This document shows, one piece after another, positions 1 to 64,000 of a stretch of DNA of 64,000 bases. Under the pieces are notes generated by a model, which worked only from the letters and a program-made list of their open reading frames with translations, was not told the DNA's origin and searched no databases. Within the stretch, counting starts at the first letter, position 1; every line of letters begins with the position of its first letter. Both the position numbers and the translations under genes were made by a program. The stretch lies in NCBI GenBank assembly GCA_963739095.1, contig CAVTZF010000021.1, positions 87,842 to 151,841 of the forward strand, read 5' to 3'. This DNA is from an uncultured Thermoleophilaceae bacterium (lineage in GTDB: Bacteria; Actinomycetota; Thermoleophilia; Solirubrobacterales; Thermoleophilaceae).

Positions 1-1745
1 CGCGCATGGGATGCTGGCCTTCACGGTCGTTCCTCTTCCCGGCTCCGATTCCACCTCGAGACGGCCCTCGAGCACCGCCATCCGGTCGGCGAGGCCGCGC
101 AGGCCGGTGCCCCTCGCGGGATCGGCCCCGCCGACCCCGTCGTCGGCGACCGCCACGACGACCCGCCCGTTGTGGCGCTCGACGCTCACCGTCGCCTGGT
201 TTGCGGCAGCGTACTTCGCGACGTTCGTGAGGGCCTCGGAGACGACGAAGTAGGCGGCCAGCTCGACCGCCTCCGGCAGGCGCTCGGACGGGACGGGGCC
301 CAGCTCCACCGGGACCGGCGCGCGCAGAGCCAGAGACTCGACGGCGGTGCGCAGGCCGCGCTCGGAGAGCACCGCCGGGTGCAGCCCGCGGGCGAGCTCG
401 CGCAGCTCCTCGAGTGCCGCCTCGAGCTCCTCGCCGGCGCCGGCGAGGAGCGTCTCCGCTCCACCGGGATCCTCGCGCAGCTTCGACCGCGCCATCCTCA
501 GGTTGAGCGCGAGCGACACGAGTCGCTGCTGGGCACCGTCGTGCAGGTTGCGCTCGAGCCGGCGCCGCTCCTCGAGCCCGATGCGCAGCATGCGCTCGCG
601 CGACCCGCGCAGCTCCTCCAGCTTGGCGCGCAGCTCGGCGTCGAGTCGCTCGTTCTCGAGGGCGAGCGCCGCGGCGGCCCCGACCGCGCGGACGTGGTCG
701 CGCGCCCCGGCGAGCGAGGCGTCGTAGACGATGGCCGCGATCGTCTCGCCCTGGAGCTCGACCGGCGCCACGGCGCGCCCCGAGCCCTGCTTCGGCAGCG
801 TGAAGGGCCGGCCGGCCACGTCGACGAAGCGCGCGCTCTCCGGCAGCCAGTAGACGAGCTCGAGCGACGGATCGGAGAGGGCGTCGGCAAGCGCGTCGCG
901 GAGCTCGCCCGGGCGCGGCGCCTCGCCCAGCCGCGAGATCAGCTCGCCGACGGCGCCGCCCTGGAGCACGCGCGCGCGAGCGAGCGCGGCGAGGAAGACG
1001 AAGGGGATCAGCCCCAGCAGGGCCATTGCCGACAGCCACGCGACATTGGCGGCGTCGCTGCTTTTCGCGGCGGCGTTGACGCCGACCGTCGCGACGAGGG
1101 CGACCATCAGCGCGATGCCGGTGAGGTAGAGCGGCCCGTAGAGCCGCCGCTCGGCGCCTGCCGCGCTCCGGTAGCGGCGGACCAGCAACACCATCGCCAC
1201 GACCACCAGCACGACCGCCGCGGCGTCGAGCGCCGTGCCGAACACGTCGACGACGGTGTCGTTCGCCGAGATGAGCAGGACGTTGTCCGGACAGTCGTCG
1301 CAGCCGAAGGAGCTCTGCGGGTCCGCGAACAGGTACAGCGGGAGCACGAGCAGCGTCAGGACGTAGGCGGTTCCCACGAGTCGCCGCTCGAAGGTGGTGT
1401 GGAGGTGTCCGTTGGGCGTGGACAGAAGCAGCTGCAATGCGGTCACGAAGAAGACCGAGCCGATGACCTGGCCGAAGGTGAACAGGATCGCGATGTCGGA
1501 TACGCCGACGAGGCTGAGCAGCCAGGCGAACCCGGTGGCCGTCATCAGCATGCCGACGCGGCTCTCGGGATCCCGGGACCAGGCGAACAGGCCGGTTCCA
1601 ACCCAGCCCCAGCCGACGAACAGCCCAAGCGCGGCGACCGCCCCGCGCAGCGGCAGGTGGTTGCTCGTCAGGATGAGCGCGAGGTCGATCAGGCCAAGCG
1701 CTACGGCGGCGCCCCCGAGTCCCCAGAGGGCACGGCGCAGTGAGG
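1..1745 (-). CDS. Sensor histidine kinase, HisKA_3 + HATPase_c (NarL/DesK type) with multi-pass membrane N-terminus. The 3' end runs off the window and the start codon is not resolved.
   Basis: Own translation of the minus strand; it is absent from the ORF track because there is no stop inside the window. H-box region EERRRLERNLHDGAQQRLVSLAL, N-box AYFVVSEALTNVAKYA, G-boxes VADDGVGGA and GTGLRGLADR. The N-terminal two thirds are hydrophobic. The reading frame continues across the stop of the upstream response regulator. Confidence 0.85.
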
Positions 1746-2096
1746 TCAGAGGAGCGCCTCCAGCGCCGCGCCAGACAGCTCCGACTTCGGGATGAAGCCG
1801 CGAACCTGGGCGCTCTCGCCGAGCGGCCCGAGGTCGTCGACGTCGCGGCTTGAGGTGAGCACGACGGCGGGCGCCGATCCGTTGGCGGTGATACGCGCCG
1901 CGACCTCGAAGCCGTCGATGTCGGGCAGCTGCACGTCGAGCAGGACCATCTGCGGGTGCAGCTCGTGCACCGCCTCGATCGCCGTCAGGCCGTCGGGCGC
2001 CTCGCCGACCACCTCGAAGCCCTCGGCCTCGAGCAGCATGCGCGCGCTCGCCCGGAAGCTCGGGTGGTCGTCGACGATGAGGACGGTTATGGCCAT
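1746..2096 (-). CDS. Response regulator, receiver (REC) domain only, ~116 aa, no recognisable output domain
   Basis: MAITVLIVDDHPSFR...MVLLDVQLPDIDGFEV...VVLTSS is a typical REC fold with the DD pair and phospho-acceptor D. The internal ATG at 2096 was chosen over the track start at 2153. Directly upstream of the kinase gene. Confidence 0.85.
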   Translation of the reverse strand: MAITVLIVDDHPSFRASARMLLEAEGFEVVGEAPDGLTAIEAVHELHPQMVLLDVQLPDIDGFEVAARITANGSAPAVVLTSSRDVDDLGPLGESAQVRGFIPKSELSGAALEALL

Positions 2097-2180
2097 CTCA
2101 GCGCGGATTGTGTACCCGGCCGGGCATTTATCCAATACGGATAGCCACACCACCGGGCCCGCCTATCATCCGCCCTCCTC

Positions 2181-2867
2181 ATGGAGGGTGCCACCGAGCC
2201 GATAGCCGCGCCGCCGTCCGAGCTGCCACCGGAGCTCCGCGGCGAGCCGCCGCCGCGCAGCGGCGGGCCGCTCGCGCTCATGCGCTTCATGCGCGCGAAG
2301 GGCATGCTGAACCTGAAGTACGGGCGGCTGATCGCGCGGCTCGGCTGGTGGAAGCTGCGCCTGCGCGGGCGGCTCCTGCTCGACGGGCTCGCCTTCATCG
2401 GCCCCGGCTGCTCGCTCGAGGTGGGCCCCCGCGCCACCATCGAGCTCGGGCGCTGGTCCTGGGTCGGCCACGGCTGCAAGATCCGCTCGCACGAGGGCGC
2501 CGTGTCGATCGGGGCGAAGACCGTGCTCGGCCAGGAGTGCACGATCTCGTCGTTCCAGCACGTGTCGATCGGCCGCGAGTGCGTGATCGCGGACCGCGTG
2601 ATGCTGATCGACTTCGACCACGGCATGGTCGAGGTCGAGCGCCCGATCCGCCTCCAGGGCATCTACAAGCGCGACGTGCGCGTCGGCAACAACGTCTGGA
2701 TCGGCTACGGCGCCTGCATCCTGCGCGGCGTGACCGTGGGCGACAACGCCGTGATCGGCACCAACGCCGTGGTGACCCGCGACGTCCCGGCCAACGCCGT
2801 CGTCGGCGGCGTGCCGGCGCGGTTGATCCGGATGCGCGAGGCACCCCAGCGGATGCGCTTCTCGTAA
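2181..2867 (+). CDS. Hexapeptide-repeat (left-handed beta-helix) acyl/acetyltransferase
   Basis: Repeated [LIV]-G-x4 hexapeptides: SIGAKTVLGQECTISS, SIGRECVIADRV, VGNNVWIGYGACILRGVTVGDNAVIGTNAVV. Maltose/galactoside O-acetyltransferase-like C-terminus. Confidence 0.8.
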   Translation: MEGATEPIAAPPSELPPELRGEPPPRSGGPLALMRFMRAKGMLNLKYGRLIARLGWWKLRLRGRLLLDGLAFIGPGCSLEVGPRATIELGRWSWVGHGCKIRSHEGAVSIGAKTVLGQECTISSFQHVSIGRECVIADRVMLIDFDHGMVEVERPIRLQGIYKRDVRVGNNVWIGYGACILRGVTVGDNAVIGTNAVVTRDVPANAVVGGVPARLIRMREAPQRMRFS

Positions 2868-2984
2868 CGCGCGCGTCGCCGAGTTGTCACACGCGGGTGC
2901 TGAACCGTGACGCGCGGGGCGCCACGATCCGCCCATGACTCGCGAGTGGACGAATTGCGCCAGACATACAGACGCCGGAATTCG

Positions 2985-3900
2985 CCACTCGCGGATCCTG
3001 ATGCCGCGATCGCGGGGTTGGCCGGAGAGCCAGCACGGCGTCGTTTCGCTGCCGCAGCTGACCGTGTTGGGGCTCGGGCCGAGCGCGGTGCGGGAGCGCG
3101 TGCGGGCGGGCGCCTGCATAGCGTTCACCGCGGCGTCTACGCGGTCGGGTATCGCGCGCTCACCGCCGCGCGGCAGCTGGATGGCGGCCGTGCTTGCCTG
3201 TGGCGACGGCGCAGTTCTCTCCCATGGTCGGCCGCATGCTTTGGGGATTGCGCGAAGGAGGTGGCGTCGCGGGTCGACGTGACTGCGATCCGCGGAGGAC
3301 GGCGAAGAGCACGCGCCGGCGATCCGCGTCCATTGGCGTCGTCTGTCGCTCGCCGTCGACGTCACCGCCTGCGACGGGATCCCCTGTACCTCCGTCGCCC
3401 TTACCCTGCTCGACCTCGCCTCGGTCGTCTCCCCGCGAAAGCGCTCGAGAACGCCTGCGACCGCGCCGAGCAGCTGCGCATCTTCGACGGCCGCGCCCTC
3501 GAGGACCTGCTTGTGCGGGCCCAGGGCGAGCGCGGCACGAAACGCCTGCGCGAGACGCTCGAGCAGCTGGACCCGAGCGGCGCGCTGACCCGCAGCGAAA
3601 TCGAGCGCCTGATGCTCGCCCTCTGCCGCGCCCACTCCCTTCCCCAGCCAGTCGTAAACGGCTGGATCCAGCTGGACGGCATCGGCTTCTCCCCCGACTT
3701 CCTCTGGCCGAACGCCAAGCTGATCGTCGAAACAGATGGCCACACGACCCACCGCACGAGGAAGGCCTTCGAAGCCGACCGCCGCCGTGACCAGCTCCTG
3801 GCCGAGGCCGGCTACACCACGCTGCGCTTCACCTGGCGCCAGCTCACGACGGAGCCCGAGCGCCTTGCGCGCACGATCAGGGCCGTGCTGGACCGTGCGG
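2985..3900 (+). pseudogene. Decayed DUF559 / AbiEi_4-like endonuclease-domain gene with at least 5 frame changes
   Basis: Family-typical segments lie in alternating frames: DAAIAGLAGE | SQHGVVSLPQLTVLGLGPSAVRERVRAG | RLHSVHRGVYAVGYRALT | WMAAVLACGDGAVLSH | VDVTAIRGG | IRVHWRRLSL..DGIPCTSVALTLLDLASVVSP | ALENACDRAEQLRIFDG...TRSEIERLML...LIVETDGHTTH...DRRRDQLLAEAGYTTLRFTWRQL. There is no stop before the MMPL start. Confidence 0.75.
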
Positions 3901-3969
3901 TTACCCACACCTCCCTTAGGGGGAATTCCGCATTGGAACGGAGGTCGCCCGAGACGGACGATCTCCCCA

Positions 3970-6214
3970 TGAGCCATTCGAAGACAAACAACATCGCAGC
4001 GCGCGCCGGAAGGTGGAGCGCCCAACACCGGAAGAAGGCCATCGTTGGATGGCTTCTCTTCGTGATCTTGGCCGTCTTCATCGGCGGCTCAGTAGGCACC
4101 AAGACGCTCGACGACGTCGACGACTCGGGCATCGGCGAGTCCGGCCGGGCTGACACTGCGGTCTCGCAGAACTTCCCGGACAAGGTCTCCGAGAGCGTGA
4201 TGGTGCAGAACAAGAACGCCTCGGTCCGCGACCCCGAGTTCAAGGCGGTCGTGGCCGACGTCCAGGCCGCGCTCAAGGACGACCGCGGCGTCCGGAACAT
4301 CAGCAGCCCGTACGGCAAGGGCAATGAGGGCCAGCTGTCGAAGGACGGCCACTCGGCGCTCATCACGTTCGAGCTGCCCGACAAGGACGGACAGGCGGAG
4401 GACCTCGTCGAGGCACCGCTTGCCACCGTCGCCAAGCTGGACAAGCAGCACTCCGGTTACACCATCGAGGAGTTCGGCGACGCGAGCGCCGACCGGGCGC
4501 TGTCAAAGGCGTTCTCGGATGACTTCCAGCGGGCCGAGATCACCTCTCTGCCGATCACGCTGATCATCCTCATCCTCGCTTTTGGTGCGCTGCTCGCAGC
4601 GTTCGTCCCCCTGCTGCTCGCCATCACCGCCGTGGCGGCGGCGATCGGCCTGATCGGCCCGATCTCCCAGATCTGGCCGGTGGACGAGTCGATCAACTCG
4701 GTCGTGCTGCTGATCGGCCTGGCCGTGGGCGTCGACTACGCCCTCTTCTACATCCGCCGTGAGCGCGAGGAGCGCGCACGCGGGCGTAGCGAGGAGGCGG
4801 CGCTCGAGGCCGCGGCCGCGACCTCGGGCGTGCAGTGCTCGTGTCCGGCTTCACCGTGATCGCGGCGATGGCCGGCATGTACTTCGGCGGCGCTCCGACG
4901 TTCATCTCGTTCGCCACGGGCACGATCCTCGTGGTGGCGATCGCCGTGCTCGGCTCGCTGACCGTGCTGCCCGCGGTGCTCTCGAAGCTCGGCGACCGCG
5001 TCAACAAGGGCCGGATCCCGTTCCTCAAGCCGGAGCGCCGCACCGGTGAGCCGCGCGTGTGGTCGTGGGTCCTCAACCGCGTGCTGGCGCGCCCGCTGAC
5101 CTCCGTGATCGCGGCGGGAGCGGTGCTGGTCGTGCTCGCGGTGCCGGTGCTGCACATCCACACGGCCGACTCGGGCGTCGACGGGCTGCCGCGCTCGCTC
5201 GAGGTCATGCAGACCTACGACCGGATGCAGGCCGCCTTCCCGGGTGAGCAGTTCACGGCGGACATCGTGGTCGAGGGCAACAACCTCGACAAGGCTCAGA
5301 TCCAGGGCTACGCCCAGGAGCTGCGCCAGCTCGCGGCCGACTCGAACGAGTTCCACGAGCCGGTGACCGTCGACACGAGCCCCAACGGCAACGTCGCGGT
5401 GTTCGAGGTCCCGGTGGCCGGCACCGGCACCGACGAGACCTCGATGGACGCGGTCACGACGCTGCGCGAGGACGTCGTGCCGGACGTGTTCGGGAACGTC
5501 CAGGGCGGCGAGCTCGTCGGCGTGACCGGATTCACCGCCGGGTCGATGGACTTCAACGACCTGATGGCGGAGCGCATCTGGTACGTGTTCGCGTTCGTCT
5601 TCGCGATGGCGTTCCTGCTGCTGCTGGTGACGTTCCGGTCGATCGTCATCCCGATCAAGGCGATCGTCCTGAACATCATGTCGGTGGCTGCGGCGCTCGG
5701 AGTCGTGACCTGGGTCTTCCAGGACGGGCATCTGGAGGACTTCCTCAACTTCGACTCCACCGGCGCGATCACGGCCTGGTTCCCGCTGATGCTGTTCGTG
5801 ATCCTGTTCGGCCTCTCGATGGACTACCACGTGTTCATCCTGAGCCGGATCAAGGAGGCGTTCGATCGCGGCGAGAGCACCGACGAGGCCGTCGCGCACG
5901 GCATCAAGTCGACGGCCGGGGTGGTGTCCGCGGCGGCGCTCGTGATGGTCGGCGTGTTCTCCATCTTCGCCACGCTGTCGTTCATCGACATGAAGCAGTT
6001 CGGCGTGGGCCTGGCCGTGGCGGTCCTGCTCGACGCCACGCTCGTCCGCGGTGTGCTGCTGCCGGCGACGATGAAGCTGCTCGGCGACTGGAACTGGTAC
6101 CTGCCGAAGTGGCTCGAGTGGCTGCCCAAGGGCCCCGCGCTCGAGGGCTCCGGCGAGCCGGTCGAGGAGCGGCGCGTGCCGCCCCGCCACGACCCACAGC
6201 CCGCCGAGGCCTAG
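3970..6214 (+). pseudogene. MMPL-family (RND-type) membrane transporter, split by one frameshift near 4826-4830
   Basis: The N-terminal half lies in the frame of track ORF 2907..4859 (MSHSKTNNIAARAGRWSAQHRKKAIVGWLLF...YALFYIRREREERARG...AAATSG). The remainder is in ORF 4835..6214 (RAVLVSGFTVIAAMAGMYF...LSMDYHVFILSRIKE...). The junction ATSG|RAVLVSGF needs a +1 base in the run tcgggcgtgc. Confidence 0.8.
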
Positions 6215-6314
6215 GCCCGGACCACAACCAAGCAGTGCGGCGCCCGCCCATCCGGCGGGCGCCGCGCATTTGGGGGCTTGCTTCGCGCAGCCCGCTGAGG
6301 TAGTTTGACTGTCG

Positions 6315-6338
6315 TTGACTTTGTGGTCAGTCGCACAA
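6315..6338 (+). promoter_or_regulatory. Copy A of the conserved operator/promoter module (TTGACTTTGTGGTCAGTCGCACAA)
   Basis: TGACTTTGTnnTCAGTCGCA is shared with copies at 9980 and 21664 and lies 13 nt upstream of the EEP gene ATG (6351). This copy lacks the TATCAT -10 seen in the other two. An extra TTGACT is present at 6304-6309. Confidence 0.55.
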
Positions 6339-6350
6339 GGGCGGGCAGGC

Positions 6351-7883
6351 ATGCGAAAGCGGCTCGCCGGGCTGGCCACGCTGGCGGTGGGAGGACTCGC
6401 ACTCCTGACCGGTGGCGCGGTGGGGGCCGCGCCACCGGCGGGTGCGGGCCAATCGGGAAGCTGCGCACCCGGCCGAGCCGGGTGCTCCGCCGAGGAGGCC
6501 GAGCGCGAGCTCACCGTGATGACGTTCAACATCTGGTACGGCGGCGTGCAGGTCGACTTCGCGCAGGTCGCGCGCGCGGTCCGCGAGGCCCGCGCCGATG
6601 TGGTCGGCGTGCAGGAGCCCGAGGGGAACCTGCGCAGGCTCGCCGCGGCGACCGGCATGCCGTACGTCGACGACAGCCTGCACCTGATCTCGCGCTACCC
6701 GCTGTACGCGGTCGGCAGCGGCGCCGACCGCTTCGCATACGTGGCCCTCGACCTCGACCACGTGGCGGCGATCGGCAACGTGCATCTCACCTGCTGCCCG
6801 TACGGGCCCGAGGAGGCGGCCGCGGGCAAGGGGCCGAAACGCGTCCTGCGGCTCGAGCGCTCGCTGCGCCTCCCCGAGATCCGGCCCTACGTGCGCAGGC
6901 TCGGGGGCCTCGCACGGCGGGGTGTGCCGAGCTTCATCACGGGCGACTTCAACTCGCCCTCGCATCTCGACTGGACCGAGGCCGTCGCGCAGGCGCGTCC
7001 CGAGCGCGTCCCCTTCCCGCTCTCCTGGCCGGTGTCGAGCGCTCTCGCTCGCGCGGGCTTCAGCGACTCCTACCGCGTAGCGCACCCCGACCCGGTGGCG
7101 ACCCCGGGTTACACATGGACGCCCGGCACTCCGGCGCCGCGCATCCGCCGCAAGGAGACGCTCGACCGCATCGACTGGGTCATGGCCGGCGGGCGTGCGC
7201 GCACGCTCGCTGCCCGGCTTGTGGGCGAGGCGGGCGGGCCGGATGTCGACGTCGGGCTCGACCCCTACGGGTCGGACCACCGCGCCGTCGCCTCGACCTT
7301 CGCGGTCACGCCCGGGCGCGCTCCGGCGCTCGTGAGCGCCGAGCCGCGCGTCGCATCACGCGGCGAGCGGGTCAGCATCCGCTACACGCAGACGCGCGGC
7401 GGCGCCGGCCGGAAGATCGGGATCCTGCGCGATGGCAAGACGGTGGCCTCGCTCCCGATCTACGACGCGTCCGACCACCTCGCCTCGTACTTCGGCACCA
7501 GGTCGCTGCGCCCCGGCGCCTACCGCGCCGCGCTGCTGGACGGCGACGGCTCGGTCGCGGCGAGCTACAGGTTCTGGATCGAGGCGCCCGGCACGCGGCC
7601 CTCGATCCGCACGACGAGTGCGAGCTACGGCCGCGGCGAGCCGATCCGGCTGCGCTTCGGCGGCGCGCCGGCGAACAAGCTCGACTGGGTCGGGATCTAC
7701 CGAGCCGGCGAGGACGACCTCTACCAGTACTTCGGCTTCAAGTACACGGGAGCGCGCCCGAGCGGCCGCATCAGCTTCACGAAGGCCGACCTCGGGTCGC
7801 TCGCGCCCGGCCGCTACCGAGCCGCGCTCATGCTCGACGACGGCTACACGGTGCTCGCCGACTCGACCTTCCGGGTTCGATGA
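6351..7883 (+). CDS. Secreted endonuclease/exonuclease/phosphatase (EEP) family hydrolase with C-terminal beta-rich repeats
   Basis: Signal peptide MRKRLAGLATLAVGGLALLTGGAVGA. EEP motifs TVMTFNIWYG, DVVGVQE, ITGDFNS, GSDHRAV. Two similar C-terminal segments (PGAYRAALLDGDG / PGRYRAALMLDDG). Confidence 0.8.
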   Translation: MRKRLAGLATLAVGGLALLTGGAVGAAPPAGAGQSGSCAPGRAGCSAEEAERELTVMTFNIWYGGVQVDFAQVARAVREARADVVGVQEPEGNLRRLAAATGMPYVDDSLHLISRYPLYAVGSGADRFAYVALDLDHVAAIGNVHLTCCPYGPEEAAAGKGPKRVLRLERSLRLPEIRPYVRRLGGLARRGVPSFITGDFNSPSHLDWTEAVAQARPERVPFPLSWPVSSALARAGFSDSYRVAHPDPVATPGYTWTPGTPAPRIRRKETLDRIDWVMAGGRARTLAARLVGEAGGPDVDVGLDPYGSDHRAVASTFAVTPGRAPALVSAEPRVASRGERVSIRYTQTRGGAGRKIGILRDGKTVASLPIYDASDHLASYFGTRSLRPGAYRAALLDGDGSVAASYRFWIEAPGTRPSIRTTSASYGRGEPIRLRFGGAPANKLDWVGIYRAGEDDLYQYFGFKYTGARPSGRISFTKADLGSLAPGRYRAALMLDDGYTVLADSTFRVR

Positions 7884-8653
7884 GCGCGGTCCGGACCGAG
7901 GTGCGCGGCCACGTGCTCGAGGTCGTGCTCGACCGTCCCAAGGCGAACGCGATCGACCGCGCCACCGGGCTCGACCTCCACGACGCCTTCGCGCGCCTGC
8001 GCGACGACCCGGAGCTGCGCGTCGGCATCCTCACCGGCGGCGGCGAGCGCTTCTTCTCGGCCGGCTGGGACCTGAAGGCAGCCGCCGCGGGCGAGGAGGA
8101 CACCTCGACGGACTTCGGGCCGGGCGGCTTCGCCGGCCTCACCGAGATGTTCGACCTCGACAAGCCCGTGATCGCCGCCGTCAACGGGCTCGCCGCCGGC
8201 GGCGGCTTCGAGCTCGTGCTGGCCTGCGACCTGATCGTCGCGGCCGACCACGCGGAGTTCTTCCTGCCCGAGCTCAGCCTGGGCATCGTGCCGGACGCGG
8301 GCGGCGCCCAGCGCTTGCCGCGCAGGCTGCCGTGGTTCCTCGCCATGGAGCTGCTGCTGACGAGCCGGCGCATGGGCGCCGAGGAGGCCGAGCGGCGCGG
8401 GCTCGTCTGCGCGGTCGTCCCCGGCGCGCAGCTGATGGACGAGGCGCGCCGGCTCGCCGATCACATCGCGGGCTGCCCGCCGCTCGCCGTCCAGGCCACC
8501 AAGGAGATCATCCGCCGCGGCGAGGGGCTCTCGGTCGAAGAGACGTTCGCCGAGATGGCCGCCGGCCGCTTCTCCGCCTACTCGCGCGCGATCGCGGCCT
8601 CGGAGTTCGTCGAGGGCGCGAAGGCCTTCGCGGAGGGGCGCGCGTCCGAGTAG
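7880..8653 (+). CDS. caiD: Enoyl-CoA hydratase superfamily, CaiD-type (carnitinyl-CoA dehydratase / crotonobetainyl-CoA hydratase-like)
   Basis: LDRPKANAID, ERFFSAGWDLKAAAAGEE, DFGPGGFAGLTEMFDLDKPVIAAVNG, GGGFELVLACD and LGIVPDAGGAQRLP match my recollection of E. coli CaiD closely. ATGA overlap with the EEP gene stop. Confidence 0.75.
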   Translation: MSAVRTEVRGHVLEVVLDRPKANAIDRATGLDLHDAFARLRDDPELRVGILTGGGERFFSAGWDLKAAAAGEEDTSTDFGPGGFAGLTEMFDLDKPVIAAVNGLAAGGGFELVLACDLIVAADHAEFFLPELSLGIVPDAGGAQRLPRRLPWFLAMELLLTSRRMGAEEAERRGLVCAVVPGAQLMDEARRLADHIAGCPPLAVQATKEIIRRGEGLSVEETFAEMAAGRFSAYSRAIAASEFVEGAKAFAEGRASE

Positions 8654-9957
8654 TCGCGCGGCCCGCGGCCGAGCGCCTGCGACGCGGCGTCGCGGCCGGT
8701 GCGGACGGCGCCCTCCATGTAGCCGGCAACCCACTGGTCGGAGCCGCACACGTAGAAGGGCGGCTCGTGGGTGCCGTGCAGCGGGCCGACCGCCATCACG
8801 TCTCCCGGCCGCCAGCCCGTCACGTAGCCCTTCGTGAACGGATCGACGCCCCACGCGCGCGTCCCGTACAGGATCGGGTCGCGCGCCTCATCGCCCATCA
8901 GCGAGGCGAGGAAGTCGAGGAACTCGCGCCGCCGCAGCGGCTCCGGCGTCGCCAGGAAGGGGCCGAGCCGCTCGGGCGGGGTGAGCGAGGAGAGCACGCC
9001 GTCGCGCTGGATCCAGACAGAGCTCCAGACACCGTCCGCGGTCGCGCCGCCGACGTCCCAGAACGAGCTCGGATAGGCGACGACGGTCTTGGCGGCGAGC
9101 GCGCTGCGCTGGCGGTGGAGCGACTCGAGCCGCGCCTCCGACACGCCGCTCACCATCACGTCGCGCAGCGGTCCAACCGGCAGCGCGCAGACCACCGTCT
9201 CGGCCTCGATCCGCTCGCCGTTGCGCAGGAAGGCCGTGCAGCGCGACGAGGTGACGCCTAGCGCGACCACGACGCTGCCGAGCCTGACGCGATCGCCGAG
9301 CTCGTCCGCCATGCGCAGCGCCACCGTCGCCGACCCCTCCGCCACGCGCAGGTGCTCCCAGCGGCTCTCCTCGTAGAAGCCGTGGGCGCCGGCGGTCGCC
9401 TCCTTGCGCAGCTGCGCCAGCAGCGACGTGCGCTCGACCGAGTCGATCGAGAGCGAGCGCTGCATGTGGTCGAGGTAGCGGATCGCGCCCGGGCGTGCGT
9501 GCTGCGAGCGCAGCCAGGCGCCCATGCTCAGCAGGTCGAGCCGCTAGGCGTCCGGGTGACTCCAGGGATCGCCAGGGTCGACGGTGCCCGCGAGCCGGGC
9601 GAACTCGTCCTCGAGCCGGGCGAGGTCGGCCTCGTCGGCGTCGTCCATCCAGGGCGCGCGCTCGCCGATCGACACGCCCTCGTCGGCGCCCCAGGCGGGC
9701 GGCAGGTCGATCGCCGTGTAGCTGGGCTCGAGCCTCAGGCCGAGCTCTCCCACGAGCTCGGCGTAGGCGTGCATCCAATCGGCGACGACCTCGCCGCCCC
9801 ATTGCACCGGGCGCCCGTCGGCGAGGAAGACCTGCTCGACGCGGCCGCCCGGGCGCTCGCGCGCCTCGAGGACGACCACATCGGCGCCGCCCGCAGCCAG
9901 ATCGCGCGCCGCGGACAGGCCGGCGAGTCCAGCCCCAAGCACGATCACGTCATGCAC
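8578..9957 (-). pseudogene. Flavin-containing amine oxidase (putrescine/monoamine oxidase-like), interrupted by an in-frame TAG at 9544-9546
   Basis: N-terminal part MHDVIVLGAGLAGLSAARDL..VVVLEARERPGGRV (FAD dinucleotide fold) ends ..WSHPDA*. It then continues in the same frame as RLDLLSMGAWLRS...YVCGSDQWVAGYMEGAVRTG (track ORFs 9544..9957 and 8578..9525; 9543-9525 = 18 nt). Confidence 0.8.
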
Positions 9958-9979
9958 GCCGGTAAGTCTAAACGACTCT

Positions 9980-10009
9980 TTGACTTTGTAGTCAGTCGCA
10001 CGATATCAT
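9980..10009 (+). promoter_or_regulatory. Copy B of the conserved module: -35 TTGACT, 18-nt conserved spacer, -10 TATCAT. Predicted leaderless promoter of the aminotransferase gene.
   Basis: TTGACT(9980-9985)-TTGTAGTCAGTCGCACGA-TATCAT(10004-10009), with the ATG at 10018 only 8 nt after the -10. Lies in the 60-bp divergent region shared with the amine oxidase gene. Confidence 0.6.
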
Positions 10010-10017
10010 CGCCGAGC

Positions 10018-11403
10018 ATGGATTCGAACGGCCATGCGAGCAGCCTCTCCCAAGACGCCCTCCGCCATCTCTGGCTCCACTTCACGGGCATGGGAGACCT
10101 GGACGCAGACGAGCTCCAGATCATCGTCCGTGGCGAGGGCTGCTACCTCGAGGACGCGCAGGGCAAGCGCTATCTCGACGCGCTCGCCGGCCTCTTCTGC
10201 GTGAACGCCGGCTACAGCTTCGGTGCCGAGATGGGCGAGGCGGCCGCCCAGCAGATGCGCGAGCTGCCCTTCGCGATCAACTGGACCTTCGCGCACCCGC
10301 GCTCGATCGAGCTGGCCGCCGAGCTCGCCCGGCTCGCGCCCGGCGATATCAACCGCTCCTTCTTCGTGAGCGGCGGCTCCGAGGCGGTCGAGGCCGCCTG
10401 GAAGCTCGCCCGCCAGTACCACACCGCCCGCGGTGAGCGGCGCTGGAAGGCGATCGCGCGGCGCGTTGCCTACCACGGCACGACTATGGGCGCGCTCTCG
10501 ATCAACGGCTGCACGGAGCTGCGCACGCCCTTCGAGCCGCTCGTGCCCGACGTCCTGCACGTGTCGAACACGAACAGCTACCGGCGCCCCGTGGACGAGA
10601 GCGAGGAGGAGTTCACGAGCTTCCTGCTCGACGAGCTCGAGCAGATGATCGTCCACGCCGGCCCCGAGACCGTCGCGATGGTGATCATGGAGCCGGTGCA
10701 GAACGCGGGCGGCTCGTTCATGCCGCCCGCCGGCTACTGGGCGGGCGTGCGCGAGCTCTGCGACCACCACGGCATCCTGCTGTGCGCGGACGAGGTGATC
10801 ACCGCCTTCGGGCGGCTCGGCCACTGGTTCGCGTCCGAGCGCTACGACATCCGCCCCGACATGATCACCACCGCGAAGGGCCTCTCGTCGGCCTACGCGG
10901 CGATCGGCGCGCTGCTCGTGAGCGACCGCGTGATGGAGCCGTTCGAGCAGCCGGGTTCGATGTTCACTCACGGCATGACCTTCGGCGGCCACCCGGTGCA
11001 GGCGGCGGTGGCCCTCAAGAACATCGAGATCATGCGGCGCGAGCGCATCGTCGAGAACGTCGCGGAGCGCCAGGACGAGTTCCACGCCGCCCTCAGCCGA
11101 CTGCTCGAGCTGCCGATCGTCGGCGACGTGCGTGGCTCGGGCTATTTCTACGCGCTCGAGCTTGTGAAGAACTCCGACACCCGCGAGAGCTTCACGAGCG
11201 AGGAGTGCGACGAGCTGCTGCGCGGCTTCCTCTCCCCCGAGCTGTTCAAGCGCGGGCTGATCTGCCGCGCGGACGACCGCGGCGATCCCGTCATCCAGAT
11301 CTCGCCGCCGCTCGTCGCCGGGCCGGAGGAGTTCGACAAGATCGTCGAGGTCCTGGGCGGGGCGCTCGAGGAGGCAAGCGAAAGGATGTCGGTGGCGCGA
11401 TGA
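10018..11403 (+). CDS. Class-III (omega) aminotransferase, PLP-dependent
   Basis: FFVSGGSEAVEAAWKLAR, ILLCADEVITAFGRLG, DMITTAKGLSSAY (Schiff-base Lys) and THGMTFGGHP are typical of putrescine/beta-alanine/GABA-type transaminases. Confidence 0.85.
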   Translation: MDSNGHASSLSQDALRHLWLHFTGMGDLDADELQIIVRGEGCYLEDAQGKRYLDALAGLFCVNAGYSFGAEMGEAAAQQMRELPFAINWTFAHPRSIELAAELARLAPGDINRSFFVSGGSEAVEAAWKLARQYHTARGERRWKAIARRVAYHGTTMGALSINGCTELRTPFEPLVPDVLHVSNTNSYRRPVDESEEEFTSFLLDELEQMIVHAGPETVAMVIMEPVQNAGGSFMPPAGYWAGVRELCDHHGILLCADEVITAFGRLGHWFASERYDIRPDMITTAKGLSSAYAAIGALLVSDRVMEPFEQPGSMFTHGMTFGGHPVQAAVALKNIEIMRRERIVENVAERQDEFHAALSRLLELPIVGDVRGSGYFYALELVKNSDTRESFTSEECDELLRGFLSPELFKRGLICRADDRGDPVIQISPPLVAGPEEFDKIVEVLGGALEEASERMSVAR

Positions 11404-13040
11404 GCGGCCTCAATGGATCGGGCGGCTACGACGCGATCGTCGTAGGCGGCGGCCACAACGGGCTCACCGCCGCCGCCTACCTGTCGCGCGCGGGCATGCG
11501 CGTCTGCGTGCTCGAGCGGCGCGACATCCTCGGCGGCGCCTGCGTGACCGAGGAGGTGTGGCCCGGGCAGCGCGTCTCGCGCGCCTCGTACGTCGTGTCG
11601 ATGCTGCAGCCGAAGGTCGTCGAGGAGCTGCGGCTGCACGACTTCGGCTACCAGCCGATCCCGCTCGACCCGGCCTTCGGGACGATCACGCCCGACGGCG
11701 TACCGGCATTCTTCTTCAACGACGCCGAGCGAACGCGCGAGTCGATCGCCCGGCTCTCGCGCCGCGACGCGCAGCGCTACCCCGACTTCGAGGAGATGCT
11801 CGCGCGCATGGCGGGCTTCCTGCGCCCGCTGATGCTGCGGCCGCCCCCGGCGCTCGGCTCGAAGCGCCCGGGCGATCTGCTCTCGCTGCTGCGCGAGGCC
11901 GGCCGCACCGCCGGGCTCGCGCGCCGGGACGTGCTCGAGCTGTTCCGAGTGATGACGATGTCGGTCGGCGACCTGCTCGACGAGTGGTTCGAGTCGGACG
12001 TCCTCAAGGGCGCCTGGGCCTCGACCGGCGTGGTCGGCGTCTGGGCCGGGCCCCGCACGCCGGGGACGGCGTACAACCTGCTCCACCACGCGCTCGGCGA
12101 GCTCGACGGCGTGAGCGGCCTCTGGGGCCACGTGCGCGGCGGCATGGGCGCCATCTCGCAGGCGATCGCGCGCAGCGCGGAGGCCTCGGGAGCCACGATC
12201 CGGACCGGCGCGCCGGTGCGCTCGATCGACGTGGAGAGCGGCCACGTGACCGGCGTGACGCTCGAGAGCGGTGAGGAGATACGCGCCCCGCTCGTCCTGT
12301 CGGGCGCGCACCCGCGCACGACGATCCTCGAGCTGGCCGGCAGGCAGCACTTCCCTGACGAGGTCGTGCACGACATGGAGCGCTTCCGCTCGCGCGGAGG
12401 CTCGGTCAAGGTCAACTGCATCCTCTCCGAGGCGCCGCGCTACGAGGGAGTCTCAAGCGAGGAAGGCGAGCTCCTGCTGCATACCGGGGTCGCGCTGTGC
12501 CCGTCGGTCGACTACCTCGAGCGCGCCTGGCAGGACGCCACGCGCGGCGTGCCGGCCGAGGGCCCCTACGTGGAGGTGGAGCTGCCGAGCACCGTCGACG
12601 ACAGCCTCACCGACGACGGCACCTTCGTGATGACGCTGTTCACGCAGTACGGGCCGTACGACGAGGCCGGCTGGCCCGAGGGCTCGCGCGAGGCCTACGG
12701 ACAGCGCTGCCTCGACATCGTCGCCCGCCACGCGCCCAACGTGAAGGACGCGCTCGTCCACCACGAGGTGCTGGCGCCGCCCGACCTCGAGCGCATCTTC
12801 GGGCTCGTGGACGGTTCGATCTTCCAGGGCGAACAGGGGCTCGAGCAGATGGCGTTCATGCGCCCCTCGCCGCTGCTCGCGCAGTACGCGACGCCGGTCG
12901 ACGGCCTCTACCTGTGTGGCGCCGGCACGCACCCGGGCGGCGGCGTGATGGCCGCCTGCGGGCACAACGCCGCGATGCGGGTGCTGAAGGACCGGCGCGG
13001 CGGTCTGCGCGGGCGCGTGCGCCGCGCCGTCGCTAGCTGA
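11400..13040 (+). CDS. FAD/NAD(P)-dependent oxidoreductase, phytoene-desaturase (CrtI)-like family
   Basis: YDAIVVGGGHNGLTAAAYLSRAGMRVCVLERRDILGGA (Rossmann fold) and C-terminal GLYLCGAGTHPGGGV. ATGA overlap with the aminotransferase stop. Confidence 0.8.
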   Translation: MSGLNGSGGYDAIVVGGGHNGLTAAAYLSRAGMRVCVLERRDILGGACVTEEVWPGQRVSRASYVVSMLQPKVVEELRLHDFGYQPIPLDPAFGTITPDGVPAFFFNDAERTRESIARLSRRDAQRYPDFEEMLARMAGFLRPLMLRPPPALGSKRPGDLLSLLREAGRTAGLARRDVLELFRVMTMSVGDLLDEWFESDVLKGAWASTGVVGVWAGPRTPGTAYNLLHHALGELDGVSGLWGHVRGGMGAISQAIARSAEASGATIRTGAPVRSIDVESGHVTGVTLESGEEIRAPLVLSGAHPRTTILELAGRQHFPDEVVHDMERFRSRGGSVKVNCILSEAPRYEGVSSEEGELLLHTGVALCPSVDYLERAWQDATRGVPAEGPYVEVELPSTVDDSLTDDGTFVMTLFTQYGPYDEAGWPEGSREAYGQRCLDIVARHAPNVKDALVHHEVLAPPDLERIFGLVDGSIFQGEQGLEQMAFMRPSPLLAQYATPVDGLYLCGAGTHPGGGVMAACGHNAAMRVLKDRRGGLRGRVRRAVAS

Positions 13041-13506
13041 GCTCGGCGATCACGTCCTTTGAGTGGGTGATCGGCAGGCGGTTGCCCTCGAGCTCGATCC
13101 GCGACCCGCTGGCGCTCTCGATCAACTCGAGCACGCGCACGTTGACGCGCTGGTGCACCTTCACCTCGATGCCTTCGCGCGGCACGCGGAAGACGAGCTC
13201 CTTGACGTGGCGCCGGTTCCCCGAGAAGCCGTAGACCATCGTCCCCGAGACGCCGACGATCATCTGCTCGGGCAGCCCGCTCGCGGCGTCGTGCGCCCGC
13301 GTGCCCGCCACGTAGCCGCCGGCCGTGCCCACTCCACCCGCAACCCCGCCGATCGAGTCGCCGAGATCACCGCCGATCAAGCCCCCGGCGAACCCGGCGC
13401 CGGTGTGGCCACGCGGGTAGAACTCGCCGACCGCCGTCACCGCGTCCTCGATTCCCGCGGAGGCGAGCGCCTCGTTGACGACCTCGACCATGTTCTCCTC
13501 GGACAT
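13033..13506 (-). CDS. Hypothetical protein (157 aa) with a Gly-rich central segment
   Basis: ORF with strong G/C third-position bias; no family recognised. Confidence 0.5.
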   Translation of the reverse strand: MSEENMVEVVNEALASAGIEDAVTAVGEFYPRGHTGAGFAGGLIGGDLGDSIGGVAGGVGTAGGYVAGTRAHDAASGLPEQMIVGVSGTMVYGFSGNRRHVKELVFRVPREGIEVKVHQRVNVRVLELIESASGSRIELEGNRLPITHSKDVIAELS

Positions 13507-13528
13507 GCGGTCGTTGTAGCACGTCGTA

Positions 13529-13556
13529 GCCCCGCGCCGCCTGAGCGGCGCGGGGC
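13529..13556 (-). terminator. Perfect 12-bp GC hairpin (GCCCCGCGCCGC-ctga-GCGGCGCGGGGC), likely an intrinsic terminator for the gene ending at 13575
   Basis: Read directly from the sequence, 19 nt downstream of the minus-strand stop. No U-tract, which is common in high-GC actinobacteria. Confidence 0.55.
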
Positions 13557-13574
13557 TTCAACCAGTGAGGACTC

Positions 13575-15157
13575 CTAGAACGTCTGCAGCAGGCAGAGCC
13601 CGGCCGTGCCCGGGTCCAACCGGTACTGCGTCGCGACCTGGGCCAGGAATGCGCGCTGGCGCTTCGACGGCGCGGGCGCCGACACCTCCCTGCCGCTGGC
13701 GCGGGCCACCTTGGCCTTGCCCGTCAGCTTCAGCACGTCCACGCCGCGCGTGCGGTCCGCGGTGTAGACGTAGCCGTCGTGCAGGTAGGAGGCCCAGACA
13801 ATGCCGTCGTCAGGCCGCCAGTAGGCGAACTGCGTGGGGTTCTCCGGATCGGAGATGTCGAGGAAGCGCGTCCCCTCTCCGTACCAGGCGTAGCTCACCG
13901 TGCCGCCGTCCACGTCGAAGTAGTGGGCGGAGCAGAAGTCGGCGAGCGGGTCGTACTCCCCGGTCGGGCGTGAGCCCTCCTTCTGGTACGGGTTCCACGT
14001 GCCCACGGCCCTGAGCCGGAACTTGTTCCCCGGCCGCGAGCGCCAGGCCTCGCCGCCGTAGCTGCCCTTGAGCGAAGCGATCGTGAACTGACCGCGCTTC
14101 GAGCAGCCCTCCTCGGCGGGGCCGAAGTCCTCCTCGGTCGCGAGCAGCAGCTCGCCCTTGCGGTAGCGCGAGTCGCCCTTCGGCGCGGTGCGCCCGACGG
14201 GCCGCCAGGCGTTGTGCTCGAAGCCGCCGTTCTCGTCGCCGACCACGGACGCCGGCAGCCCGCCGCCCCCGTACGGGATCGGGTCGAGCGGCGTCGCGGT
14301 GCGGACGCGCTGGTCGAACGAGTCGTAGTGCCGACCGCTCGTGTGGTAGCCGCGCGTGCCGCCGTCTCCGGACACCCAGGCGATGCCCGCGGCGTCAACC
14401 TGGACGTCGTGCGAGTAGGCGGTGAAGCCGTCGCGCCGGAAGAGGTCGACCGGATCCATCGGATACGCGACCGGGGTTGCCGGATTGCGCAGGTCGGTCA
14501 CGATGATCGGCCGGCCGAAGGTCCAGCCGTTCGCCACGTCACCAGTCACGGGAGTAGTCGTGCTCGCCGGGCCGCCGGTCCACAACCACTGGCAGTCGTT
14601 GACGCAGGTGGTGGTGTGCCCGGTCGGCAGCTGCTGGAAGGAGCGAAGCGACAGCGCGCTTGGGTCCTTCGCGTCCACGACGTAGACGCCGGCGATGTTG
14701 GTCGCCCCGTTGGGGTCGGGGTCGCCGGGCTCACGCGACGTCGAGCCCGCGTACGCGCGCGGATCACGCGACAGCAGCGCGAGCTTACGGCTCTGGTCGA
14801 CGTCCATGTCCTCGTTCTGCCAGAACGTCGAGATCGGCCCTGCGGCCTCGTCGGTGTTGACGGGGGGGTCGCCCGGCAGTCGCAGCTCCTCGGCCGTGAT
14901 CTCGTCGAGCAGCTCCGGATGGGCCGGGTCGTCGAGCGAGTACGACTTGAGCCCGAAGCGCCCGGTCACGAGCATGACGTCGGACTTGCCCTTGCCATAG
15001 CTCATGAAGTTGATCGCCGTGGCGTCCTCGGCCTCCGGCCCAGGTGGTCCAGCAGCTCGACGTTCTTCGACGCGTCCGCGCCGAACGCGGGCGCGGCGAT
15101 GACAAGCAATGCGGCCACCAGCGCTCCATAGGCCGCAAGTACAGCTCTCCTCCGCAT
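13575..15157 (-). pseudogene. Secreted beta-propeller-like protein with LVIVD-like repeats (tentative). The signal-peptide exon is separated from the body by one frameshift near 15036-15041.
   Basis: Body is track ORF 13575..15005, with motifs GVYVVDAKDPSAL, PIIVTDLRNPATP, TRFLDISDPENPT, GVDVLKL. Upstream in another frame I read MRRRAVLAAYGALVAALLVIAAPAFGADASKNVELLDHLG. That joins to PEAEDATAINFMSYGKG if one C is added in ccggccc. GGAGGGA SD before the ATG at 15157. Confidence 0.6.
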
Positions 15158-15225
15158 GGGGTCCCTCCAGTAGAAGACGGTCCGCCTGGGGGCACCCCTA
15201 CCCAGTTGAGGGGCCTAGTGCACCT

Positions 15226-16308
15226 TTAGCGCAAGACGAGCGCGTGTTCTGGGCGCCAGCCGAGCTTGACCCGGTTACCGATCTCCCAGCGGTCGTCGGA
15301 GCGGGCGCGGACCCAGTTCTGCTCCAGCGCCATCAGCCGCATGCCTGGCGCGAGCTCGACGATTATCTGCGTGCTCGTGCCGACGTAGACGCGCTCCACG
15401 ACGGTCCCTTCGACCGTGACCATGCCCTGCTCGATCTCGTCGTCGATCGCGATCTTCTCGGGGCGCACGGAGAGCTGGACCTCCGAGCCGGCGGCGCAGT
15501 CGGCCGGCACCTGCGCGTCGCAGACGATGCCCTCGGCCAGCCGCACGGAGCCGTTCTCGCATACGCCCGGCAGCAGGTTCGAGACCCCGATGAAGCCCGC
15601 GACGAAGGGCCCGACCGGGTGCTCGTAGATGTCCTCCGGCGTACCGCACTGCTTGATCAGGCCGGCGTCCATCACCGCTATCCGATCCGACATCGCGAGC
15701 GCCTCCTCCTGGTCGTGGGTCACGTACAGGAACGTGATCCCGACCTCGCGCTGGATGCCCTTGAGCTCGACCTGCATCTGCTTGCGCAGCTTGAGGTCGA
15801 GCGCGCCCAGCGGCTCGTCGAGGAGCAGCACCGACGGGCGGTTGACGAGCGCGCGGGCGAGCGCCACGCGCTGCTTCTGACCGCCCGAGAGCTCGCCCGG
15901 GCGCGCGTCGCCGCGCTCGTGCATCTCGACGAGCTCAAGCGCCTCGGCAACGCGTCGGCGGATCTCGTCCTTCTCGACCTTGCGGCGCTTGAGGCCGAAG
16001 GCGACGTTGTCCTCGATCGACAGGTGCTCGAAGAGCGCATAGCTCTGGAAGACCGTGTTGACGTTGCGCTCGTACGGGGGCACGGTCTCGACGGACTCGC
16101 CCTCGAGGAAGATGCGGCCCTGGCTCGGCTGCTCGAAGCCTCCGACCATGCGCAGGGTCGTCGTCTTGCCGCAGCCCGACGGGCCGAGCAGCGAGAAGAA
16201 CTCACCGCGCTCGATCTCGAGGTTGAGGTCGTCGACCGCCACGGCCTCGCCGAAGCGCTTCGTCACTCCTTCGAAGCGGATGGCCGAGCCAGCCCCGTTC
16301 TCACTCAT
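15226..16308 (-). CDS. potA: Spermidine/putrescine-type ABC importer, ATP-binding subunit
   Basis: Walker A GPSGCGKTT, signature LSGGQKQRVALARAL, Walker B LLLDEPLGALD, and a PotA/MalK-type C-terminal regulatory domain. Confidence 0.85.
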   Translation of the reverse strand: MSENGAGSAIRFEGVTKRFGEAVAVDDLNLEIERGEFFSLLGPSGCGKTTTLRMVGGFEQPSQGRIFLEGESVETVPPYERNVNTVFQSYALFEHLSIEDNVAFGLKRRKVEKDEIRRRVAEALELVEMHERGDARPGELSGGQKQRVALARALVNRPSVLLLDEPLGALDLKLRKQMQVELKGIQREVGITFLYVTHDQEEALAMSDRIAVMDAGLIKQCGTPEDIYEHPVGPFVAGFIGVSNLLPGVCENGSVRLAEGIVCDAQVPADCAAGSEVQLSVRPEKIAIDDEIEQGMVTVEGTVVERVYVGTSTQIIVELAPGMRLMALEQNWVRARSDDRWEIGNRVKLGWRPEHALVLR

Positions 16309-17195
16309 TCGGCTTCCCTCCCGAGCAGCACCTTGAGCCCGCTCTCCTTGCGTCCGAACAGGCGCGGCAGCAGCAGCGCCAGGCCGATGGACACCACGGA
16401 GATCACGAGCATGAAGGTGCCGATCGCGTTGATCGTCGGCCTCACGCCGAACCTGATTTGCGTCCAGATGCGCACCGGCAGCGGCTGCGGCGACTCGCCG
16501 GTGGTGAAGAACGACAGCACGAAGTCGTCAAACGACAGCGCGAATACGAGCAGGCCCGCCGCGAGCACCGCGGGCCAGAGCGCGGGCAGCGTCACAAGGC
16601 GGAACGTCTGCCAGCGCGTGGCGCCCAGGTCCATCGACGCCGACTCGACCTCCCGGCCGAGCGACGCCAGCCTCGCCCGCACCACGACCGTCACGTATGA
16701 GATCGAGAAGGTGATGTGGGCGAGGATGATCGTCGTGATCGAAAGCTCGAGCCCGATCTGCGTGAACAGCAGCAGCGCCGACGCGCCGGCGACGATCTCG
16801 GGGGTCACGAGCGGCACCAGCATCATGATGTTGGCCCCGTTCGACCAGCGCGTACGCGAGCGCACGAGCCCGTAGGCGAGCAGCGTGCCGAGCACCGTCG
16901 CGACCACCATCGTGATGAGCGCGATCTCGATGCTCGCTATCAGCGAGTCGCGCAGCGATTCGGACTCGAAGAACGTCTCGTACCAGCGCAGGCTGAAGCC
17001 GTCGAAGTTCTGCAGCGAACGGCTCGAGTTGAACGAGAACAGGATCACGAGCACGATCGGCACGAACAGGACGACGAAGAAGAGCCCGACGAAGACCTTG
17101 AGGAAGCGCGGGCGGTCGAAGTCCTTCGGCGGCTTGGTGCGCGCGGGGCGGGTCGTGGCCGGCGCGGTGGGGGTCGGGGCGACGTCGGTGCTCAT
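16305..17195 (-). CDS. potC: ABC importer permease (PotC-like)
   Basis: Six-TM BPD-transporter permease with an EAA-like loop (ASMDLGATRWQTFRLVTLP). Overlaps its neighbours by 4 nt. Confidence 0.75.
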   Translation of the reverse strand: MSTDVAPTPTAPATTRPARTKPPKDFDRPRFLKVFVGLFFVVLFVPIVLVILFSFNSSRSLQNFDGFSLRWYETFFESESLRDSLIASIEIALITMVVATVLGTLLAYGLVRSRTRWSNGANIMMLVPLVTPEIVAGASALLLFTQIGLELSITTIILAHITFSISYVTVVVRARLASLGREVESASMDLGATRWQTFRLVTLPALWPAVLAAGLLVFALSFDDFVLSFFTTGESPQPLPVRIWTQIRFGVRPTINAIGTFMLVISVVSIGLALLLPRLFGRKESGLKVLLGREAE

Positions 17196-18025
17196 GCCTC
17201 CGCCTCCCGCGCCTCGCGCGCCGCCGAGCGCAGGTAGAGCGACATCCAGATCAGCAGGAAGGCCATCAGCACCACGGTCAGCGCGGCGCCGAAGGGCCAG
17301 TTGTCAGAAGCCTGGAACTGCTGCTGGATGAGGTTGCCGATCATCACGTCCTCCGGCCCGCCGAGCAGCGAGGCGGACACGAAGTCGCCAACGGCCGGCA
17401 GGAAGACGAGCACCGAGCCCGCCAGCACGCCCTGGATGCTGTGCGGCAGCGTCACGTGCCGGAACGTCTGCCAGGGGCCGCCGTAGAGATCCTTGCCCGC
17501 CTCGATCAGCGACCGGTCCATGTTGTCGAGGGAGGCGAAGATCGGCAGGATCATGAACGCGAGGAAGCCGTAGACGAGCCCGCCGATGACCGCGTAGGGC
17601 GTGTTGATGAAGCGGATGCTCGAGTCGAACAGGCCGTTGACGAGGCCGTCGTCGCCGAGCATCGCGATCCAGGCGTACGTGCGGATCAGGTAGTTGACGA
17701 AGAACGGCAGCACGACCAGCGCCAGCAGCACGTTCTTCCAGCGCCCGCCGAAGATCGCGATGTAGTAGGCCACCGGATAGCCGATCAGCAGGCAGATCAC
17801 GACGGTGGCCAGGGCGAAGCCGACCGAGCGGACCAGCACCGGGATCAGGTCGGCGTCGAAGACGCGCTCGTAGTTCGTGAACTCGAACCCGTAGATCGCC
17901 TCGCCGAGGTCGTCGGTGTGGCCGAACGAGATCGCGAGCAGGAAGACCAGCGGTACGACGAACAGCGCCAGCAGCCAGAGGCCGCCGGGGATCAGGAAGC
18001 TCGAGGAGAAGCGGTTGTCGTTCAT
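17192..18025 (-). CDS. potB: ABC importer permease (PotB-like)
   Basis: BPD-transporter permease with an EAA loop (EAGKDLYGGPWQTFRHVTLP). Operon position between the binding protein and PotC. Confidence 0.75.
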   Translation of the reverse strand: MNDNRFSSSFLIPGGLWLLALFVVPLVFLLAISFGHTDDLGEAIYGFEFTNYERVFDADLIPVLVRSVGFALATVVICLLIGYPVAYYIAIFGGRWKNVLLALVVLPFFVNYLIRTYAWIAMLGDDGLVNGLFDSSIRFINTPYAVIGGLVYGFLAFMILPIFASLDNMDRSLIEAGKDLYGGPWQTFRHVTLPHSIQGVLAGSVLVFLPAVGDFVSASLLGGPEDVMIGNLIQQQFQASDNWPFGAALTVVLMAFLLIWMSLYLRSAAREAREAEA

Positions 18026-18032
18026 GTCCCCG

Positions 18033-19181
18033 CTAGGAGACCCTGAACTCGGTCCAGACCTTGTCCCACGCCAGCCGGCCCTCCCCCTTCAGGTTCTCGA
18101 ACTGCTGACCGTTCTCGAGGTCCTCGGTGGTCACGTTGATCTCAGGGTCGTCCTTGACGAGGCCCTGGAAGGCCTCGGTCGGAGCGCCCTCGTACGGCAT
18201 CGGGTAGCCGATCCACTCGACGTTCTGGGCGGCGTGCTCGGGCTGGAGCATCCACTCGATGAACAGCAGCGCCGTGCCCGGGTGCTTGGAGTTGACCGGG
18301 ATGCAGAAGTTGTCGCTGCCGACCGGGATCCCCTCCTTGCACTTCTGGAACTTGAAGTCCTCGGGGTTGTCGACCGTGTTGCGGATGTTGACGATGTCGC
18401 CGTTCCAGAGGTGCTGGATCCAGGCGTTGCCGCTCGTCATGTTCGTGATCGTGTCCGTCGAGATGCCGCGCAGCTTCGGCTTCAGGTTCACGAGGTAGTC
18501 GAGTGACTTCTCGAGCTTGGCCTCGTCGACCTCGTTGAGCGGGTAGCCGTTGACCAGGTTGGCCATGCCGATGGACTCCTGGTAGTCGTCGAGCAGGAAG
18601 CTCTTGTCGTCCGAGTCGACGTCGCCGAGGTCGAGCCACGAGCCGGTCATCCCGGTGACCTTGTCGGCGCGGTAGCCGAGACCGGTCGCGTACATCCCGT
18701 AGGGCGTGCTGTGCTCGGAGTCCTTGTCGTACCAGGGGTTCGCGAAGTAGTCGTAGACGGTGTCGATGTTCTTGATCTTGTCCCGGTCGATCCGGCGCAC
18801 CAGATTGCCCGAGATCAGGCGCTGCACGTACTCACCGCTCGGGAAGATCAGGTCGTAGGCGATGCCGGCGCGCAGCTTGGCCGTCATCGCCGACATCCCA
18901 TCGAAGTACGACTCGCGCACCTGCACCCCGTACTTCTTCTCGAAGCCCTTGACGAGCGCGGGGTCGATGTACTCGGAGTAGTTGAAGTAGAGGAGGTCGC
19001 CGTCGACCTTCTTCGCGATCGGCTTCTCCGTGTCTTCCTTGCTGCCGCCGCCCGCGTTCCCCACGCCGCAGCCGGCGAGCCCGGCGATCAACGCCATCGC
19101 CGCGCCGTTCTGCAGCAGGTCCCTGCGGCCGATGCGCCGCTCGAGCGCGCGCCTCAGGCGTTGCTCGTCGTACTCCTTCAC
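18033..19181 (-). CDS. potD: Polyamine-type (PotD/PotF family) extracellular solute-binding lipoprotein
   Basis: Lipobox LIAGLAGCG and PotD/F-like length and motifs (FNYSEYIDP..., WNGD). First gene of the transporter set. Confidence 0.75.
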   Translation of the reverse strand: MKEYDEQRLRRALERRIGRRDLLQNGAAMALIAGLAGCGVGNAGGGSKEDTEKPIAKKVDGDLLYFNYSEYIDPALVKGFEKKYGVQVRESYFDGMSAMTAKLRAGIAYDLIFPSGEYVQRLISGNLVRRIDRDKIKNIDTVYDYFANPWYDKDSEHSTPYGMYATGLGYRADKVTGMTGSWLDLGDVDSDDKSFLLDDYQESIGMANLVNGYPLNEVDEAKLEKSLDYLVNLKPKLRGISTDTITNMTSGNAWIQHLWNGDIVNIRNTVDNPEDFKFQKCKEGIPVGSDNFCIPVNSKHPGTALLFIEWMLQPEHAAQNVEWIGYPMPYEGAPTEAFQGLVKDDPEINVTTEDLENGQQFENLKGEGRLAWDKVWTEFRVS

Positions 19182-19206
19182 CTCAAGGCCTCCCCCACTC
19201 GCGCTT

Positions 19207-19824
19207 TCATGCGGGCGCCTCCACGGCGTCCGGCAACGTGCACCCGAGCTCGCGCTCCGCCAGCGTCACGGCGAGCTCACGCACACGGCCCGGAGTGACC
19301 TCCGCGTCTCGCAGCGCAACCTGCACAGACAATCCGTCGAGTAGCGAGCCCATCAGGACGGCGAACCGCTCCGGGTCAGCTGGACCGAACTCGCCGCGCT
19401 CCTGACCGTAGCTGACGACGTCGGCAATGGTTCGCCGCCAGCGGGCGTCGAGCTCCGCGCGCGTCTCGGCGAGCTGCTCGTCGCGCAGCGCCTGTGCCCA
19501 CAGCTCCATCCACAGCGCCGCGTCGTAGTCGCCCCCGGCGGCACCCCATTCGACGATCACTGCCAGGCGCTCGACCGCGCTCTCGATGCCGTCGATGCGC
19601 GTCGCCAGATCCTCGTAGAAGCGCTCCTCGGCCGACGTGAGCGCCTCGTTGAGCAACTCCGCCTTCGACGAGAAGTAGTAGAGCACCGATGGCGCGCTCG
19701 TCCCGGCCTCCTTGGCCACGTCGGCAACACGCGCGCCCGTGAGCCCGCGACGCCTGATCACGTTCGCGGCGGCCTCGAGCAGCTCAGGCCGGCGCACGTG
19801 ATCGAGGCGCGGCCTCGGGCTCAT
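19207..19824 (-). CDS. TetR/AcrR-family transcriptional regulator (TetR-1)
   Basis: HTH region RPELLEAAANVIRRRGLTGARVADVAKEAGTSAPSVLYYFSSKAELL. ATG at 19824 preceded by GGGAGGG, preferred over the TTG at 19893. Ends 25 nt upstream of potD. Confidence 0.85.
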   Translation of the reverse strand: MSPRPRLDHVRRPELLEAAANVIRRRGLTGARVADVAKEAGTSAPSVLYYFSSKAELLNEALTSAEERFYEDLATRIDGIESAVERLAVIVEWGAAGGDYDAALWMELWAQALRDEQLAETRAELDARWRRTIADVVSYGQERGEFGPADPERFAVLMGSLLDGLSVQVALRDAEVTPGRVRELAVTLAERELGCTLPDAVEAPA

Positions 19825-19872
19825 CCGGTCACCCTCCCAGAGTAACTTGAACGACGATTCAGGAAACCTATC

Positions 19873-19889
19873 CGCCCGGACGCCGGGCG
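19873..19889 (-). terminator. Small GC hairpin (CGCCCGG-acg-CCGGGCG) immediately after the TetR-2 stop; weak terminator or attenuator candidate
   Basis: 7-bp stem read from the sequence, with no U-tract. Confidence 0.25.
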
Positions 19890-20543
19890 TCAAGTTCCCG
19901 TTTCGGCACGAGCGCGTACGCGCTGGCCGCCGAGCGGCGGCGGCGGCTCGTCCGGAAGCCCGAGCTCGTCGGCGAGCCCGGCCCAGACTTCACGGCGGGC
20001 GTGCTCGATGTCGAGGTCCCCGATCAGCACGCGCGCGCCGTAGCCGTCGGCGAGCGCGATGAGCCGGTCGGCCATCCGAACGGGGTCCGCGTCCGCCTTG
20101 AACGCGCCTTCGCTGATCCCTGCCGCGATCCCCTGCGCGACCCAGTCGCGCATGCGCCCGTATAGGCGCTCGCCGGTCGGGCGCATCTCCGGATGGCGCG
20201 CGGCGCGCAGCCACAGCTCGACGTACAGGATCCAGTCCTTCCGCAGGTGGCCCGGGTAGGGCAGGAACTGGTCGATCTCGCCCGCGAGCCGCTCGAAGTG
20301 GTCGGATGCCTCTCCCTCTCCCTCGCCGATGCGCACGTCTCCGGTCAGCTCGTACGAGTACTCGAGCGCCTCGGCCAGCAGCGCCTCGCGCGTCTCGAAG
20401 TGGTAATGGACGAGCGACGTCGAGACGCCCGCTTGGGTGGCCACGCGCGCGATGCGCATGTCGTCTATGCCGTCCGTCGCGATTCGGTCGACCGCCGCGG
20501 CCAGGATCCGCTCCCGTGCGCCGCGTTCGGGAGGGTCGCTCAC
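19890..20543 (-). CDS. TetR/AcrR-family transcriptional regulator (TetR-2)
   Basis: The C-terminal part of track ORF 19890..21377 reads ERILAAAVDRIATDGIDDMRIARVATQAGVSTSLVHYHFETREALL (HTH). The GTG at 20543 overlaps the Rieske gene stop (GTGA). Confidence 0.85.
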   Translation of the reverse strand: MSDPPERGARERILAAAVDRIATDGIDDMRIARVATQAGVSTSLVHYHFETREALLAEALEYSYELTGDVRIGEGEGEASDHFERLAGEIDQFLPYPGHLRKDWILYVELWLRAARHPEMRPTGERLYGRMRDWVAQGIAAGISEGAFKADADPVRMADRLIALADGYGARVLIGDLDIEHARREVWAGLADELGLPDEPPPPLGGQRVRARAETGT

Positions 20544-21655
20544 CCGTCCTCGCCGAGGTCGGCGCGGATCCGGTCCGCGAACCAGCCCACCGCTGCCTCG
20601 CGCCGCGACAGCGGGCCCGGCTCGAAGCCATGCGTTGCGATGCCGGCCTGCTGGTTCGCCACGAGGTCGACGTCCTCGTCGCTGACCAGCTCGTTGATCC
20701 TGCGGTTCGCGAGCCGCACGGCGCGCGTCTTCACGCTCCCGCCCCGCGGCTGCAGCGTCATGGCGACGTCCTGGGTCGCGCCGGTGCCCTTCGGCAGGAT
20801 CTGCCAGATCCCGATCTGGTCCGGATAGAGGTCGATCGTCGTGTTCGGATAGATCAGGATGAAGCGCCAGACGCGCGCGTCCTCGGGACCCAGCCCTGGC
20901 ATCGGCTCGACGAGCCGCTGGTAGGTCCGCTCGAGGAAGTTGCCTGACGGCTTCTCGCGCATTGGCGCGTCGAACCACACCCAGTTGTCGAACAGCTCGA
21001 CGTCGTAGTTCTTGTAGTCGAGCAGCCGCATCAGGCCGGGATGGCCGACGGGCACGTGGTAGCCCTCGAGGTAGTTGTCGATGACGATCTTCCAGTTGGC
21101 CGGCTGGCTCGTCCCCTTCTCGACGACGGGCATGAGGCTCTCGAAGCCGTAGCGGGCAAGCCGTTCCGGGAGGCCGGCGACCTGCTCGGCGAGCGGCGTG
21201 GCGTGGATGTCGAGGTTGACGAACACGAGCCCGAGCAGGACCTCGACGCGCGCGGGGAAGAGCCCGAGCGCCGACTTGTCGAGGCCGGGGATCTGGCGCC
21301 CCTCGGGCACGCCGATCAGCTCGCCGTCCATGCGGTAGGTCCAGCCGTGGTAGCGGCAGCGAATTGCCTTCTTGCACTCGCCCGAGCCGCTCAGGAGACG
21401 CGAGCCGCGGTGCCGGCAGACGTTTCGGAAGGCGCGCAGCTCGCCCTCGTCGTCGCGGACGACGAGCACCGGCTGGGTACCCGCGTTGGCGGTCAGGTAG
21501 GTCCCGGGACCCGGCAGCTGTGAGACGTGGCCGGCGAACTGCCAGGTGCGTGAGAAGATGCGCTCGTCCTCGAGCTGCAGGACCTCGGGATCGAGGTAGA
21601 GATGCGGCGAGAGCGCGGGCGAGACGGGCGCTGGAGCGGTCTTCGATGAGGCCAT
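20540..21655 (-). CDS. Rieske [2Fe-2S] non-haem-iron oxygenase, alpha-subunit type (GbcA/CntA/Stc2-like N-demethylase/monooxygenase class is possible)
   Basis: Rieske motif CRHRGSRLL...CRYHGWTY. The catalytic domain carries NYLEGYHVPVGHP (2-His iron site). Start taken at ATG 21655 (AGGA 8 nt upstream); ATGs at 21685 and 21736 are alternatives. Confidence 0.8.
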   Translation of the reverse strand: MASSKTAPAPVSPALSPHLYLDPEVLQLEDERIFSRTWQFAGHVSQLPGPGTYLTANAGTQPVLVVRDDEGELRAFRNVCRHRGSRLLSGSGECKKAIRCRYHGWTYRMDGELIGVPEGRQIPGLDKSALGLFPARVEVLLGLVFVNLDIHATPLAEQVAGLPERLARYGFESLMPVVEKGTSQPANWKIVIDNYLEGYHVPVGHPGLMRLLDYKNYDVELFDNWVWFDAPMREKPSGNFLERTYQRLVEPMPGLGPEDARVWRFILIYPNTTIDLYPDQIGIWQILPKGTGATQDVAMTLQPRGGSVKTRAVRLANRRINELVSDEDVDLVANQQAGIATHGFEPGPLSRREAAVGWFADRIRADLGEDG

Positions 21656-21663
21656 TAGCAATC

Positions 21664-21693
21664 CTGACTTTGTGATCAGTCGCATGATATCAT
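21664..21693 (+). promoter_or_regulatory. Copy C of the conserved module: -35 CTGACT, 18-nt conserved spacer, -10 TATCAT. Predicted promoter of the small-ORF/acyl-CoA operon.
   Basis: CTGACT-TTGTGATCAGTCGCATGA-TATCAT. The first candidate start (TTG 21700) lies 6 nt after the -10. ATGATATCAT is itself palindromic, so a -10 can be read on both strands. Confidence 0.6.
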
Positions 21694-21699
21694 GGCCCC

Positions 21700-22050
21700 T
21701 TGGGTCCACTGGGAGCCCGCCACGTATGGCTGTCACTGACGCCTGAGCCCGAGCGCGAGCTCCCCGTAGCGATTGCCACGCTACGCGCGGGCGGCCCGCC
21801 GCCCGCGGAACTGGTGGAGCGAGAGATCGCGCGTGTCGAGCGACTGGTCACCCATGGCAGCCGCCGGCGGTGGCGGGCCTACCTGACCGAGACGGCGGGT
21901 CTGGCCCAGGCCGCTGAGGGCAACGAGGCGCTCGCCGAGGCGCGCGCCGCGATCGACGAGATTCTCGAGAACCACGACAATCTGGCCCTCGGCCTCGCCA
22001 AGCGGCGCAGGCGAGGAACGCCGAAGCGAGACACCGGAGAAAGCCCATGA
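21700..22050 (+). CDS. Small hypothetical protein (up to 116 aa), stop overlaps the acyl-CoA dehydrogenase start (ATGA)
   Basis: Track ORF with G/C-biased third positions. The start is uncertain (TTG 21700, or an internal GTG giving ~78 aa). No family recognised. Confidence 0.4.
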   Translation: MGPLGARHVWLSLTPEPERELPVAIATLRAGGPPPAELVEREIARVERLVTHGSRRRWRAYLTETAGLAQAAEGNEALAEARAAIDEILENHDNLALGLAKRRRRGTPKRDTGESP

Positions 22051-23243
22051 CCGTAACCCCAGCCGCGCCCCCGTCAGCGGACGGCTTCACCCCCGAGCAG
22101 GTCGACCTGCAACAGCGTGCGCGCCGCTTCGTCGACGAGGTGCTGATCCCCAACGAGGAGCTCGCCGAGCGAAACGGCGGGCGGCTGCCCGAGGAGCTGA
22201 TCCAGCGCATCAAGCGCGAGGCGATCGCGGCCGGCCTGTCCGGAGGTCTGCACGCGCGCGAGCACGGCGGCCAGGGCTGGTCGATCACCGATTGGTTCCT
22301 GGTCGAGGAGCAGCTCGGCCGCTCCACCAACGCGCTGTCCTGGTACATCCCGAACGCCTACAACGTGCTGGCGAGCGGCACGCCCGAGCAGATCGAGCGC
22401 TACCTGCGGCCCGCGCTGCGCGGTGAGCTGCACGACGCGTACGCGGTCACCGAGGCCGAGGCCGGCTCGGATCCGTCCGGGATCGCGACGAGCGCGCGCA
22501 AGACCGACGCCGGCTGGGTGATCGACGGCGAGAAGTGGTTCGTGACCACCGGCGACATCGCGTCCGTTTACATCGTGATGGCGAACGCGATCGTCGACGG
22601 CGAGCAGCTCGGCACGCTCTTCCTCGTCGACCGCGGGCTCGACGGCATCGAGGTCGTCGACGACCCGCCCTTCACGCACACGTATCCGCACGGCCACCCG
22701 ACGATCCGCTTCAACGGTGTCGAGGTGGCCGACGACGCGGTCATCGGAGGGCTCGGCGGCGGCGACGAGCTGCAGCGCCACTGGTTCACCGAGGAGCGGC
22801 TCGGGATCGCCGCGCGCGGCGTGGGCTCGATGTGGCGCCTGCTCGAGGACACGACCGCCTGGGCGCTCGAGCGCGAGCAGGGCGGCAGCCGCATCATGGA
22901 CTACCAGGGCGTCTCCTTCCCGCTCGCCGACTCGGCCGCGGACGCCGCGGCCGGCCGCCTGCTGACGCTTGAGGTCGCCCGGCTCGCCGACGCCGGCGCC
23001 GACCCGAAGCTCGTGCACGCCAAGGCCTCGATGGCGAAGCTGTTCGTGAGCGAGGCCGCCTGCCGCTGCGCCGACCGCTGCGTGCAGATCTTCGGCGGCC
23101 GCGGCTACATGCGGACGAACGTCGCGGAGCGCTTCCTGCGCGAGCTGCGGGTCGACCGGATCTGGGAGGGCACCAGCGAGATCCAGCGCCTGATCATCGC
23201 CCGCGCGCTCGAGCGCCGCGGCGTGGAGCGGACACTGCACTAG
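22047..23243 (+). CDS. Acyl-CoA dehydrogenase family flavoprotein
   Basis: AVTEAEAGSDPSGIATSA, GEKWFVTTG and C-terminal QIFGGRGYM...RVDRIWEGTSEIQRLIIAR (catalytic Glu region). Confidence 0.85.
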   Translation: MTVTPAAPPSADGFTPEQVDLQQRARRFVDEVLIPNEELAERNGGRLPEELIQRIKREAIAAGLSGGLHAREHGGQGWSITDWFLVEEQLGRSTNALSWYIPNAYNVLASGTPEQIERYLRPALRGELHDAYAVTEAEAGSDPSGIATSARKTDAGWVIDGEKWFVTTGDIASVYIVMANAIVDGEQLGTLFLVDRGLDGIEVVDDPPFTHTYPHGHPTIRFNGVEVADDAVIGGLGGGDELQRHWFTEERLGIAARGVGSMWRLLEDTTAWALEREQGGSRIMDYQGVSFPLADSAADAAAGRLLTLEVARLADAGADPKLVHAKASMAKLFVSEAACRCADRCVQIFGGRGYMRTNVAERFLRELRVDRIWEGTSEIQRLIIARALERRGVERTLH

Positions 23244-23246
23244 CCG

Positions 23247-25346
23247 GTGGACGTCTCACGGCTACTGCATCCGCGCACGGTCGCGGTCGTCGGCGCCACG
23301 GAGCGGCCGGGCTCGTACGCGGGTCAGACGCTGCTCAACCTGAAGATGGCCGGCTACCGCGGCGAGGTCTGGGGCGTCAACCCGCGCCGCACCTCGGTCT
23401 ACGGGCTGCCCTGCTTCCCGTCGCTGGCGGCGTGCCCGTCGCCGCCCGACGCTGTCGTGGTGGCGATCCCGGCAGCCGGCGTCGTCGACGTCGTCAAGGA
23501 GGCGGGCGCGCTCGGCTGCGGCGGGGCGGTGGTCTATGGGGCCGGCTTCGGCGAGATCGCGGGGGGCGCTGCGCGCGAGGCCGAGCTCGCGGCGGTGGCG
23601 GCCGCTCATGACCTGCCGATCTGCGGGCCGAACGGGAACGGCATCGTGGCCCTGCACGAGCGCGCGCCGCTCTGGGGGGATGCCATGCGGCCGTTCGAGG
23701 CCGGCCGCGTGGCGCTCGTCTCGCAGAGCGGCAACTTCGCCGTCAACGCGCTCACTGCGAACCGCGGCCTGCGCCTCCACACGGTGATCTCCTGCGGGAA
23801 CTCGGTGGCGCTCGACCCGGCAGCCTGGGTGGCCGAGCTCGCCGCGGAGGAGGGGGTCGGCTCGATTGCGCTCTACGTCGAGGGGGACGGGGACGGCGGC
23901 CACCTGTGCGAAGCGCTCGCCCGCTGTGCCGAGCACGGCGTCGGCGTCGCGGTGCTCAAGGTGGGAAGCTCGGCCGCGGGCTCGGCCGCGGCGGCCGCCC
24001 ACACGGGCGCGCTCGCGGGCGACCAGCGCATCTACCGCGCGCTGGTCGAGGAGGCGGGCGGCGCCTGGGCGAGGGACTTCCACGAACTGCTCGAACTGGC
24101 CAAGGGCCTTGCCGTTCCTGGTGCGCGGCGCGCGACCAGCGGCCTCGCCGTGCTCACCTGCTCCGGCGGCGACTCCGCGATGGCGGCGGACGAGTGCGAG
24201 CGGATCGGCATCCCGCTCCCCGCCCCCGCTCCCGCGACCCGCGAGCGTCTGCGCGAGCTCCTGCCGGAGGCGGCCACGATCGCGAATCCGCTCGACTACA
24301 CGGCGCTCCTCTGGGGCGACAGGGAGCGGTTGCGCGAATTGGTAGTGACGGCCGGCGATGACCCTCAGGTCGGGCGCGTGCTCGTCCTCTACGACCAGCC
24401 CGCCGGCCTCGAGGGGGCAATCGAGGAGTCCTGGGCCGCCGTGCGCGAGGCAATCCGTGACGGCGCGCGCGACAGCTCGGTGCCCGTGATGGTGGCCTCG
24501 ACGCTTCCCGAGCTGCTCGACGACGTAGCCGGCGCCCGCTTCGCGGAAGCGGGCATCCCGGCAATATCGGGTCTGCGCAGCGGGCTCGCTGTCGCGGCCG
24601 CCCTGGAGCGGCCCCCCGGCGATCCGGCGCGGTTGCGAGAGATCGGCGCCGCCGCTCTCCGCGGCGGCGGGAACGGCGACGGCTGGCTCTCCGAGCACGA
24701 CACCAAGCAGCTGCTGCGCGAGCGCGGCCTGCCTGTCGTGGAGGGCCGACTCGTCGCCGACGCCGACGACGCCGTCGCGGCGCTCGCCGAGCTCGGCGGC
24801 CACGCCGCGGCGAAGCTCGCCGCAACGTCGCTGCAGCACAAGTCGGACATCGGGGCGCTCGCGCTCGACATCCGCGACCCCGCCGCAATGCGCGAGGCGC
24901 ACGACCGGCTGATGGAGCTCGCCGTCCCGGGCGCGGCCGTGCTCGTCGAGCGGATGGCCGAGCCGGGTGCCGAGCTGCTCGTCTCGGCGCGTGCCGACGG
25001 CGTCGTCCCTGCGCTCGTGATCGCGGCCGGCGGGCTCTGGACCGAGCTGCTCGGCGATGCCGCGTTGATCCCGCTGCCCGCCTCGCCCGAGCGCGTCGAG
25101 CGGGCGATCCGGGAGCTCCGGACGGCACCGCTGTTCACAGGTGGCCGGGGCAGGCCGCCCCTCGACGTGGCGGCGGCCGCGCGGCTGGCGGCTGCCACCG
25201 GCGAGCTGCTGCTCGACTCACGCCTCGCGCTCATCGAGCTCAACCCGGTGTTCGTGCACGAGCACGGCGTCACGGTCGTCGACGCGGCCGCGGCAGGCCC
25301 GGAGCAGCCGGCTCGGCCGGCTGCGCGGGGATCGGATTCGGGTTGA
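23247..25346 (+). CDS. ADP-forming (NDP-forming) acyl-CoA synthetase / acetate--CoA ligase family (fused CoA-binding, CoA-ligase and ATP-grasp domains)
   Basis: N-terminal RTVAVVGATERPGSYAG (CoA-binding), ICGPNGNGIV, VSQSGNF, HTGALAG and a C-terminal ATP-grasp-like region. GTG start 3 nt after the ACAD stop. Confidence 0.8.
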   Translation: MDVSRLLHPRTVAVVGATERPGSYAGQTLLNLKMAGYRGEVWGVNPRRTSVYGLPCFPSLAACPSPPDAVVVAIPAAGVVDVVKEAGALGCGGAVVYGAGFGEIAGGAAREAELAAVAAAHDLPICGPNGNGIVALHERAPLWGDAMRPFEAGRVALVSQSGNFAVNALTANRGLRLHTVISCGNSVALDPAAWVAELAAEEGVGSIALYVEGDGDGGHLCEALARCAEHGVGVAVLKVGSSAAGSAAAAAHTGALAGDQRIYRALVEEAGGAWARDFHELLELAKGLAVPGARRATSGLAVLTCSGGDSAMAADECERIGIPLPAPAPATRERLRELLPEAATIANPLDYTALLWGDRERLRELVVTAGDDPQVGRVLVLYDQPAGLEGAIEESWAAVREAIRDGARDSSVPVMVASTLPELLDDVAGARFAEAGIPAISGLRSGLAVAAALERPPGDPARLREIGAAALRGGGNGDGWLSEHDTKQLLRERGLPVVEGRLVADADDAVAALAELGGHAAAKLAATSLQHKSDIGALALDIRDPAAMREAHDRLMELAVPGAAVLVERMAEPGAELLVSARADGVVPALVIAAGGLWTELLGDAALIPLPASPERVERAIRELRTAPLFTGGRGRPPLDVAAAARLAAATGELLLDSRLALIELNPVFVHEHGVTVVDAAAAGPEQPARPAARGSDSG

Positions 25347-26542
25347 AGGTCGCCGTCGCGGGCGCCGGGCTCGCCGGCCTGAGCGCCGCCGACGAGCTGC
25401 GCCGGGCGGGCGTCGAGGTCGTGGTGCTGGAGGCGCGCGATCGTGTCGGCGGGCGCGTGTGGTCGCGCGAGCTCGACAACGGCGCGGTTGTCGAGATGGG
25501 CGCGGAGTACGTCCTGCCCGGCAACACGGCGGTCCGCGAGCTGGCGGCGCGGCTCGGGCTCGAGCTGTGCGACAAGGGCATGGCGTATGGGCGCCGCGAG
25601 CCGCGCGGCGGCACACCGACGACGCATGAGGAGATGGCGGCGGCGGTGCCGGCGATCGAGAGGGCCCTCGACGGCGCGCCGGCGGAGCTGAGCGCGCAGG
25701 AGTTCCTCGACGGCCTCGACATCGACGCGGGAGTGCGCGAGGCGCTCCTGGCCCGCGTGGAGATCTCGAGTGCAAGCCCGGCCGCCGAGGTCGCCGCGCG
25801 CGATCTCGCCGGCATCGCGCACGTCGACGAGGAGCCCGCGCCGAGCGTGGCCGGCGGCAACCAGGGGCTCGCGCTGGCCCTCGCGGCGCTCCTCGGCGAC
25901 GCCGTGAGGCTCGGCTCGCCGGTCGAGCGGATCGAGTGGCGCGACGGAGGAGTGCGGGTGCGCGCGGGCGGCGGGGAGCTCGACGCGGACGCGTGCGTCG
26001 TGGCCGTCCCGGCCGGCGTGCTCGGCCGGATCAGCTTCGAGCCCGCGCTGCCCCGGGCCCATACCGCCGCCTTCGCGGCGGTCCGCTACGGCGACGCCGC
26101 GAAGCTGTTCGTCCCGCTCAGCGCACCGGCGCGGGCCAGCGCCGTGATGTCGGTGCCCGAGCGCTACTGGACCTGGACGGCCCGCGGCGCAGGCGGCGAG
26201 GTCCAGCCGGTCGTCAGCGCCTTCGCCGGCTCGGCGCCCGCGCTCGAGCGGCTCGAGCTGGCGCGCGGCCCGGAGCGCTGGCTCGACTCGCTCACGCGGC
26301 TGCGCGGCGACCTCTCGCTCGACCCGGCGGGCGTCCTCCTATCCACATGGGCCGACGATCCCTGGGTGCGGGCCGCCTATTCCACCTCGGCCCCGCCGGA
26401 GCTGGCCGAGCTCGCCGCCGTGCCGCTTGGCCCGCTGGCCTTCGCGGGCGAGCACCTGGGCGGCGTGCATGCCGCGCTGATGGAGGGTGCGATCCGCTCG
26501 GGTGCGGCGGCGGCGCGGGCGCTGCTCGGGCGCGCCGCCTGA
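25343..26542 (+). CDS. Flavin-containing amine oxidase (second copy, intact)
   Basis: MKVAVAGAGLAGLSAADELRRAGVEVVVLEARDRVGGRV and C-terminal FAGEHLGGVHAALMEGAIRSG. The TTG start overlaps the preceding stop. Confidence 0.8.
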   Translation: MKVAVAGAGLAGLSAADELRRAGVEVVVLEARDRVGGRVWSRELDNGAVVEMGAEYVLPGNTAVRELAARLGLELCDKGMAYGRREPRGGTPTTHEEMAAAVPAIERALDGAPAELSAQEFLDGLDIDAGVREALLARVEISSASPAAEVAARDLAGIAHVDEEPAPSVAGGNQGLALALAALLGDAVRLGSPVERIEWRDGGVRVRAGGGELDADACVVAVPAGVLGRISFEPALPRAHTAAFAAVRYGDAAKLFVPLSAPARASAVMSVPERYWTWTARGAGGEVQPVVSAFAGSAPALERLELARGPERWLDSLTRLRGDLSLDPAGVLLSTWADDPWVRAAYSTSAPPELAELAAVPLGPLAFAGEHLGGVHAALMEGAIRSGAAAARALLGRAA

Positions 26543-26580
26543 GCGCGGCTCCATCCGGCGCACAGGCTTTGCTCTCACGG

Positions 26581-27177
26581 GTGGACCGGCAGGACCTCTC
26601 CCGCATCGGAGCCTTCTCGGACGGCGTGATGGCGGTCGCGATAACGCTGCTCGTGCTCAACATCGAGCCGCCCACGGTGAGCGACGACGACCTTGGCGAT
26701 GCCCTCGTGGACCTGATCCCCTCGCTCGGCGCCTACGTTCTCTCCTTCGCGCTGGTGGGCCGCTACTGGGTCATCCACCACGGCCTGTTCGCCAGGTTCG
26801 TCCGCTTCGACGGACTGCTGCTGGCGCTCAACCTCGCCTTCCTTGCGCTGATTGCGCTGGTCCCGTTCGCCACCAACCTCATCGACGACTACTCGACCGT
26901 CCCGCTTGCGGCGGCGGTCTTCGGAGCGACCCTGGGGCTGGCCGCATTCGTGCACTGGCTCATGACCGTCCACGCCGTGCGCGCCGGCCTCGTCCACGAG
27001 GAGCTGCTGTCGGACAGCTCGCCGCTCGGCAGCACCGTCTCGCTCGGGTTCGCGATCCTGTGCTTCCTGAGCGTGCCCGTCGCGTTCCTCAGCCCGACGG
27101 TCGCCTGGCTCATGTGGGCCTCGCTGCTCGTTTTGCGCTACCCGCTGCGCAGGGTCGCGCGCTGGGTCGAGCGGTAG
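26581..27177 (+). CDS. TMEM175/DUF1211-family potassium channel-like membrane protein
   Basis: RIGAFSDGVMAVAITLLVL signature and a six-TM profile. GTG start chosen inside track ORF 25936..27177. Confidence 0.75.
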   Translation: MDRQDLSRIGAFSDGVMAVAITLLVLNIEPPTVSDDDLGDALVDLIPSLGAYVLSFALVGRYWVIHHGLFARFVRFDGLLLALNLAFLALIALVPFATNLIDDYSTVPLAAAVFGATLGLAAFVHWLMTVHAVRAGLVHEELLSDSSPLGSTVSLGFAILCFLSVPVAFLSPTVAWLMWASLLVLRYPLRRVARWVER

Positions 27178-28325
27178 AGCGACGCCACCTGGCGGGCGAC
27201 GTCGGCCCAGTCGAAGCTGAGCACGTGCTCGTTCGCCTCGGCGACGAGCCGGTCGCGCAAGGTTCGATCGGTGAGCAGGCGCTCGGCCATCGAGGCGAGC
27301 GAGTCCGCGTCGCGCGAGCGGAAGCGCAGCCCGACGTCCTCGTTCGGCACGACCTCGCGCAGCCCGCCCGTGTCGGAGACCAGGCAGGGGCAGCCGGAGG
27401 CCATCGCCTCGAGCGCGACCAGCCCGAACGGCTCGTAGATCGACGGCACCACGGTGAGGTCGGCGATCCGGTAGAGCGAGTGCAGCACGTCGTCGCCGAT
27501 CCAGCCGAGGAAGGTGCCGTGGTCGTCCAGGCCGAGGTCGTGTGCCTGTCGGCGGAGCTCCTCCTCGGCGGTGCCCGAGCCCGCGACGATGAAGCGGACG
27601 TTGCCGACGCGCTCGATCAGCCCGGGGAGCGCCTCCAGCGCCAGCTGGAAACCCTTCTCGTAGACGAGCCGCCCGACCAGCAGCACGAGGAGGTCGTCGG
27701 GTTTCGCGAAGCGCGCGCGCAGCGAGTCGAGGTCGTCGACCGGAATGAGCTCGGAGGGGTCGATGCCGTTCGGTATGACGGCGACGCGCTCCTCCTCGAT
27801 CCCGTAGATGTCCGACACGTGCTCGCGCATGTAGGCGGAGCAGGTGATCAGGCGCTCGGCGCGGTTCGCCATCCAGCGCTCGACGCCGTGGATGTACGAC
27901 TGCGGGTGCTTGTCCACCCAACCCTGATGGCGGCCGTACTCCGTGGCGTGGATCGTCACGACGAGCGGCGCCCGGAAGCGCTTGGCGAGGTGGTCGCCGG
28001 CCGAGGCCACGAGCCAGTCGTGACCGTGGACGAGGTCGAAGTCGAAGCGGTCGCCGACCTCCACCCCCGCGGCGAGCATGTCGGAGTTCATGTGCTCGAT
28101 CCAGGCGACGAACTCGCCGAGATCGCGCGGGCGCTCCGGCTCGCGGACGCGGTGGATCGTCACGCCGCCGCGCTCCTCCTCGGCCGGATCCTCCTCGCGT
28201 CCGCGCGCGAGCACGTGGACGTCGACGCCGTGCTCGGGCAGGTTCTCGGCGAGCTTGCGGACGTGCCGCGCGAGCCCACCCTCGATCAGCGGCGGGTACT
28301 CCCAGGAGAGGATGAGGGCGCGCAT
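27138..28325 (-). CDS. GT4 glycosyltransferase, Rv3032-like alpha-1,4-glucosyltransferase
   Basis: MRALILSWEYPPLIEGGLARHV..., VHGHDW, EPFGLVALEAMASGCPCLVS (GT4 E-x7-E region), and an operon with GH57. Confidence 0.8.
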   Translation of the reverse strand: MRALILSWEYPPLIEGGLARHVRKLAENLPEHGVDVHVLARGREEDPAEEERGGVTIHRVREPERPRDLGEFVAWIEHMNSDMLAAGVEVGDRFDFDLVHGHDWLVASAGDHLAKRFRAPLVVTIHATEYGRHQGWVDKHPQSYIHGVERWMANRAERLITCSAYMREHVSDIYGIEEERVAVIPNGIDPSELIPVDDLDSLRARFAKPDDLLVLLVGRLVYEKGFQLALEALPGLIERVGNVRFIVAGSGTAEEELRRQAHDLGLDDHGTFLGWIGDDVLHSLYRIADLTVVPSIYEPFGLVALEAMASGCPCLVSDTGGLREVVPNEDVGLRFRSRDADSLASMAERLLTDRTLRDRLVAEANEHVLSFDWADVARQVASLYRSTQRATLRSG

Positions 28326-29749
28326 CAGGGTGTTGTGAGGGAGGCCAAGTCCAGGTGAGTGGCCAGATCGCGCAACCGCGGGTCCGGCGCGGCTCGGGAG
28401 TCTCGCAGAGCGGCGAGCGCTGCGTCGAAGCTCTCCTGGTGGGCGTCGAGCCGCTCCCGCGGGTAGTCGCCGGCGAGCTCTCTGGCGACCATGAACGGCC
28501 AGTCGCTCGACTGAAGCGCGAGCAGTTCGCGCGCCGCGCGCGCGAGCGCATCCACAGGCCCGCGGCCGCTCGCGGCCGCGGCGACGGTGCGCAGCTCGGC
28601 GGCGCGTGCCGCGAAGGCGAACTCGGCGACGCGCGGCGCGTCCCAGGTGGACAGGTCCTTGCCCTCACCCCAACTCGACGCCGCCAGCGCTCGCTCGACG
28701 GGCGCGACGAGCTCGAGGCCCTCGGCGGCTGTTACGAGCCGCAGCCCGCGGCGCCGCGCCTCCTCGAGCACCGCGGCGAGCCAGGCCGGGCCCTCGTACC
28801 ACCAGTGCCCGAGCAGCTCGGTGTCGAGCGCGCAACAGAGCAGCCCGCCGTCGGCCACGCGGGCAGCGGCGCGCTCGACGAAGTCGCGCGCGTGCGCGCG
28901 CGCAAGCTCGCGCGCCGCCTCGGGGTCGTAGGGACCGCCATCGTTGTTCCAGGGCTTGAGGTCGTGGACGGTGCGGCGGTGGTAGTCGCGGTAGGTGCCG
29001 TGGACCGGATAGCCGCGCTCGCCGTGCCAGACCAGCTCGACGGTCTGCCAGTCGATCGGCAGGGCGCTCGGGCCGGCCTCGGTCGCGACCGGCACCAGGT
29101 GGTCGAAATCGCGCACGCGCGTCTGGTCGACGCAGAACGCGCGCACGCCATGGTCGGCCAGCTCGCGCTCGAGCCCGGGCGCATAGGCGCACTCGGGTAT
29201 CCAGAGGCCACCGCCCCAGGCGCCGAAGCGCGCGACGTGCGAGCCGACGCCGGTGGCGAGCTGCAGGCGCAGGCCGGCGTCCGTGGCGAGCAGCGGGAGC
29301 ACGGCGTGCGTGGCGGAGGACGTCCACAGCTCGACGGCGTCGAGCGAGCCGAAGGCGCCGAGCAGGTCCCGGTCGTGCGCCTCGAAGGCCCGCTCGGCGA
29401 ACGTGTAGTCGCCGGCGGCACGCCGGACCTCGGCGGCCAGCGGAAGGTCGCCGCCGCTTTCGAGCCCGGCGGCGTCCTCCTCGTGGATCGGTGCCCGCAC
29501 GTCGCGCAGGAAGCGCAGGTAGCGCTCTCCCGCGTCGCCCTTCATCGACTCGAGCTGGTCGCAGAGCACGGGTGTCAGCCCCACGGTCACGGGCGCGCCG
29601 TCGAGCAGCTCGAGGAGTGGCAGGTAAACGCAGGCGACGGCCTCCCAGAGCCACTCCTCGCCAAAGGGCCACGTGCCGAACCCCTCGACGTAGGGCATGT
29701 GCGAGTGCAGGACGAGCGCGAGCGCGCCGGGGCGGGCCGACCCGTTCAC
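28325..29749 (-). CDS. GH57-family 1,4-alpha-glucan branching enzyme-like protein (Rv3031-like)
   Basis: LALVLHSHMPYVEGFGTWPFGEEWLWEA (GH57 N-terminal signature) and CALDTELLGHWWYEG. The GTG at 29749 overlaps the upstream stop (GTGA). Confidence 0.8.
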   Translation of the reverse strand: MNGSARPGALALVLHSHMPYVEGFGTWPFGEEWLWEAVACVYLPLLELLDGAPVTVGLTPVLCDQLESMKGDAGERYLRFLRDVRAPIHEEDAAGLESGGDLPLAAEVRRAAGDYTFAERAFEAHDRDLLGAFGSLDAVELWTSSATHAVLPLLATDAGLRLQLATGVGSHVARFGAWGGGLWIPECAYAPGLERELADHGVRAFCVDQTRVRDFDHLVPVATEAGPSALPIDWQTVELVWHGERGYPVHGTYRDYHRRTVHDLKPWNNDGGPYDPEAARELARAHARDFVERAAARVADGGLLCCALDTELLGHWWYEGPAWLAAVLEEARRRGLRLVTAAEGLELVAPVERALAASSWGEGKDLSTWDAPRVAEFAFAARAAELRTVAAAASGRGPVDALARAARELLALQSSDWPFMVARELAGDYPRERLDAHQESFDAALAALRDSRAAPDPRLRDLATHLDLASLTTP

Positions 29750-30504
29750 GGTCGCAGGACGGCGACGAAGTCGAGCGCCCGCTCGAGCGCCCCCGGCCGC
29801 AGCGCGAAGTCGTGCGCCGAGATCGCCGGCGTGAATCGGTCGTAGAACGCCTGGGTGATCCCGAGCGCCGTGTGCACGCGGTCCCAGCCGGCGCGCAGCG
29901 CGAGCTCGTGAGCGCGCAGCACGCGGGCGTGGAAGAGCCCGAAGAGCTCGACCTGCCCGAACACCCCCTCGCACAGCCGCCGGAACTCCTCCGCCCGGTA
30001 CTCGCGGAGATGCCAGGGGTTCTCCGACTTCGCGGCTCCGGGCGGCGCGAGCGTCAGCAGGTTCGGGGTCGACACGTAGGCGGCGCCGCCGGGCCGGAGC
30101 ATCGCGCGGAAGTGACGCAGCACGGCCGCCGGATCCTCGATGTGCTCGATCGTCTGGAGGAAGACGACGGCGTCACAGGGCTCGCTGTAGCTCTCGACGA
30201 GGTCGCGCACGAAGCGCACGCCGGGGCGCGTGTACTTGACGCGCGCGTGCTCATGCGCCTCGGGGTTCGCGTCCACGCCAGTCACGTGCAGCGCCCGCCG
30301 CGCGAGCACCTCCACGCCGTAGCCCTCACCGCAGGCCATGTCGACGACGTCGAGGCCGCGGCAGCGCTCTGCCACCCACTCGTAGACCGCGAGATGGCGC
30401 CGGAACCAGTAGTTCTCGGCCGGCACGTCGGGCAGCGTGCGCTCGCCTGTCAGCTCGAGCGGCGGGACCCCCGCCGGCTGGTCCCTCTGAACGGTCTCCT
30501 GCAT
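29746..30504 (-). CDS. Class I SAM-dependent methyltransferase (Rv3030-like)
   Basis: VVDMACGEGYG (motif I) and AMLRPGGAAYVSTPN. Start taken at ATG 30504 (MQETVQRD...). Confidence 0.8.
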   Translation of the reverse strand: MQETVQRDQPAGVPPLELTGERTLPDVPAENYWFRRHLAVYEWVAERCRGLDVVDMACGEGYGVEVLARRALHVTGVDANPEAHEHARVKYTRPGVRFVRDLVESYSEPCDAVVFLQTIEHIEDPAAVLRHFRAMLRPGGAAYVSTPNLLTLAPPGAAKSENPWHLREYRAEEFRRLCEGVFGQVELFGLFHARVLRAHELALRAGWDRVHTALGITQAFYDRFTPAISAHDFALRPGALERALDFVAVLRP

Positions 30505-30540
30505 CGGCGGGGGGAGGCTAGCTACTACTCTCCGGCGGCC

Positions 30541-31449
30541 ATGCCGCAGCCGGACACGGAGATCCTCGACGCCAACGTGCGCTACCACGACCTGGCGGCG
30601 CTGCACTACGACTCGAAGTGGGGAATCAACTACGACGAGGTCGGCCAGGCTCAGGTCACCGGCAAGCTCCGCAAGGCGCTGGGCCATGCCCCGGGCCACT
30701 ACGGTCGCGCGCTCGAGATCGGCGCGGGCACGGGGTACTTCACGCTGAACCTGCTGCGCGCGGGCGTGATCGGCGAGGCGGTGGCCACCGACATCTCACC
30801 CGGGATGCTGCGGGCGCTCGAGGGCTCGGCGCGCGAGCTCGGCGAGCACGTCGAGACCGCGGCCTGCGAGGCGTCGGAGCTGCCCTTCGACGACGACTCC
30901 TTCGACCTCGTGTTCGGCCACGCCGTGCTCCATCACCTGCCCGACCTCGACGCGGCCTTCCGCGAGTTCCGGCGCGTCCTGCGACCGGGCGGCGTGGTGG
31001 CCTTCTGCGGCGAGCCGTCGCGCTACGGCGATCGCATCGCCGCCGTGCCGAAGCGCAGCGCCCGCGCCATATCGCCGCTGTGGCGGGCGCTGATGGGCGC
31101 GTCGGAGCGCCGCAACGGCAACGGCGCGGCGGGCTGGACCGAGGAGGAACGGCTCGAGCAGGTGGTGGATGTCCACGCCTTCACCCCCGGGGCCCTGCAG
31201 GTGCATGCCGAGCGCGCCGGGTTCGAGAACGTGCGCGTGTGCGGCGAGGAGCTCGCCGCCTCGCTGTTCGGTTGGGCCAATCGGACGCTCGAGGCGAGTG
31301 CCGAGCCGGACGAGATCCCGTGGGCCTGGCGGGTCTACGCCTACCGCGGCTACCTGCTGCTCCAGACGCTCGACCGCTCTCTGCTCGAGCCGCGGCTGCC
31401 CGCCGCGCTCTTCTACAACCTGCTCGTCTCGGCCCGCTCACCCGGCTAA
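30541..31449 (+). CDS. Class I SAM-dependent methyltransferase (divergent from the glucan operon; Rv3037c-like role is possible)
   Basis: ALEIGAGTGYFTLNL (motif I) and RVLRPGGVVAFCGEP. Lies 36 bp from the divergent methyltransferase start. Confidence 0.8.
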   Translation: MPQPDTEILDANVRYHDLAALHYDSKWGINYDEVGQAQVTGKLRKALGHAPGHYGRALEIGAGTGYFTLNLLRAGVIGEAVATDISPGMLRALEGSARELGEHVETAACEASELPFDDDSFDLVFGHAVLHHLPDLDAAFREFRRVLRPGGVVAFCGEPSRYGDRIAAVPKRSARAISPLWRALMGASERRNGNGAAGWTEEERLEQVVDVHAFTPGALQVHAERAGFENVRVCGEELAASLFGWANRTLEASAEPDEIPWAWRVYAYRGYLLLQTLDRSLLEPRLPAALFYNLLVSARSPG

Positions 31450-31458
31450 GGAGAATCC

Positions 31459-31866
31459 ATGGACGCCACCACCACCCGCCGCCCGCTGTTCGCGCGGCTC
31501 GCCGCGCTCGCCTCGCTGCTCGCGATCGTCGCCGTGCTCGCCTCGTGCGGGGACGATGACGACGACGGAGGCAGTGGCGGAAACGGAGGCGGCGGCGATG
31601 GCGGCTCCGTCAGCGCGGACTCGTTCTGCAAGGAGGTCAAGACGATCTTCACGAGCCAGGAGGGCGGCGCTCAGGCGTTCCAGAACGCCATCGCGCGCCT
31701 GCAGAAGGTCGACCCGCCGGATGAAATCGCCGAGGACTGGAACACCGTCATGGACGCCTGGGATGCAAAGGACGCGTCCGAGGTCGACCTCCAGGCCACG
31801 CAGAAGGCGGGCACGAAGGTCCAGAAGTTCATCCGCGACGAGTGCGGCGTGTCCGGCCAGAACTAG
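31459..31866 (+). CDS. Small lipoprotein, function unknown
   Basis: Lipobox VLASCG followed by a D/G-rich linker. GGAG SD upstream. Confidence 0.65.
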   Translation: MDATTTRRPLFARLAALASLLAIVAVLASCGDDDDDGGSGGNGGGGDGGSVSADSFCKEVKTIFTSQEGGAQAFQNAIARLQKVDPPDEIAEDWNTVMDAWDAKDASEVDLQATQKAGTKVQKFIRDECGVSGQN

Positions 31867-33089
31867 GCGAGGCCGAGCGCGGCCAGCGCGCCGGCCGCCG
31901 GGACGACGAGCAGCAGGTCGACCGTCCGTAGCGCGAGCTGCGCCGGCTGGCTCGGCGGCTGCGGGCGGAACGCTCGTGCCTCGCTCACGACCCAGGCGAG
32001 GACCGCGTCACAGAACGGGATCGGGCGCAGCCGAACGTCCTTCAGCTGCTCGGCGAGCGAGCTGGCAGCCGCCGCGAGCCGGCCCTCGGCGCCGATGCGG
32101 TCGAGCACCTCGGTCGCCTCCGGTAGCGAAGGGAGCGCACGCAGGCGGCCGAGGGCGCGCCTGAACACCTCACGCAGCCCCTCGGCGCCGGCGGCGGCGC
32201 GCAGCCAGGTCGCGACCATCACGATCAGCGCGGCGCGCAGGGCCCGGCGCAGGGCCACGTCGATGCCGAGCCCGCCGCCGAGGGCGAAGATGAGGGCGCC
32301 GACGGCCAGGATGGCCGCGAACAGGAGCCCGGTTGGGAGCGGCTCGCGGTCGGGCTTCGAGATGAGCCACGCTGCCGCCAGGACGAGCGCGACCGTGCCC
32401 AGCACGATCCACTCCGTGCTCGCCAGGAGGACCACGAAGAGGACCGCGGCGGTGACGGTGATGGCGCGTGGGTCGAAACGCCGCCGGGCCTCCGTGGTGC
32501 TTTTCCGTTGACTATCAACGGCGACGTACCCCTCGTCGACTTCGTCGGGCCATTGCGCGAGGCCGCGGCGGTAGACGAGCACCTGTACGACGCTCGCGAA
32601 CACACCCCAGGCGAGCAGGCCGATCGCCGTCAGCACTAGAGCGTCCGCCGTGCCCACGTCGATGCCGATGCGCCGGCCGATCGCGTCGTAGGTGCCGGCG
32701 TAGGCGTCGAGCCCGCCGGTGATGACCCAGATGAAGAAGGCGGTCGTGATGCCGTTGTGGATGATGCGCAGCACGGTGCAGACGGCGATCTGCGGGAGCG
32801 GCGGCCAACCGCGCGCCTCCAGGCGCCCGAGCAGCGGTGCCGTCATCGCCTGCGTCAGCGGGATGCCGAAGCGGGCCGGCCCGATGATCGCGACCGTCTC
32901 CAGCATCGCCGCGATGCTGGCGCCGAAGCCGGGCCGGGCGCCGCGCCGCTCGGCCACGCGCGCGAGTGCCACGCCGCCGGCGAGCGCGATCCAGAAGCCG
33001 CCACTCGGCGCGGCGCGCGCGGCGAGAAACGACACCACCGCCACATGCGCGGGCCCTGCCGGGACCGCCTTCGAAGCGGCTGTCGCCAT
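31863..33089 (-). CDS. Integral membrane protein, function unknown
   Basis: 408-aa ORF with about 8 hydrophobic helices. No family recognised. Confidence 0.6.
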   Translation of the reverse strand: MATAASKAVPAGPAHVAVVSFLAARAAPSGGFWIALAGGVALARVAERRGARPGFGASIAAMLETVAIIGPARFGIPLTQAMTAPLLGRLEARGWPPLPQIAVCTVLRIIHNGITTAFFIWVITGGLDAYAGTYDAIGRRIGIDVGTADALVLTAIGLLAWGVFASVVQVLVYRRGLAQWPDEVDEGYVAVDSQRKSTTEARRRFDPRAITVTAAVLFVVLLASTEWIVLGTVALVLAAAWLISKPDREPLPTGLLFAAILAVGALIFALGGGLGIDVALRRALRAALIVMVATWLRAAAGAEGLREVFRRALGRLRALPSLPEATEVLDRIGAEGRLAAAASSLAEQLKDVRLRPIPFCDAVLAWVVSEARAFRPQPPSQPAQLALRTVDLLLVVPAAGALAALGLA

Positions 33090-33218
33090 CAGGCGACGGT
33101 AGCGGGCAGGGGTCGACCCTGGCGGGGGGCGGCCCGGCGGAGGCCGGACGCCGCACCCGCGTCAGGTCGTGGTCAGGGTTATGTGGGACTCCCGGGGCGG
33201 TCGGCCGCGGGGTGTTGG

Positions 33219-33539
33219 CTAGGTTCCGGAGAAGCGGCGAATCGGCGACTCGGCGATCCGCCGGCCGAGATCAGCGACCTGCTCGTCGCTCATGCTCTCG
33301 GTGGCGAAGCCGGACTGCTCCAGCTCGTCGCGGACCTGCTGCACGCCCTGGATGAAATCCAGCTTGGCGCCCAGCTTCACCATCACCGACTTCGCGTTCT
33401 CGTCGTCGATGGCGGCGCTTCCGTCCGCCGACGGCTTGAGCAGCCAGAACTTGACCGCCTCGGCCTCGGCCAGCGTGAGCTCGAGAGCCACGCCGTTGTC
33501 GGCACTCCCCGGGAGACCGTTGGTCACCTCGATGGACAT
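33219..33539 (-). CDS. Small acidic hypothetical protein (106 aa)
   Basis: Track ORF with coding-like third-position bias, 31 nt downstream of the photolyase gene. Confidence 0.5.
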   Translation of the reverse strand: MSIEVTNGLPGSADNGVALELTLAEAEAVKFWLLKPSADGSAAIDDENAKSVMVKLGAKLDFIQGVQQVRDELEQSGFATESMSDEQVADLGRRIAESPIRRFSGT

Positions 33540-33570
33540 GTGGCTGTAATCGGCCGGGCGGCCCGCTCGT

Positions 33571-34959
33571 TTAGCCGGCGGCTCCCTGCCTGGACGGCTG
33601 TCCGTAGCGGTCGAAGGCCGCGCGCCTTGCCTCGGCGTGGTCGACGATCGGCTCCGGGTAGTCCCGGCCGATCACGCAGCCGCACGCCTCCTGGACCTCC
33701 GCCGGCATCGTCCAGGGCTCGGCGAGGTACTCGTCCGGCACCTCGCGCAGCTCCTCCACGTGGCTGCGCACGTAGCGCCCCTCCGGGTCGTGGCGCCGCA
33801 TCTGCAGCGTGGGGTTGTAGATGCGCCGGTAGAACGGCTGCGGGTCGACGCCGACCGACGCGATCCACTGCCAGTTGCCGTTGTTGTTGGCCTCGTCGCC
33901 GTCGGCCAGCATGCGCATGAACCAGCGCTCACCCCAGCGCCAGTCGATGCCGAGGTGCTTCGTCAGGAACGAGCCGACCACGAGCCGGCCGCGGTTGTGC
34001 ATCCAGCCCTCGCGGCGGAGCTGGCGCATGGCGGCGTCGACGAGCGGGTAGCCGGTGCGACCCTCGCGCCAGGCGTCGAAGCTCCTCTCCGACCGGCTCC
34101 ACGGGATCGAGCCGCGGTAGCGCTCCTGGAACTCCGAGCGCGCGTTGCGCGGGAAGTGGAGCAGCACGTGCGCGTAGAAGTCGCGCCAGCAGAGCTGGCG
34201 CCGGAACGCCTCGGGAGCCGCGCCGCGCGGCAGCCGCTCCTCGATCTCGCGCGGCGAGATGCAGCCGAAGTGGAGGTAGGGCGACAGGCGCGACGTGGCG
34301 TCGGCGCCCAGGGCGTCGTGCCGGTCGTCGTAGCTCTGCACGTCGCCGTTCAGGAACTGCGAGAGGGCCCTGCGCGCCGCCCGCTCACCGCCGCGCGGTG
34401 CCTGCTCGACAGCGCCATCCAGGTCGAGCGACGGCAGCCTCCCCTTGCGCACCCCGGAGGGGAGGCCGGGCAGCGCGCGCGGCGCGCCGATGACGTCGCG
34501 GCGCGGCTCCGCCAGCCAGGAGCGGTGGAAGGGGCTGAACACCGTGTAGGGCTTCCCGGCGCCGGTCCGGATGGCATCCAGGTCGTCGACTGCGGCGACG
34601 CCCGGATGCAGCACGAGCTCGCAATCGAGCGCCCGCCTGGCGGCGTCGAGCCGCCGGCGCGCGAACGGGCTCACGTCCGCGCTCGCATGGACCGCCTCGG
34701 CGCCGATCTCGCGTGCCAGCGCGGGCAGCTCGCGCTCCGGCGGGCCGTCGCGGAAGGCGATCCCGCCGAGCCGCTCGTCCAGCTCCGCGAGGCACTCGAG
34801 CATGAAGCGCGTGCGCGTCGGCGACGCGTGCCGGCCGTTCAGCAGCCGCGAGTCGAAGCAGAACACCGGCACGACCGGGTCGTGGCGGTCGAGCGCCGCG
34901 CGCAGCGCCGGGTGGTCGTGCGCGCGCAGGTCCCGCGTCAGCCACAGCAGGGCGGTCAT
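33571..34959 (-). CDS. phr: Deoxyribodipyrimidine photolyase / cryptochrome family
   Basis: LLWLTRDLRAHDHPAL, TSRLSPYLHFGCISPRE, WREGRTGYPLVDAAMRQL, GWMHNRGRLVVGSFL, NNGNWQW. Start at ATG 34959. Confidence 0.9.
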   Translation of the reverse strand: MTALLWLTRDLRAHDHPALRAALDRHDPVVPVFCFDSRLLNGRHASPTRTRFMLECLAELDERLGGIAFRDGPPERELPALAREIGAEAVHASADVSPFARRRLDAARRALDCELVLHPGVAAVDDLDAIRTGAGKPYTVFSPFHRSWLAEPRRDVIGAPRALPGLPSGVRKGRLPSLDLDGAVEQAPRGGERAARRALSQFLNGDVQSYDDRHDALGADATSRLSPYLHFGCISPREIEERLPRGAAPEAFRRQLCWRDFYAHVLLHFPRNARSEFQERYRGSIPWSRSERSFDAWREGRTGYPLVDAAMRQLRREGWMHNRGRLVVGSFLTKHLGIDWRWGERWFMRMLADGDEANNNGNWQWIASVGVDPQPFYRRIYNPTLQMRRHDPEGRYVRSHVEELREVPDEYLAEPWTMPAEVQEACGCVIGRDYPEPIVDHAEARRAAFDRYGQPSRQGAAG

Positions 34960-34984
34960 TGGGCCCGACGGTAGCCTGAGGGGC

Positions 34985-35602
34985 ATGGCGCGCACGATCG
35001 AGCGCTTCCCGCTCTTCCCGCTCGGGCTGGTGCTGCTGCCACAGGAGCTCGTCCCGCTGCACATCTTCGAGGACCGCTACAAGCAGATGATCGGCGAGTG
35101 CCTCGACGAGCAGAGCGAGTTCGGGATCATCTGGCTCTCGGACGACGGCCTCAAGGAAACCGGTTGCTCCGCGCGCATCGCTCGCGTGCTCGAGCGCTTC
35201 GAGGACGGCCGCCTCAACATCCTCGTCCAGGGAACCGAGCCTTTCCGCCTGCTCCGCAAGATCGAGGACCTCCCCTACCCGGCAGGTGACATCGAGGTCG
35301 TCGACGACGACGACAGCGGCGACGACGACGCAGCGGACACGGCGCGCCGGCGCTATGCCGACCTGGTGGAGGAGCTCACCGAGTCACGGCCAGAGGACGA
35401 GGCGCTCGCCCAGCTCGACGCCTACGGGATGGCGGCGACCCTGGACGTCGAGCCGGCCGCAAAGCAGGAGCTGCTGGAGCTGCGCTCGGAGCGCGTCCGG
35501 TTGGAACAGCTCGACACACTGTTCGCCGAGGCGCTCGAGCGCATCCGCCTGGCCGAGTTCGCCGCCGAGCGGGCACGCGGGAACGGGCACCTGCCGACGT
35601 AG
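34985..35602 (+). CDS. LON N-terminal (substrate-binding) domain protein
   Basis: FPLFPLGLVLLPQELVPLHIFEDRYKQM signature. Confidence 0.8.
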   Translation: MARTIERFPLFPLGLVLLPQELVPLHIFEDRYKQMIGECLDEQSEFGIIWLSDDGLKETGCSARIARVLERFEDGRLNILVQGTEPFRLLRKIEDLPYPAGDIEVVDDDDSGDDDAADTARRRYADLVEELTESRPEDEALAQLDAYGMAATLDVEPAAKQELLELRSERVRLEQLDTLFAEALERIRLAEFAAERARGNGHLPT

Positions 35603-35630
35603 GTTCCTCTGCCCAGGGCGCGGGTCCTGT

Positions 35631-35691
35631 CAGGCAAATTTCCTTTCGCACACCCTCGCTCCGCTCGGGGTACGAAAGTGTGCTTTGCCTG
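35631..35691. other. Two-helix stem-loop (CAGGCAAA...GCACAC...GTGTGC-TTTGCCTG) in a 255-bp lower-GC spacer
   Basis: Complementary arms at 35631-35638/35684-35691 and 35648-35653/35678-35683, read by eye. Strand and function are unknown. Confidence 0.3.
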
Positions 35692-35857
35692 CCACCCGCG
35701 CACGGGGCGGGGTAGGTGGACGAAGTACACCGAGCGGTGCGGCTGCTGACTTCACGCGAAGCGGAAGGGCGGACATGATCGCGTCGAGATCGTGTCGGTT
35801 GAAGGCCTCCAAGACTCGCTTTCAGTGCATCGAGCCGGCGCTGGTCACTCTCCGTTT

Positions 35858-36544
35858 TCAGGCCGCGGGTCGCTCCGGCGCCGCCGGCGGCGGCGGCGGC
35901 GGAGTCTCCGACTGGCGCAGTGAGAAGGGCGGGTAGCGGTCCGTGATCAGGATCAGGGCATAGCCGACGACTCGGTTGTGCCAGCGGATCACCCCTTCGA
36001 CGAACTCGAAGATGCCGCGCGGGTAGCGGCCCGTGAAGAGAATCGCGAACCAGGCGCCGATCACCAGCAGGATCACCACCAGATAGAGGACCGCCAGCAC
36101 GATGTAGTGCGGGATTGCGAGCAGCCACTTGACCAGCGGCAGCCAGCGGTTGAGCTCGCGCTTGGCATCCGGGTAGGGGAAGTCGAGACGCACCCACTGG
36201 TGCTCGTCCGTCGACGGGTAGCGATCGCTCATCAGCGCCATATAGGTGCCGACGCGGTTGGTGAACCGCAGCAACTCCAGGTTCCAGTCGTACCACCAGC
36301 GCGGGTACTTCTCCCGAAAGAGGATCATCAGCAACGGCGGGAGGAACAGCAGGCCGGTACCGCCGATGACGATCATCGGGGCGTCGCCCCCGGCGTCCCA
36401 GTCGCCGCCACTCGAGTAGCCGCCGATGCTCGCCAGCACGATCGCTATCGGAATGACCGTGAAGATCCGGAAGGCGGTGGCCAACCGGTTCAAGGGCCGC
36501 TCCGGATACTCCACCGAGAACCGAACGGGATGCTCATCGTTCAT
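35858..36544 (-). CDS. DUF4389 domain membrane protein with a Pro-rich tail
   Basis: WLLAIPHYIVLAVL...AWFAILFTGRYPRGIFEF...LITDRYPPF signature. Strong SD (AAAGGAGG) before the ATG at 36544. Confidence 0.75.
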   Translation of the reverse strand: MNDEHPVRFSVEYPERPLNRLATAFRIFTVIPIAIVLASIGGYSSGGDWDAGGDAPMIVIGGTGLLFLPPLLMILFREKYPRWWYDWNLELLRFTNRVGTYMALMSDRYPSTDEHQWVRLDFPYPDAKRELNRWLPLVKWLLAIPHYIVLAVLYLVVILLVIGAWFAILFTGRYPRGIFEFVEGVIRWHNRVVGYALILITDRYPPFSLRQSETPPPPPPAAPERPAA

Positions 36545-36620
36545 CTGGCCTCCTTTGCCTCGCTCGTCGCGCATTTCACCACGCGCACGAGACAGGAAAG
36601 AGCTGGACCGACCTGGTGGC

Positions 36621-38075
36621 TCAGATCGCGAGGGCCTTTGAAGCGGGGGCGCGGCCACGCCCGCGCGGCCGCGCCCCCGTCCTCGTCGCCACCCGGGGAA
36701 GGAGGAGCTCTCGCAGGGAGGCGTCGAGGCTTGCCGGCAGGTCGTCGACCTGCGGGAAGGCTTCGGGATCCGCGTAGAGACCGAAGCTCAGCTTGTCGGT
36801 GTGGCTGAAGATGCCGATCGAGAGCGCGTGCCCCTCGGCGATGGGCACCACCGGGTGCGATTCGAGCAGCTCCGCACCGAGCATGTAGACGGGCGTGCGC
36901 GGTCCCGGGATGTTGGAGATCGTCAGGTTGTAGACGCGCGGATGAGCCACCGCCTTCGCTGCGACGCTGCGCAGCGGATCGGGCAGCAGGCCGAGCGCGC
37001 CGAGCACCGCCTCCGCCCCGGCCGGCTTGCCGCCGCGCTTGAACGCGGCCGTCGCGGTGTGGATGCGGGCGATCCGGCGCTGCGGGCTCCCCACGTCGAG
37101 CGGAAGATCGATGAAGGCGAACGAGATGCGATTGCCGAGCGAGCCGTCATCGCTCGCATCGCGGACGTTCACCGGCACCATCGCCTTGAGCGGTCGTGGC
37201 GACTCGCCGCGCGCGAGCGCCAGCCGGCGCAGCGCGCCGGCGGACATCGCCAGGCAGACGTCGTTGAGCGTCACGCCGAGACGGCGCTTCACGCTCAGCA
37301 CGTCGTCGATCGGCACCGTGTAGCGCACCAGCCGCCGATGGGGGCCGATACGCGCGTTCAGCGCCGAAGAGGGCGCCGGCCGCAGCAGGTCCTCCCCTGT
37401 CGCGAGCGCCGCGCGCCGGAGTGTGCCGGCGAGCCGCGACGCGGCCGAGCGCGGCTCGCCTGCGAGGCGCACCGCCGAACGCGCGGCCCTCAGCGACTCG
37501 CCCGCGCCCGCGGCAATCGCCCCGGCGGCCAGACGAGCAGTCCCCGGTGCGGGTCTGGCATGCCGGCGAACCGGCAGGCCCGGAGCGGCGTCGGGATCCG
37601 TGTCGAACAGGAGCAGCGCGACCTCGAGCGCCGACCTGCCGTCGACGAGTGCGTGGTGCACACGCGCGACGATTCCGCAGCGCCCGCCCTGGAGCCGCGG
37701 GGCAAGCCTTATCTCCCAGAGCGGCCGGTCGCGCGGCAACGGCTCGGAGAGGACGCGGTCGCAGAGGAACGCGAAGCGGCGGTCGTCGAGCTCCGCATTC
37801 GGCAGGCCGAGCTCGAGCACGTGGCGCGACACGTCGAAGTCCGGATCGTCGACCCAGAAGGGCTCGCCCATCCCCGGGGGCGGGTAGGCCAGCCGCGTCC
37901 GGAACCGCGGGATCAGCTCGAGGCGCCCGTCGATGTGCCGCCGCAGGCGCGCGAGCGACGGCCGCGGGCGGCCGGGCGCGACGCGAAAAGTCGCGCTCCA
38001 CGCCACGTGCATGTGCGCGTTGGCGGTCTCCACTCGCAGGAACGAGCCGTCGAATGCGGACAGGCGCTCGGCCAT
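36621..38075 (-). CDS. Wax ester synthase / diacylglycerol acyltransferase (WS/DGAT) family
   Basis: Active-site HHALVDG. N-terminal SAFDGSFLRVETANAHMHV and PLWE motifs. Confidence 0.85.
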   Translation of the reverse strand: MAERLSAFDGSFLRVETANAHMHVAWSATFRVAPGRPRPSLARLRRHIDGRLELIPRFRTRLAYPPPGMGEPFWVDDPDFDVSRHVLELGLPNAELDDRRFAFLCDRVLSEPLPRDRPLWEIRLAPRLQGGRCGIVARVHHALVDGRSALEVALLLFDTDPDAAPGLPVRRHARPAPGTARLAAGAIAAGAGESLRAARSAVRLAGEPRSAASRLAGTLRRAALATGEDLLRPAPSSALNARIGPHRRLVRYTVPIDDVLSVKRRLGVTLNDVCLAMSAGALRRLALARGESPRPLKAMVPVNVRDASDDGSLGNRISFAFIDLPLDVGSPQRRIARIHTATAAFKRGGKPAGAEAVLGALGLLPDPLRSVAAKAVAHPRVYNLTISNIPGPRTPVYMLGAELLESHPVVPIAEGHALSIGIFSHTDKLSFGLYADPEAFPQVDDLPASLDASLRELLLPRVATRTGARPRGRGRAPASKALAI

Positions 38076-38154
38076 CCATCCAGGATGGGGAATGCGGGCG
38101 CGAACCTCATTCGACAGCTGTCCGAGATTTGCGCCGGGCGTTTGGACGCCCGGT

Positions 38155-39681
38155 CTAGCCGACCGTCTCGGCAGCCCCACCGCGGCGCGGGTCGCCGCCA
38201 CCGGTCAGCGCTCCCGTCTCGGGGTTGCGGGCAACCGCCTGGACGCCGCCGAAGAAGAGGTTCTGCTCGGTCCAGCGGCGCACGCGCCAGCCGCCCGCCT
38301 CGAGGCGGTCGAGCGACCCGGTCGCCACGCCCGGCTCGGCGTCGATCTCGCGCCCCTCGACGTGCAGGCGTGGGCTCGACACCGCCTCCTGCGCAGGCAG
38401 GCCGTGGTCGATCACGCCGATGATCGTCTGGAGGATCGCCGAGCGGATCCGGTTCGAGCCGGCGCTGCCGAGGGCCATCTCGGGCCGGTCGTCCGCGGAC
38501 AGCACGACGGTCGGGGCCATCATGCTCGGCACGCGAGCGCCCGGCTGGTGGCGGTGGAAGCCGAGCGGATTGAGGTCCTGCTCGCCGAGCATGTTGTTGA
38601 GGTGCATGCCGGTCCCGGGCACGACGACGCCCGAGCAGGAGCCGTTCGAGCAGGTCACCGAGGCGCAGCCGCCCTCGGCGTCCATGACCGAGATGTGGGT
38701 GGTGTTTCCCAACCGCGAGCGCACCTCGATCGCCACCGAGTCGAGCGCCTCCTTCGCCAGGAACTGCTCGAGATACCCCTCGGTGGCGAGCCCCTCCTGG
38801 AAGTCCTCGTCGCGGGCGCGGTTGGTGGACGCGATCACCTCGGCGATCACGTCTGCGTCGGTCGGCCGTTCGAGGCGCTCGAGGATCCCGAGCGCGTCCG
38901 CGATCAGGATGCCGCCCGACGACGGCGGCGGGTTCGTGAGCACCTCGCGCCCGCGGTAGCCGACGCGCGCGGGCGGGCGCTCGATCACCTCATAGGAGGC
39001 GAGGTCCGTGCGCGTCAACAACCCGCCGCGCTCGAGCACCCAGTCGCTCGCCGCGGCGGCGACGTCGCCCGTGTAGAGGAAGCCGGGGCCCTCGGCCCCG
39101 AGGCGCTCGAGCAGCTGGCCGAGCTCGGGAAGCCGGATCGTGTCCCCCTCGCGCAGCAGGGTCCCGCGCGGCGCGTAGAGCGCCGCGCACTCGGGCGTCG
39201 AGCGCAGGATCGGCTCCAGCACGGTGAACAGGAAGGCCTGCATCCGCACCACGTCGACGCCCTCGCGGGCGGCGCGCGCGGGCGCCGCGGTCAGATCGGC
39301 CAGCCGCGCCGTGCCGAAGCGCTCGAGCGCCTCGGCGAGCCCCAGTGTCGTGCCGTACGCGCCACACGACGAGGGGCCGACGTTGAAGCGCTGGATCGCA
39401 TCCTCCGCGAAGCGGACGTCGATCGGCAGCAGTGCCGCCGGCTCGCGTTCGTCGATGCCCTTCCCGGGCGCCGCGACGAAGAAGTCGAGCAGGTGCGATC
39501 CGCCCTCGGGGACGTGCACGAGCATGAAGCCGCCCGCGCCCGGGCCGGTGAGCGGCGACTCGGCCACGAATGACATCAGCACGCAGGCGACCGCCGCGTC
39601 GACGGCGTTGCCGCCGGCACTCAGCACATCCGCTCCTGTTCGCGCCGTCAGCGGATGGCCGGCAGCGACGACCCCTCTCAT
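38155..39681 (-). CDS. ggt: Gamma-glutamyltransferase family protein
   Basis: GGNAVDAAVA, nucleophile region GNTTHISVMD, SSGGI, PSMMAPT. Confidence 0.85.
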   Translation of the reverse strand: MRGVVAAGHPLTARTGADVLSAGGNAVDAAVACVLMSFVAESPLTGPGAGGFMLVHVPEGGSHLLDFFVAAPGKGIDEREPAALLPIDVRFAEDAIQRFNVGPSSCGAYGTTLGLAEALERFGTARLADLTAAPARAAREGVDVVRMQAFLFTVLEPILRSTPECAALYAPRGTLLREGDTIRLPELGQLLERLGAEGPGFLYTGDVAAAASDWVLERGGLLTRTDLASYEVIERPPARVGYRGREVLTNPPPSSGGILIADALGILERLERPTDADVIAEVIASTNRARDEDFQEGLATEGYLEQFLAKEALDSVAIEVRSRLGNTTHISVMDAEGGCASVTCSNGSCSGVVVPGTGMHLNNMLGEQDLNPLGFHRHQPGARVPSMMAPTVVLSADDRPEMALGSAGSNRIRSAILQTIIGVIDHGLPAQEAVSSPRLHVEGREIDAEPGVATGSLDRLEAGGWRVRRWTEQNLFFGGVQAVARNPETGALTGGGDPRRGGAAETVG

Positions 39682-39731
39682 CTTGGCGCGAGCCTAGCGC
39701 TGCCGCGTGGTCGGCAGCCCGGGCTCGGGTG

Positions 39732-41237
39732 CTAGCCGCGCGGGATGAACTCGGGAACGTCGATGTCGCTGAGCGTGCCGGCGCTCTGGCGGTCGCGGGT
39801 GCGGCGCACGCGCGGCTCGGCGTCGGCGGGGATCGAGTGGTCGCGCCGCGGCGCGCGCGGCAGCGGGCGGTCCCCGTAGCCGGTCGCGACGACGGTCACC
39901 CACACCTGGTCCTCGACCTTCTCGTCGACCATCGCGCCGAAGATGATGTTCGCCTCCGGGTGGGCAGCCTCGGCGACCGCCTTGGCCGCCTCGTTGACCT
40001 CCCACAGGGACAGGTCGCGGCCGCCGGTCACCGAGAGCAGGATCGAACGCGCTCCCTCGAGCGAGGTCTCGAGCAGCGGAGACTCGATCGCGTGCTCGAC
40101 GGCGTCCATCCCGCGGCGGTCGCCGGTTCCCATGCCGATCCCGAGCAGCGCCTGACCCGCTCCCGACATGATCGTGCGGACGTCGGCGAAGTCGAGGTTG
40201 ATGAGCCCCGGCAGCGTGATCAGGTCGGAGATGCCCTGCACGCCCTGGCGCAGCACGTCGTCGGCGACGCGGAAGGCCTCGACCATCGAGGTCGACTTGT
40301 CGAGCACCGACAGGAGCCGCGAGTTCGGGATCACGATCAGCGTGTCCACCTCGCGCGCGAGCTCCTCGACACCCTGGTCTGCCTGCTCGCCGCGACGCGC
40401 GCCCTCGAACGAGAACGGCTTCGTCACGATGCCGACGGTCAGCGCACCGATCTCGCGCGAGATGCGCGCGACGATCGGCGCCGCGCCGGTACCCGTGCCA
40501 CCGCCTGAGCCGGCCGTGATGAAGACCATGTCGGAGCCCTTGAGGTAGCCCTTGAGCTCGTCGTAGGACTCGAGCGCCGCGGCCTGGCCGAGCTCCGGGT
40601 TCGAGCCGGAGCCGAGGCCGCGCGTGAGGTCGCTTCCGATATGCACGCGCGTGTGCGCAGCGGAGCCCTCGAGCGACTGCATGTCGGTGTTGATCGCGAT
40701 GAACTCGACGCCCTCGACCTCGGCCTCGATCATGCGGTTGACGGCGTTGACGCCGGCGCCGCCGACGCCCACGACCCTCAGCATGGGCTCCGTGACGCCG
40801 CCGGACATCGAGCGGATCATCGGTTCGGGCTCGGGGTCGCCCCCGGCCGGCTCGCGCTGCTCCGGCGCGTGCTCGAGGATGTTCTCCGGGATGTCCGAGG
40901 AGAACACCGAGCGCAGGCGGTCCTCCGGGCTCGGCACGCCCTCGTAGCGGCTCCAGCGCTGCTCGCGCTCCTGGCGGCGCGCGTCGCGCTCCTCGGCGCG
41001 GCGGGCGGCCTCGGTCAAGCGCTCTGCCTGGGACCGCCGCTGCGGGAGCTCTTGCTTGAGATCAGGCTGCTCCTGCCCCTGCGGCTCCGGCACGTGGCGC
41101 GTCGTCTGCGGCGCGGGGCCGTCCTTGGGCAGCGGGCGGCCGGCCTTCGGCTCCTGCTCGGGCTTGCGGTTCTCGGCACCCTCCGGGGCGTCGTCCTCCG
41201 TCTTGCGGAAGAGCTGCGCCAGGGGGCCCTCGCGCAT
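39732..41237 (-). CDS. ftsZ: Cell-division GTPase FtsZ with a ~155-aa charged N-terminal extension
   Basis: Core: [26 protein letters not shown] (tubulin signature), NLDFADV (T7 loop), C-terminal peptide [11 protein letters not shown]. The extension ([16 protein letters not shown]...EPEPMIRS) has strongly G/C-biased third positions in this frame. The ATG at 41237 lies 10 nt after the parA-like stop. Confidence 0.9.
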
Positions 41238-41247
41238 GCTCGCCCTG

Positions 41248-42015
41248 TTACCGCTTGCCATTCGCAAGGACCTCCTCCGCTAGCTGGCGGTAGGCGTAGG
41301 CCGCCTTCCCGTCCGGGTCGTACTTCAGCACCGACATGCCCTTGACCGGCGCCTCTGCGAACCGCACGGTCTTGTTGATTCGTGATGCGAATACCCGGTC
41401 CCCGAAGTTCTCCTCCAGGATCTCGATCGCCTCCTTCGCGTGGACGGTCCGATTGTCCACGAGCGTGGGCAGGATGCCCTCGATCTCGATGTCCGGGTTG
41501 AGCTCGTCGCGCACCATCGACAGCGTGTTCTGGAGCTGGATCAGCCCGCGCATGGACAGATACTCGCATTGCACGGGGACGATCACCTTGTCCGAGGCGG
41601 TCAGCGCGTTGATCGTGAGCAGCCCGAGGCTGGGCGGCGTGTCGATGAAGATGAAGTCGTAGTCCTCGAGGATGGGCGCCAGCGCCTTCTTCAGGGCGCG
41701 CTCGCGGCCGATCATCGTGGACATCGCGATCTCCGCGCCGGCCAGGTCGATCGACGCGCACGCGACGTCGACCTCGCGCTTGCGGATCACCTCACGGATC
41801 GAGAGCTGGTGGACGAGCACGTCGTACATCGACGCCTCGAGCGAATCGGGGTCGATCCCCTGGCTCATCGTGAGGTTGCCCTGCGGGTCCAGGTCGACGC
41901 AGAGCACGCGGTGGCCTCGCTCGACGAACGCCGCGGCGAGGTTGAGGGTGGTGGTCGTCTTCGCGACGCCGCCCTTCTGGTTGGTGAAGGCGATGACCTT
42001 GGCCTTGGGCGTCAT
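41248..42015 (-). CDS. ParA/Soj-family (deviant Walker A) ATPase
   Basis: [45 protein letters not shown]. Confidence 0.9.
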
Positions 42016-42068
42016 TACGAGAGCCGTATTCGCACGGTCTGAACGGAATCCTTCACCCTTGTCGTCCG

Positions 42069-42995
42069 GTGGCTGCGCTACTGGACAAGCGACTCGTGCT
42101 CGTGACCGGCAAGGGCGGCGTCGGCAAGACGACCGTCGCAGCCGCGCTCGGGCTCGCTGCCGCGCGCGCCGGGAAGCGCACGGTGGTGTGCGAGGTGGCC
42201 GAGCAGGAGCGGCTCGCAGCCATGTTCGGGGCGAGCGACATCGGGCACTCAGAGCTCGAGCTCGCCCCCGGGCTGTTCGCCGTGTCCGTCGACCCGGAGC
42301 GGGCGAAGGCGGAGTGGCTCGGCTACCAGCTGCGCTCGTCGACGCTTGCGGGCGTGCTCGGCGGCAACCGCGTGTTCCAGTACCTGACGGCCGCGGCGCC
42401 GGGACTGACCGAGCTCGTCACGATCGGCAAGGTCTGGGACCTCGCGCAGCTCGAGCGGCGCACCGGCGGCTCGGTCTTCGACCTGGCCATCGTCGACGCG
42501 CCCGCCACGGGCCACGCACTTGCGATCCTGCGCGCGCCGCAAACGTTCGCGGCTATTGCAAGGGCGGGGCCGGTCGCTCGCCAGGCGGAGCGGATCGACG
42601 CCTTCCTGCACGACAGCGCCGCCACCGGCGTGCTCGTGACCGCCCTGCCGGAGGAGATGCCCGTCAACGAGACCGTCGACTTCGAGCGCGCCCTGCGCGA
42701 CGACCTTGGGATGGACGTCGACGCGATCGTGGTGAACGCGCTACACCCGGCGCGCTTCAGCGCCGCCGAGGCGCGCACGCTCGAGTCGCTCGACCGCCGC
42801 GGCGGGCCCGCCGCCCGCGCAGCGCTGCGCGCCGCGCTCTCGGAACACGCACGGGCACGGGCCGAGCGCGCTCAGCTGCGCCGCCTGCGGCGCGCCGTCA
42901 GGGCGCCGGTCTCGACGCTCCCGCGGATCTTCGAGCCCGAGCTCGGCCGCGACGAGCTCGAGCAGCTGTCGGCCGAGTTGGAGCGCAGGCTGTGA
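42069..42995 (+). CDS. ArsA/Get3-like P-loop ATPase (first of a pair; Rv3679-like)
   Basis: LVLVTGKGGVGKTTVAAAL and IVDAPATGHAL. GTG start. Confidence 0.8.
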   Translation: MAALLDKRLVLVTGKGGVGKTTVAAALGLAAARAGKRTVVCEVAEQERLAAMFGASDIGHSELELAPGLFAVSVDPERAKAEWLGYQLRSSTLAGVLGGNRVFQYLTAAAPGLTELVTIGKVWDLAQLERRTGGSVFDLAIVDAPATGHALAILRAPQTFAAIARAGPVARQAERIDAFLHDSAATGVLVTALPEEMPVNETVDFERALRDDLGMDVDAIVVNALHPARFSAAEARTLESLDRRGGPAARAALRAALSEHARARAERAQLRRLRRAVRAPVSTLPRIFEPELGRDELEQLSAELERRL

Positions 42996-44053
42996 TCGAG
43001 AACTGGCTCGAGCGCAAGGAGGTCTGCATCTGCTGCGGCTCGGGCGGGGTCGGCAAGACGACCGCGTCGGCCGCGATCGCGCTCGGCATGGCGGCACGCG
43101 GCAAGAAGGTCGCGGTGCTGACCATCGACCCCGCCAAGCGGCTCGCCAACTCGCTCGGGCTCGACGAGCTGGGCAACGAGGAGCGGCTCGTCGACGCCGA
43201 CGTGTCCGGCGAGCTGTGGGCGATGATGCTCGACCCCAAGCGCACCTTCGACGACATCATCGAGTGGCACGCCCCGGACGAGCGCACACGCGACGCCGTT
43301 CTCTCGAACCGGATCTATCAGGAGCTCTCGAATGCCGTGGCCGGCTCGCAGGAGTACATGGCGATGGAGAAGCTCTACGAGCTCCACCAGGAGGGGCGCT
43401 ACGACCTGCTCGTGCTGGACACCCCGCCCACGCGGAACGCGCTCGACTTCATCGACGCGCCCAAGCGGCTCGCGGACTTCATCGACTCACGCTCGCTGCA
43501 GTTCTTCACGGCGCCGGGCATCTTCGGCCTGAAGGTCCTGGGACGCGGCAGCGGGCTCGTGTCCTCGGCCCTCCGGCGCGCCACCGGGATCGACCTGCTC
43601 GAGGACCTGTCGGCGTTCTTCTCGAGCTTCGGCTCGATGACCGAGGGCTTTCGCGAGCGCGCCGGGCACGTCAACGAGCTGCTCGCCGACAGCCGCACCG
43701 CCTTCGTGCTCGTGACCTCACCGCGCGCGGATGCGATCGAGGAGGCGCGCTGGTTCCACCACCGCCTGATGGACGCCGGGCTCCCATTCGCCGGCGCGGT
43801 CGCCAACCGCGTGCGCGCCGAGCCACCGGCCGGCGACCCGGCGCCCGAGCTTGGCGAGCTGCTCGACCCCGCGCTCACACGCAAGGTTCTGCGGACCTGG
43901 GACGAGGAGCGTCAGCTGGCGGCGCGCGACCGCGAGAACCTGGCGACCCTGAAGCGCCGCCTGGGGCGCAGGCCGATCATCGAGGTGCCGTACATCGACG
44001 ACGACGTCCACGACCTCGAGGGCCTGCGGAGGATGGACGAGTTCTTGTTCTGA
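42992..44053 (+). CDS. ArsA/Get3-like P-loop ATPase (second of a pair; Rv3680-like)
   Basis: ICCGSGGVGKTTASAAIA, VLTIDPAKRL, LVLDTPPTRNALDF. GTGA overlap with the first ATPase. Confidence 0.8.
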   Translation: MIENWLERKEVCICCGSGGVGKTTASAAIALGMAARGKKVAVLTIDPAKRLANSLGLDELGNEERLVDADVSGELWAMMLDPKRTFDDIIEWHAPDERTRDAVLSNRIYQELSNAVAGSQEYMAMEKLYELHQEGRYDLLVLDTPPTRNALDFIDAPKRLADFIDSRSLQFFTAPGIFGLKVLGRGSGLVSSALRRATGIDLLEDLSAFFSSFGSMTEGFRERAGHVNELLADSRTAFVLVTSPRADAIEEARWFHHRLMDAGLPFAGAVANRVRAEPPAGDPAPELGELLDPALTRKVLRTWDEERQLAARDRENLATLKRRLGRRPIIEVPYIDDDVHDLEGLRRMDEFLF

Positions 44054-44272
44054 TTCCGAAAGACGGCTAAGAGGGGGGACTGGGCTCAACTCGCCTGCTT
44101 GGGCCCACGATGCCGGATTGATAGCCGCAGAGACGACTAATCCGGCAACGTGCCACCCACCGTGGCGGGTTGATGTCGTCTGGCGACACGCACTTGCCAC
44201 AGTGCCGGCGAAGCCGCGGCCAGCGGACCACAGCCCCCTTCCCCAGCCTGTCGTTCGGACCTCAGCCGCGAG

Positions 44273-45802
44273 CTAGACCGGCGCCGAGTAGTCCTCAGGG
44301 TCGTCGTACGCCCAGTCGTCCGAGGGCGTCACGCCGTCGAGATGCGGCTGGTGCGGCAGCTCCGCCTGCAGGCGGTCCATCTCGGAGGTGTCGATCTCCT
44401 CTTCCTCGAGAAGGAGGGGTGCCGCGACGGCAGCCGGCTCGGGCTCCGGCTCCGGGTCCGGCTCGAACTCCGGCTCCGGCTCCGGCTCGAACTCCGGCTC
44501 CGGTTCGGGCGCCGGCTCCGGTTCGGGCTCGCGCGCGAAGCGCTCCGTGCGCAGGTCGCGCGCCTGGATCTCGGGGAACGGGCCCTCGTTCGACTCGAGC
44601 AGGATGTCGTCGGCGACCGTCTTGAGATCGGCGTCGAGGTAGCCGCACAGGACGTCACGCAGCAGTGCGCGCACGTAGCCCTCGAGCTGGTCGACGATCT
44701 CGGCCGGCGAACCGTCCGGCACGCGTCCGCCGCCGCCCATCAGCATGCGCTCGAGCGAGACGGCGGCCTCGATGTGCCCCTGCACCTCGCTTCGCCTGCC
44801 CTCCTCGGCGCAGAGCGCAGCCACCCTCAGCGCGAGGCTCGCCTGGCCCGCGTCGGTGGTGGCGTCGAGCAGGCCCCGCAGCGCCAGCAGCAGGTCCGAC
44901 AGCGCCTCCGAGTCGCGCGGGCGCTCGCACGCCATCTCGAAGCGCGCGAGCGCCCAGGCGAGCGTGCCACCGGGACGAGCTCCCTCGATCACAGCCACGA
45001 ATTCGCGCAGCGCCTTCTCCTCGCCGGCCGGCAGCTGCCAGCCGGGGCCGCGGCCGGCGCCCGTGCCGCCCACGGGAACCGCTGACCAGCGACCGTGGTC
45101 GGTGCGCCGCCAGCCGGGCGCGCCGAGGCTCACCGCGCCGTGGCGCCACAGCCGCAGCGCGGTCACGAGCCCGCGCATGCGCGCGTCGGCGTCGCCCGCG
45201 CCCAGGCGCTGGTCGGCCGCCATGTCGCAGTCGAGCGTGCACACGACCGCGGGGGCGCCGTCGCCGCCCTCCGGGTAGACCGCCTCCGGCGGGGCGTCGG
45301 CGTGGTCGCCGCGGACCATCGACAGCCCGGCGCCGAAGTCGATCCGCTCCGCCTCGATCCAGGCGCCGTCGAGCGCCGCGACGACGCGGTCGCGCACGGC
45401 GTCGCGGAAGAGCGTCGTCTCGACCTCCTTGTAGACGCGCTCGAAGCGCTCCTCCGGGAAGCCGAAGCTGGTGGCGTCCTCGTAGAGCCGCTCGAGCATC
45501 GCCTGCAGCGCCGGCTCGGCCTGCTCGCCGCGCAGGCCGTTGACCCGCAGCCAGCTCGCGGCGCCCGCGCCCAGCTCCATGCAGGCCCGGTGACAGGAGG
45601 GCAGCTCGCGCAGCCTTTCCCAGCGCCCGCCGATGAAGGCGCCGGTACGCGGCTGGTAGCGGTAGAGGACGGGGCCGCGGCGGTCGCCCTCGTCGACTAC
45701 GTCGAACTCGACCTCCGCGCCCGCCTTGATGTCATCGCTGAGAAGCGCCGCGGCTTCGAGCGCGAAGTTCCGCAGCGCGTCGTGGAGAGCACGATTGCGC
45801 AT
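44273..45802 (-). CDS. Hypothetical protein (509 aa) with an acidic C-terminal EP-repeat tail
   Basis: Long ORF with coding-like codon bias. No family recognised. The tail reads REPEPEPAPEPEPEFEPEPEPEFEPDPEPEPEP. Confidence 0.6.
   Translation of the reverse strand: MRNRALHDALRNFALEAAALLSDDIKAGAEVEFDVVDEGDRRGPVLYRYQPRTGAFIGGRWERLRELPSCHRACMELGAGAASWLRVNGLRGEQAEPALQAMLERLYEDATSFGFPEERFERVYKEVETTLFRDAVRDRVVAALDGAWIEAERIDFGAGLSMVRGDHADAPPEAVYPEGGDGAPAVVCTLDCDMAADQRLGAGDADARMRGLVTALRLWRHGAVSLGAPGWRRTDHGRWSAVPVGGTGAGRGPGWQLPAGEEKALREFVAVIEGARPGGTLAWALARFEMACERPRDSEALSDLLLALRGLLDATTDAGQASLALRVAALCAEEGRRSEVQGHIEAAVSLERMLMGGGGRVPDGSPAEIVDQLEGYVRALLRDVLCGYLDADLKTVADDILLESNEGPFPEIQARDLRTERFAREPEPEPAPEPEPEFEPEPEPEFEPDPEPEPEPAAVAAPLLLEEEEIDTSEMDRLQAELPHQPHLDGVTPSDDWAYDDPEDYSAPV
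44433..44530 (-). repeat. Coding GGCTCC-type microsatellite-like tract containing a 24-bp tandem duplication (44457-44480 / 44481-44504, 23 of 24 identical)
   Basis: tccggctcgaactccggctccggc followed by tccggctcgaactccggctccggt. Encodes the (EP)n/EPEPEFEP repeats. Confidence 0.8.
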
Positions 45803-45850
45803 GAGGCGCGATTTCGATGAACGCGCCCGGTGTCCTGCCTGCGAGACCGC

Positions 45851-46231
45851 TCAGGCGGCGGCGACGGCCGTCGGAGTGGCCGTGGTGGAGCAGGAGCCGT
45901 CCCCGGGGCCGTCCTCGACTCCGAGCCACTCGCGCCCGTAGCGGCGCATGTCGTCGATCAGCGGCACGAGCGCAACGCCCTTCGTGGTCAGCGAGTACTC
46001 GACCCGCGGCGGGACCTCCGGAAATGTGTGGCGCTCGACGATGCCCTGCTCCTCGAGCGCGCGGAGCCGCAGCGACAGGGTCCGCGGGCTGATACCGGCG
46101 AGCGAGCGCTCGAGCTCGCAGAAGCGGCTGCGGCCCTCCGCGAGGTCGCGGATCACGAGGATCGTCCACTTGCCGCAGATGATGTCTGCAGTGGCACACA
46201 CGGGGCAGCTTGGATCGCCCATATAGGCCAT
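45851..46231 (-). CDS. HxlR-family (DUF24) winged-helix transcriptional regulator
   Basis: CPVCATADIICGKWTILVIRDLAEGRSRFCELERSLAGISPRTLSLRLRALEEQGIVER..PPRVEYSLT. Confidence 0.85.
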   Translation of the reverse strand: MAYMGDPSCPVCATADIICGKWTILVIRDLAEGRSRFCELERSLAGISPRTLSLRLRALEEQGIVERHTFPEVPPRVEYSLTTKGVALVPLIDDMRRYGREWLGVEDGPGDGSCSTTATPTAVAAA

Positions 46232-46242
46232 GGTACCGCAAG

Positions 46243-46259
46243 ACTTCACGAACTGAAGT
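46243..46259. promoter_or_regulatory. Inverted repeat ACTTCA-cgaac-TGAAGT just upstream of the HxlR gene; candidate operator
   Basis: Perfect 6-bp arms, AT-richer than the surroundings, 12 nt upstream of ATG 46231. Confidence 0.3.
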
Positions 46260-46273
46260 AAAGGAACCGGGCG

Positions 46274-46975
46274 TCAGATGCCGCTGAGCAGGCCGCCTCC
46301 GCCGCCACCGCCGCCGGCCGCGAGGACGCGCCCCTCGCTCGGCTGGACGAGCACCCAGCCGGAGCCTGCGAACGACATCTGGATCGATTCGCCCGAGCCG
46401 CGCCCGATGAAGTTCTTCATCTTGATGTCGGTCTTGATCCCGGTCTGGACGCTGGACGACCAGGTGATTGCGGCCGACGGGTCGGCGAAGGTCGGTGCGT
46501 CACCGGTGTTCAGCAGCACGGGCGGGCCGTCGGAGACGATCGCCACCCAGCCGGTGCCCTGGAGCGCCGTGTTGAAGAGGCCACCGGCGACGAAGCCGCT
46601 GGCGCCCTCGACCTTCTTGATGTCCCAGTCGATGCCGGCGTCGAACGCGAGCAGGTTCGAGCCGTTCACCGTGATCGCGTCGTTCTCGAGGTAGAGCAGA
46701 TGCACCTCCTGGGCGGTGTCCGCGAGGAACACCTCGCCCGTCCCGGACATCTTCATCAGCTTCGTGCCTTCGCCGGTCATCGCCTTCTTCAGCATCCTGC
46801 TCATGCCGCCCGAACCGGCGTGCTCGAAGGCAACCTGGCCCTGGTAGGCGACCATCGAGCCGGCCTTCGCCTGGATCGTCACCTGGTCGAGACTCACCTT
46901 CAGCAGCTTCGAGTTCTGGAGCGCGAAGGCCTGCTGCGACTGCGTCTCCTGAAACTCACCCAGTGTGCTCTGCAC
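46274..46975 (-). CDS. AIM24/DUF124-family protein with a poly-Gly tail
   Basis: KAGSMVAYQG..., TGEGTKLMKMSGTGEVFLA, SNLLAFD, GGLFNTALQGTGWVAI are characteristic of AIM24/DUF124. Confidence 0.75.
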   Translation of the reverse strand: MQSTLGEFQETQSQQAFALQNSKLLKVSLDQVTIQAKAGSMVAYQGQVAFEHAGSGGMSRMLKKAMTGEGTKLMKMSGTGEVFLADTAQEVHLLYLENDAITVNGSNLLAFDAGIDWDIKKVEGASGFVAGGLFNTALQGTGWVAIVSDGPPVLLNTGDAPTFADPSAAITWSSSVQTGIKTDIKMKNFIGRGSGESIQMSFAGSGWVLVQPSEGRVLAAGGGGGGGGLLSGI

Positions 46976-47042
46976 CTGGCCTCCTTGTCGATGTTCGGTC
47001 GTTGGCTTCGAGCTGAGGCATGCACGCTACCCTGCGCTCCCC

Positions 47043-48719
47043 TTGGCTCGCCGGTCCCTTCTGATCGTCGCCCTCATGCTGGCGGCTGCGCCGCCCGCCT
47101 CGGCTGCCGACCCGATTCTTCCGCTCGGGGAGGTGCGCCCGGGCATGTCCTGCACGGGCCTCTCCGTGATCCGCGGCACCGCGATCTCGTCGTTCGACGT
47201 CGAGATCATCGACGTGATCGCCGCCGAGTCCGGGCTGAGCGGCCCGCGCATCCTCGTGCGCGTGTCGGGCCCCGCCGTCGACGCGACCGGCGTCGGCCCG
47301 GGCTTCTCGGGCTCGCCGATCCTCTGCGACGGGCGCAACGCGGGCGCGATCTCCGAGGCCATCGGCGACTACGGCAACCACGTCGTGCTCGCAACGCCGA
47401 TCGAGGAGATGCTGCGCGCGCAGCCGCGCGCGCCGGTCTCCGCCCGCCGCGACCCGGCGCTCCTGCGCGCGGCGCGGCCGCTCGCGGCGCCGCTCACGGT
47501 CTCGGGCCTGTCGGGTCGCGGCCTGAGTCTCTTCGAGCGCGCCGCCCGGCGCGCCGGACGTCCCGTACTCGCAGCGCCCCCCGGTCCGCTGGGCGGCTTC
47601 GCCCCCGCGCCGCTCGTGCCCGGCGCCGCGGCGGCCGCGTCGATCTCGACGGGCGACCTCGCGATCGGCGCCGTCGGGACGGTCACCTACCGCGACGGCG
47701 ACCGCCTCTGGGCCTTCGGCCACGCCCTCGACGGTGGCGGCCGGCGCTCGCTCTTCCTGACCGATGCATACGTCTTCAGCGTCATACAGAACCCGCTCGG
47801 CATCGCCGAGGGTGCGATCACCTACAAGCTCGCCTCCTCGGGCGGCCACGTGCAGGGCGCGATCACGAGCGACGGTTTCGCGGCGATCGCCGGCAGCGTC
47901 GGCGCCCCGCCCGCCTCGATCCCGCTGCAGGTGACGGCCCGCGACGGCGGCGGCCGGCGCGTGACGCTCAACTCCGAGCTCGCCGACGAGCGCGCGCTGC
48001 GGCTCGGCGCCGGCATCACGTTCGTGGCCCCGCTCGGCCTCACCCAGGCAGTCGACAGCCTGCTCGGCGAGGGCGGACCGACGCGGCTGTCCGTCTGCGC
48101 CCGCTTCCACGTGCGCGAGCGGCGCCGGCCGATCGGCTACTGCAACCCCTACTTCGGGGTCGATGCCGCCCTGCTCGACCTCACCTCGGCCGCCGGCCTG
48201 GTCGACTCCTATGACCTGAGCCCGCTGCACATCGAGCGCGTGCAGGTAGGCGTGCGCGCCCGGCCCGGCATCAAGAGCGACGTCATCGTTGGGGGCCGCG
48301 CTCCACGCCGCGTCCGCCGCGGCGAGCGCATCAAGGTGCGGCTCGCGCTCCAGCGCCGCAACGGCGGGCGCCGCACGCTGAGCGTGCCGGTCAGGGTGCC
48401 GGGCGACCTGCGTCCGGGCGTACGCACGCTGGTCGTGTCCGGCAACGGCGGCGTGCCCTCGCTCGAGGACGAGCTGATCTCGGCGCTGTTCGACGTGCTG
48501 GTGATCGACTTCGGCGACGAGGGTGGAGCGGGTGAGCCGCACAGCCTCCGCGAGCTGGCCGCGGCTGTGCGCGACCTGCGCAATCCGCTCGGCATCAATG
48601 CGCGCCTCAAGGGACGAGAGCCGCAGCTGGTTCACCGCTCGGACGAGCTCAGCTTCGAGGGCCGCGTGCGGCTCAGCCTGAAGGTGCTGCCGGCCCGCCC
48701 GGCCCGCCGCTCCCGCTGA
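47043..48719 (+). CDS. Secreted peptidase S55 (SpoIVB)-like serine protease domain protein (tentative)
   Basis: The TTG at 47043 gives the signal peptide MARRSLLIVALMLAAAPPASA|ADP. GFSGSPILCDGRNAGAIS resembles the S55 serine motif. Confidence 0.55.
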   Translation: MARRSLLIVALMLAAAPPASAADPILPLGEVRPGMSCTGLSVIRGTAISSFDVEIIDVIAAESGLSGPRILVRVSGPAVDATGVGPGFSGSPILCDGRNAGAISEAIGDYGNHVVLATPIEEMLRAQPRAPVSARRDPALLRAARPLAAPLTVSGLSGRGLSLFERAARRAGRPVLAAPPGPLGGFAPAPLVPGAAAAASISTGDLAIGAVGTVTYRDGDRLWAFGHALDGGGRRSLFLTDAYVFSVIQNPLGIAEGAITYKLASSGGHVQGAITSDGFAAIAGSVGAPPASIPLQVTARDGGGRRVTLNSELADERALRLGAGITFVAPLGLTQAVDSLLGEGGPTRLSVCARFHVRERRRPIGYCNPYFGVDAALLDLTSAAGLVDSYDLSPLHIERVQVGVRARPGIKSDVIVGGRAPRRVRRGERIKVRLALQRRNGGRRTLSVPVRVPGDLRPGVRTLVVSGNGGVPSLEDELISALFDVLVIDFGDEGGAGEPHSLRELAAAVRDLRNPLGINARLKGREPQLVHRSDELSFEGRVRLSLKVLPARPARRSR

Positions 48720-49884
48720 TCGCCGGCTCGGCGCCGTTGGCCGCGGCGGCCGTGTCGTCGCCGCCCGCCTCGAGGTTGTCGCCGAAAACCGACTCCACCG
48801 ACGTGTGGCGCTGTCCGTCGGAGGAGACGAGCAGCTTGAAGTCGTGGGGATGCGTGGCGGCCTTGAGCGCGTCGTCCATCGAGACGCGCCCCGCCTGCAC
48901 GTGGTAGAGCAGCGCCTGATCGAAGGTCTGCATGCCGTAGTAGGCCCCCTCGGCGACCACCTCGGGCAGGCGCCCGGTCTCGCTCGGTTCCATGATCATG
49001 TCGCGGACGCGACCGGTCATGCGCAGGATCTCGCAGGTCGCGACGCGCCCGTTGCGGTCGGGCGTGCGCACGAGCCGCTGCGAGATCACGGCCTTGAGCG
49101 TGCCGGCCAGCATCGCGCGCGCCTGGCGCTGCTCGGCCTGCGGGAAGAAGTCGATGATGCGGTTGACCGACTCGGTGGCGTCGACGGTGTGGATCGTCGA
49201 CAGCACGAGGTGGCCCGTCTCGGCCGCTGACAGTGCCGTTCGCACCGTCTCCTCGTCGCGCATCTCGCCGACGAGGATCACGTCCGGGTCCTGACGCAGG
49301 ACGCGCCGCAGGGCGCGCGCGAACGAGGCGGTGTCCTCGCCGACCTCGCGCTGGTTGATGATCGACTGCTTGTCGCGGTGGAGGAACTCGACCGGGTCCT
49401 CGATCGTGACGATGTGCTTCGCATACTTCTCGTTGATGTGGTCGATCATCGACGCGAGCGTCGTCGACTTACCGGAGCCGGTGGTGCCGGTGAGCAGGAT
49501 CAGGCCGCGCTCCTCGTCGGCGATCTCGGAGATCACGGGCGGCAGCAGCAGCTCGGCGACCGACTTGACCTGGAACGGAATCGCGCGCGAGACGAGCGAG
49601 ACCGAGCCGCGCTGCACGAATGCGTTGACGCGGAAGCGCGCGACACCCGGGATCGAATACGAGAAGTCGACCTCGCGCTCGTTGCGGAAGGCCTCCAGCT
49701 TCGACTCGTCGGTGAGCATGTGGAAGAGCGTGCCCTCGGTGTCCTCGGGCCGCAGCGGCTCGGAGCCCTCGATCGGCTCGAGCTTTCCATGGCGACGGAT
49801 GACGGGGCGCGAGGGAACCTTGAGATGGAGGTCGGAGCCCTCCATCTCGATCACCCGCATCAGGGCGGCGTCGATGTCGAACAT
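48673..49884 (-). CDS. pilT: Type IV pilus retraction ATPase PilT family
   Basis: Walker A GTTGSGKSTT, IVTIEDPVEF, Walker B/Asp box DPDVILVGEMRD, His box GHLVLSTIHT. Confidence 0.9.
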   Translation of the reverse strand: MFDIDAALMRVIEMEGSDLHLKVPSRPVIRRHGKLEPIEGSEPLRPEDTEGTLFHMLTDESKLEAFRNEREVDFSYSIPGVARFRVNAFVQRGSVSLVSRAIPFQVKSVAELLLPPVISEIADEERGLILLTGTTGSGKSTTLASMIDHINEKYAKHIVTIEDPVEFLHRDKQSIINQREVGEDTASFARALRRVLRQDPDVILVGEMRDEETVRTALSAAETGHLVLSTIHTVDATESVNRIIDFFPQAEQRQARAMLAGTLKAVISQRLVRTPDRNGRVATCEILRMTGRVRDMIMEPSETGRLPEVVAEGAYYGMQTFDQALLYHVQAGRVSMDDALKAATHPHDFKLLVSSDGQRHTSVESVFGDNLEAGGDDTAAAANGAEPAISGSGGPGGPAAPSG

Positions 49885-49949
49885 AGAGTTCGCATCGGCA
49901 GGCGCGCGCCGCGCTTGAGGCGTGACCGGGCGGGCTGGACGCTGCTAGC

Positions 49950-50369
49950 TCAGGCGACCGACGCGCAGCGGACGATCCTGCGAACCGGGAAGCCGTCGCT
50001 CCACGGCTCCGCCGGGCCGTAGGCCGCGGCCTGCATCCACAGGCGGTCGGACAGCTCGGCGCCGCGCAAGAGCGTGCGGATGTAGCCGTTCTCGCGGTTG
50101 TTCGACGTGCGCTCCGCGACCAGGTTCCGGTTGCTGCCGCGGGCGAGGGCCGCGTACACGCCGATGTCGCTTTCCATGCGCTTGTTGTTGAAGCGGGTCG
50201 CGGTCTTGATGCGCCAGTCGTCCTTCGCCTTGACCTTGCACGCGTAGTGGCGGTACCCGTCCGAGTTGACCAGCGTCCAGTCGCCGGGGGGCGCCTGGGC
50301 GCCGGCGGGCGCGGCGCTCGCGGCAAGCGTCGCGAGTGCGACGGTCAGGGCCAGCGAGACCCGCCTCAC
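49950..50369 (-). CDS. Small secreted protein (139 aa), translationally coupled to the sigma-factor gene
   Basis: The GTG at 50369 overlaps the sigma stop (GTGA). Signal peptide [24 protein letters not shown]|QAP. Strong G/C third-position bias. Two Cys residues. Confidence 0.6.
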
Positions 50370-51460
50370 GCGACGTCGCGGAGCTTCTGCGCCTCGGCCA
50401 GCGACTGAAGCTTCTTGAGCGACTGATTCTCGATCTGGCGGATGCGCTCGCGCGTGACGTTGAAGGTCCGGCCGACCTCGTCGAGCGTGCGCGGGTGCTC
50501 GCCGCCGAGGCCGTAGCGCAGCTCGAGCACGCGGCGCTCGCGGTAGGAGAGGTTCTCGAGCGCCTCGCGGAGCGCCTCCTTGGTCAGGATCTCGGCGGCG
50601 CGCTCGTAGGGGGACTCGGCCCGCTCGTCGGCGATGAACTGGCCGAACTCGGACTCCTCCTCGTCGCCGACCGGCTTCTCCAGCGACACGGGCGCCTGCG
50701 CGGAGCGCTTGATCGACTCGACCTCCTCCGGCTCGATGCCGGTGTGGTCGGCGATCTCCTCGGGGGTCGGCTCGCGGCCGAGCTCCGTCACGAGCTTGCG
50801 CTCGGCGCGGCCGATCTTGTTGAGCTTCTCGACCACGTGCACGGGGATCCGGATCGTGCGCGCCTTGTCCGCGAGCGCGCGGGCGATCGCCTGCCGGATC
50901 CACCAGGTCGCGTAGGTCGAGAACTTGAAGCCCTTGCGGTAGTCGAACTTCTCGGCCGCGCGCACGAGCCCGAGCGTGCCCTCCTGGATCAGGTCGAGGA
51001 AGGGCAGGCCCTGGTTGCGGTAGTTCTTCGCGATCGAGACGACGAGCCGCAGGTTCGACTCGACCATCTTCTGCTTCGCGTCGAGGTCTCCGCGCTCGAT
51101 GCGCTTCGCGAGATCGACCTCCTCCTGCGCCGTCAGCAGCCGAACCTTGCCGATGTCCTTCAGGAAAAGCTGAAGGGAATCGGTCGTCATGTCGGGCTTC
51201 AGATCGATGGTCGCCTTCTTGCGGCGCGACCTGCGGTCGACAGCCCGCTCGACCTGCGGCTCCGAATGCGTCGGGTCGTCCTCGACCAGCTCGATCTCGG
51301 ACTTCTCGAAGTAGCCGTGCAGCTCTTCGATATCTCCCTCGTCGAGCTCGACCTCGGCGAGCGCCACCGCCACCTCGGCGTAGGTCAGCACTCCGGTCGC
51401 AGTGCCCTTGGCGACGAGGAGCTTGACCTCCTCGAGCTCTTGCAGTTCAGCTACTGACAT
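50366..51460 (-). CDS. rpoD: Group 1/2 sigma-70 family RNA polymerase sigma factor (principal-type)
   Basis: Regions 1.2-4: [91 protein letters not shown]. Confidence 0.85.
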
Positions 51461-51525
51461 CCTCTTCCTTACTGCGCGCAGGACCCAGCGCGAGGGCGCT
51501 GGGCCCAGTCAATCAGACTATGTAC

Positions 51526-51553
51526 ACACTAACGCTGCAAATAGTGAAGTCAA
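51526..51553 (-). promoter_or_regulatory. Candidate sigma-factor gene promoter: TTGACT-N16-TAGTGT
   Basis: Minus-strand reading of 51548-51553 (TTGACT) and 51526-51531 (TAGTGT). It would give a ~58-nt 5' UTR containing the hairpin CCCAGCGC-gagg-GCGCTGGG (51484-51503) and SD AGGAAGAGG. Confidence 0.35.
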
Positions 51554-51694
51554 GCGGTCTGATGCGGAAACTCCGCCGATTAGCCAGTCAACCAACGGCC
51601 CCCTACGTTAGCCCGTCCGCCGCCGAATGACTCGCAATCGTTCAGTGCTTCGGAAGGGCTCTACCCGGAACGCCCGGGACTAGACTGCCCGCCC

Positions 51695-52030
51695 ATGGCT
51701 GAGGATCCCAAGACCCCCGAGGACCCAGGCGTCCTGGGCAGCCTCCCGCGCACGCGACCTGGGCGGCGCAGCGACAAGCGTTCGGCCGGCCGTCCCGCCG
51801 AGGCGGCGGGCGCGGCAGCTCGCAAGGCGGAGAGCGGCGACGCAGCGGCCGCGCGGTCCCCGCGGCCGAAGCGGCGGCCCGCCGCACCCGCTCCGGAGCC
51901 GGCGCCCGAGGCGCGGCGGCGCGGGCCGATCGATGACGCCGTGCACACCGCCGGCAGCATCGCGGGGGCCGGCGCGCGCATTGCGGAGGGCCTCGCGAAG
52001 GAAGTCCTGCGCCGTCTGCCCCGTCTCTGA
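51695..52030 (+). CDS. Small basic Pro/Ala/Arg-rich hypothetical protein
   Basis: Track ORF whose codon bias is compatible with coding. No family recognised. Confidence 0.4.
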   Translation: MAEDPKTPEDPGVLGSLPRTRPGRRSDKRSAGRPAEAAGAAARKAESGDAAAARSPRPKRRPAAPAPEPAPEARRRGPIDDAVHTAGSIAGAGARIAEGLAKEVLRRLPRL

Positions 52031-52108
52031 GACTGTGACCGCGCCGCCGGACTGCCATCCTCCGGGCAGGGGATACGACATCTGCTAAACGAGGTATGCT
52101 GGCTGGCG

Positions 52109-52738
52109 ATGGCGAACAACCCGAAGCGTGCCCCACACTGTCTCATCGTCGATGACCACCCGGTCGTCCGGGCGGGCGTTCGCGCGGTCCTCGAGCAGGC
52201 CTTCAGCGGCGCCCAGATCGCCGACGCGGAGTCGGTCGAGGAGCTCGGCGAGGCCACCGGCAGCGGCGCTCCCGACGTGGTGATCGTCGACCCCTGGCGC
52301 GCCGGGGTCGATGTCGGCGACGTGGTCCGCCGCCTGCAGTCCGAGCTCGACGCGCCGATCGTCGTGTTCACCTCCGACGGCGGCGCGCGCCTCCTGAGCG
52401 AAGCGCTCAAGGCCGGCGTCAAGGGCTACGTCCGCAAGGACTCGCCGTCCGAGGACCTGATCCGAGCGATCGACGCCGCGCGCGCGGGTGAGTTCTACGT
52501 CGACCCGGGCCTGTCCTCGACGATCGTCCTCGACGAGGGCGACCGCACGCTGAGCGCGCGCCAGCGCGAGATCCTGCAGATGCTGGCCGACGGGATGCAG
52601 ACCGATGCCGTCGCCGAGAAGCTCGGTCTGTCGACCGAGACGGTCCGCACCCATACGAAGCGGATACTGGCCAAGCTCGAGGCGTCCACGCGCACCCAGG
52701 CCGTAGCGATCGGGATCAGGCACGGCCTGATCGAGTGA
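52109..52738 (+). CDS. NarL/LuxR-family response regulator (REC + LuxR HTH)
   Basis: LIVDDHPVVRAG, VVIVDPW and C-terminal LSARQREILQMLADGMQTDAVAEKLGLSTETVRTHTKRILAKL. Confidence 0.85.
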   Translation: MANNPKRAPHCLIVDDHPVVRAGVRAVLEQAFSGAQIADAESVEELGEATGSGAPDVVIVDPWRAGVDVGDVVRRLQSELDAPIVVFTSDGGARLLSEALKAGVKGYVRKDSPSEDLIRAIDAARAGEFYVDPGLSSTIVLDEGDRTLSARQREILQMLADGMQTDAVAEKLGLSTETVRTHTKRILAKLEASTRTQAVAIGIRHGLIE

Positions 52739-53397
52739 CGAGGAGCGGCGCGCCGGCGCGCCTCGCGCGTCTCTCGGCCGTCGACGCGCTCGCCGAGGCG
52801 CTCCGCACACGCATCCTGGAGGGCGAGCTCGCGCCCGGCACGCCGCTGCGTGAGGAAGCGCTCGCCGGCGAGTACGACGTCGCGCGCCACACGCTGCGCT
52901 CGGCCCTGCGGGCGCTGCAGGGCGAGGGCATCGTCCAGATCCTCCCGAACCGCGGAGCACGCGTGACGAGCCTCTCGCAGGAGGACGTGCGCGGGCTCTC
53001 GGACCTGCGCGTGGCGCTCGAGGTCGAGGCTGCGCGCATGGCGCTCGCGCGCGGCGGCGGCCGCCTTCCGGCGAGCGTGCACGAGGCGGCCGAGCGGCTC
53101 GCCGCGCTCTGCCGCCGCCGGCGTCCGGCGTGGGGGCCGGTGGCGGGGGCGCACGAGGAGCTGCATCACGCGATCGTGCGCGCCGCCGACAGCCCGCGCA
53201 TGGAGGCGGTCCACCGCCAGGCCGGCGCCGAGCTGCGGCTGTTCGTGCTGCAGCTGCCCCCCTCGTGGACTTTCGAGCGCATAGCGGCCGACCACCTGGA
53301 GCTCGTACGGCAGCTCGAGGACGACGGGCCGGACGCGCTGCGCCCGCACATCGCGGAGTCGACGCGCGCGCTGCTCGAGGAGCGGGCCCAGCCCTAG
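52735..53397 (+). CDS. GntR-family regulator with FCD (FadR-like) C-terminal domain
   Basis: LREEALAGEYDVARHTLRSALRALQGEGIVQILPNRGARV (wHTH). GTGA overlap with the preceding gene. Confidence 0.8.
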   Translation: MTRSGAPARLARLSAVDALAEALRTRILEGELAPGTPLREEALAGEYDVARHTLRSALRALQGEGIVQILPNRGARVTSLSQEDVRGLSDLRVALEVEAARMALARGGGRLPASVHEAAERLAALCRRRRPAWGPVAGAHEELHHAIVRAADSPRMEAVHRQAGAELRLFVLQLPPSWTFERIAADHLELVRQLEDDGPDALRPHIAESTRALLEERAQP

Positions 53398-54380
53398 GTC
53401 TTCGCCTGCTCCGCGAGCGGGTCGCCGTTGACGGAGCCGAGCGCGACCATCTCGCCGGCGGCCTTGGCGACGTACATCGCGCGGTCGGCGGTCTCGACGA
53501 GCACGTCGGCCTCCTCGCCGTGCTCCGGACAGGCGGCCACACCAACGGAGATGCCGACCGGCCCGTCGCCGGGGCCGGCGACCTCGCTCGTGACGGCGGC
53601 CGCCAGGCGCTCCGCGAGCATGCCCGCCCCCTTCACGTCCTGTTCGGGCGCGAGCACGCAGAACTCGTCGCCGCCGAGCCGCGCGGCGACGTCCACCCCG
53701 CGGATCGCGCGACGCACGGACATCGCAACCTGCACGAGCACGCGATCGCCGGCCGGGTGGCCGTGGGCGTCGTTGATCCGCTTGAGCCCGTCGATGTCGA
53801 GCAGCAGCAGCGCGAACGGGTGCCGGTAGCGCTTGTAGAGCTCGACGAGCCGCGCGAGCTCGCGCTGTAGCGAGCGCAGGTTGCCGAGCCCCGTGAGCGG
53901 GTCGGTGTGCGCCTGCGACTCGAGCTCTCTGGCTCTGCTTCGCAGCAGCGCTTCGGCGGCGGCCGCCTGGACCGCGCCGGTGGCTTCGACGAGGTGCTCG
54001 ACGCCGTCGGCGAACGCCTCGGGGTCGCTGTCGGCGAGCTCGGCCCGAAGCGCCGCCACCAGCACGGCCTGCAGCGACGCGACGTCGCGCGCCACCTCGC
54101 CGGCGGCGCCCTCGCGCCCGCTCCCCCGCAGCCCGGCGAGCGAGGCGGCGCGGGCTGCCTGCGCCTCCGAGAGGTCGTACGGGTCGGCCCCGCTGCCCGC
54201 CTCGGAGGCCGCGCGCACGATGTCCGTGATCAGGGCGGGAAGCTCGCGCGCGATCTGCTCGGTCGGCAGCTCGCGGATCTCGTCCAGCGACGCGCGCTCG
54301 ATGAGACGCACGAGCCAGGTCTTGGCGAGCTCGTCCCGTGAGTGGTCGAGGCGCGCGAGCGGGCCCCGAAGGGGTGTCAT
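53394..54380 (-). CDS. GGDEF-domain diguanylate cyclase with an uncharacterised helical N-terminal domain
   Basis: DPLTGLGNLR, LLLDIDGLKRINDAHGHPAGD, and active site RLGGDEFCVL. Confidence 0.85.
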   Translation of the reverse strand: MTPLRGPLARLDHSRDELAKTWLVRLIERASLDEIRELPTEQIARELPALITDIVRAASEAGSGADPYDLSEAQAARAASLAGLRGSGREGAAGEVARDVASLQAVLVAALRAELADSDPEAFADGVEHLVEATGAVQAAAAEALLRSRARELESQAHTDPLTGLGNLRSLQRELARLVELYKRYRHPFALLLLDIDGLKRINDAHGHPAGDRVLVQVAMSVRRAIRGVDVAARLGGDEFCVLAPEQDVKGAGMLAERLAAAVTSEVAGPGDGPVGISVGVAACPEHGEEADVLVETADRAMYVAKAAGEMVALGSVNGDPLAEQAKT

Positions 54381-54444
54381 CAGGCGACCTTCAAGCTTTG
54401 CACCGGGCGTGCCCTGGCGGCTCGGACGATCCTACCCCCGACGG

Positions 54445-55671
54445 ATGACGGGTTCGGTGGGCCGGCCCGCCCGCGGTGCGAAGATCCCCGCCGTGCTGAT
54501 CTCTATCGAGGAGGGGCGCCGGCGGGTGCTCGAGGCCGTTCGCCCGCTCGCCGCCGAACGGGTCGCGCTCGGGGATGCGCGCGGGCGCGTGGTCGCCGAG
54601 GACGTCACGAGCGCCATCGACGTGCCGCCGTTCGACTCGTCGGCCATGGACGGGTACGCGCTCGTGGCGGGCCCGGAGCGGCGGCTCCAGCTCGCCGGCG
54701 AGTCGCGCGCGGGTCATCCGCATGAGGGCGAGCTCGAGGAGGGCACGGCCGTGCGCATCTCGACCGGCGCCGCGGTGCCGCGCGGGGCGACCGCCGTGAT
54801 CCCGGTGGAGCGCACCAGCGAGACGGACGGACGGGTGGAGGTCGAGGCGACCGCCGAGGGCGAGAACATCCGCCGCGCGGCCGAGGACATGCGCGCCGGC
54901 GAGGTCGTGCTGGCGCGCGGCACGCTCATTGGGCCGGCTGAGCTCGGCGTCGCCGCCTCGGTCGGCCGCGCCGAGCTCGAATGCGCGCGCCGGCCGCGCG
55001 TCGCGCTCCTCGTGACGGGAGACGAGCTCGTCCAGCCGGGCGACCCGCTCGGTCCCGGCCAGATCTACAGCTCGAACGGGTTCGCGCTCGCGGGCCAGAT
55101 CGCCGCCGCGGGCGCCGAGCTCGTCACGCGTACCACCGTCCCCGACACCGCCGAGGGAACGCACGCGGCGCTCGAACAGGCGCTGTCCGGCCCCGACGTC
55201 GTGATCGCCTCCGGCGGCGTGTCCGTGGGCCCGCACGACCACGTGAAGGGCGCTCTGCGCGAGCTCGGCGTCGACGAGCGCTTCTGGGGGGTCGCGCTGC
55301 GCCCCGGCAAGCCGACCTGGTTCGGAACCCGCGCGGACGTGCTGGCCTTCGGCCTGCCCGGCAACCCCGTGTCGGCGATGGTGACCTTCCAGCTGTTCGT
55401 GCGCCCCGCGCTCGCGGCGCTGCAGGGCGCCGATCCCACCGCCGCGCGCGCCAGCGCCACGCTCGACGAGGCGGTGGCGCGCAACCCGCGGCGCGAGGAG
55501 GCCGTGCGCGTGCGGCTGAGGCACGCCGACGACGGCCTGCACGCCGTCACCACCGGCGAGCAGGGCTCGCACATGCTCACCTCGATGCTGGGCGCGGACG
55601 GGCTCGCGCTCGTGGCGGCGGGCGACGGGGAGATCGCGGCGGGCGAACGCGTCGAGGTGCTGCTGCTGTGA
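54445..55671 (+). CDS. moeA: Molybdopterin molybdenumtransferase MoeA
   Basis: PPFDSSAMDGYAL, RISTGAAVPRGATAVIPVE, GQIYSSNG, ASGGVSVGPHDHV, GLPGNPVSAMV. The start is uncertain (ATG 54445 or GTG 54493). Confidence 0.85.
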   Translation: MTGSVGRPARGAKIPAVLISIEEGRRRVLEAVRPLAAERVALGDARGRVVAEDVTSAIDVPPFDSSAMDGYALVAGPERRLQLAGESRAGHPHEGELEEGTAVRISTGAAVPRGATAVIPVERTSETDGRVEVEATAEGENIRRAAEDMRAGEVVLARGTLIGPAELGVAASVGRAELECARRPRVALLVTGDELVQPGDPLGPGQIYSSNGFALAGQIAAAGAELVTRTTVPDTAEGTHAALEQALSGPDVVIASGGVSVGPHDHVKGALRELGVDERFWGVALRPGKPTWFGTRADVLAFGLPGNPVSAMVTFQLFVRPALAALQGADPTAARASATLDEAVARNPRREEAVRVRLRHADDGLHAVTTGEQGSHMLTSMLGADGLALVAAGDGEIAAGERVEVLLL

Positions 55672-56360
55672 GGCCGCGCGACCCGCGGAGACTGCTCCAG
55701 CGCCGCAGGGTCGCGCGGGCGCGCGTCAAGATCCTGCACGGCCCCGTGTCCGAGTACGCACCGGACGGCGCCATCGGCTCCAGGCAGGCCGCCGAGCTGA
55801 CGCTGCCGCGGGCGGAGCTCGAGCGGCTCTGGGCGCCGCAGAACCTCGAGCGGCTCGCGCGCACCTACTGGCGCTTTCTCACGCGTTTCTCGCTCGGAAT
55901 CCTGCGGGTCCTCTACAGCGAGAACTCGCGCGAGGTCGTCGTGCTGACCCGGCCGTTCGTGCTGCTGCGCTTCCGCAAGCCCGAGTACACCACGAACAGG
56001 AACTCCGGCGCCGTCAGTTGGCCGATCGACAGGGGCGTGCTGGTGGCGCCCGCCGGCCGCGACCGCGGCTACCTACGCCTGTCGGTGAGCCGCGAGCCCG
56101 AGGCGGACGGTGACGAGGTGGTGGTGACGGTCGGCTCCGAGGTCGTCAACTTCTACCCGCTGATCGCGGGCTGGGGCTGGTTCTCGCGGATCGGGCAGTT
56201 CATCTACAACCAGACCCAGCTGCGCATCCACGTGCTCGTGACGCACGCCTTCATGCGCTCGCTCGCGAACCTCGAGCTCGAGCCGTCGCTGGTGGGCTCG
56301 CTCAGCCCAGCCGAGCGCCGGTTATCTCGCGCAGCTTCGCCCGGTCGTGACGAGCCGTGA
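55668..56360 (+). CDS. Hypothetical protein (230 aa), coupled to moeA by a GTGA overlap
   Basis: In-frame segment of track ORF 54981..56360 with coding-like bias. No family recognised. Confidence 0.5.
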   Translation: MRPRDPRRLLQRRRVARARVKILHGPVSEYAPDGAIGSRQAAELTLPRAELERLWAPQNLERLARTYWRFLTRFSLGILRVLYSENSREVVVLTRPFVLLRFRKPEYTTNRNSGAVSWPIDRGVLVAPAGRDRGYLRLSVSREPEADGDEVVVTVGSEVVNFYPLIAGWGWFSRIGQFIYNQTQLRIHVLVTHAFMRSLANLELEPSLVGSLSPAERRLSRAASPGRDEP

Positions 56361-57333
56361 TCGTGCGGACCGTGCCCGAGCGCGAGCGCATCGAGACCGA
56401 CTCGGTCGTGGCGCCCTGCGGACCGCGGTAGTGCACCCCGTCGAGCAGCTCGCCGTCGGTCACGCCGGTCGCCGCGAAGAACACGTCGTTGCCTGACACG
56501 AGCCGGTCGCGGTCGAGCACCTCCTCGAGGTCGTAGTCGGCCTCGAGCGCCGCGTTGCGTTCCTCGTCCGAGCGCGGCCAGAGCCGGCCGAGGATCTGGC
56601 CGCCCGTGCACTTGATCGCCGCGGCGGCGAGCACGCCCTCGGGCGTGCCGCCGATGCCGTACAGCAGGTCGACCGCCGAGCCCTCCGTGACCGCCGCGAG
56701 CGCGGCCGACACGTCGCCGTGCGGGATCAGCCTGATGCGCGCGCCGACGTCGCGGATCTCCTGCATGTACTCATCGTGCCGCGGCCGGTCGAGCATGATC
56801 ACGACGAGGTCGCCCACTTGGACGCCCTTCTCGCGGGCCATCAGCTTGAGCGTCTCGCCGATCGGCCGGTCGAGGTCGAGCAGGTGCGCCAGGTCCCGCG
56901 AGGTCGCCATCTTCAGCATGTAGACGCACGGGCCGGGATCGAACATCGTGCCGCGCTCGGCCAGGGCGATCGTCGCGATCGCGTTCGGCAGGCCCTTGGC
57001 GCAGAGCTCGGTGCCCTCCAGCGGGTCGACCGCGATGTCCACCTCCGGCGGCGAGCCGTCGCCGATGCGCTCGCCGTTGTAGAGCATCGGCGCCTCGTCC
57101 TTCTCGCCCTCGCCGATCACGACGACGCCGTCCATCGAGACGGTGTCGAGCAACAGGCGCATCGCGTCGACGGCGGCGCCGTCGGCGCCCTCCTTGTCGC
57201 CGCGCCCGATCCAGCGGGCGCACGCGAGCGCGGCGTACTCGGTCGTGCGCACGAGCTCCATTGCAAGGTTGCGGCCGGGACGGGCTTCGGTCGGGGCTGC
57301 GGCTGCGGCTTCCATGCGAGCGGAGGATTCCAC
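56302..57333 (-). CDS. glpX: Class II fructose-1,6-bisphosphatase GlpX
   Basis: ELVRTTEYAALACARWIGRGDKEGADGAAVDAMR, IGEGEKDEAPML, DIAVDPLEGT, GIGGTPEGVLAAAAIKC. The start may be internal (ATG 57315 or 57261). Confidence 0.9.
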   Translation of the reverse strand: MESSARMEAAAAAPTEARPGRNLAMELVRTTEYAALACARWIGRGDKEGADGAAVDAMRLLLDTVSMDGVVVIGEGEKDEAPMLYNGERIGDGSPPEVDIAVDPLEGTELCAKGLPNAIATIALAERGTMFDPGPCVYMLKMATSRDLAHLLDLDRPIGETLKLMAREKGVQVGDLVVIMLDRPRHDEYMQEIRDVGARIRLIPHGDVSAALAAVTEGSAVDLLYGIGGTPEGVLAAAAIKCTGGQILGRLWPRSDEERNAALEADYDLEEVLDRDRLVSGNDVFFAATGVTDGELLDGVHYRGPQGATTESVSMRSRSGTVRTITARHDRAKLREITGARLG

Positions 57334-57836
57334 TAAATGACGCCGGGGGGCTTCTTCGGGTCGCCGTAGATCGCCTGGCGCAGGTACCCGGCCACCAACA
57401 GCCCGGCGGAGGCCACGAGGGCGACGAAGTAGCCGATGCCGAGCCCGATGTCGACGCTGTCGCCCGGGCGCCCCAGGATGATCCCGTTGCAGAGGATCAG
57501 CATGAAGGCGACGATCCCGACGATCATCGTCACCTCGCCGGGCTTCCAGGTGAGCCGGTGCCCGCGCGCGATGATCCAGGACAGGATGAAGGGCGCCGTG
57601 CAGGCGAGCGCGAGCAGCCAGTCGAGCGTCGTGAAGACCTGCCAGGCGTTGGCGCCCGCGCCCCTGCTCGCGCCGGCCAGTACCGAGTTCGGGTTGTCCT
57701 CGCTGGTGGTGAACCAGGGCAGCCAGAGCGAGCCGAACAGGACGACCGCGGCGCCCATTCCGAAGAACTCGCCGGGTGTCAAGCGCGAGAAATCGAGGTA
57801 GCCACCCCTACCCTCAGCCCTCGAGGCTTCCATCAC
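57333..57836 (-). CDS. Small integral membrane protein, function unknown
   Basis: 167-aa ORF with 4 hydrophobic helices. Confidence 0.55.
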   Translation of the reverse strand: MMEASRAEGRGGYLDFSRLTPGEFFGMGAAVVLFGSLWLPWFTTSEDNPNSVLAGASRGAGANAWQVFTTLDWLLALACTAPFILSWIIARGHRLTWKPGEVTMIVGIVAFMLILCNGIILGRPGDSVDIGLGIGYFVALVASAGLLVAGYLRQAIYGDPKKPPGVI

Positions 57837-57889
57837 GGCGGAGGCTACAACGGCTAGGCTGGCCCCGCCAACGACGAGAGGAGACGACG

Positions 57890-58096
57890 ATGGCGGTCAC
57901 CAAGATCATCGAGCTTGTGGGCAGCTCCCCTGAGAGCTCCGACGGCGCGGTCAAGGCGGCGCTCGAGGAGGCGCGCCAGTCGCTGCGCAACATCAAGGCC
58001 GTCGACGTCGTCTCAACCGGGCTACGCGGAGAGAACCTGGACGAGTGGCGCGCGCTGGTGCGCATCTCGTTCCTGGTCGAGCGCGTGGGCGAGTAG
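57890..58096 (+). CDS. Dodecin-family flavin-binding protein (68 aa)
   Basis: MAVTKIIELVGSSPESSDGAVKAALEEARQSLRNIKAVDVV...VRISFLV fits the dodecin pattern. GAGAGGAG SD. Confidence 0.75.
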   Translation: MAVTKIIELVGSSPESSDGAVKAALEEARQSLRNIKAVDVVSTGLRGENLDEWRALVRISFLVERVGE

Positions 58097-58110
58097 TCAT
58101 CGCCGACACC

Positions 58111-59274
58111 ATGCAATCACTGCCCCGTGGAGGGGCCGGGGCGCTGCTCGAGGAGGCACGTGAGCGCACGCTGCGGCTCGTCGAGGGCGTGAGCGGCGAG
58201 GACCTCGACCGCGTCCACGACCCGCTGATGAGCCCGCTCGCGTGGGACCTCGGCCACATCGCGGCATTCGAGGACCTGTGGGTGAGCCGCGAGGCCGGCA
58301 GCGAGCTGCTGCGCGAGGACCTCGCGGCGGTCTACGACGCATTCGAGACGCCGCGCACGCACCGTGGCGAGCTGCGCTACTTGCGCCACGACGAGCTGCC
58401 GGGCTACCTCGAGGCGGTTCGCGATCGAACCCGGCAGGCATTCGAGGACGTATCGCCCTTCATCGCGGAGATGCTCATCCAGCACGAGCACCAGCACAAC
58501 GAGACGATGCTGCAGACGCTGCAGCTCGCTGAGCCCGGCGTGTACTCGCCGGCGCTGACGCCGGCCCGGGGCGCGGCGGCGACGGGCACGCGGCTCGTCG
58601 AGGCCGGCTCCTTCGAGCTCGGCGACGCGGGCGACGACTTCGCGTACGACAACGAGCGGCCCCTGCACACGGTCGAGCTGCCCGCCTTCCGGATCGACCG
58701 CGGGCCCGTCACCAACCGGGCCTTCGCCGAGTTCGTCGCGGACGGCGGCTACGCGCGCCCGGAGCTGTGGAGCGGCGAGGGCTGGAAGCTGCGCCAGAGC
58801 GAGGGCTGGGAGCGACCGCTCTACTGGACCGGCGACGGCGGCGTGCGCCGCTTCGACCGCGTCGTCGAGCTCGAGCCCGAGCTACCCGTGATGCACGTCT
58901 CCTTCTACGAGGCCGAGGCGTTCGGGCGCTGGCGCGGCGCGCGGCTTCCGAGCGAGGCCGAGTGGGAGCGCGCAGCGCTCGACGAGGGCGGCTCGCAGGG
59001 CCGGCTCGAGCAGCTCGACTTCGGGCCGGGGCCCGCCGGGCCGTTCGTCGGCGACTGCTGGGAGTGGACCGCCACCGAGTTCGACGGCTACCCGGGCTTC
59101 CGTCCACACCCGTATCCGGAGTACTCGCAGGTCTTCTTCCGCTCGGGTTACCGGGTGCTGCGCGGCGCCTCCTGGGCGACCCGCTCGCGCGTCGCACGCA
59201 GGACGTTCCGCAACTGGGACCGCCCCCAGCGCCGGCAGATCTTCGCCGGCTTCCGCTGCGCGGAGGACGCCTGA
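58111..59274 (+). CDS. egtB: Ergothioneine biosynthesis sulfoxide synthase EgtB (DinB_2 + FGE-sulfatase domains)
   Basis: SPLAWDLGHIAAFEDLW and QHEHQHNETMLQTL (iron-binding HxxxH region), then FELGD..FAYDNERPLHTVELPAF, WEWTATEF, VLRGASW. Confidence 0.85.
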   Translation: MQSLPRGGAGALLEEARERTLRLVEGVSGEDLDRVHDPLMSPLAWDLGHIAAFEDLWVSREAGSELLREDLAAVYDAFETPRTHRGELRYLRHDELPGYLEAVRDRTRQAFEDVSPFIAEMLIQHEHQHNETMLQTLQLAEPGVYSPALTPARGAAATGTRLVEAGSFELGDAGDDFAYDNERPLHTVELPAFRIDRGPVTNRAFAEFVADGGYARPELWSGEGWKLRQSEGWERPLYWTGDGGVRRFDRVVELEPELPVMHVSFYEAEAFGRWRGARLPSEAEWERAALDEGGSQGRLEQLDFGPGPAGPFVGDCWEWTATEFDGYPGFRPHPYPEYSQVFFRSGYRVLRGASWATRSRVARRTFRNWDRPQRRQIFAGFRCAEDA

Positions 59275-60230
59275 TGGCCGTCGTGATCGAGCGCCACGAG
59301 CAGCAGGACTCGCTCGCCGACGACGTCCGCGAGGGGCTCGCCCGTACGCCGCGCGAGCTACCGCCGAAGCTGTTCTACGACGAGCGCGGCTCCGAGCTGT
59401 TCGACCGCATCACCTCGCTGCCCGAGTACTACCCGAGCCGCTGCGAGCGCGAGATCCTCAACCGGCACGCGCCCGCGATCGTGGAGCGCGCCGGCGCCGA
59501 GGAGCTCATCGAGCTTGGCTCCGGCACCGCCTCGAAGACGCGCGCCCTGCTGTACGCGATGGCGGGCCAGGGCAGCCTCGAGCGCTACGTGCCCTTCGAC
59601 GTCGACGAGTCGGTCGTGCACGCCTGCGCCAGCGAGTTGACCGAGATCTACCCCGGCCTCGAGGTGCACGGCGTGGTGGGCGATTTCGGCCGCGACCTGG
59701 AGCGGATCCCCGACGGCCGCCACCGCCTGTTCGCGTTCCTGGGCGGCACGATCGGCAACCTCTACCCCTCCCAGCGGGCGCGTTTCCTCACGCGGATACG
59801 ACGCATGATGGGTAGCGGCGACCGGCTCGTGATCGGCACCGACCTCGTCAAGGACCGCGCCGTGCTCGAGGCCGCCTACAACGACAGCGCAGGGGTGACG
59901 GCCGAGTTCAACCGGAACGTGCTGCGGGTGATCAACGCGGGCCTCGACGCCGACTTCCGGATCGAGGCCTTCGAGCATGTGGCCTTCTTCGACGAGGCCA
60001 ACTCGTGGATCGAGATGCGCCTGCGCGCCAACGGCGCCCAGACCGTGCGCATGGACGGTGCCGACCTCGAGCTGACCTTCGCCGACGGCGAGGAGATCCG
60101 CACCGAGATCAGCGCGAAGTTCACGCGCCACGCCGTGGAGCGTGAGCTGCACACAGCCGGGCTGGCGCTCGACGACTTCTTCACGGACGGCGCCGGCCTG
60201 TTCGGGCTCGCCTTCGCGTCGCCGCGTTAG
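59274..60230 (+). CDS. egtD: L-histidine N-alpha-methyltransferase EgtD
   Basis: PKLFYDERGSELFDRITSLPEYYPSRCEREIL, ELGSGTASKTRALL, FLGGTIGN, EISAKFT. Confidence 0.9.
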   Translation: MAVVIERHEQQDSLADDVREGLARTPRELPPKLFYDERGSELFDRITSLPEYYPSRCEREILNRHAPAIVERAGAEELIELGSGTASKTRALLYAMAGQGSLERYVPFDVDESVVHACASELTEIYPGLEVHGVVGDFGRDLERIPDGRHRLFAFLGGTIGNLYPSQRARFLTRIRRMMGSGDRLVIGTDLVKDRAVLEAAYNDSAGVTAEFNRNVLRVINAGLDADFRIEAFEHVAFFDEANSWIEMRLRANGAQTVRMDGADLELTFADGEEIRTEISAKFTRHAVERELHTAGLALDDFFTDGAGLFGLAFASPR

Positions 60231-60306
60231 TTGCACCGTCCGGCGCCTTGCGATACACCCTCGTCTCGCCCGCCCATTGTGGTACTCGCAGCGCTGCTGC
60301 CTGTCG

Positions 60307-61351
60307 ATGAGCCGCGACCGCGCTCGCGGCGAAGCCGAAGGCGCCGACCGTGCGCTTGATCGCGCGCTCGAACGTGTGGTGAACATCGAGAACGGCCCGC
60401 CCGGGGCAATCGCGCTGGTTCATCGCGGCGGCGTGACGAAGGTTCACCGAGCCGGCGTGGCCAACATCGAGACCGACCGGCCCTGGCGGCCAATCGACCA
60501 CATGCGGCTCGCGAGCACCTCGAAGGCGTTCAACGGCGCCGTGGCCCTGTCGCTCGTGCAGCGCGGCCGCCTCGAGGTCGACGACACCATCGGCGAGATC
60601 CTGCCGGCGCTGCCGCCTGCCTGGGCATCGGTCACGCTCGGACAGCTGCTCCAGCACACAAGCGGCGTTCCCAGCTACACGAACAGCCCGAGCTTCGGGG
60701 CGGCGCTCACCGCCGACCCCAAGCACCGCTTCACTCCCATCGAGCTGATCGGCTACGTGGCGAACGACCCGCTCAATTTCGCCCCCGGCACGAGCTACAC
60801 GTACTCGAACACGGACAACATCATCGCCGCCCTGATGGCCGAGGCCGTGTCCGGGCGCTCCTACGAGGAGCTGCTGCGCAGCCAGTACCACCCGCCCGTT
60901 CGCCCACGGCTACGTGTTCGAGGGCGGCGGGCCGCCCGAGGACCTGAGCACCGTCGTCGGCATGTCCGGTGTCTGGGCATCCGGGGGCATGCAGTCGACC
61001 CCCCGTGACCTGCTCCGCTTCATGCGTGGCTACGTGCGAGGCAAGCTCTTCGGGCCGGCGATTCAGCGCGCCCAGCGGCGCTGGCGTCCGGGCGGGTCCG
61101 AGCCGCCGGGGCCGGGCGTGAACTCGGCCGGCATGTCGCTGTTCCGCTATCGGATGCCGTGCGGCGCGATCTACGGGCACACGGGGAACTTCTTCGGCTA
61201 CACGCAGTTCGCGGCATCAACGCTCGACGGGCGGCGGGCCGCGACCGTCTCGGTGAACCTGCAGCTCAACCCCACCGAGGGTGCGCCCCCGGCGTTCCGC
61301 GCGATGCGCAAGGCCTTCGGGCGTGCGGCCTGCGCCGCACTGGCGCGCTAG
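60307..61351 (+). pseudogene. Beta-lactamase-fold serine hydrolase / DD-peptidase family gene, disrupted around 60880-60915 (frameshift with apparent internal deletion)
   Basis: ORF 60142..61008 carries SxxK (ASTSKAF) and YSN (YTYSNTD). ORF 60914..61351 in another frame carries FAHGYVFEG..., STPRDLLRF and HTGNFFGY (KTG-type box). The spacing between ELLRSQ and FAHGY is much shorter than is usual for the family. The N-terminal signal region also looks scrambled. Confidence 0.65.
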
Positions 61352-61815
61352 CCGGCCTCGAGCGGCACCGCGCGCGCCGGCACAGGCGAGGACTGCACGA
61401 TCGACGTGGTCGTCTGCCCGTAGGGAGCGAAGCGGTCGATCACCTCCTCGAGGTGCTCGACGTCGCGGACCCATAGGCGCATGAGGTAGCAGTCGTCGCC
61501 CGTGATCCGGTGGCACTCGACGACCTCCGGCGTGCGCTGGGCCAGCTCGGCGACCTTCTTGAGCTCGCGCGGCGCCGGCCGTATGCGCAGCACCACGCTG
61601 AGCGTGTAGCCGAGCGCGCGCGGGTCGAGCTCGGCGCGGTAGCCCGTGATCGCACCGGCCTCCTCGAGCCGGGCGAGCCGCTCGGCCACCGCCGGCGCCG
61701 AGAGCCCCACGCGGCGGCCGAGCTCGGCGTTCGAAACGCGCGCGTCGGCGCGGATCTGCTCGAGCAATGCGATGTTGGTCGTGTCGAGGGCGAAAGGCCT
61801 TTGATTCGTAGCCAC
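61348..61815 (-). CDS. Lrp/AsnC-family transcriptional regulator
   Basis: LDTTNIALLEQIRADARVSNAELGRRVGLSAPAVAERLARLEEAGAITGY. GTG start. Confidence 0.9.
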   Translation of the reverse strand: MATNQRPFALDTTNIALLEQIRADARVSNAELGRRVGLSAPAVAERLARLEEAGAITGYRAELDPRALGYTLSVVLRIRPAPRELKKVAELAQRTPEVVECHRITGDDCYLMRLWVRDVEHLEEVIDRFAPYGQTTTSIVQSSPVPARAVPLEAG

Positions 61816-61871
61816 ATGGAGAAATGTAGCTTCGGACTGGCATAGATCAAGCGCTCATCCGCCGCGAACCT

Positions 61872-62798
61872 ATGGCCGTGACCAGCGAGAGGGTCCCGCC
61901 CCATCTCTACTTCGTGGTCAGCGCCGTCTTCCACTACCTCGGCCCGGCCTTCGCGGTGCTGCTGTTCACGCGCGCTCCGGTGCTCGGCGTCGCGTGGCTT
62001 CGGATCGCCGCCGCCGCGCTCGTGTTCGCCGTCTGGCGGCGGCCCTGGCGCGCGCTGGGGGACCTCGACCGCGACGGCCGCCGGCTGCTGGTGGCCTGGG
62101 GGGCGGTCCTCGCCGTGATGAACTGCTGCTTCTACCTGGCGATCGACCGCCTGCCGCTCGCGACCGTCGCGGCGATCGAGTTCCTGCCAGTGATCGTGCT
62201 CGCCGCGCTCGGCGCGCGCACGCCGCGCAACGCGCTCGCGCTGCTGCTCGCGGTGCCGGGGGTGTATCTGCTCACCGGCATCCAGATCGAGGGCGAGGCG
62301 CTCGGGGTCGCGCTCGCGTTCGCGAACGCCGCGCTGTTCGCGGCCTACATCGTGCTGGCGCATCGCGTCTCGCGCCTCGAGCTGCTGAGCGGCATCGACG
62401 GGCTGGCGCTGTCGATGCTGATCGCGCTCGTCGTAGTCACGCCGCTGGCCGGCTGGGGGGCGCTGCCTGCGCTCACGGACCCGGTCGCCCTGGTGGCCGG
62501 CGCCGGGGTCGGCATCTGCTCGTCCGTGATCCCCTACGTGAGCGACCAGCTGGCAATGCGCCGGCTCGCGCGCTCCACCTACGCGCTGCTGGTCTCGCTG
62601 CTGCCCGCCACCGCCACCGTGATCGGCATCGTGGTGCTCGCGCAGGTGCCGACGCTCGCCGAGATCGCGGGCGTCGCGCTCGTGATCGCCGCCGTGGCCG
62701 TGCACCGTGAGGCGGGGGAAGCGGATAGCGTGGCGCGCTCTCATGGATCTGAACGGCATCGGCGCGCTGGTGGCCGGCGGCGCCTCCGGACTGGGTGA
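61872..62798 (+). CDS. EamA/DMT-superfamily transporter, divergent from the Lrp gene
   Basis: Ten-TM profile with two EamA-like halves. The 3' end overlaps the next gene by ~56 nt. Confidence 0.75.
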
Positions 62799-63504
62799 GG
62801 CGACCGCGCGTGAGCTCGTCGCGCGCGGCGCGCGCGTGGCGATCCTCGACCTGAACGAGGAGCGCGGACCGCAGCTCGCGGAGGAGCTAGGAGGGTTGTT
62901 CACACCCGCCGACGTGACCGACGAGGAGCGCGTGAGCGCCGCCGTCGAGGACGCAGCCGAGGCCTTCGGCGGATTGCGCCTCGCCGTCTCCTGCGCGGGC
63001 ATCGGCTTGGCCGAGCGCACCGTCGGTCGCGAGGGGCCGGCCAAGCTCGCTCCCTTCGAGACGGTCGTGCGCGTGAACCTGATCGGGACCTTCAACGTGC
63101 TGCGGCTGAGCGCGGCCGCCATGGTGCAGAACGAGCCCGGCGAGGACGGCGAGCGCGGCGCCGTCGTGATGACGGCCTCGATCGCCGCGTTCGACGGCCA
63201 GATCGGCCAGACCGCCTACTCGGCCTCGAAGGGCGGCGTAGTCGGGCTGACGCTGCCGGCTGCGCGCGATCTCGCCCGCCTCGGTATCCGCGTCTGCACG
63301 ATCGCGCCGGGGCTGTTCGACACGCCGCTGCTCGCCGGCCTGCCCGACGAGGCACGCGAGGCGCTGGGCGCGCAGATCCCGTTCCCCTCGCGGCTCGGAC
63401 GCCCCGAGGAGTACGCACGGCTCGCCTGCCACATCGCCGAGAACGAGATGCTGAACGGCGAGGTGCTGCGCCTCGACGGCGCGCTGCGGATGCCGCCGCG
63501 CTAG
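62743..63504 (+). CDS. Short-chain dehydrogenase/reductase, 3-hydroxyacyl-CoA dehydrogenase type
   Basis: [18 protein letters not shown] (TGxxxGxG-like), [15 protein letters not shown] (catalytic YxxxK), [10 protein letters not shown]. Confidence 0.85.
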
Positions 63505-63562
63505 CGCACCGTAAGTAGCCTTCTGGCTCCCCAGCCAGTCACCGACAAGGAGCCGTTCAGAG

Positions 63563-64000
63563 ATGCCCGAAGCCGTAATCGTCGACGCCGTCCGCACGCC
63601 AATCGGGCGCGCCTTCAAGGGGTCGCTCGCCCAGCTGCGCCCGGATGAGATGGGCGCCTTCATCGTGGACGCGTTGCTCGAGCGCAACCCCGACGTCGAT
63701 CCCGAGCTCGTCGAGGAGGTCTACTGCGGCGTCGGCCTTCCGCAGGGCCTGCAGGGCTTCAATCTCGGCCGCATCATCGCGCTCCTGTCGGAGCGGCTGC
63801 CGCTCGGCACCAACGGCACGACGATCTCGCGCTATTGCGCGTCGTCGCTCGAGTCGATCCGGCAGGCGGGCAACGCGATCGTGGCGGGTCAGGGCGACGT
63901 CTACATCGCCGCAGGCGTCGAGTGGGTCTCGCGCTACAACGAGGCCGTCGAGGGAGCGCGCCCGCAGGACCAGAACGAGCACCTGCAGGGCAACAACGGC
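63563..64000 (+). CDS. Acetyl-CoA C-acyltransferase (thiolase), N-terminal part; runs off the window
   Basis: Own translation: MPEAVIVDAVRTPIGRAFKGSL...TISRYCASSLESIRQA (active-site Cys region). AAGGAG SD at 63547-63552. Confidence 0.85.
   Translation, partial: MPEAVIVDAVRTPIGRAFKGSLAQLRPDEMGAFIVDALLERNPDVDPELVEEVYCGVGLPQGLQGFNLGRIIALLSERLPLGTNGTTISRYCASSLESIRQAGNAIVAGQGDVYIAAGVEWVSRYNEAVEGARPQDQNEHLQGNNG

Follow-up and report, generated by a model that had tools for sequence, protein, structure and literature searches.

What a short DNA element recurring almost unchanged in front of amine and acyl-CoA genes does for its host is the question raised by the 64-kb stretch of DNA analysed here (the window). 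Exactly three occurrences of the pattern TGACTTTGTRRTCAGTCGCA are present in the window, against a chance expectation of 0.01, and the copies of TGACTTTGTNNTCAGTCGCA at 6316-6335 (site A), 9981-10000 (site B) and 21665-21684 (site C) show 0 mismatches each, confirming by direct match the three + strand copies recorded in the initial annotation. No further copy with up to 3 mismatches was found in the 64 kb; shuffled versions of the window gave an expectation of 0.01 matches, and in 100 of them three matches were never reached. With a position weight matrix derived from protein-anchored relatives, only these three sites of the window scored above 12 bits (45.9, 33.7 and 29.4 bits, the highest value at C), and the two variable positions of the 20-mer are always purines and class-specific, with GG at A, AG at B and GA at C. 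The 20-bp element is a real, nearly invariant site, predicted to bind a repressor.

When 185,579 species genomes were scanned, for exact matches only and thus with ascertainment bias (the degenerate matrix was applied to the window, and weaker sites may exist elsewhere), 95 copies of the exact 20-mer were recovered in 63 Thermoleophilia genomes, with a maximum of 3 copies per genome and same-contig copies within 16.5 kb. The motif-bearing organisms, at least 63 species, are uncultured soil Thermoleophilia, represented throughout by metagenome-assembled genomes. Nearly all copies in the 63 species adjoin orthologues of the genes of the window, with the Rieske oxygenase and a small ORF as neighbours at 60/63 C sites and the gene for a secreted endonuclease/exonuclease/phosphatase-family (EEP) protein at 6/7 A sites scored, and the orthologous proteins are mostly 45-98% identical, apart from a few weaker tblastn pieces. 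Unlike the motif and the proteins, the non-coding DNA flanking the motif is not conserved; motif similarity ends within about 30 bp and terminal repeats are absent. In the window and 793 kb of retrieved loci taken together, 102 exact copies, two copies with one mismatch, two with two and none with three to four were counted. Where gene order is altered (loci L016, L078, L082 and L088), the motif still accompanies the same genes, and loci chosen by TetR1 homology, with no selection for the motif, have the site at the predicted position, with the core tCC-TGAcTTTGT-RR-TCAgTyG. The possibility raised at the outset that the motif might sit at many unrelated promoters is at odds with this distribution, whereas the proposal of a shared regulator site that overlaps promoters and is restricted to the island is strongly supported by comparative genomics. 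As copies number at most 3 per genome, lie at most 16.5 kb apart on one contig and are flanked by orthologues, the element is, on this comparative evidence, the predicted operator of a regulon, lying at the promoters of one recurring set of amine/acyl-CoA genes and of the neighbouring TetR-family gene, and not a general promoter consensus or repeat.

Site C (TGACTTTGTGATCAGTCGCA, 21665-21684, +) is situated in a divergent gap of 44 bp and represents 64 C-type sites (63 orthologous and that of the window). The promoter scan identified the palindrome ATGATATCAT at 21684-21693, which provides two opposed TATCAT -10 elements, one per strand and each preceded by TGn; TANNNT is found at 64/64 C sites on the + strand and at 64/64 on the - strand (TATCAT in 60, TAACAT in 4), and the predicted start sites of the divergent promoters are about 23 bp apart. 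Unit C(+) (21700-27177, +; Pfam, synteny) starts with a small, predicted leaderless ORF (21700-22050), which begins with TTG in the window and GTG in relatives, has its start codon 7-9 nt past the -10 at C-type sites and is the right-hand neighbour in 60/63. It is followed by genes for an acyl-CoA dehydrogenase (22047-23243), an ADP-forming acyl-CoA synthetase (23247-25346) and the flavin amine oxidase AOX2 (25343-26542), all assigned by Pfam, and probably a TMEM175-like channel (26569-27177) as the last gene. On the opposite strand, the first gene of unit C(-) encodes a Rieske oxygenase alpha subunit of the CntA/GbcA type (20540-21655, -; Pfam Rieske, Ring_hydroxyl_A), the best solved relative of which is carnitine monooxygenase (6y9c) and the best NCBIfam match GbcA, below cut-off. 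Motif positions -3 to 0 read TCCT, which on the minus strand gives the AGGA ribosome-binding site of this gene, mostly 5-8 nt ahead of its start codon. Two TetR-family genes, TetR1 (19890-20543, -; Pfam TetR_N, TetR_C_6) and TetR2 (19207-19824, -; Pfam; NCBIfam BetI-like, below cut-off), come next, and the remainder (13033-19181, -; Pfam, synteny) consists of a PotD-like binding protein (18033-19181), two permeases (17192-18025 and 16305-17195), an ABC ATPase (15226-16308), a secreted protein with no function assigned (13575-15156), which is frameshifted in the window as seen against orthologues, and a 157-aa protein, likewise with no function assigned (13033-13506). From the short or overlapping junctions we infer that the genes at 13033-19181 are co-transcribed with the upstream C(-) genes.

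Site B (TGACTTTGTAGTCAGTCGCA, 9981-10000, +) occupies a divergent gap of 60 bp, stands for 25 B-type sites (24 orthologous and that of the window) and holds the perfect dyad TGACT-TTGT-AGTCA. According to the promoter scan, opposed -10 elements again overlap (10000-10009), TATCAT on the + strand at 10004-10009 and TATCGT on the - strand as the reverse complement of 10000-10005, with TANNNT at 84% of B sites on the + strand and 21/25 on the - strand (TATCGT in 20). Unit B(+) (10018-13040, +; Pfam, NCBIfam) comprises a class-III omega-aminotransferase (10018-11403) and a CrtI-like FAD oxidoreductase (11400-13040); as the aminotransferase ATG is 9 nt past the -10, the transcript is predicted to be leaderless or nearly so. 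Unit B(-) is the flavin amine oxidase AOX1 (8578-9957, -; both halves match Pfam Amino_oxidase). Of the 24 orthologous B sites scored, 20 have the aminotransferase as right-hand neighbour and 17 have AOX1 as left-hand neighbour. The AOX1 gene of the window has an in-frame TAG at 9546-9544, where orthologues have GAG or GCG.

Site A (TGACTTTGTGGTCAGTCGCA, 6316-6335, +) is an exact match, and 10 orthologous A-type sites share its geometry. Unit A (6315-8653, +; Pfam Exo_endo_phos, ECH_1) consists of the secreted EEP-family gene, from TTG 6315 or ATG 6351 to 7883, and an enoyl-CoA hydratase gene (7880-8653; ECH_1). The frame is open from the motif TTG into the signal peptide at 10/10 A-type loci, and several of these lack any other in-frame start and show a stop codon 1-6 codons before the TTG. 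The -35/-10-like ends described initially hold at B and C, where TTGACT/CTGACT-18-TATCAT scored promoter-like, but not at A, where GGGCGG is found at that spacing; the shorter copy A of the initial annotation had already implied the lack of a -10. Instead of forming a promoter, the element at A lies downstream of a separate, conserved one and contains the EEP TTG start. This predicted promoter (6278-6306, +) is composed of a -35 TTGCTT (6278-6283), a 17-nt spacer and a -10 TAGTTT (6301-6306); it received no call by a strict sigma-70 scanner, and TTGCTn-N17-TAnnnT is kept in most of the ten A-type loci, with the -10 ending 7-10 nt (mostly 8) before the TTG. Operator A would extend from about +2 to +22 of the predicted start and cover the EEP start codon and the first seven codons. 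As site A is downstream of its own promoter, TTGACT, as part of an operator half-site, resembles a -35 at least in part by coincidence. The module indeed joins transcription units, though five rather than three, since B and C reside in divergent gaps, and autoregulation is probable, given that both TetR proteins are encoded by unit C(-).

Which protein would read the element? The palindrome proposed initially, GACT-N8-AGTC, captures the symmetry but not its best-conserved form, which is TGA-N8-TCA, extended to TGAC(T)-N4/6-(A)GTCA. Of the two local TetR proteins put forward as candidate binders, TetR1 is the better candidate on sequence grounds, following the Rieske gene at 45/48 C sites with enough flank, compared to TetR2, which is optional (26/44 C loci with enough flank) and has a less conserved recognition helix. 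The TetR1 recognition helix reads GVSTSLVHYHF without change in 78 orthologues; a few orthologues with GASTALVHHYF have changed core operator bases (TGAyCTTGTAGTCAATCGCA), a covariation that counts only 3-5 loci. At L016, a relocated TetR1 gene is directly beside a site, and the Rieske locus of the same genome (L080) retains its own. The TetR1 model shows a canonical TetR fold (pLDDT 84.7), and the nearest solved relatives are Saccharomonospora viridis TetR (4kwa, 4nel, 4jnn, 4ich; 33% identity, TM about 0.75-0.84) and, with 27% identity, Acinetobacter baumannii AmvR (8wp7). These are not orthologues of TetR1, and the PDB entries carry generic names without operator or target genes. The ligands in the crystals are choline (4kwa), a dimethyl-amine compound, benzamidine and spermidine (8wp7), all small cationic amines, which agrees with the amine-type genes of the predicted regulon, and by analogy we infer a ligand of this class for TetR1.

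With conservation, restriction of the motif to one gene set and promoter geometry as observations, the 20-bp element probably serves as operator for a TetR-family repressor encoded nearby, with TetR1 as the likeliest protein; this repressor would be amine-responsive and autorepressing. Binder, repression, inducer and start sites are proposed to combine as follows. Without inducer, a TetR1 dimer would occupy the pseudo-dyad (Y)TGAC(T)-N4-(A)GTCA(R). The operator would fill the spacer of the leaderless + strand promoter at B and C and also cover the start of the opposed - strand promoter with its overlapping -10, so that one protein bound inside the bidirectional promoter would shut both divergent units. 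At A, it would sit on the EEP TTG start codon, past the separate promoter, and block initiation or promoter escape. At B and C the element lies between the -35 and the -10, at A it follows the -10, and these positions point to a repressor site rather than a sigma-factor element or activator site. The predicted regulon would consist of EEP and enoyl-CoA hydratase (unit 1), AOX1 (unit 2), aminotransferase and FAD oxidoreductase (unit 3), Rieske oxygenase, TetR1, TetR2 and the polyamine-type ABC transporter (unit 4) and small ORF, acyl-CoA dehydrogenase, acyl-CoA synthetase and AOX2 (unit 5). A small cationic amine, choline-, carnitine- or polyamine-like, would release TetR1 and turn on all five units, its own gene included.

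The element is, on the other hand, strongly asymmetric, longer than the minimal 14-16 bp TetR dyad and, with 18 invariant positions, exceeds the usual need of one TetR dimer; the dyad explains neither the invariant GTCGCA extension nor the central TTGT, and positions 16-19 vary in distant clades while the TetR1 recognition helix stays unchanged. TetR2, or TetR1 and TetR2 as two dimers or a mixed complex with GTCGCA as the contact of the second protein, might account for this, the more so as two adjacent BetI-like TetR genes occur in the window and in 26/44 related loci and two-BetI systems are known (PMC12442346). As TetR2 is absent from about 40% of clusters with the identical 20-mer, including B-type ones (e.g. 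L052), and its recognition helix is the less conserved, we regard this as rather unlikely.

TGGTCA-like half-sites are also present in operators of other families, and the link of the element to any protein is sequence-based. A regulator encoded elsewhere, be it GntR-type, another protein or an alternative sigma factor, with the TetR linkage as mere synteny, is nevertheless improbable, as the motif follows TetR1 when parted from the Rieske gene (L016 versus L080), the shifted position relative to the -10 at A versus B and C speaks against a sigma-factor promoter element and no genome has more than 3 copies. That the element is a strong shared promoter alone (-35, spacer and -10) and has no regulator of its own would fit the sigma-70-like scores of B and C; sigma-70-type promoters, though, need no fixed spacer, and the invariant spacer bases, a site A with its own promoter upstream and no -10 following, and the absence of the motif from all other promoters of the 64-kb window, with at most 3 copies per genome, make this very improbable. 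An RNA function (leader structure or riboswitch) or a small mobile repeat is hardly credible at all: the transcript of unit A and the minus-strand transcripts at B and C would include the motif, but an Rfam search gave no match, the transcribed versions fold weakly (z-scores -0.3, -2.2 and -1.3; stems of 4-7 pairs only), the motif is upstream of the + strand start site at B and C, and likeness ending at about 30 bp, lack of terminal repeats and a fixed position at the same genes do not suit a repeat.

The proposed operation by TetR1 has parallels in known systems. RutR is the Escherichia coli TetR-family regulator of pyrimidine catabolism with the box consensus TTGACCAnnTGGTCAA (PMC2475637). 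Judged by sequence, the dyad of the clade's predicted TetR1 operator system resembles the RutR box: both are 16-bp pseudo-palindromes with TGAC and GTCA 6 bp apart, together with a TetR-family protein, site A of the window (TTGACTTTGTGGTCAG) agrees with the consensus at 11 of its 14 specified positions, and genuine RutR sites, for example TTGACTGGCTGGTCAG, come very close to it. However, the centre TTGT and the 3′ extension GTCGCA are invariant here too, the site is embedded in core promoters, TetR1 is not an orthologue and has no RutR model match, TetR2 matches the model weakly in the DNA-binding helices only, and the pathway differs. BetI, the choline-responsive TetR repressor, binds the BetI box ATTGACG*CGTCAAT in the divergent betT/betIBA or betI2/betTA regions (PMC12442346). 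Shared features are the TetR_C_6 C-terminal domain, the half-site TTGAC/GTCAA, an operator within a divergent promoter region that includes the operon of the regulator and (quaternary-)amine target genes; distinct are the half-site spacing (N6 here, N2 in the BetI box), the BetI NCBIfam scores, far below cut-off (TetR1 37 bits, TetR2 86 bits, cut-off 201), and the targets, which are not betA, betB or betT. A third parallel is the bidirectional promoter of acrA/acrR, where the TetR-family protein AcrR represses its own gene; for bidirectional promoters, start separations of 10, 18 and 23 bp are the common classes (PMC12825309). As at acrA/acrR, opposed overlapping -10s drive divergent transcription, with 23 bp predicted here, and a local TetR protein is predicted to repress both directions and its own gene; in contrast, starts and leaderless + strand transcripts are predictions here and one operator is reused at three loci. 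The kind of switch would be an ordinary one, which for this Thermoleophilia clade is without earlier description.

The element described in the initial annotation is found on the plus strand at all three sites, with TGACTTTGTNNTCAGTCGCA present without mismatch at 6316-6335 (site A), 9981-10000 (site B) and 21665-21684 (site C), and no further copy with up to three mismatches occurs in the 64 kb. In this window of 72% G+C, shuffles give a chance expectation of 0.01 matches. A weight-matrix scan had been proposed as a check, and in the window a matrix built from independent relatives scores A, B and C, and nothing else, above 12 bits.

Genes were called from third-position G+C and subsequently assigned with Pfam and NCBIfam. 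Downstream of A lie a secreted endonuclease/exonuclease/phosphatase-family protein (EEP) and an enoyl-CoA hydratase. Site B occupies a 60-bp gap between the flavin amine oxidase AOX1 (9957-8578, minus strand) and two plus-strand genes, one for a class-III aminotransferase and, after it, one for a CrtI-like FAD oxidoreductase. The gap that contains site C measures 44 bp and separates two operons. The first, C(-), is long, runs on the minus strand and encodes a CntA/GbcA-type Rieske oxygenase, the regulators TetR1 and TetR2, a PotABCD-like transporter and a pair of proteins of unknown function; the second, C(+), on the plus strand, comprises a small ORF and genes for an acyl-CoA dehydrogenase, an ADP-forming acyl-CoA synthetase and the second amine oxidase AOX2. 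The three transcription units thought to be linked by the element are thus all present, but their number was underestimated: as B and C sit in divergent gaps flanked by genes on both strands, the element touches five units, one of which encodes both TetR1 and TetR2.

Several genes of the island deserve comment in their own right. AOX1, divergent from B, carries an in-frame TAG at codon 138 (9544-9546, minus strand) where seven orthologues have GAG or GCG; the gene has either become a pseudogene by nonsense mutation or been misassembled here. One of the proteins of unknown function, called with 476 aa, is really a secreted protein of approximately 526 aa, whose signal-peptide ORF begins at ATG 15156 in another frame (15005-15156, minus strand); its orthologues are uninterrupted in one frame (...ASKNVELLD...ATAINFMSYG...), and the window is frameshifted by about 1 nt near 15040. 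Fragmented tblastn matches in several related genomes suggest that errors of the frameshift type are common in these assemblies. The small ORF (21700-22050, plus strand) at the head of C(+) encodes a conserved protein of 116 aa with a basic tail, is predicted to be leaderless and has a stop codon that overlaps the beginning of the next gene, that for the acyl-CoA dehydrogenase (ATGA); it starts with TTG in the window and with GTG in nearly all relatives, and has no match in Pfam, NCBIfam or PDB. Neither the small ORF nor the 476-aa protein nor EEP has an informative match among solved structures. A TMEM175-like potassium-channel homologue (26569-27177, plus strand), an odd partner for catabolic genes, lies 3' of the C(+) operon, as it does in many relatives (e.g. 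loci L013, L036, L046, L055, L056 and L090).

An exact-match scan of one genome per species (185,579 species, 596 Gb) returned 94 stretches, 90 of them from Thermoleophilaceae, Solirubrobacteraceae and related metagenome-assembled genomes; the four off-clade matches (Microbulbifer, a cyanobacterial endosymbiont, Micavibrio and one further bacterium) lack the central purines as well as the genes of the island. The 95 sites in 63 genomes are distributed as one site in 37, two in 20 and three in 6 genomes, and sites on the same contig lie at most 16.5 kb apart in one shared orientation. Orthology of the flanks was judged by tblastn with the window's proteins, most pieces being 45-98% identical, and nearly every site lies at an orthologous position: C-type sites lie between the Rieske gene and the small ORF in 60/63, B-type sites have AOX1 at 17/24 and the aminotransferase at 20/24, and EEP is downstream of six of seven A-type sites, the seventh being truncated by the locus end. 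In four loci with altered gene order (L016, L078, L082 and L088) the motif still accompanies its genes. Outside the motif and the promoter hexamers the non-coding DNA is not conserved, and the fetched loci (793 kb) together with the window hold 102 exact copies; four more copies differ by 1-2 mismatches, and copies with 3-4 mismatches do not occur. The orthologous positions, the non-conserved flanks and the scarcity of near-misses argue against a general promoter consensus as well as against a dispersed repeat, and both are ruled out by the window scan and the species-genome scan; the occurrence at very many unrelated promoters genome-wide that was to count against a dedicated element is not seen, as no genome has more than three exact sites. 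The element is therefore almost certainly a dedicated cis-regulatory site. Slightly degenerate extra copies occur in Solirubrobacteraceae and other relatives (L017 around 6128, L095 around 16352 and L173 around 11415, all on the minus strand), the L095 copy, TGACCTTGTAGTCAGTCGCA, preceding another FAD amine oxidase; regulon membership therefore varies between lineages.

As the exact scan forces invariance, loci were also collected independently of the motif through TetR1 homologues from two protein searches, all with at least 55% identity and none from a clade whose operator differs fundamentally. These protein-anchored sites comprise 23 exact copies and 6, 7, 9 and 4 copies with one, two, three and four mismatches, respectively, and yield the core tCC-TGAcTTTGT-RR-TCAgTyG, in which TGA-N8-TCA is invariant in 44 sites, as is the central TTGT, while the right end GCA becomes TGAT, TGCT or TGTT in distant clades. 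Among the possible dyads, (Y)TGAC(T)-N4-(A)GTCA(R) fits best and is perfect at B (TGACT-TTGT-AGTCA); the element thus contains a (pseudo)palindrome of the kind expected of TetR operators (approximately 14-30 bp) and is otherwise asymmetric. The palindrome GACT-N8-AGTC put forward initially finds no support in the protein-anchored sites, and neither does a longer dyad including GCA.

With respect to promoter geometry, the plus strand of the C sites shows TANNNT at motif positions +23 to +28 in 64/64, and the opposite strand shows, at positions 24 to 19, TATCAT in 60/64 and TAACAT in 4/64. TGn precedes the hexamer on either strand in the majority of C sites, including that of the window, and a GTG or ATG follows 7-9 nt past the -10 in 58/64. 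The 25 B sites have the same geometry with CGATAnnnT, with TANNNT in 84% on the plus strand and in 21/25 (TATCGT in 20) on the minus strand, and an ATG 7-10 nt past the -10 in 21/25. The opposed hexamers overlap by 2 bp, which places the predicted divergent start sites 23 bp apart, at about 21700 and 21677 for C and at 10016-10018 and about 9993 for B. Both regions accordingly have the symmetrical -10 elements of a bidirectional promoter, with start sites predicted; divergent starts approximately 10, 18 or 23 bp apart are common classes of bacterial bidirectional promoters, a well-studied example being acrA/acrR, which is controlled by its TetR auto-repressor (PMC12825309), so that the separation predicted here falls in one of the three classes. 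In actinobacteria a start codon shortly after a TANNNT -10 (PMC3898074), at approximately 6-9 nt and with no ribosome-binding site, is by convention taken as leaderless, and the plus-strand starts here are predicted to be of this kind. The conserved TCC on the left of the C sites corresponds, on the opposite strand, to the AGGA that serves the Rieske gene as ribosome-binding site and mostly lies 5-8 nt ahead of its start codon.

The A sites are organized differently. A promoter, TTGCTn-17-TAnnnT, is conserved in most of the ten loci; its -10 ends 7-10 nt (mostly 8) before a TTG at motif positions -1 to +1 in 10/10, which puts the predicted start of the window's copy at 6313-6315, and the EEP frame is open from this TTG in 10/10 loci (window 6315-6350, plus strand, and L006, L014, L037, L039, L041, L051, L062, L066 and L093), encoding MTLWSVAQ followed by a signal peptide; in several loci this is the sole candidate start, as there is neither an ATG nor a GTG in frame and a stop lies 1-6 codons upstream. 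The apparent start codon of EEP is hence a TTG within the operator, possibly a leaderless UUG start. UUG is unusual as a leaderless start. An AAGGG/AAGGAG after A, considered as a ribosome-binding site for ATG 6351, was dropped, as the ten orthologous loci require the TTG start; ATG 6351 may be a second EEP start in this genome only. Since the TTG start and the upstream promoter are conserved, the operator at A would lie at about +2 to +22, covering the start codon, whereas at B and C it sits between -35 and -10. The original reading of the element as a -35/-10 promoter consequently holds for B and C but not for A, which has its own promoter with the element just downstream. As is typical of TetR operators, the element would overlap the core promoter or predicted start, including that of the C(-) unit encoding TetR1 and TetR2, and its position in the spacer at two promoters and just past the start at the third suggests a repressor site rather than a sigma-factor element or an activator site.

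The two local TetR genes, TetR2 (19207-19893, minus strand) and TetR1 (19890-20543, minus strand), are adjacent BetI-like genes that had both been named as candidate binders, and both match PF00440 and PF13977. The TetR1 model (pLDDT 84.7) has the canonical TetR fold with 10 predicted helices, nine core helices and a short low-confidence C-terminal one, its best 50 structural matches are all TetR proteins, and it combines the N-terminal helix-turn-helix with an all-helical C-terminal ligand domain. TetR1 directly follows the Rieske gene in 45 of the 48 C sites with enough flank, with one gene between in the 46th; the two remaining loci are from Solirubrobacteraceae, and in one of these genomes TetR1 adjoins another motif copy (L016) while the Rieske locus (L080) retains its own. 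The TetR1 recognition helix GVSTSLVHYHF is invariant in 78 orthologues, and three orthologues with GASTALVHHYF have operators changed at core positions 3, 4 and 14, which is a weak hint of helix-operator co-variation; no covariation was found between the helix and operator positions 16-19. TetR1 is therefore the stronger candidate and probably binds the element and acts as a repressor.

That TetR2, alone or with TetR1, is the binder is unlikely: it is present in only 26/44 C loci with enough flank, its recognition helix is less conserved than that of TetR1, and where it is missing the 20-mer and the B-type sites are unchanged. No separate conserved site for TetR2 was seen. Its absence from about 40% of the clusters also weakens the idea that the asymmetry stems from a mixed TetR1/TetR2 complex. 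A factor encoded elsewhere is a distinctly poorer candidate, and a bare promoter with no dedicated regulator is highly improbable. Least credible is an RNA element or mobile repeat, as the whole window has no Rfam match at the gathering threshold and the transcribed versions fold no better than shuffles or form just 4-7 pairs.

The nearest structure to TetR1 is that of a Saccharomonospora regulator (33% identity), which was crystallised with choline, with a dimethyl-amine compound or with benzamidine; next comes AmvR in complex with spermidine. These amine ligands fit the predicted targets, namely amine oxidases, an aminotransferase, a CntA/GbcA-like oxygenase and a polyamine-type transporter. 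No characterised close relative of TetR1 was found among NCBIfam models or by sequence search of solved structures. BetI orthology is not supported, as TIGR03384 scores 36.8 bits for TetR1 and 85.9 for TetR2 versus a cut-off of 201.3; the BetI box ATTGACG*CGTCAAT (PMC12442346) has the TTGAC half-site in common with the element, but with a spacing of N2 instead of N6. The 16-bp RutR box TTGACCAnnTGGTCAA has half-sites and spacing in common with the dyad (PMC2475637), site A agreeing at 11/14 specified positions and B and C at fewer; as the RutR model TIGR03613 matches TetR2 only, with 36 bits versus a cut-off of 368, the likeness is an architectural resemblance of sites and not membership, the protein being no RutR orthologue.

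Cumulatively, TetR1 would be an amine-responsive auto-repressor. A single dimer on each operator would suffice to shut the two opposed promoters of B and likewise those of C, and at A it would prevent initiation or escape, until an inducer releases all five units. Circuits of this type are well known, with a local TetR repressor, a pseudo-palindromic operator on core promoters, divergent autoregulation and a bidirectional promoter. What is unusual here is the near-absolute invariance of 18 positions in at least 63 species, well beyond the expected need of one TetR dimer, together with the strong asymmetry and an operator that apparently doubles as leaderless UUG start and first codons of a secreted protein; the dyad does not account for the invariant central TTGT, nor for a GTCGCA that is invariant among Thermoleophilaceae. 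It is conceivable, if doubtful, that the element is more than a simple operator. The invariance could arise from several codes overlapping within 20-23 bp, which may be the TetR dyad, the spacer/discriminator of a pair of extended -10 promoters facing opposite ways, the divergent Rieske gene's ribosome-binding site (AGGA) and, at EEP, the leaderless UUG start with the first seven codons. Alternatively, a second protein, TetR2 or a second TetR1 dimer, could read the asymmetric GTCGCA arm, in which case the class-specific central purines (GG, AG, GA) could rank derepression among the units.

With respect to applicability, the compact design, with one operator within a predicted symmetrical, leaderless, bidirectional promoter of 44-60 bp, could give a tight, portable switch for high-GC hosts, and the 20-mer, with four off-clade matches in 596 Gb, is a very specific marker for the amine/quaternary-amine catabolic island in metagenomes. 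The mechanism proposed is that of a standard TetR-type circuit and changes no concept. A full-text literature search combining the clade with TetR retrieved no relevant paper on Thermoleophilia regulators; uncultured soil Thermoleophilia hereby gain a regulon defined from sequence alone, with five target units, a precisely delimited predicted operator, a candidate for its repressor and a prediction of the class of ligand.

Follow-up and report, generated by a model that had tools for sequence, protein, structure and literature searches.

A second, N-terminally extended FtsZ encoded behind a ParA-like ATPase in an uncultured Thermoleophilaceae bacterium and across its class

Introduction

In the PomXYZ system of Myxococcus xanthus, PomZ is a nucleoid-bound ATPase of the ParA/MinD type. 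Its activator PomX bears a short, basic peptide at the N-terminus, attached to an unstructured region, and the cargo of the ATPase marks where the FtsZ ring forms (PMC7993993). FtsZ is recruited indirectly in this system, via a large PomX/PomY scaffold. In Caulobacter crescentus, the ParA-like ATPase MipZ places the ring by direct action on FtsZ, which it inhibits; MipZ itself is patterned by ParB, and the FtsZ of this species carries no special peptide. MinD is distinguished by a C-terminal amphipathic membrane helix and by its partners MinC and MinE. In type Ib partition (ParF-ParG of TP228, ParA-ParB of pCXC100), the activator of the ParA-type ATPase is a small protein whose N-terminal tail is flexible and whose small C-terminal dimeric domain binds DNA.

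To our knowledge, actinobacteria lack both Min and Noc, so the placement of the division ring in these organisms is an open question. The orphan ParA-like proteins PldP, Rv1708, and MSMEG_3743 affect division and have no known partner (PMC3989709, PMC10482377). Mutants of PldP (Cg1610) form minicells and the protein is found at the septum, its partner being unknown (PMC3989709). In Atribacter laminatus, a member of a different phylum, two FtsZ genes were described, one conventional and one N-terminally extended and located away from the division genes; the extension of up to 73 aa was read as an amphipathic membrane helix and no linkage to a ParA was reported (PMC7736352). Literature searches on FtsZ in Thermoleophilia, Conexibacter, and Solirubrobacter returned nothing relevant, and no published description of the arrangement presented here was found.

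Results

A two-gene unit of parA-Z and ftsZ2

The window analyzed here is a stretch of 64,000 nucleotides from an uncultured Thermoleophilaceae soil bacterium (contig CAVTZF010000021.1). Its minus strand carries ftsZ2 (39732..41261), a second FtsZ paralog of 509 aa plus stop identified by TIGR00065, and upstream of it parA-Z (41248..42015, minus strand), which encodes a ParA/MinD-family ATPase of 255 aa with the deviant Walker A motif KGGVAKT. The last 14 nt of parA-Z overlap the start of ftsZ2. The pair lies outside the dcw cluster, the usual though not a defining place for an ftsZ, and the neighbors of ftsZ2 are the parA-like gene and a gamma-glutamyltranspeptidase gene. A second, dcw-linked ftsZ, which the initial annotation had proposed to look for, does exist in the genome. 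This normal copy of 371 aa is located on another contig (C18) in the order murD-ftsW-murG-murC-murB-ftsQ-ftsZ, and its product (FtsZ1) is 56% identical to FtsZ2. A sequence search also found SepF in the genome. As in A. laminatus, a conventional FtsZ occurs together with an N-terminally extended one away from the division genes, here with a linkage to a ParA that was not reported for A. laminatus.

Two ftsZ genes occurred in 60 of 61 relatives and, class-wide, in about 96 of 101 genomes, with close homologs labelled Thermoleophilaceae. Among 140 further genomes of the phylum, only one other family had two. This family (f40), which belongs to another class, was rejected as a second FtsZ2 lineage, as its copies are tandem duplicates without ParA or peptide. 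The parA-ftsZ2 pair and the N-terminal peptide described below were found in all 61 informative loci, which represent 13 families; locus L077 was excluded from the counts for containing the wrong ftsZ copy (FtsZ1 type, no ParA). parA-Z and ftsZ2 are a two-gene unit found across the class to which this genome belongs. Within the class, this co-occurrence on its own can be explained by descent.

FtsZ2 is a complete FtsZ

FtsZ2 scored 414 bits against TIGR00065 (cut-off 295). The Pfam Tubulin/FtsZ GTPase (PF00091) and FtsZ_C (PF12327) models matched with 153 and 109 bits at residues 164-322 and 371-463 (511-aa numbering), respectively. The core (residues 159-466, 39864..40787, minus strand) covers both domains, and the G-box GGGTGTG and the T7 loop NLDFADV (consensus NxDFAD) could be read in the translation. 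A methionine (Met160) lies just inside this core. A C-terminal peptide (39735..39770, minus strand) follows behind a linker of about 30 aa and aligns with IDVPSFL of FtsZ1; it is kept in most families and missing from two genomes of family f7. The canonical GTPase core and C-terminal peptide named in the initial annotation are thus both present, and by its sequence FtsZ2 is a complete FtsZ: the GTPase motifs are there, and most families also have the C-terminal peptide for partner binding.

Start and translation signal of ftsZ2

The open reading frame around ftsZ2 spans 39732..41267 from stop to stop on the minus strand, and about 160 residues of the product precede the GTPase core. The start had been placed at ATG 41237; this is superseded by ATG 41261, eight codons upstream, which is most likely the start. 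The upstream ATG is kept in all 39 informative loci of the same order, and a Shine-Dalgarno box GGAGGT (41270..41275, minus strand) lies 8 nt 5' of it, inside the parA-Z coding sequence (codons EEV). The box recurs as (A/G)AGGAGGT at equal spacing in the window and in all of these 39 loci. The stop of parA-Z sits between the two ATGs, which also points to the upstream one, and public gene calls give a product of exactly 509 aa. The soj-parB junction of the same genome is built in the same way, with the Shine-Dalgarno box inside the upstream gene.

Translation from the internal ATGs, the outcome that would have removed the extension, is not supported, as the methionine positions are unconserved and relatives have V, L, T, or K in their place. 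The frame before the core had been noted for its G/C-rich third positions, and the GC3 was indeed 0.951 before the core vs 0.945 within it. The description of this segment as rich in E, R, P, and Q likewise holds, with 24, 22, 21, and 12 of 163 residues, respectively. The initial reading of an FtsZ with a real, translated, and probably largely disordered N-terminal extension holds.

Parts of the extension and selection on them

Across families, the open frame before the core ranges from about 41 to 250 aa. The extension is tripartite, with a near-invariant N-terminal peptide, a linker variable in length and composition, and an order-specific motif 2. The N-terminal peptide (residues 1-21, 41199..41261, minus strand) is near-invariant across the class, has R6, R10, R19, and K20 as basic residues, and is proposed as a docking and activating peptide for ParA-Z. 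It is followed by an acidic, Pro-rich linker of low complexity (residues 22-77, 41031..41198, minus strand), which was modeled by AF2 with low confidence (pLDDT <50) and varies from about 20 to 200 aa across the 61 loci of 13 families. A charged helix (residues 78-103, 40953..41030, minus strand; pLDDT 65-69 in AF2) is conserved only within the genus and family. Motif 2 (residues 104-130, 40872..40952, minus strand) reads P(S/T)P(E/K/Q)(E/D)RL..FS.DIP.N(I/V)(L/M) and spans the invariant columns R105-N127 of alignment A2; it is kept in families f1-f6 of the host's own order and absent from the other orders of the class. A variable spacer (residues 131-158, 40788..40871, minus strand; pLDDT <50) holds the unconserved internal Met148. 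Conservation in relatives therefore extends to two short motifs of the extension and not to its low-complexity part. AF2, run on a shallow alignment, modeled FtsZ2 poorly (mean pLDDT 53), and its output serves as a rough indicator of disorder only.

In 45 loci, the N-terminal peptide was encoded by 43 nucleotide versions and occurred in 14 peptide versions, and its invariant residues used two to five synonymous codons. As the residues are fixed while synonymous codons vary, the peptide is under selection at the protein level. The six-frame translation of the genome (7.77 million residues) contained a single match to its regular expression. The extension could alternatively be a disordered regulatory region for polymerization, bundling, condensation, or turnover, with translation-initiation or degradation signals as its conserved N-terminus. 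Its mostly low complexity, the pLDDT below 50, and the constraint that the parA overlap places on the first five codons are in line with this reading, which is nevertheless very improbable: conservation reaches codon 21, far beyond the 14-nt overlap, synonymous sites are free, the linker sequence is unconserved, and the same peptide is found on a protein that is not an FtsZ (see below).

A membrane-targeting amphipathic helix, by which FtsZ2 would bind the membrane directly and the parA linkage would be only regulatory, is also quite improbable. The hydrophobic moment of an 11-residue segment of the peptide was 0.60, within the 0.38-0.78 computed for known membrane helices, but the peptide of ParB reached an equally high 0.69, so the measure does not discriminate. 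AF2 placed a short helix at residues 14-17 of its poor model, and the N-terminal FtsZ extension of Atribacter is a published precedent for an amphipathic helix (PMC7736352); the FtsZ2 of f7 without the C-terminal peptide would moreover need another anchor. Against this, the segment has just three hydrophobic residues and acidic flanks, membrane anchors of ring proteins do not usually sit on a tether as long as here (up to about 200 aa), and a form of the peptide with internal D and E (GADELFR) heads a small scpAB-adjacent protein with a soluble helical domain.

ParA-Z and its relatives

ParA-Z matched the Pfam models AAA_31 (209 bits) and CbiA and was 43% identical to the Soj of the same genome. 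The best PDB matches were the orphan ParA-like structures 4PFS/5IHP (E 2e-63), followed by 8RAY and by Thermus Soj. The MipZ model of Pfam was matched only partially, with 46.6 bits. In the tree, the ParA-Z clade (100/99) joined a clade of PldP-type, scpAB-linked ATPases with moderate support (92/78), while the class's own Soj stood apart (100/97). Both the tree and the locus type, a parA-like gene upstream of scpAB, thus make PldP (Cg1610), Rv1708, and MSMEG_3743 the closest relatives that ParA-Z has outside the class. Minicells and septal foci link these ATPases to the selection of the division site (PMC3989709, PMC10482377). Unlike these loci, parA-Z is not upstream of scpA-scpB; the scpAB of this genome is located at C18:161357-162678 behind a trpS-like gene, with no ParA nearby.

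Other ParA/MinD systems were less similar. The C-terminus of ParA-Z, as read, lacks the amphipathic helix of MinD, and MinC_C had no match in the genome, the control genomes giving matches. PomX/Y-like genes were absent and no homology to these partners was seen. The resemblance to ParABS lies in the position of ftsZ2 in the slot of parB after parA, in the Shine-Dalgarno box inside parA as in the genome's own soj-parB, and in the peptides, which are both basic and N-terminal and end in L-x-x-L-(L/F). FtsZ2 differs in having no ParB domains: Pfam found FtsZ domains only, without a ParB N-terminal or HTH domain, and the single ParB of the genome is encoded on contig C17. The N-terminal box (K/R)xGLGRGLxALL of ParB/Spo0J was not found in FtsZ2. 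When profile HMMs of the two peptides were scanned reciprocally against the 54,189 six-frame ORFs of the genome, neither matched the other, and shuffle tests showed no significant similarity except a weak one in family f8. Homology of the two peptides was accordingly rejected, leaving an analogy of layout.

The same peptide on a small partner outside the class

The nearest ParA-like proteins outside the class are of the scpAB-linked PldP/Rv1708 type. In other classes, the genes of ParA-like proteins with 47-52% identity to ParA-Z have a downstream neighbor that overlaps them or starts within a few nt and encodes a protein of 113-200 aa. This small uncharacterized protein starts with MxRRASLPGADELFRxT and has the same layout of peptide, linker, and domain as FtsZ2, the motif R-x-S-L/M...LFR-x-T being common to both. 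All 46 loci that fit the motif pattern have the end of a ParA-like gene immediately upstream, and in 30 of 41 the next gene is scpA; the shared motif and the regular expression of this census were defined after both sets of peptides had been seen. In many Actinomycetes, the gene of the peptide-bearing protein is hence flanked by the parA-like gene and scpA; in the class studied here, FtsZ2 bears the peptide. Of 151 genomes sampled across the phylum, 39 had the small partner, as against none of 11 from the class; this distribution is complementary to that of the FtsZ2 peptide.

MAFFT aligned the FtsZ2 peptide to the peptides of the small partner with eight invariant columns. Shuffle tests gave p values of 1e-4 to 0.02 in four family variants and were weak in three others (0.05-0.15). 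Profile HMMs of the two peptides did not cross-match in either direction, probably because of an indel of 1-3 residues inside the 15-residue motif. Statistical support for the identity of the motifs is therefore moderate. A profile of the peptide matched 240 protein clusters, almost all of them at residues 1-28. One further candidate, P0217, which appeared to fuse the peptide to SRP54, was discarded for lying on a chimeric scaffold of 745 bp. The conserved C-terminal domain of the small partner has a soluble helical fold, for which the PDB search returned no significant match; the best hit among small domains was the centromere-binding protein of pCXC100 (3NO7, TM 0.67 normalized by target length, E 6.4, probability 0.21), and a ribbon-helix-helix assignment is a guess. 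The layout of this protein is that of type Ib partners. In FtsZ2, an FtsZ body takes the place of the small domain.

These loci also allow the peptide to be read as a ligand of another conserved partner (e.g., SMC-ScpAB, FtsK, ParB, or a protease adaptor), with the parA adjacency as a sign of a shared pathway. The small partner sits between the parA-like gene and scpAB, Rv1708 was reported to interact with ScpA and ParB (PMC10482377), and one protein cluster is an O-methyltransferase that bears this peptide and is encoded downstream of ftsK, where no ParA could be seen, which implies that the receptor of the peptide need not be the adjacent ATPase. This reading is unlikely, however, as scpAB lies elsewhere in the class without a ParA nearby and the peptide still accompanies parA-Z in each of the informative loci. 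The upstream ParA-like gene is the sole element common to the FtsZ2 and small-partner loci, and known ParA/MinD activators are laid out in the same way, as an N-terminal peptide with a tether encoded right after the ATPase (PMC7993993). The peptide appears to follow the lineage of the ATPase, whatever the cargo domain.

Discussion

By analogy, the extension of FtsZ2 seems to be built like the activators of ParA/MinD ATPases, with a short basic conserved peptide on a presumably flexible tether whose sequence is arbitrary. We lean towards reading the N-terminal peptide as a docking and activating module for ParA-Z and FtsZ2 as the direct cargo of the ATPase. The peptide recurs at the head of another small protein encoded after related ATPases, so the FtsZ2 tail probably serves the ATPase as a grip on FtsZ. 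Of the roles first suggested for the extension, i.e., membrane tether, partner tether, or modulator of polymerization, the partner tether is favored on the same ground, the small protein being unrelated to FtsZ.

In the proposed mechanism, ATP-bound dimers of ParA-Z would sit on the nucleoid. A polymer of FtsZ2 would present many peptides, which would dock on ParA-Z and stimulate its ATPase. The FtsZ2 assembly would thereby be both held in place and positioned with respect to the nucleoid, like ParB-parS or the PomXY cargo, and could there, along with SepF and the FtsZ1 of the dcw cluster, seed or guide the division ring. ParA-Z would resemble MipZ in acting directly on an FtsZ and would differ from it in working through an FtsZ with a dedicated peptide. 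PomXYZ offers the likeness of a nucleoid-bound ATPase and a basic peptide on an unstructured region; unlike there, peptide and tether are part of the FtsZ paralog.

The pair may have originated from a parA-like gene of the PldP/Rv1708 type with its small partner, in which a copy of FtsZ replaced the C-terminal domain of the partner and the peptide and tether were kept. A more tentative proposal, which we hold to be possible rather than probable, is that ParA-Z and FtsZ2 form a self-contained, nucleoid-templated system of two proteins that chooses the division site. FtsZ2 polymers would be both cargo and multivalent activator, and the FtsZ copy would have taken the place of a DNA-binding domain in the hitherto unrecognized small partner of PldP-type ATPases. 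In Streptomyces, Nocardioides, and related organisms, the long-sought partner of the PldP/Rv1708-type ATPases would then be recognizable by this peptide code.

A whole class carries a presumed partner peptide on an FtsZ paralog, and a matching peptide is found on a small protein beside related ATPases elsewhere in the actinobacteria. The peptide may serve as a sequence tag for finding the partners of this ATPase subfamily. If the preferred reading is true, a ParA-type motor would be linked directly to FtsZ, and this would be the first case, as far as literature searches show, of an FtsZ that itself bears a ParA/MinD activator module.

The second ftsZ gene and its start codon

The reading frame of ftsZ2 is open on the minus strand from 41267 to the stop codon at 39732-39734. 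Its product carries the Pfam Tubulin/FtsZ GTPase and FtsZ_C domains, reaches 414 bits against the NCBIfam ftsZ equivalog (cut-off 295), and contains in translation the G-box GGGTGTG, the T7 loop NLDFADV, and the C-terminal peptide. About 160 E/R/P/Q-rich residues precede the core, and the GC3 of this pre-core segment (0.951) matches that of the core (0.945), a pattern not seen in either other frame. With these domains and motifs present and GC3 the same on both sides, the initial annotation of an FtsZ with a long charged N-terminal extension stands.

Two in-frame ATGs occur, at 41261 (MASGNRASM...) and 41237 (MREGPL...), and both are kept in all 39 informative loci of the same order. In these loci (A/G)AGGAGGT precedes the first ATG by 8 nt, within the 3' end of the upstream gene; in the window the Shine-Dalgarno GGAGGT is located at 41270-41275 (minus strand), inside the 3' end of parA-Z. 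The parA-Z stop codon (TAA, 41248-41250, minus strand) falls between the two ATGs, giving a 14-nt overlap with ftsZ2. In several relatives the open frame starts just one codon ahead of the first ATG, so no start is possible further upstream. The start at 41237 had been chosen initially; the Shine-Dalgarno spacing and the public gene calls for FtsZ2 and close relatives, 509 aa and thus beginning at the first ATG, favor 41261 instead. Translation from internal ATGs, considered earlier as an argument against the extension, was looked at in relatives, where those Met codons are not conserved and PVLRVVG, PTLRVVG, or PKLRVVG is found.

The genome contains two ftsZ genes. A second, dcw-linked copy had been suggested as a check and exists on contig C18, where ftsZ1 closes murD-ftsW-murG-murC-murB-ftsQ. 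FtsZ1 has 371 aa and a normal short N-terminus, shares 56% identity with FtsZ2 over the core, and ends like FtsZ2 with the (I/L)DVP(E/S)F peptide. Two copies were found in 60 of the 61 same-order genomes and in about 96 of 101 genomes from 13 families of the class; close FtsZ2 homologs are labeled Thermoleophilaceae bacterium at NCBI. In the 140 genomes from the phylum's other classes, two copies were confined to one family, as tandem duplicates with short N-termini, no extension, and no ParA gene (4/4 genomes; e.g., L100, ~1163-3600, and L101, ~3479-5759). This tandem pair is an independent ftsZ duplication.

The parA-Z–ftsZ2 pair and its surroundings

Directly upstream of ftsZ2 on the same strand, parA-Z (41248-42015) encodes a 255-aa ParA/MinD-family ATPase with the deviant Walker A KGGVAKT. 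FtsZ2 loci were taken from 65 genomes, of which 61 were informative (39 from the own order, together with the window; 19 from the class's other families; and 3 from families f7 and f12), and a ParA-like gene ends at the ftsZ2 start in 61 of 61. The other ParA-family genes of the genome are an ordinary soj-parB pair on contig C17 and a third ParA-like gene on contig C29, whose products share 43 and 40% identity with ParA-Z, respectively. The C29 gene (89876-90595, minus strand) is very divergent, with a long tree branch and no recognizable partner downstream. In ParA-Z, the DNRT segment holds an Arg that is presumably equivalent to Soj R189, and PDB entry 4PFS is taken here to be a Mycobacterium smegmatis protein. 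SepF is present in one copy; MinC was not found in the window's genome, and six of the control genomes gave matches.

Two overlapping genes for ArsA/Get3-like ATPases (42069-42995 and 42992-44053, plus strand) are transcribed divergently from parA-Z at a distance of 53 bp. Of about 64 FtsZ2 loci, tblastn located them in 36 and 33, chiefly in the own order, and no arsenic genes lie near the pair. On the other side, a gamma-glutamyltranspeptidase gene (38155-39681, minus strand) begins 50 nt past the ftsZ2 stop. With synteny in 43 loci, it possibly shares a transcript with ftsZ2.

Anatomy of the FtsZ2 extension

Conservation within the extension is limited to short pieces. Residues 1-21 are near-invariant in the own order and recognizable in all families of the class, with MAKRHSMHDGPLAALFKAT among the family variants. 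Each invariant residue is written with 2-5 synonymous codons, and 45 loci held 43 nucleotide versions of only 14 peptide versions; selection therefore acts on the protein rather than on the 14-nt overlap or an RNA signal. The linker that follows differs in length and sequence, and the pre-core segment ranges from ~41 to ~250 aa. Conservation of the extension in relatives thus holds for the start, the peptide, and an order-specific second motif, and fails for the sequence and length of the linker.

This motif 2, P(S/T)P.(E/D)RL..FS.DIP.N(I/V)(L/M), covers residues 104-130 (40872-40952, minus strand) and is conserved in the own order only. Its DIPxxIL resembles DIPxFL of the FtsZ C-terminal peptide, and by this resemblance motif 2 might compete for the same binders. 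The AF2 model of FtsZ2, built from a shallow alignment, was poor (mean pLDDT 53). It fits an extension that is largely disordered apart from a charged helix at 78-103 and two short ones at 14-17 and 112-120. In FtsZ2 of family f7 (L097, L098) the N-terminal peptide is kept and the C-terminal (L/I)D(V/I)P.F peptide is absent, so the former may be the sole tether.

A putative small partner of PldP-type ParA-like ATPases

ParA-Z was used as a query against 121 genomes of the phylum. Matches within the class showed 63-100% identity, always with ftsZ2 adjacent, and the best matches outside it 47-52%. Of the 20 best outside loci, 15 have a next gene, overlapping or immediately 3' of the ParA-like gene, that encodes a protein of 113-147 aa with the N-terminus M(K/S)(G/R)RASLPGADELFR.T. 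This small partner consists of an invariant peptide at the N-terminus, a low-complexity linker that varies, and a conserved C-terminal domain of ~65 aa, a layout mirrored by the FtsZ2 extension. It matched no Pfam or NCBIfam family. AF2 predicted the C-terminal domain as an extended segment followed by three helices (pLDDT 95-98); a PDB fold search with it returned nothing significant, the best small-domain match, itself non-significant, being the centromere-binding protein of the actinobacterial plasmid pCXC100.

At least 544 small-partner loci were found when one genome per species was scanned, spanning Streptomyces, Nocardioides, Marmoricola, Propionibacteriales, Frankiales, Pseudonocardiales, and others. 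Among the 80 loci kept, 46 fit the strict motif pattern and 34 carry variants such as RRVSMPAADDLFRPT. The ParA-like gene ends 18-139 nt ahead of the LPGA codon in 46 of 46 strict-motif loci, and scpA lies within 1.5 kb downstream in 30 of 41. The order in Streptomyces nymphaeiformis is parA-like, small protein, scpA, scpB, which is the locus type of PldP/Rv1708/MSMEG_3743; MSMEG_3742 is scpA (PMC10482377). In Streptomyces, Nocardioides, and many other Actinomycetes, a small protein of 113-200 aa is encoded between scpA-scpB and a parA-like gene of the PldP/Rv1708 type (L140-L158, L160-L239; e.g., L208:2492-2992). These 'orphan' ATPases may have their missing partner in this protein.

Likeness of the two peptides

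MAFFT aligned FtsZ2 residues 1-21 with MS--RRASL---PGADELFRxT, with eight invariant columns (M1, R6, P13, A15, L17, F18, R19, and T21). Smith-Waterman scores were compared with 20,000 shuffles and gave p values of 1e-4 to 3e-4 for family f8, ~1e-3 to 2e-3 for f10, 4e-3 to 6e-3 for f9, 8e-3 to 0.02 for the window peptide, and just 0.02-0.18 for f11, f13, and f7. The pattern R.S[LM].{4,8}LF[RK].T, written after both peptide sets were known, has a single match among the 7.77 million six-frame residues of the genome, and this match is the N-terminus of FtsZ2. Profile HMMs failed to bridge the two peptides. Similarity by sequence alone is moderate; it becomes persuasive in combination with the same position (residues 3-17), the same layout, and the same slot behind related ATPases. 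That the extension is a purely regulatory disordered region is very unlikely, as this would leave a peptide common to a non-FtsZ protein unexplained.

The soj-parB pair of the same genome also has its Shine-Dalgarno inside the ATPase gene and a partner starting at the end of that gene, and ParB shares with FtsZ2 a basic N-terminal peptide with an L..(L/I)(L/F) end. Two HMMs, one for the N-termini of 30 ParB proteins of the class and one for those of 62 FtsZ2 proteins, were run on all 54,189 six-frame ORFs of the genome; neither recovered the other peptide, even at E = 1000, and shuffle tests were non-significant except for f8. On these grounds the resemblance is one of layout and is not claimed as homology. 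For an N-terminal membrane-targeting helix there is a published precedent, put forward for the Atribacter FtsZ that carries an extension (PMC7736352). Such a helix is nevertheless quite unlikely here, since the peptide also heads a protein resembling a soluble chromosome-associated factor; the hydrophobic moment does not discriminate, as the ParB peptide reaches an equally high value.

When the first 30 residues of the window protein and of 20 small partners were made into a profile and compared with 1.84 billion representative proteins, 240 clusters reached E <= 0.001, nearly all matching from residue 1 to ~28. Long matches were small partners whose linkers are longer, read-throughs caused by frameshifts, or gene calls fused to the ParA gene. 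In cluster P0203 (L240:255-932, L241:884-1561) the N-terminal peptide MSEYRRASLPGADELFRST sits on an O-methyltransferase domain (PF01596), its gene just downstream of ftsK, and no ParA gene is in view on the three short metagenome contigs carrying it. The peptide is thus modular, and a neighboring gene does not have to encode its receptor. Another receptor in place of ParA-Z (ScpAB, FtsK, or ParB) would fit P0203 and the reported Rv1708-ScpA/ParB interactions, yet is unlikely, leaving unexplained why the peptide stays with parA-Z in a class where scpAB is elsewhere.

ATPase phylogeny and proposed role

In an IQ-TREE phylogeny of 82 ParA-family sequences, ParA-Z formed one clade (support 100/99) that joined the clade of small-partner-bearing ParA-likes (92/78), with Soj of the same class separate (100/97). 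A further ParA-like paralog beside the ParA-Z clade (95/80) occurs in family f14 (L147, L152); ~280 nt downstream, a gene encodes a 165-173 aa protein with the Lys-rich N-terminus MAKKSKRDLKKARKQ..., perhaps another kind of partner. Of 151 genomes sampled across the phylum, 39 from nine families have the small partner; the sample includes 11 genomes of the window's class, all without it, a distribution opposite to that of FtsZ2. The scpAB genes of the window's genome are on C18, preceded by a trpS-like gene and without a ParA nearby. Most simply, the class would have inherited a PldP-type ATPase together with a partner bearing the peptide, and an ftsZ copy would then have replaced the C-terminal domain of that partner.

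N-terminal peptides alone suffice in Spo0J, SopB, MinE, and PomX (PMC7993993). Corynebacterium PldP mutants form minicells and PldP-CFP localizes to the nascent septum; a review describes PldP as lacking a partner, with divisome contacts that may exist and are yet to be identified (PMC3989709). In light of this literature, we lean slightly towards the FtsZ2 N-terminal peptide being a docking and activating module for ParA-Z, with FtsZ2 as its direct cargo. The small-partner loci strengthen this reading, as they offer an independent instance of the peptide accompanying such an ATPase. ParA-Z would bind the nucleoid, the FtsZ2 peptide would stimulate its ATPase, and FtsZ2 polymers, co-assembling with FtsZ1 and SepF, would thereby be positioned.
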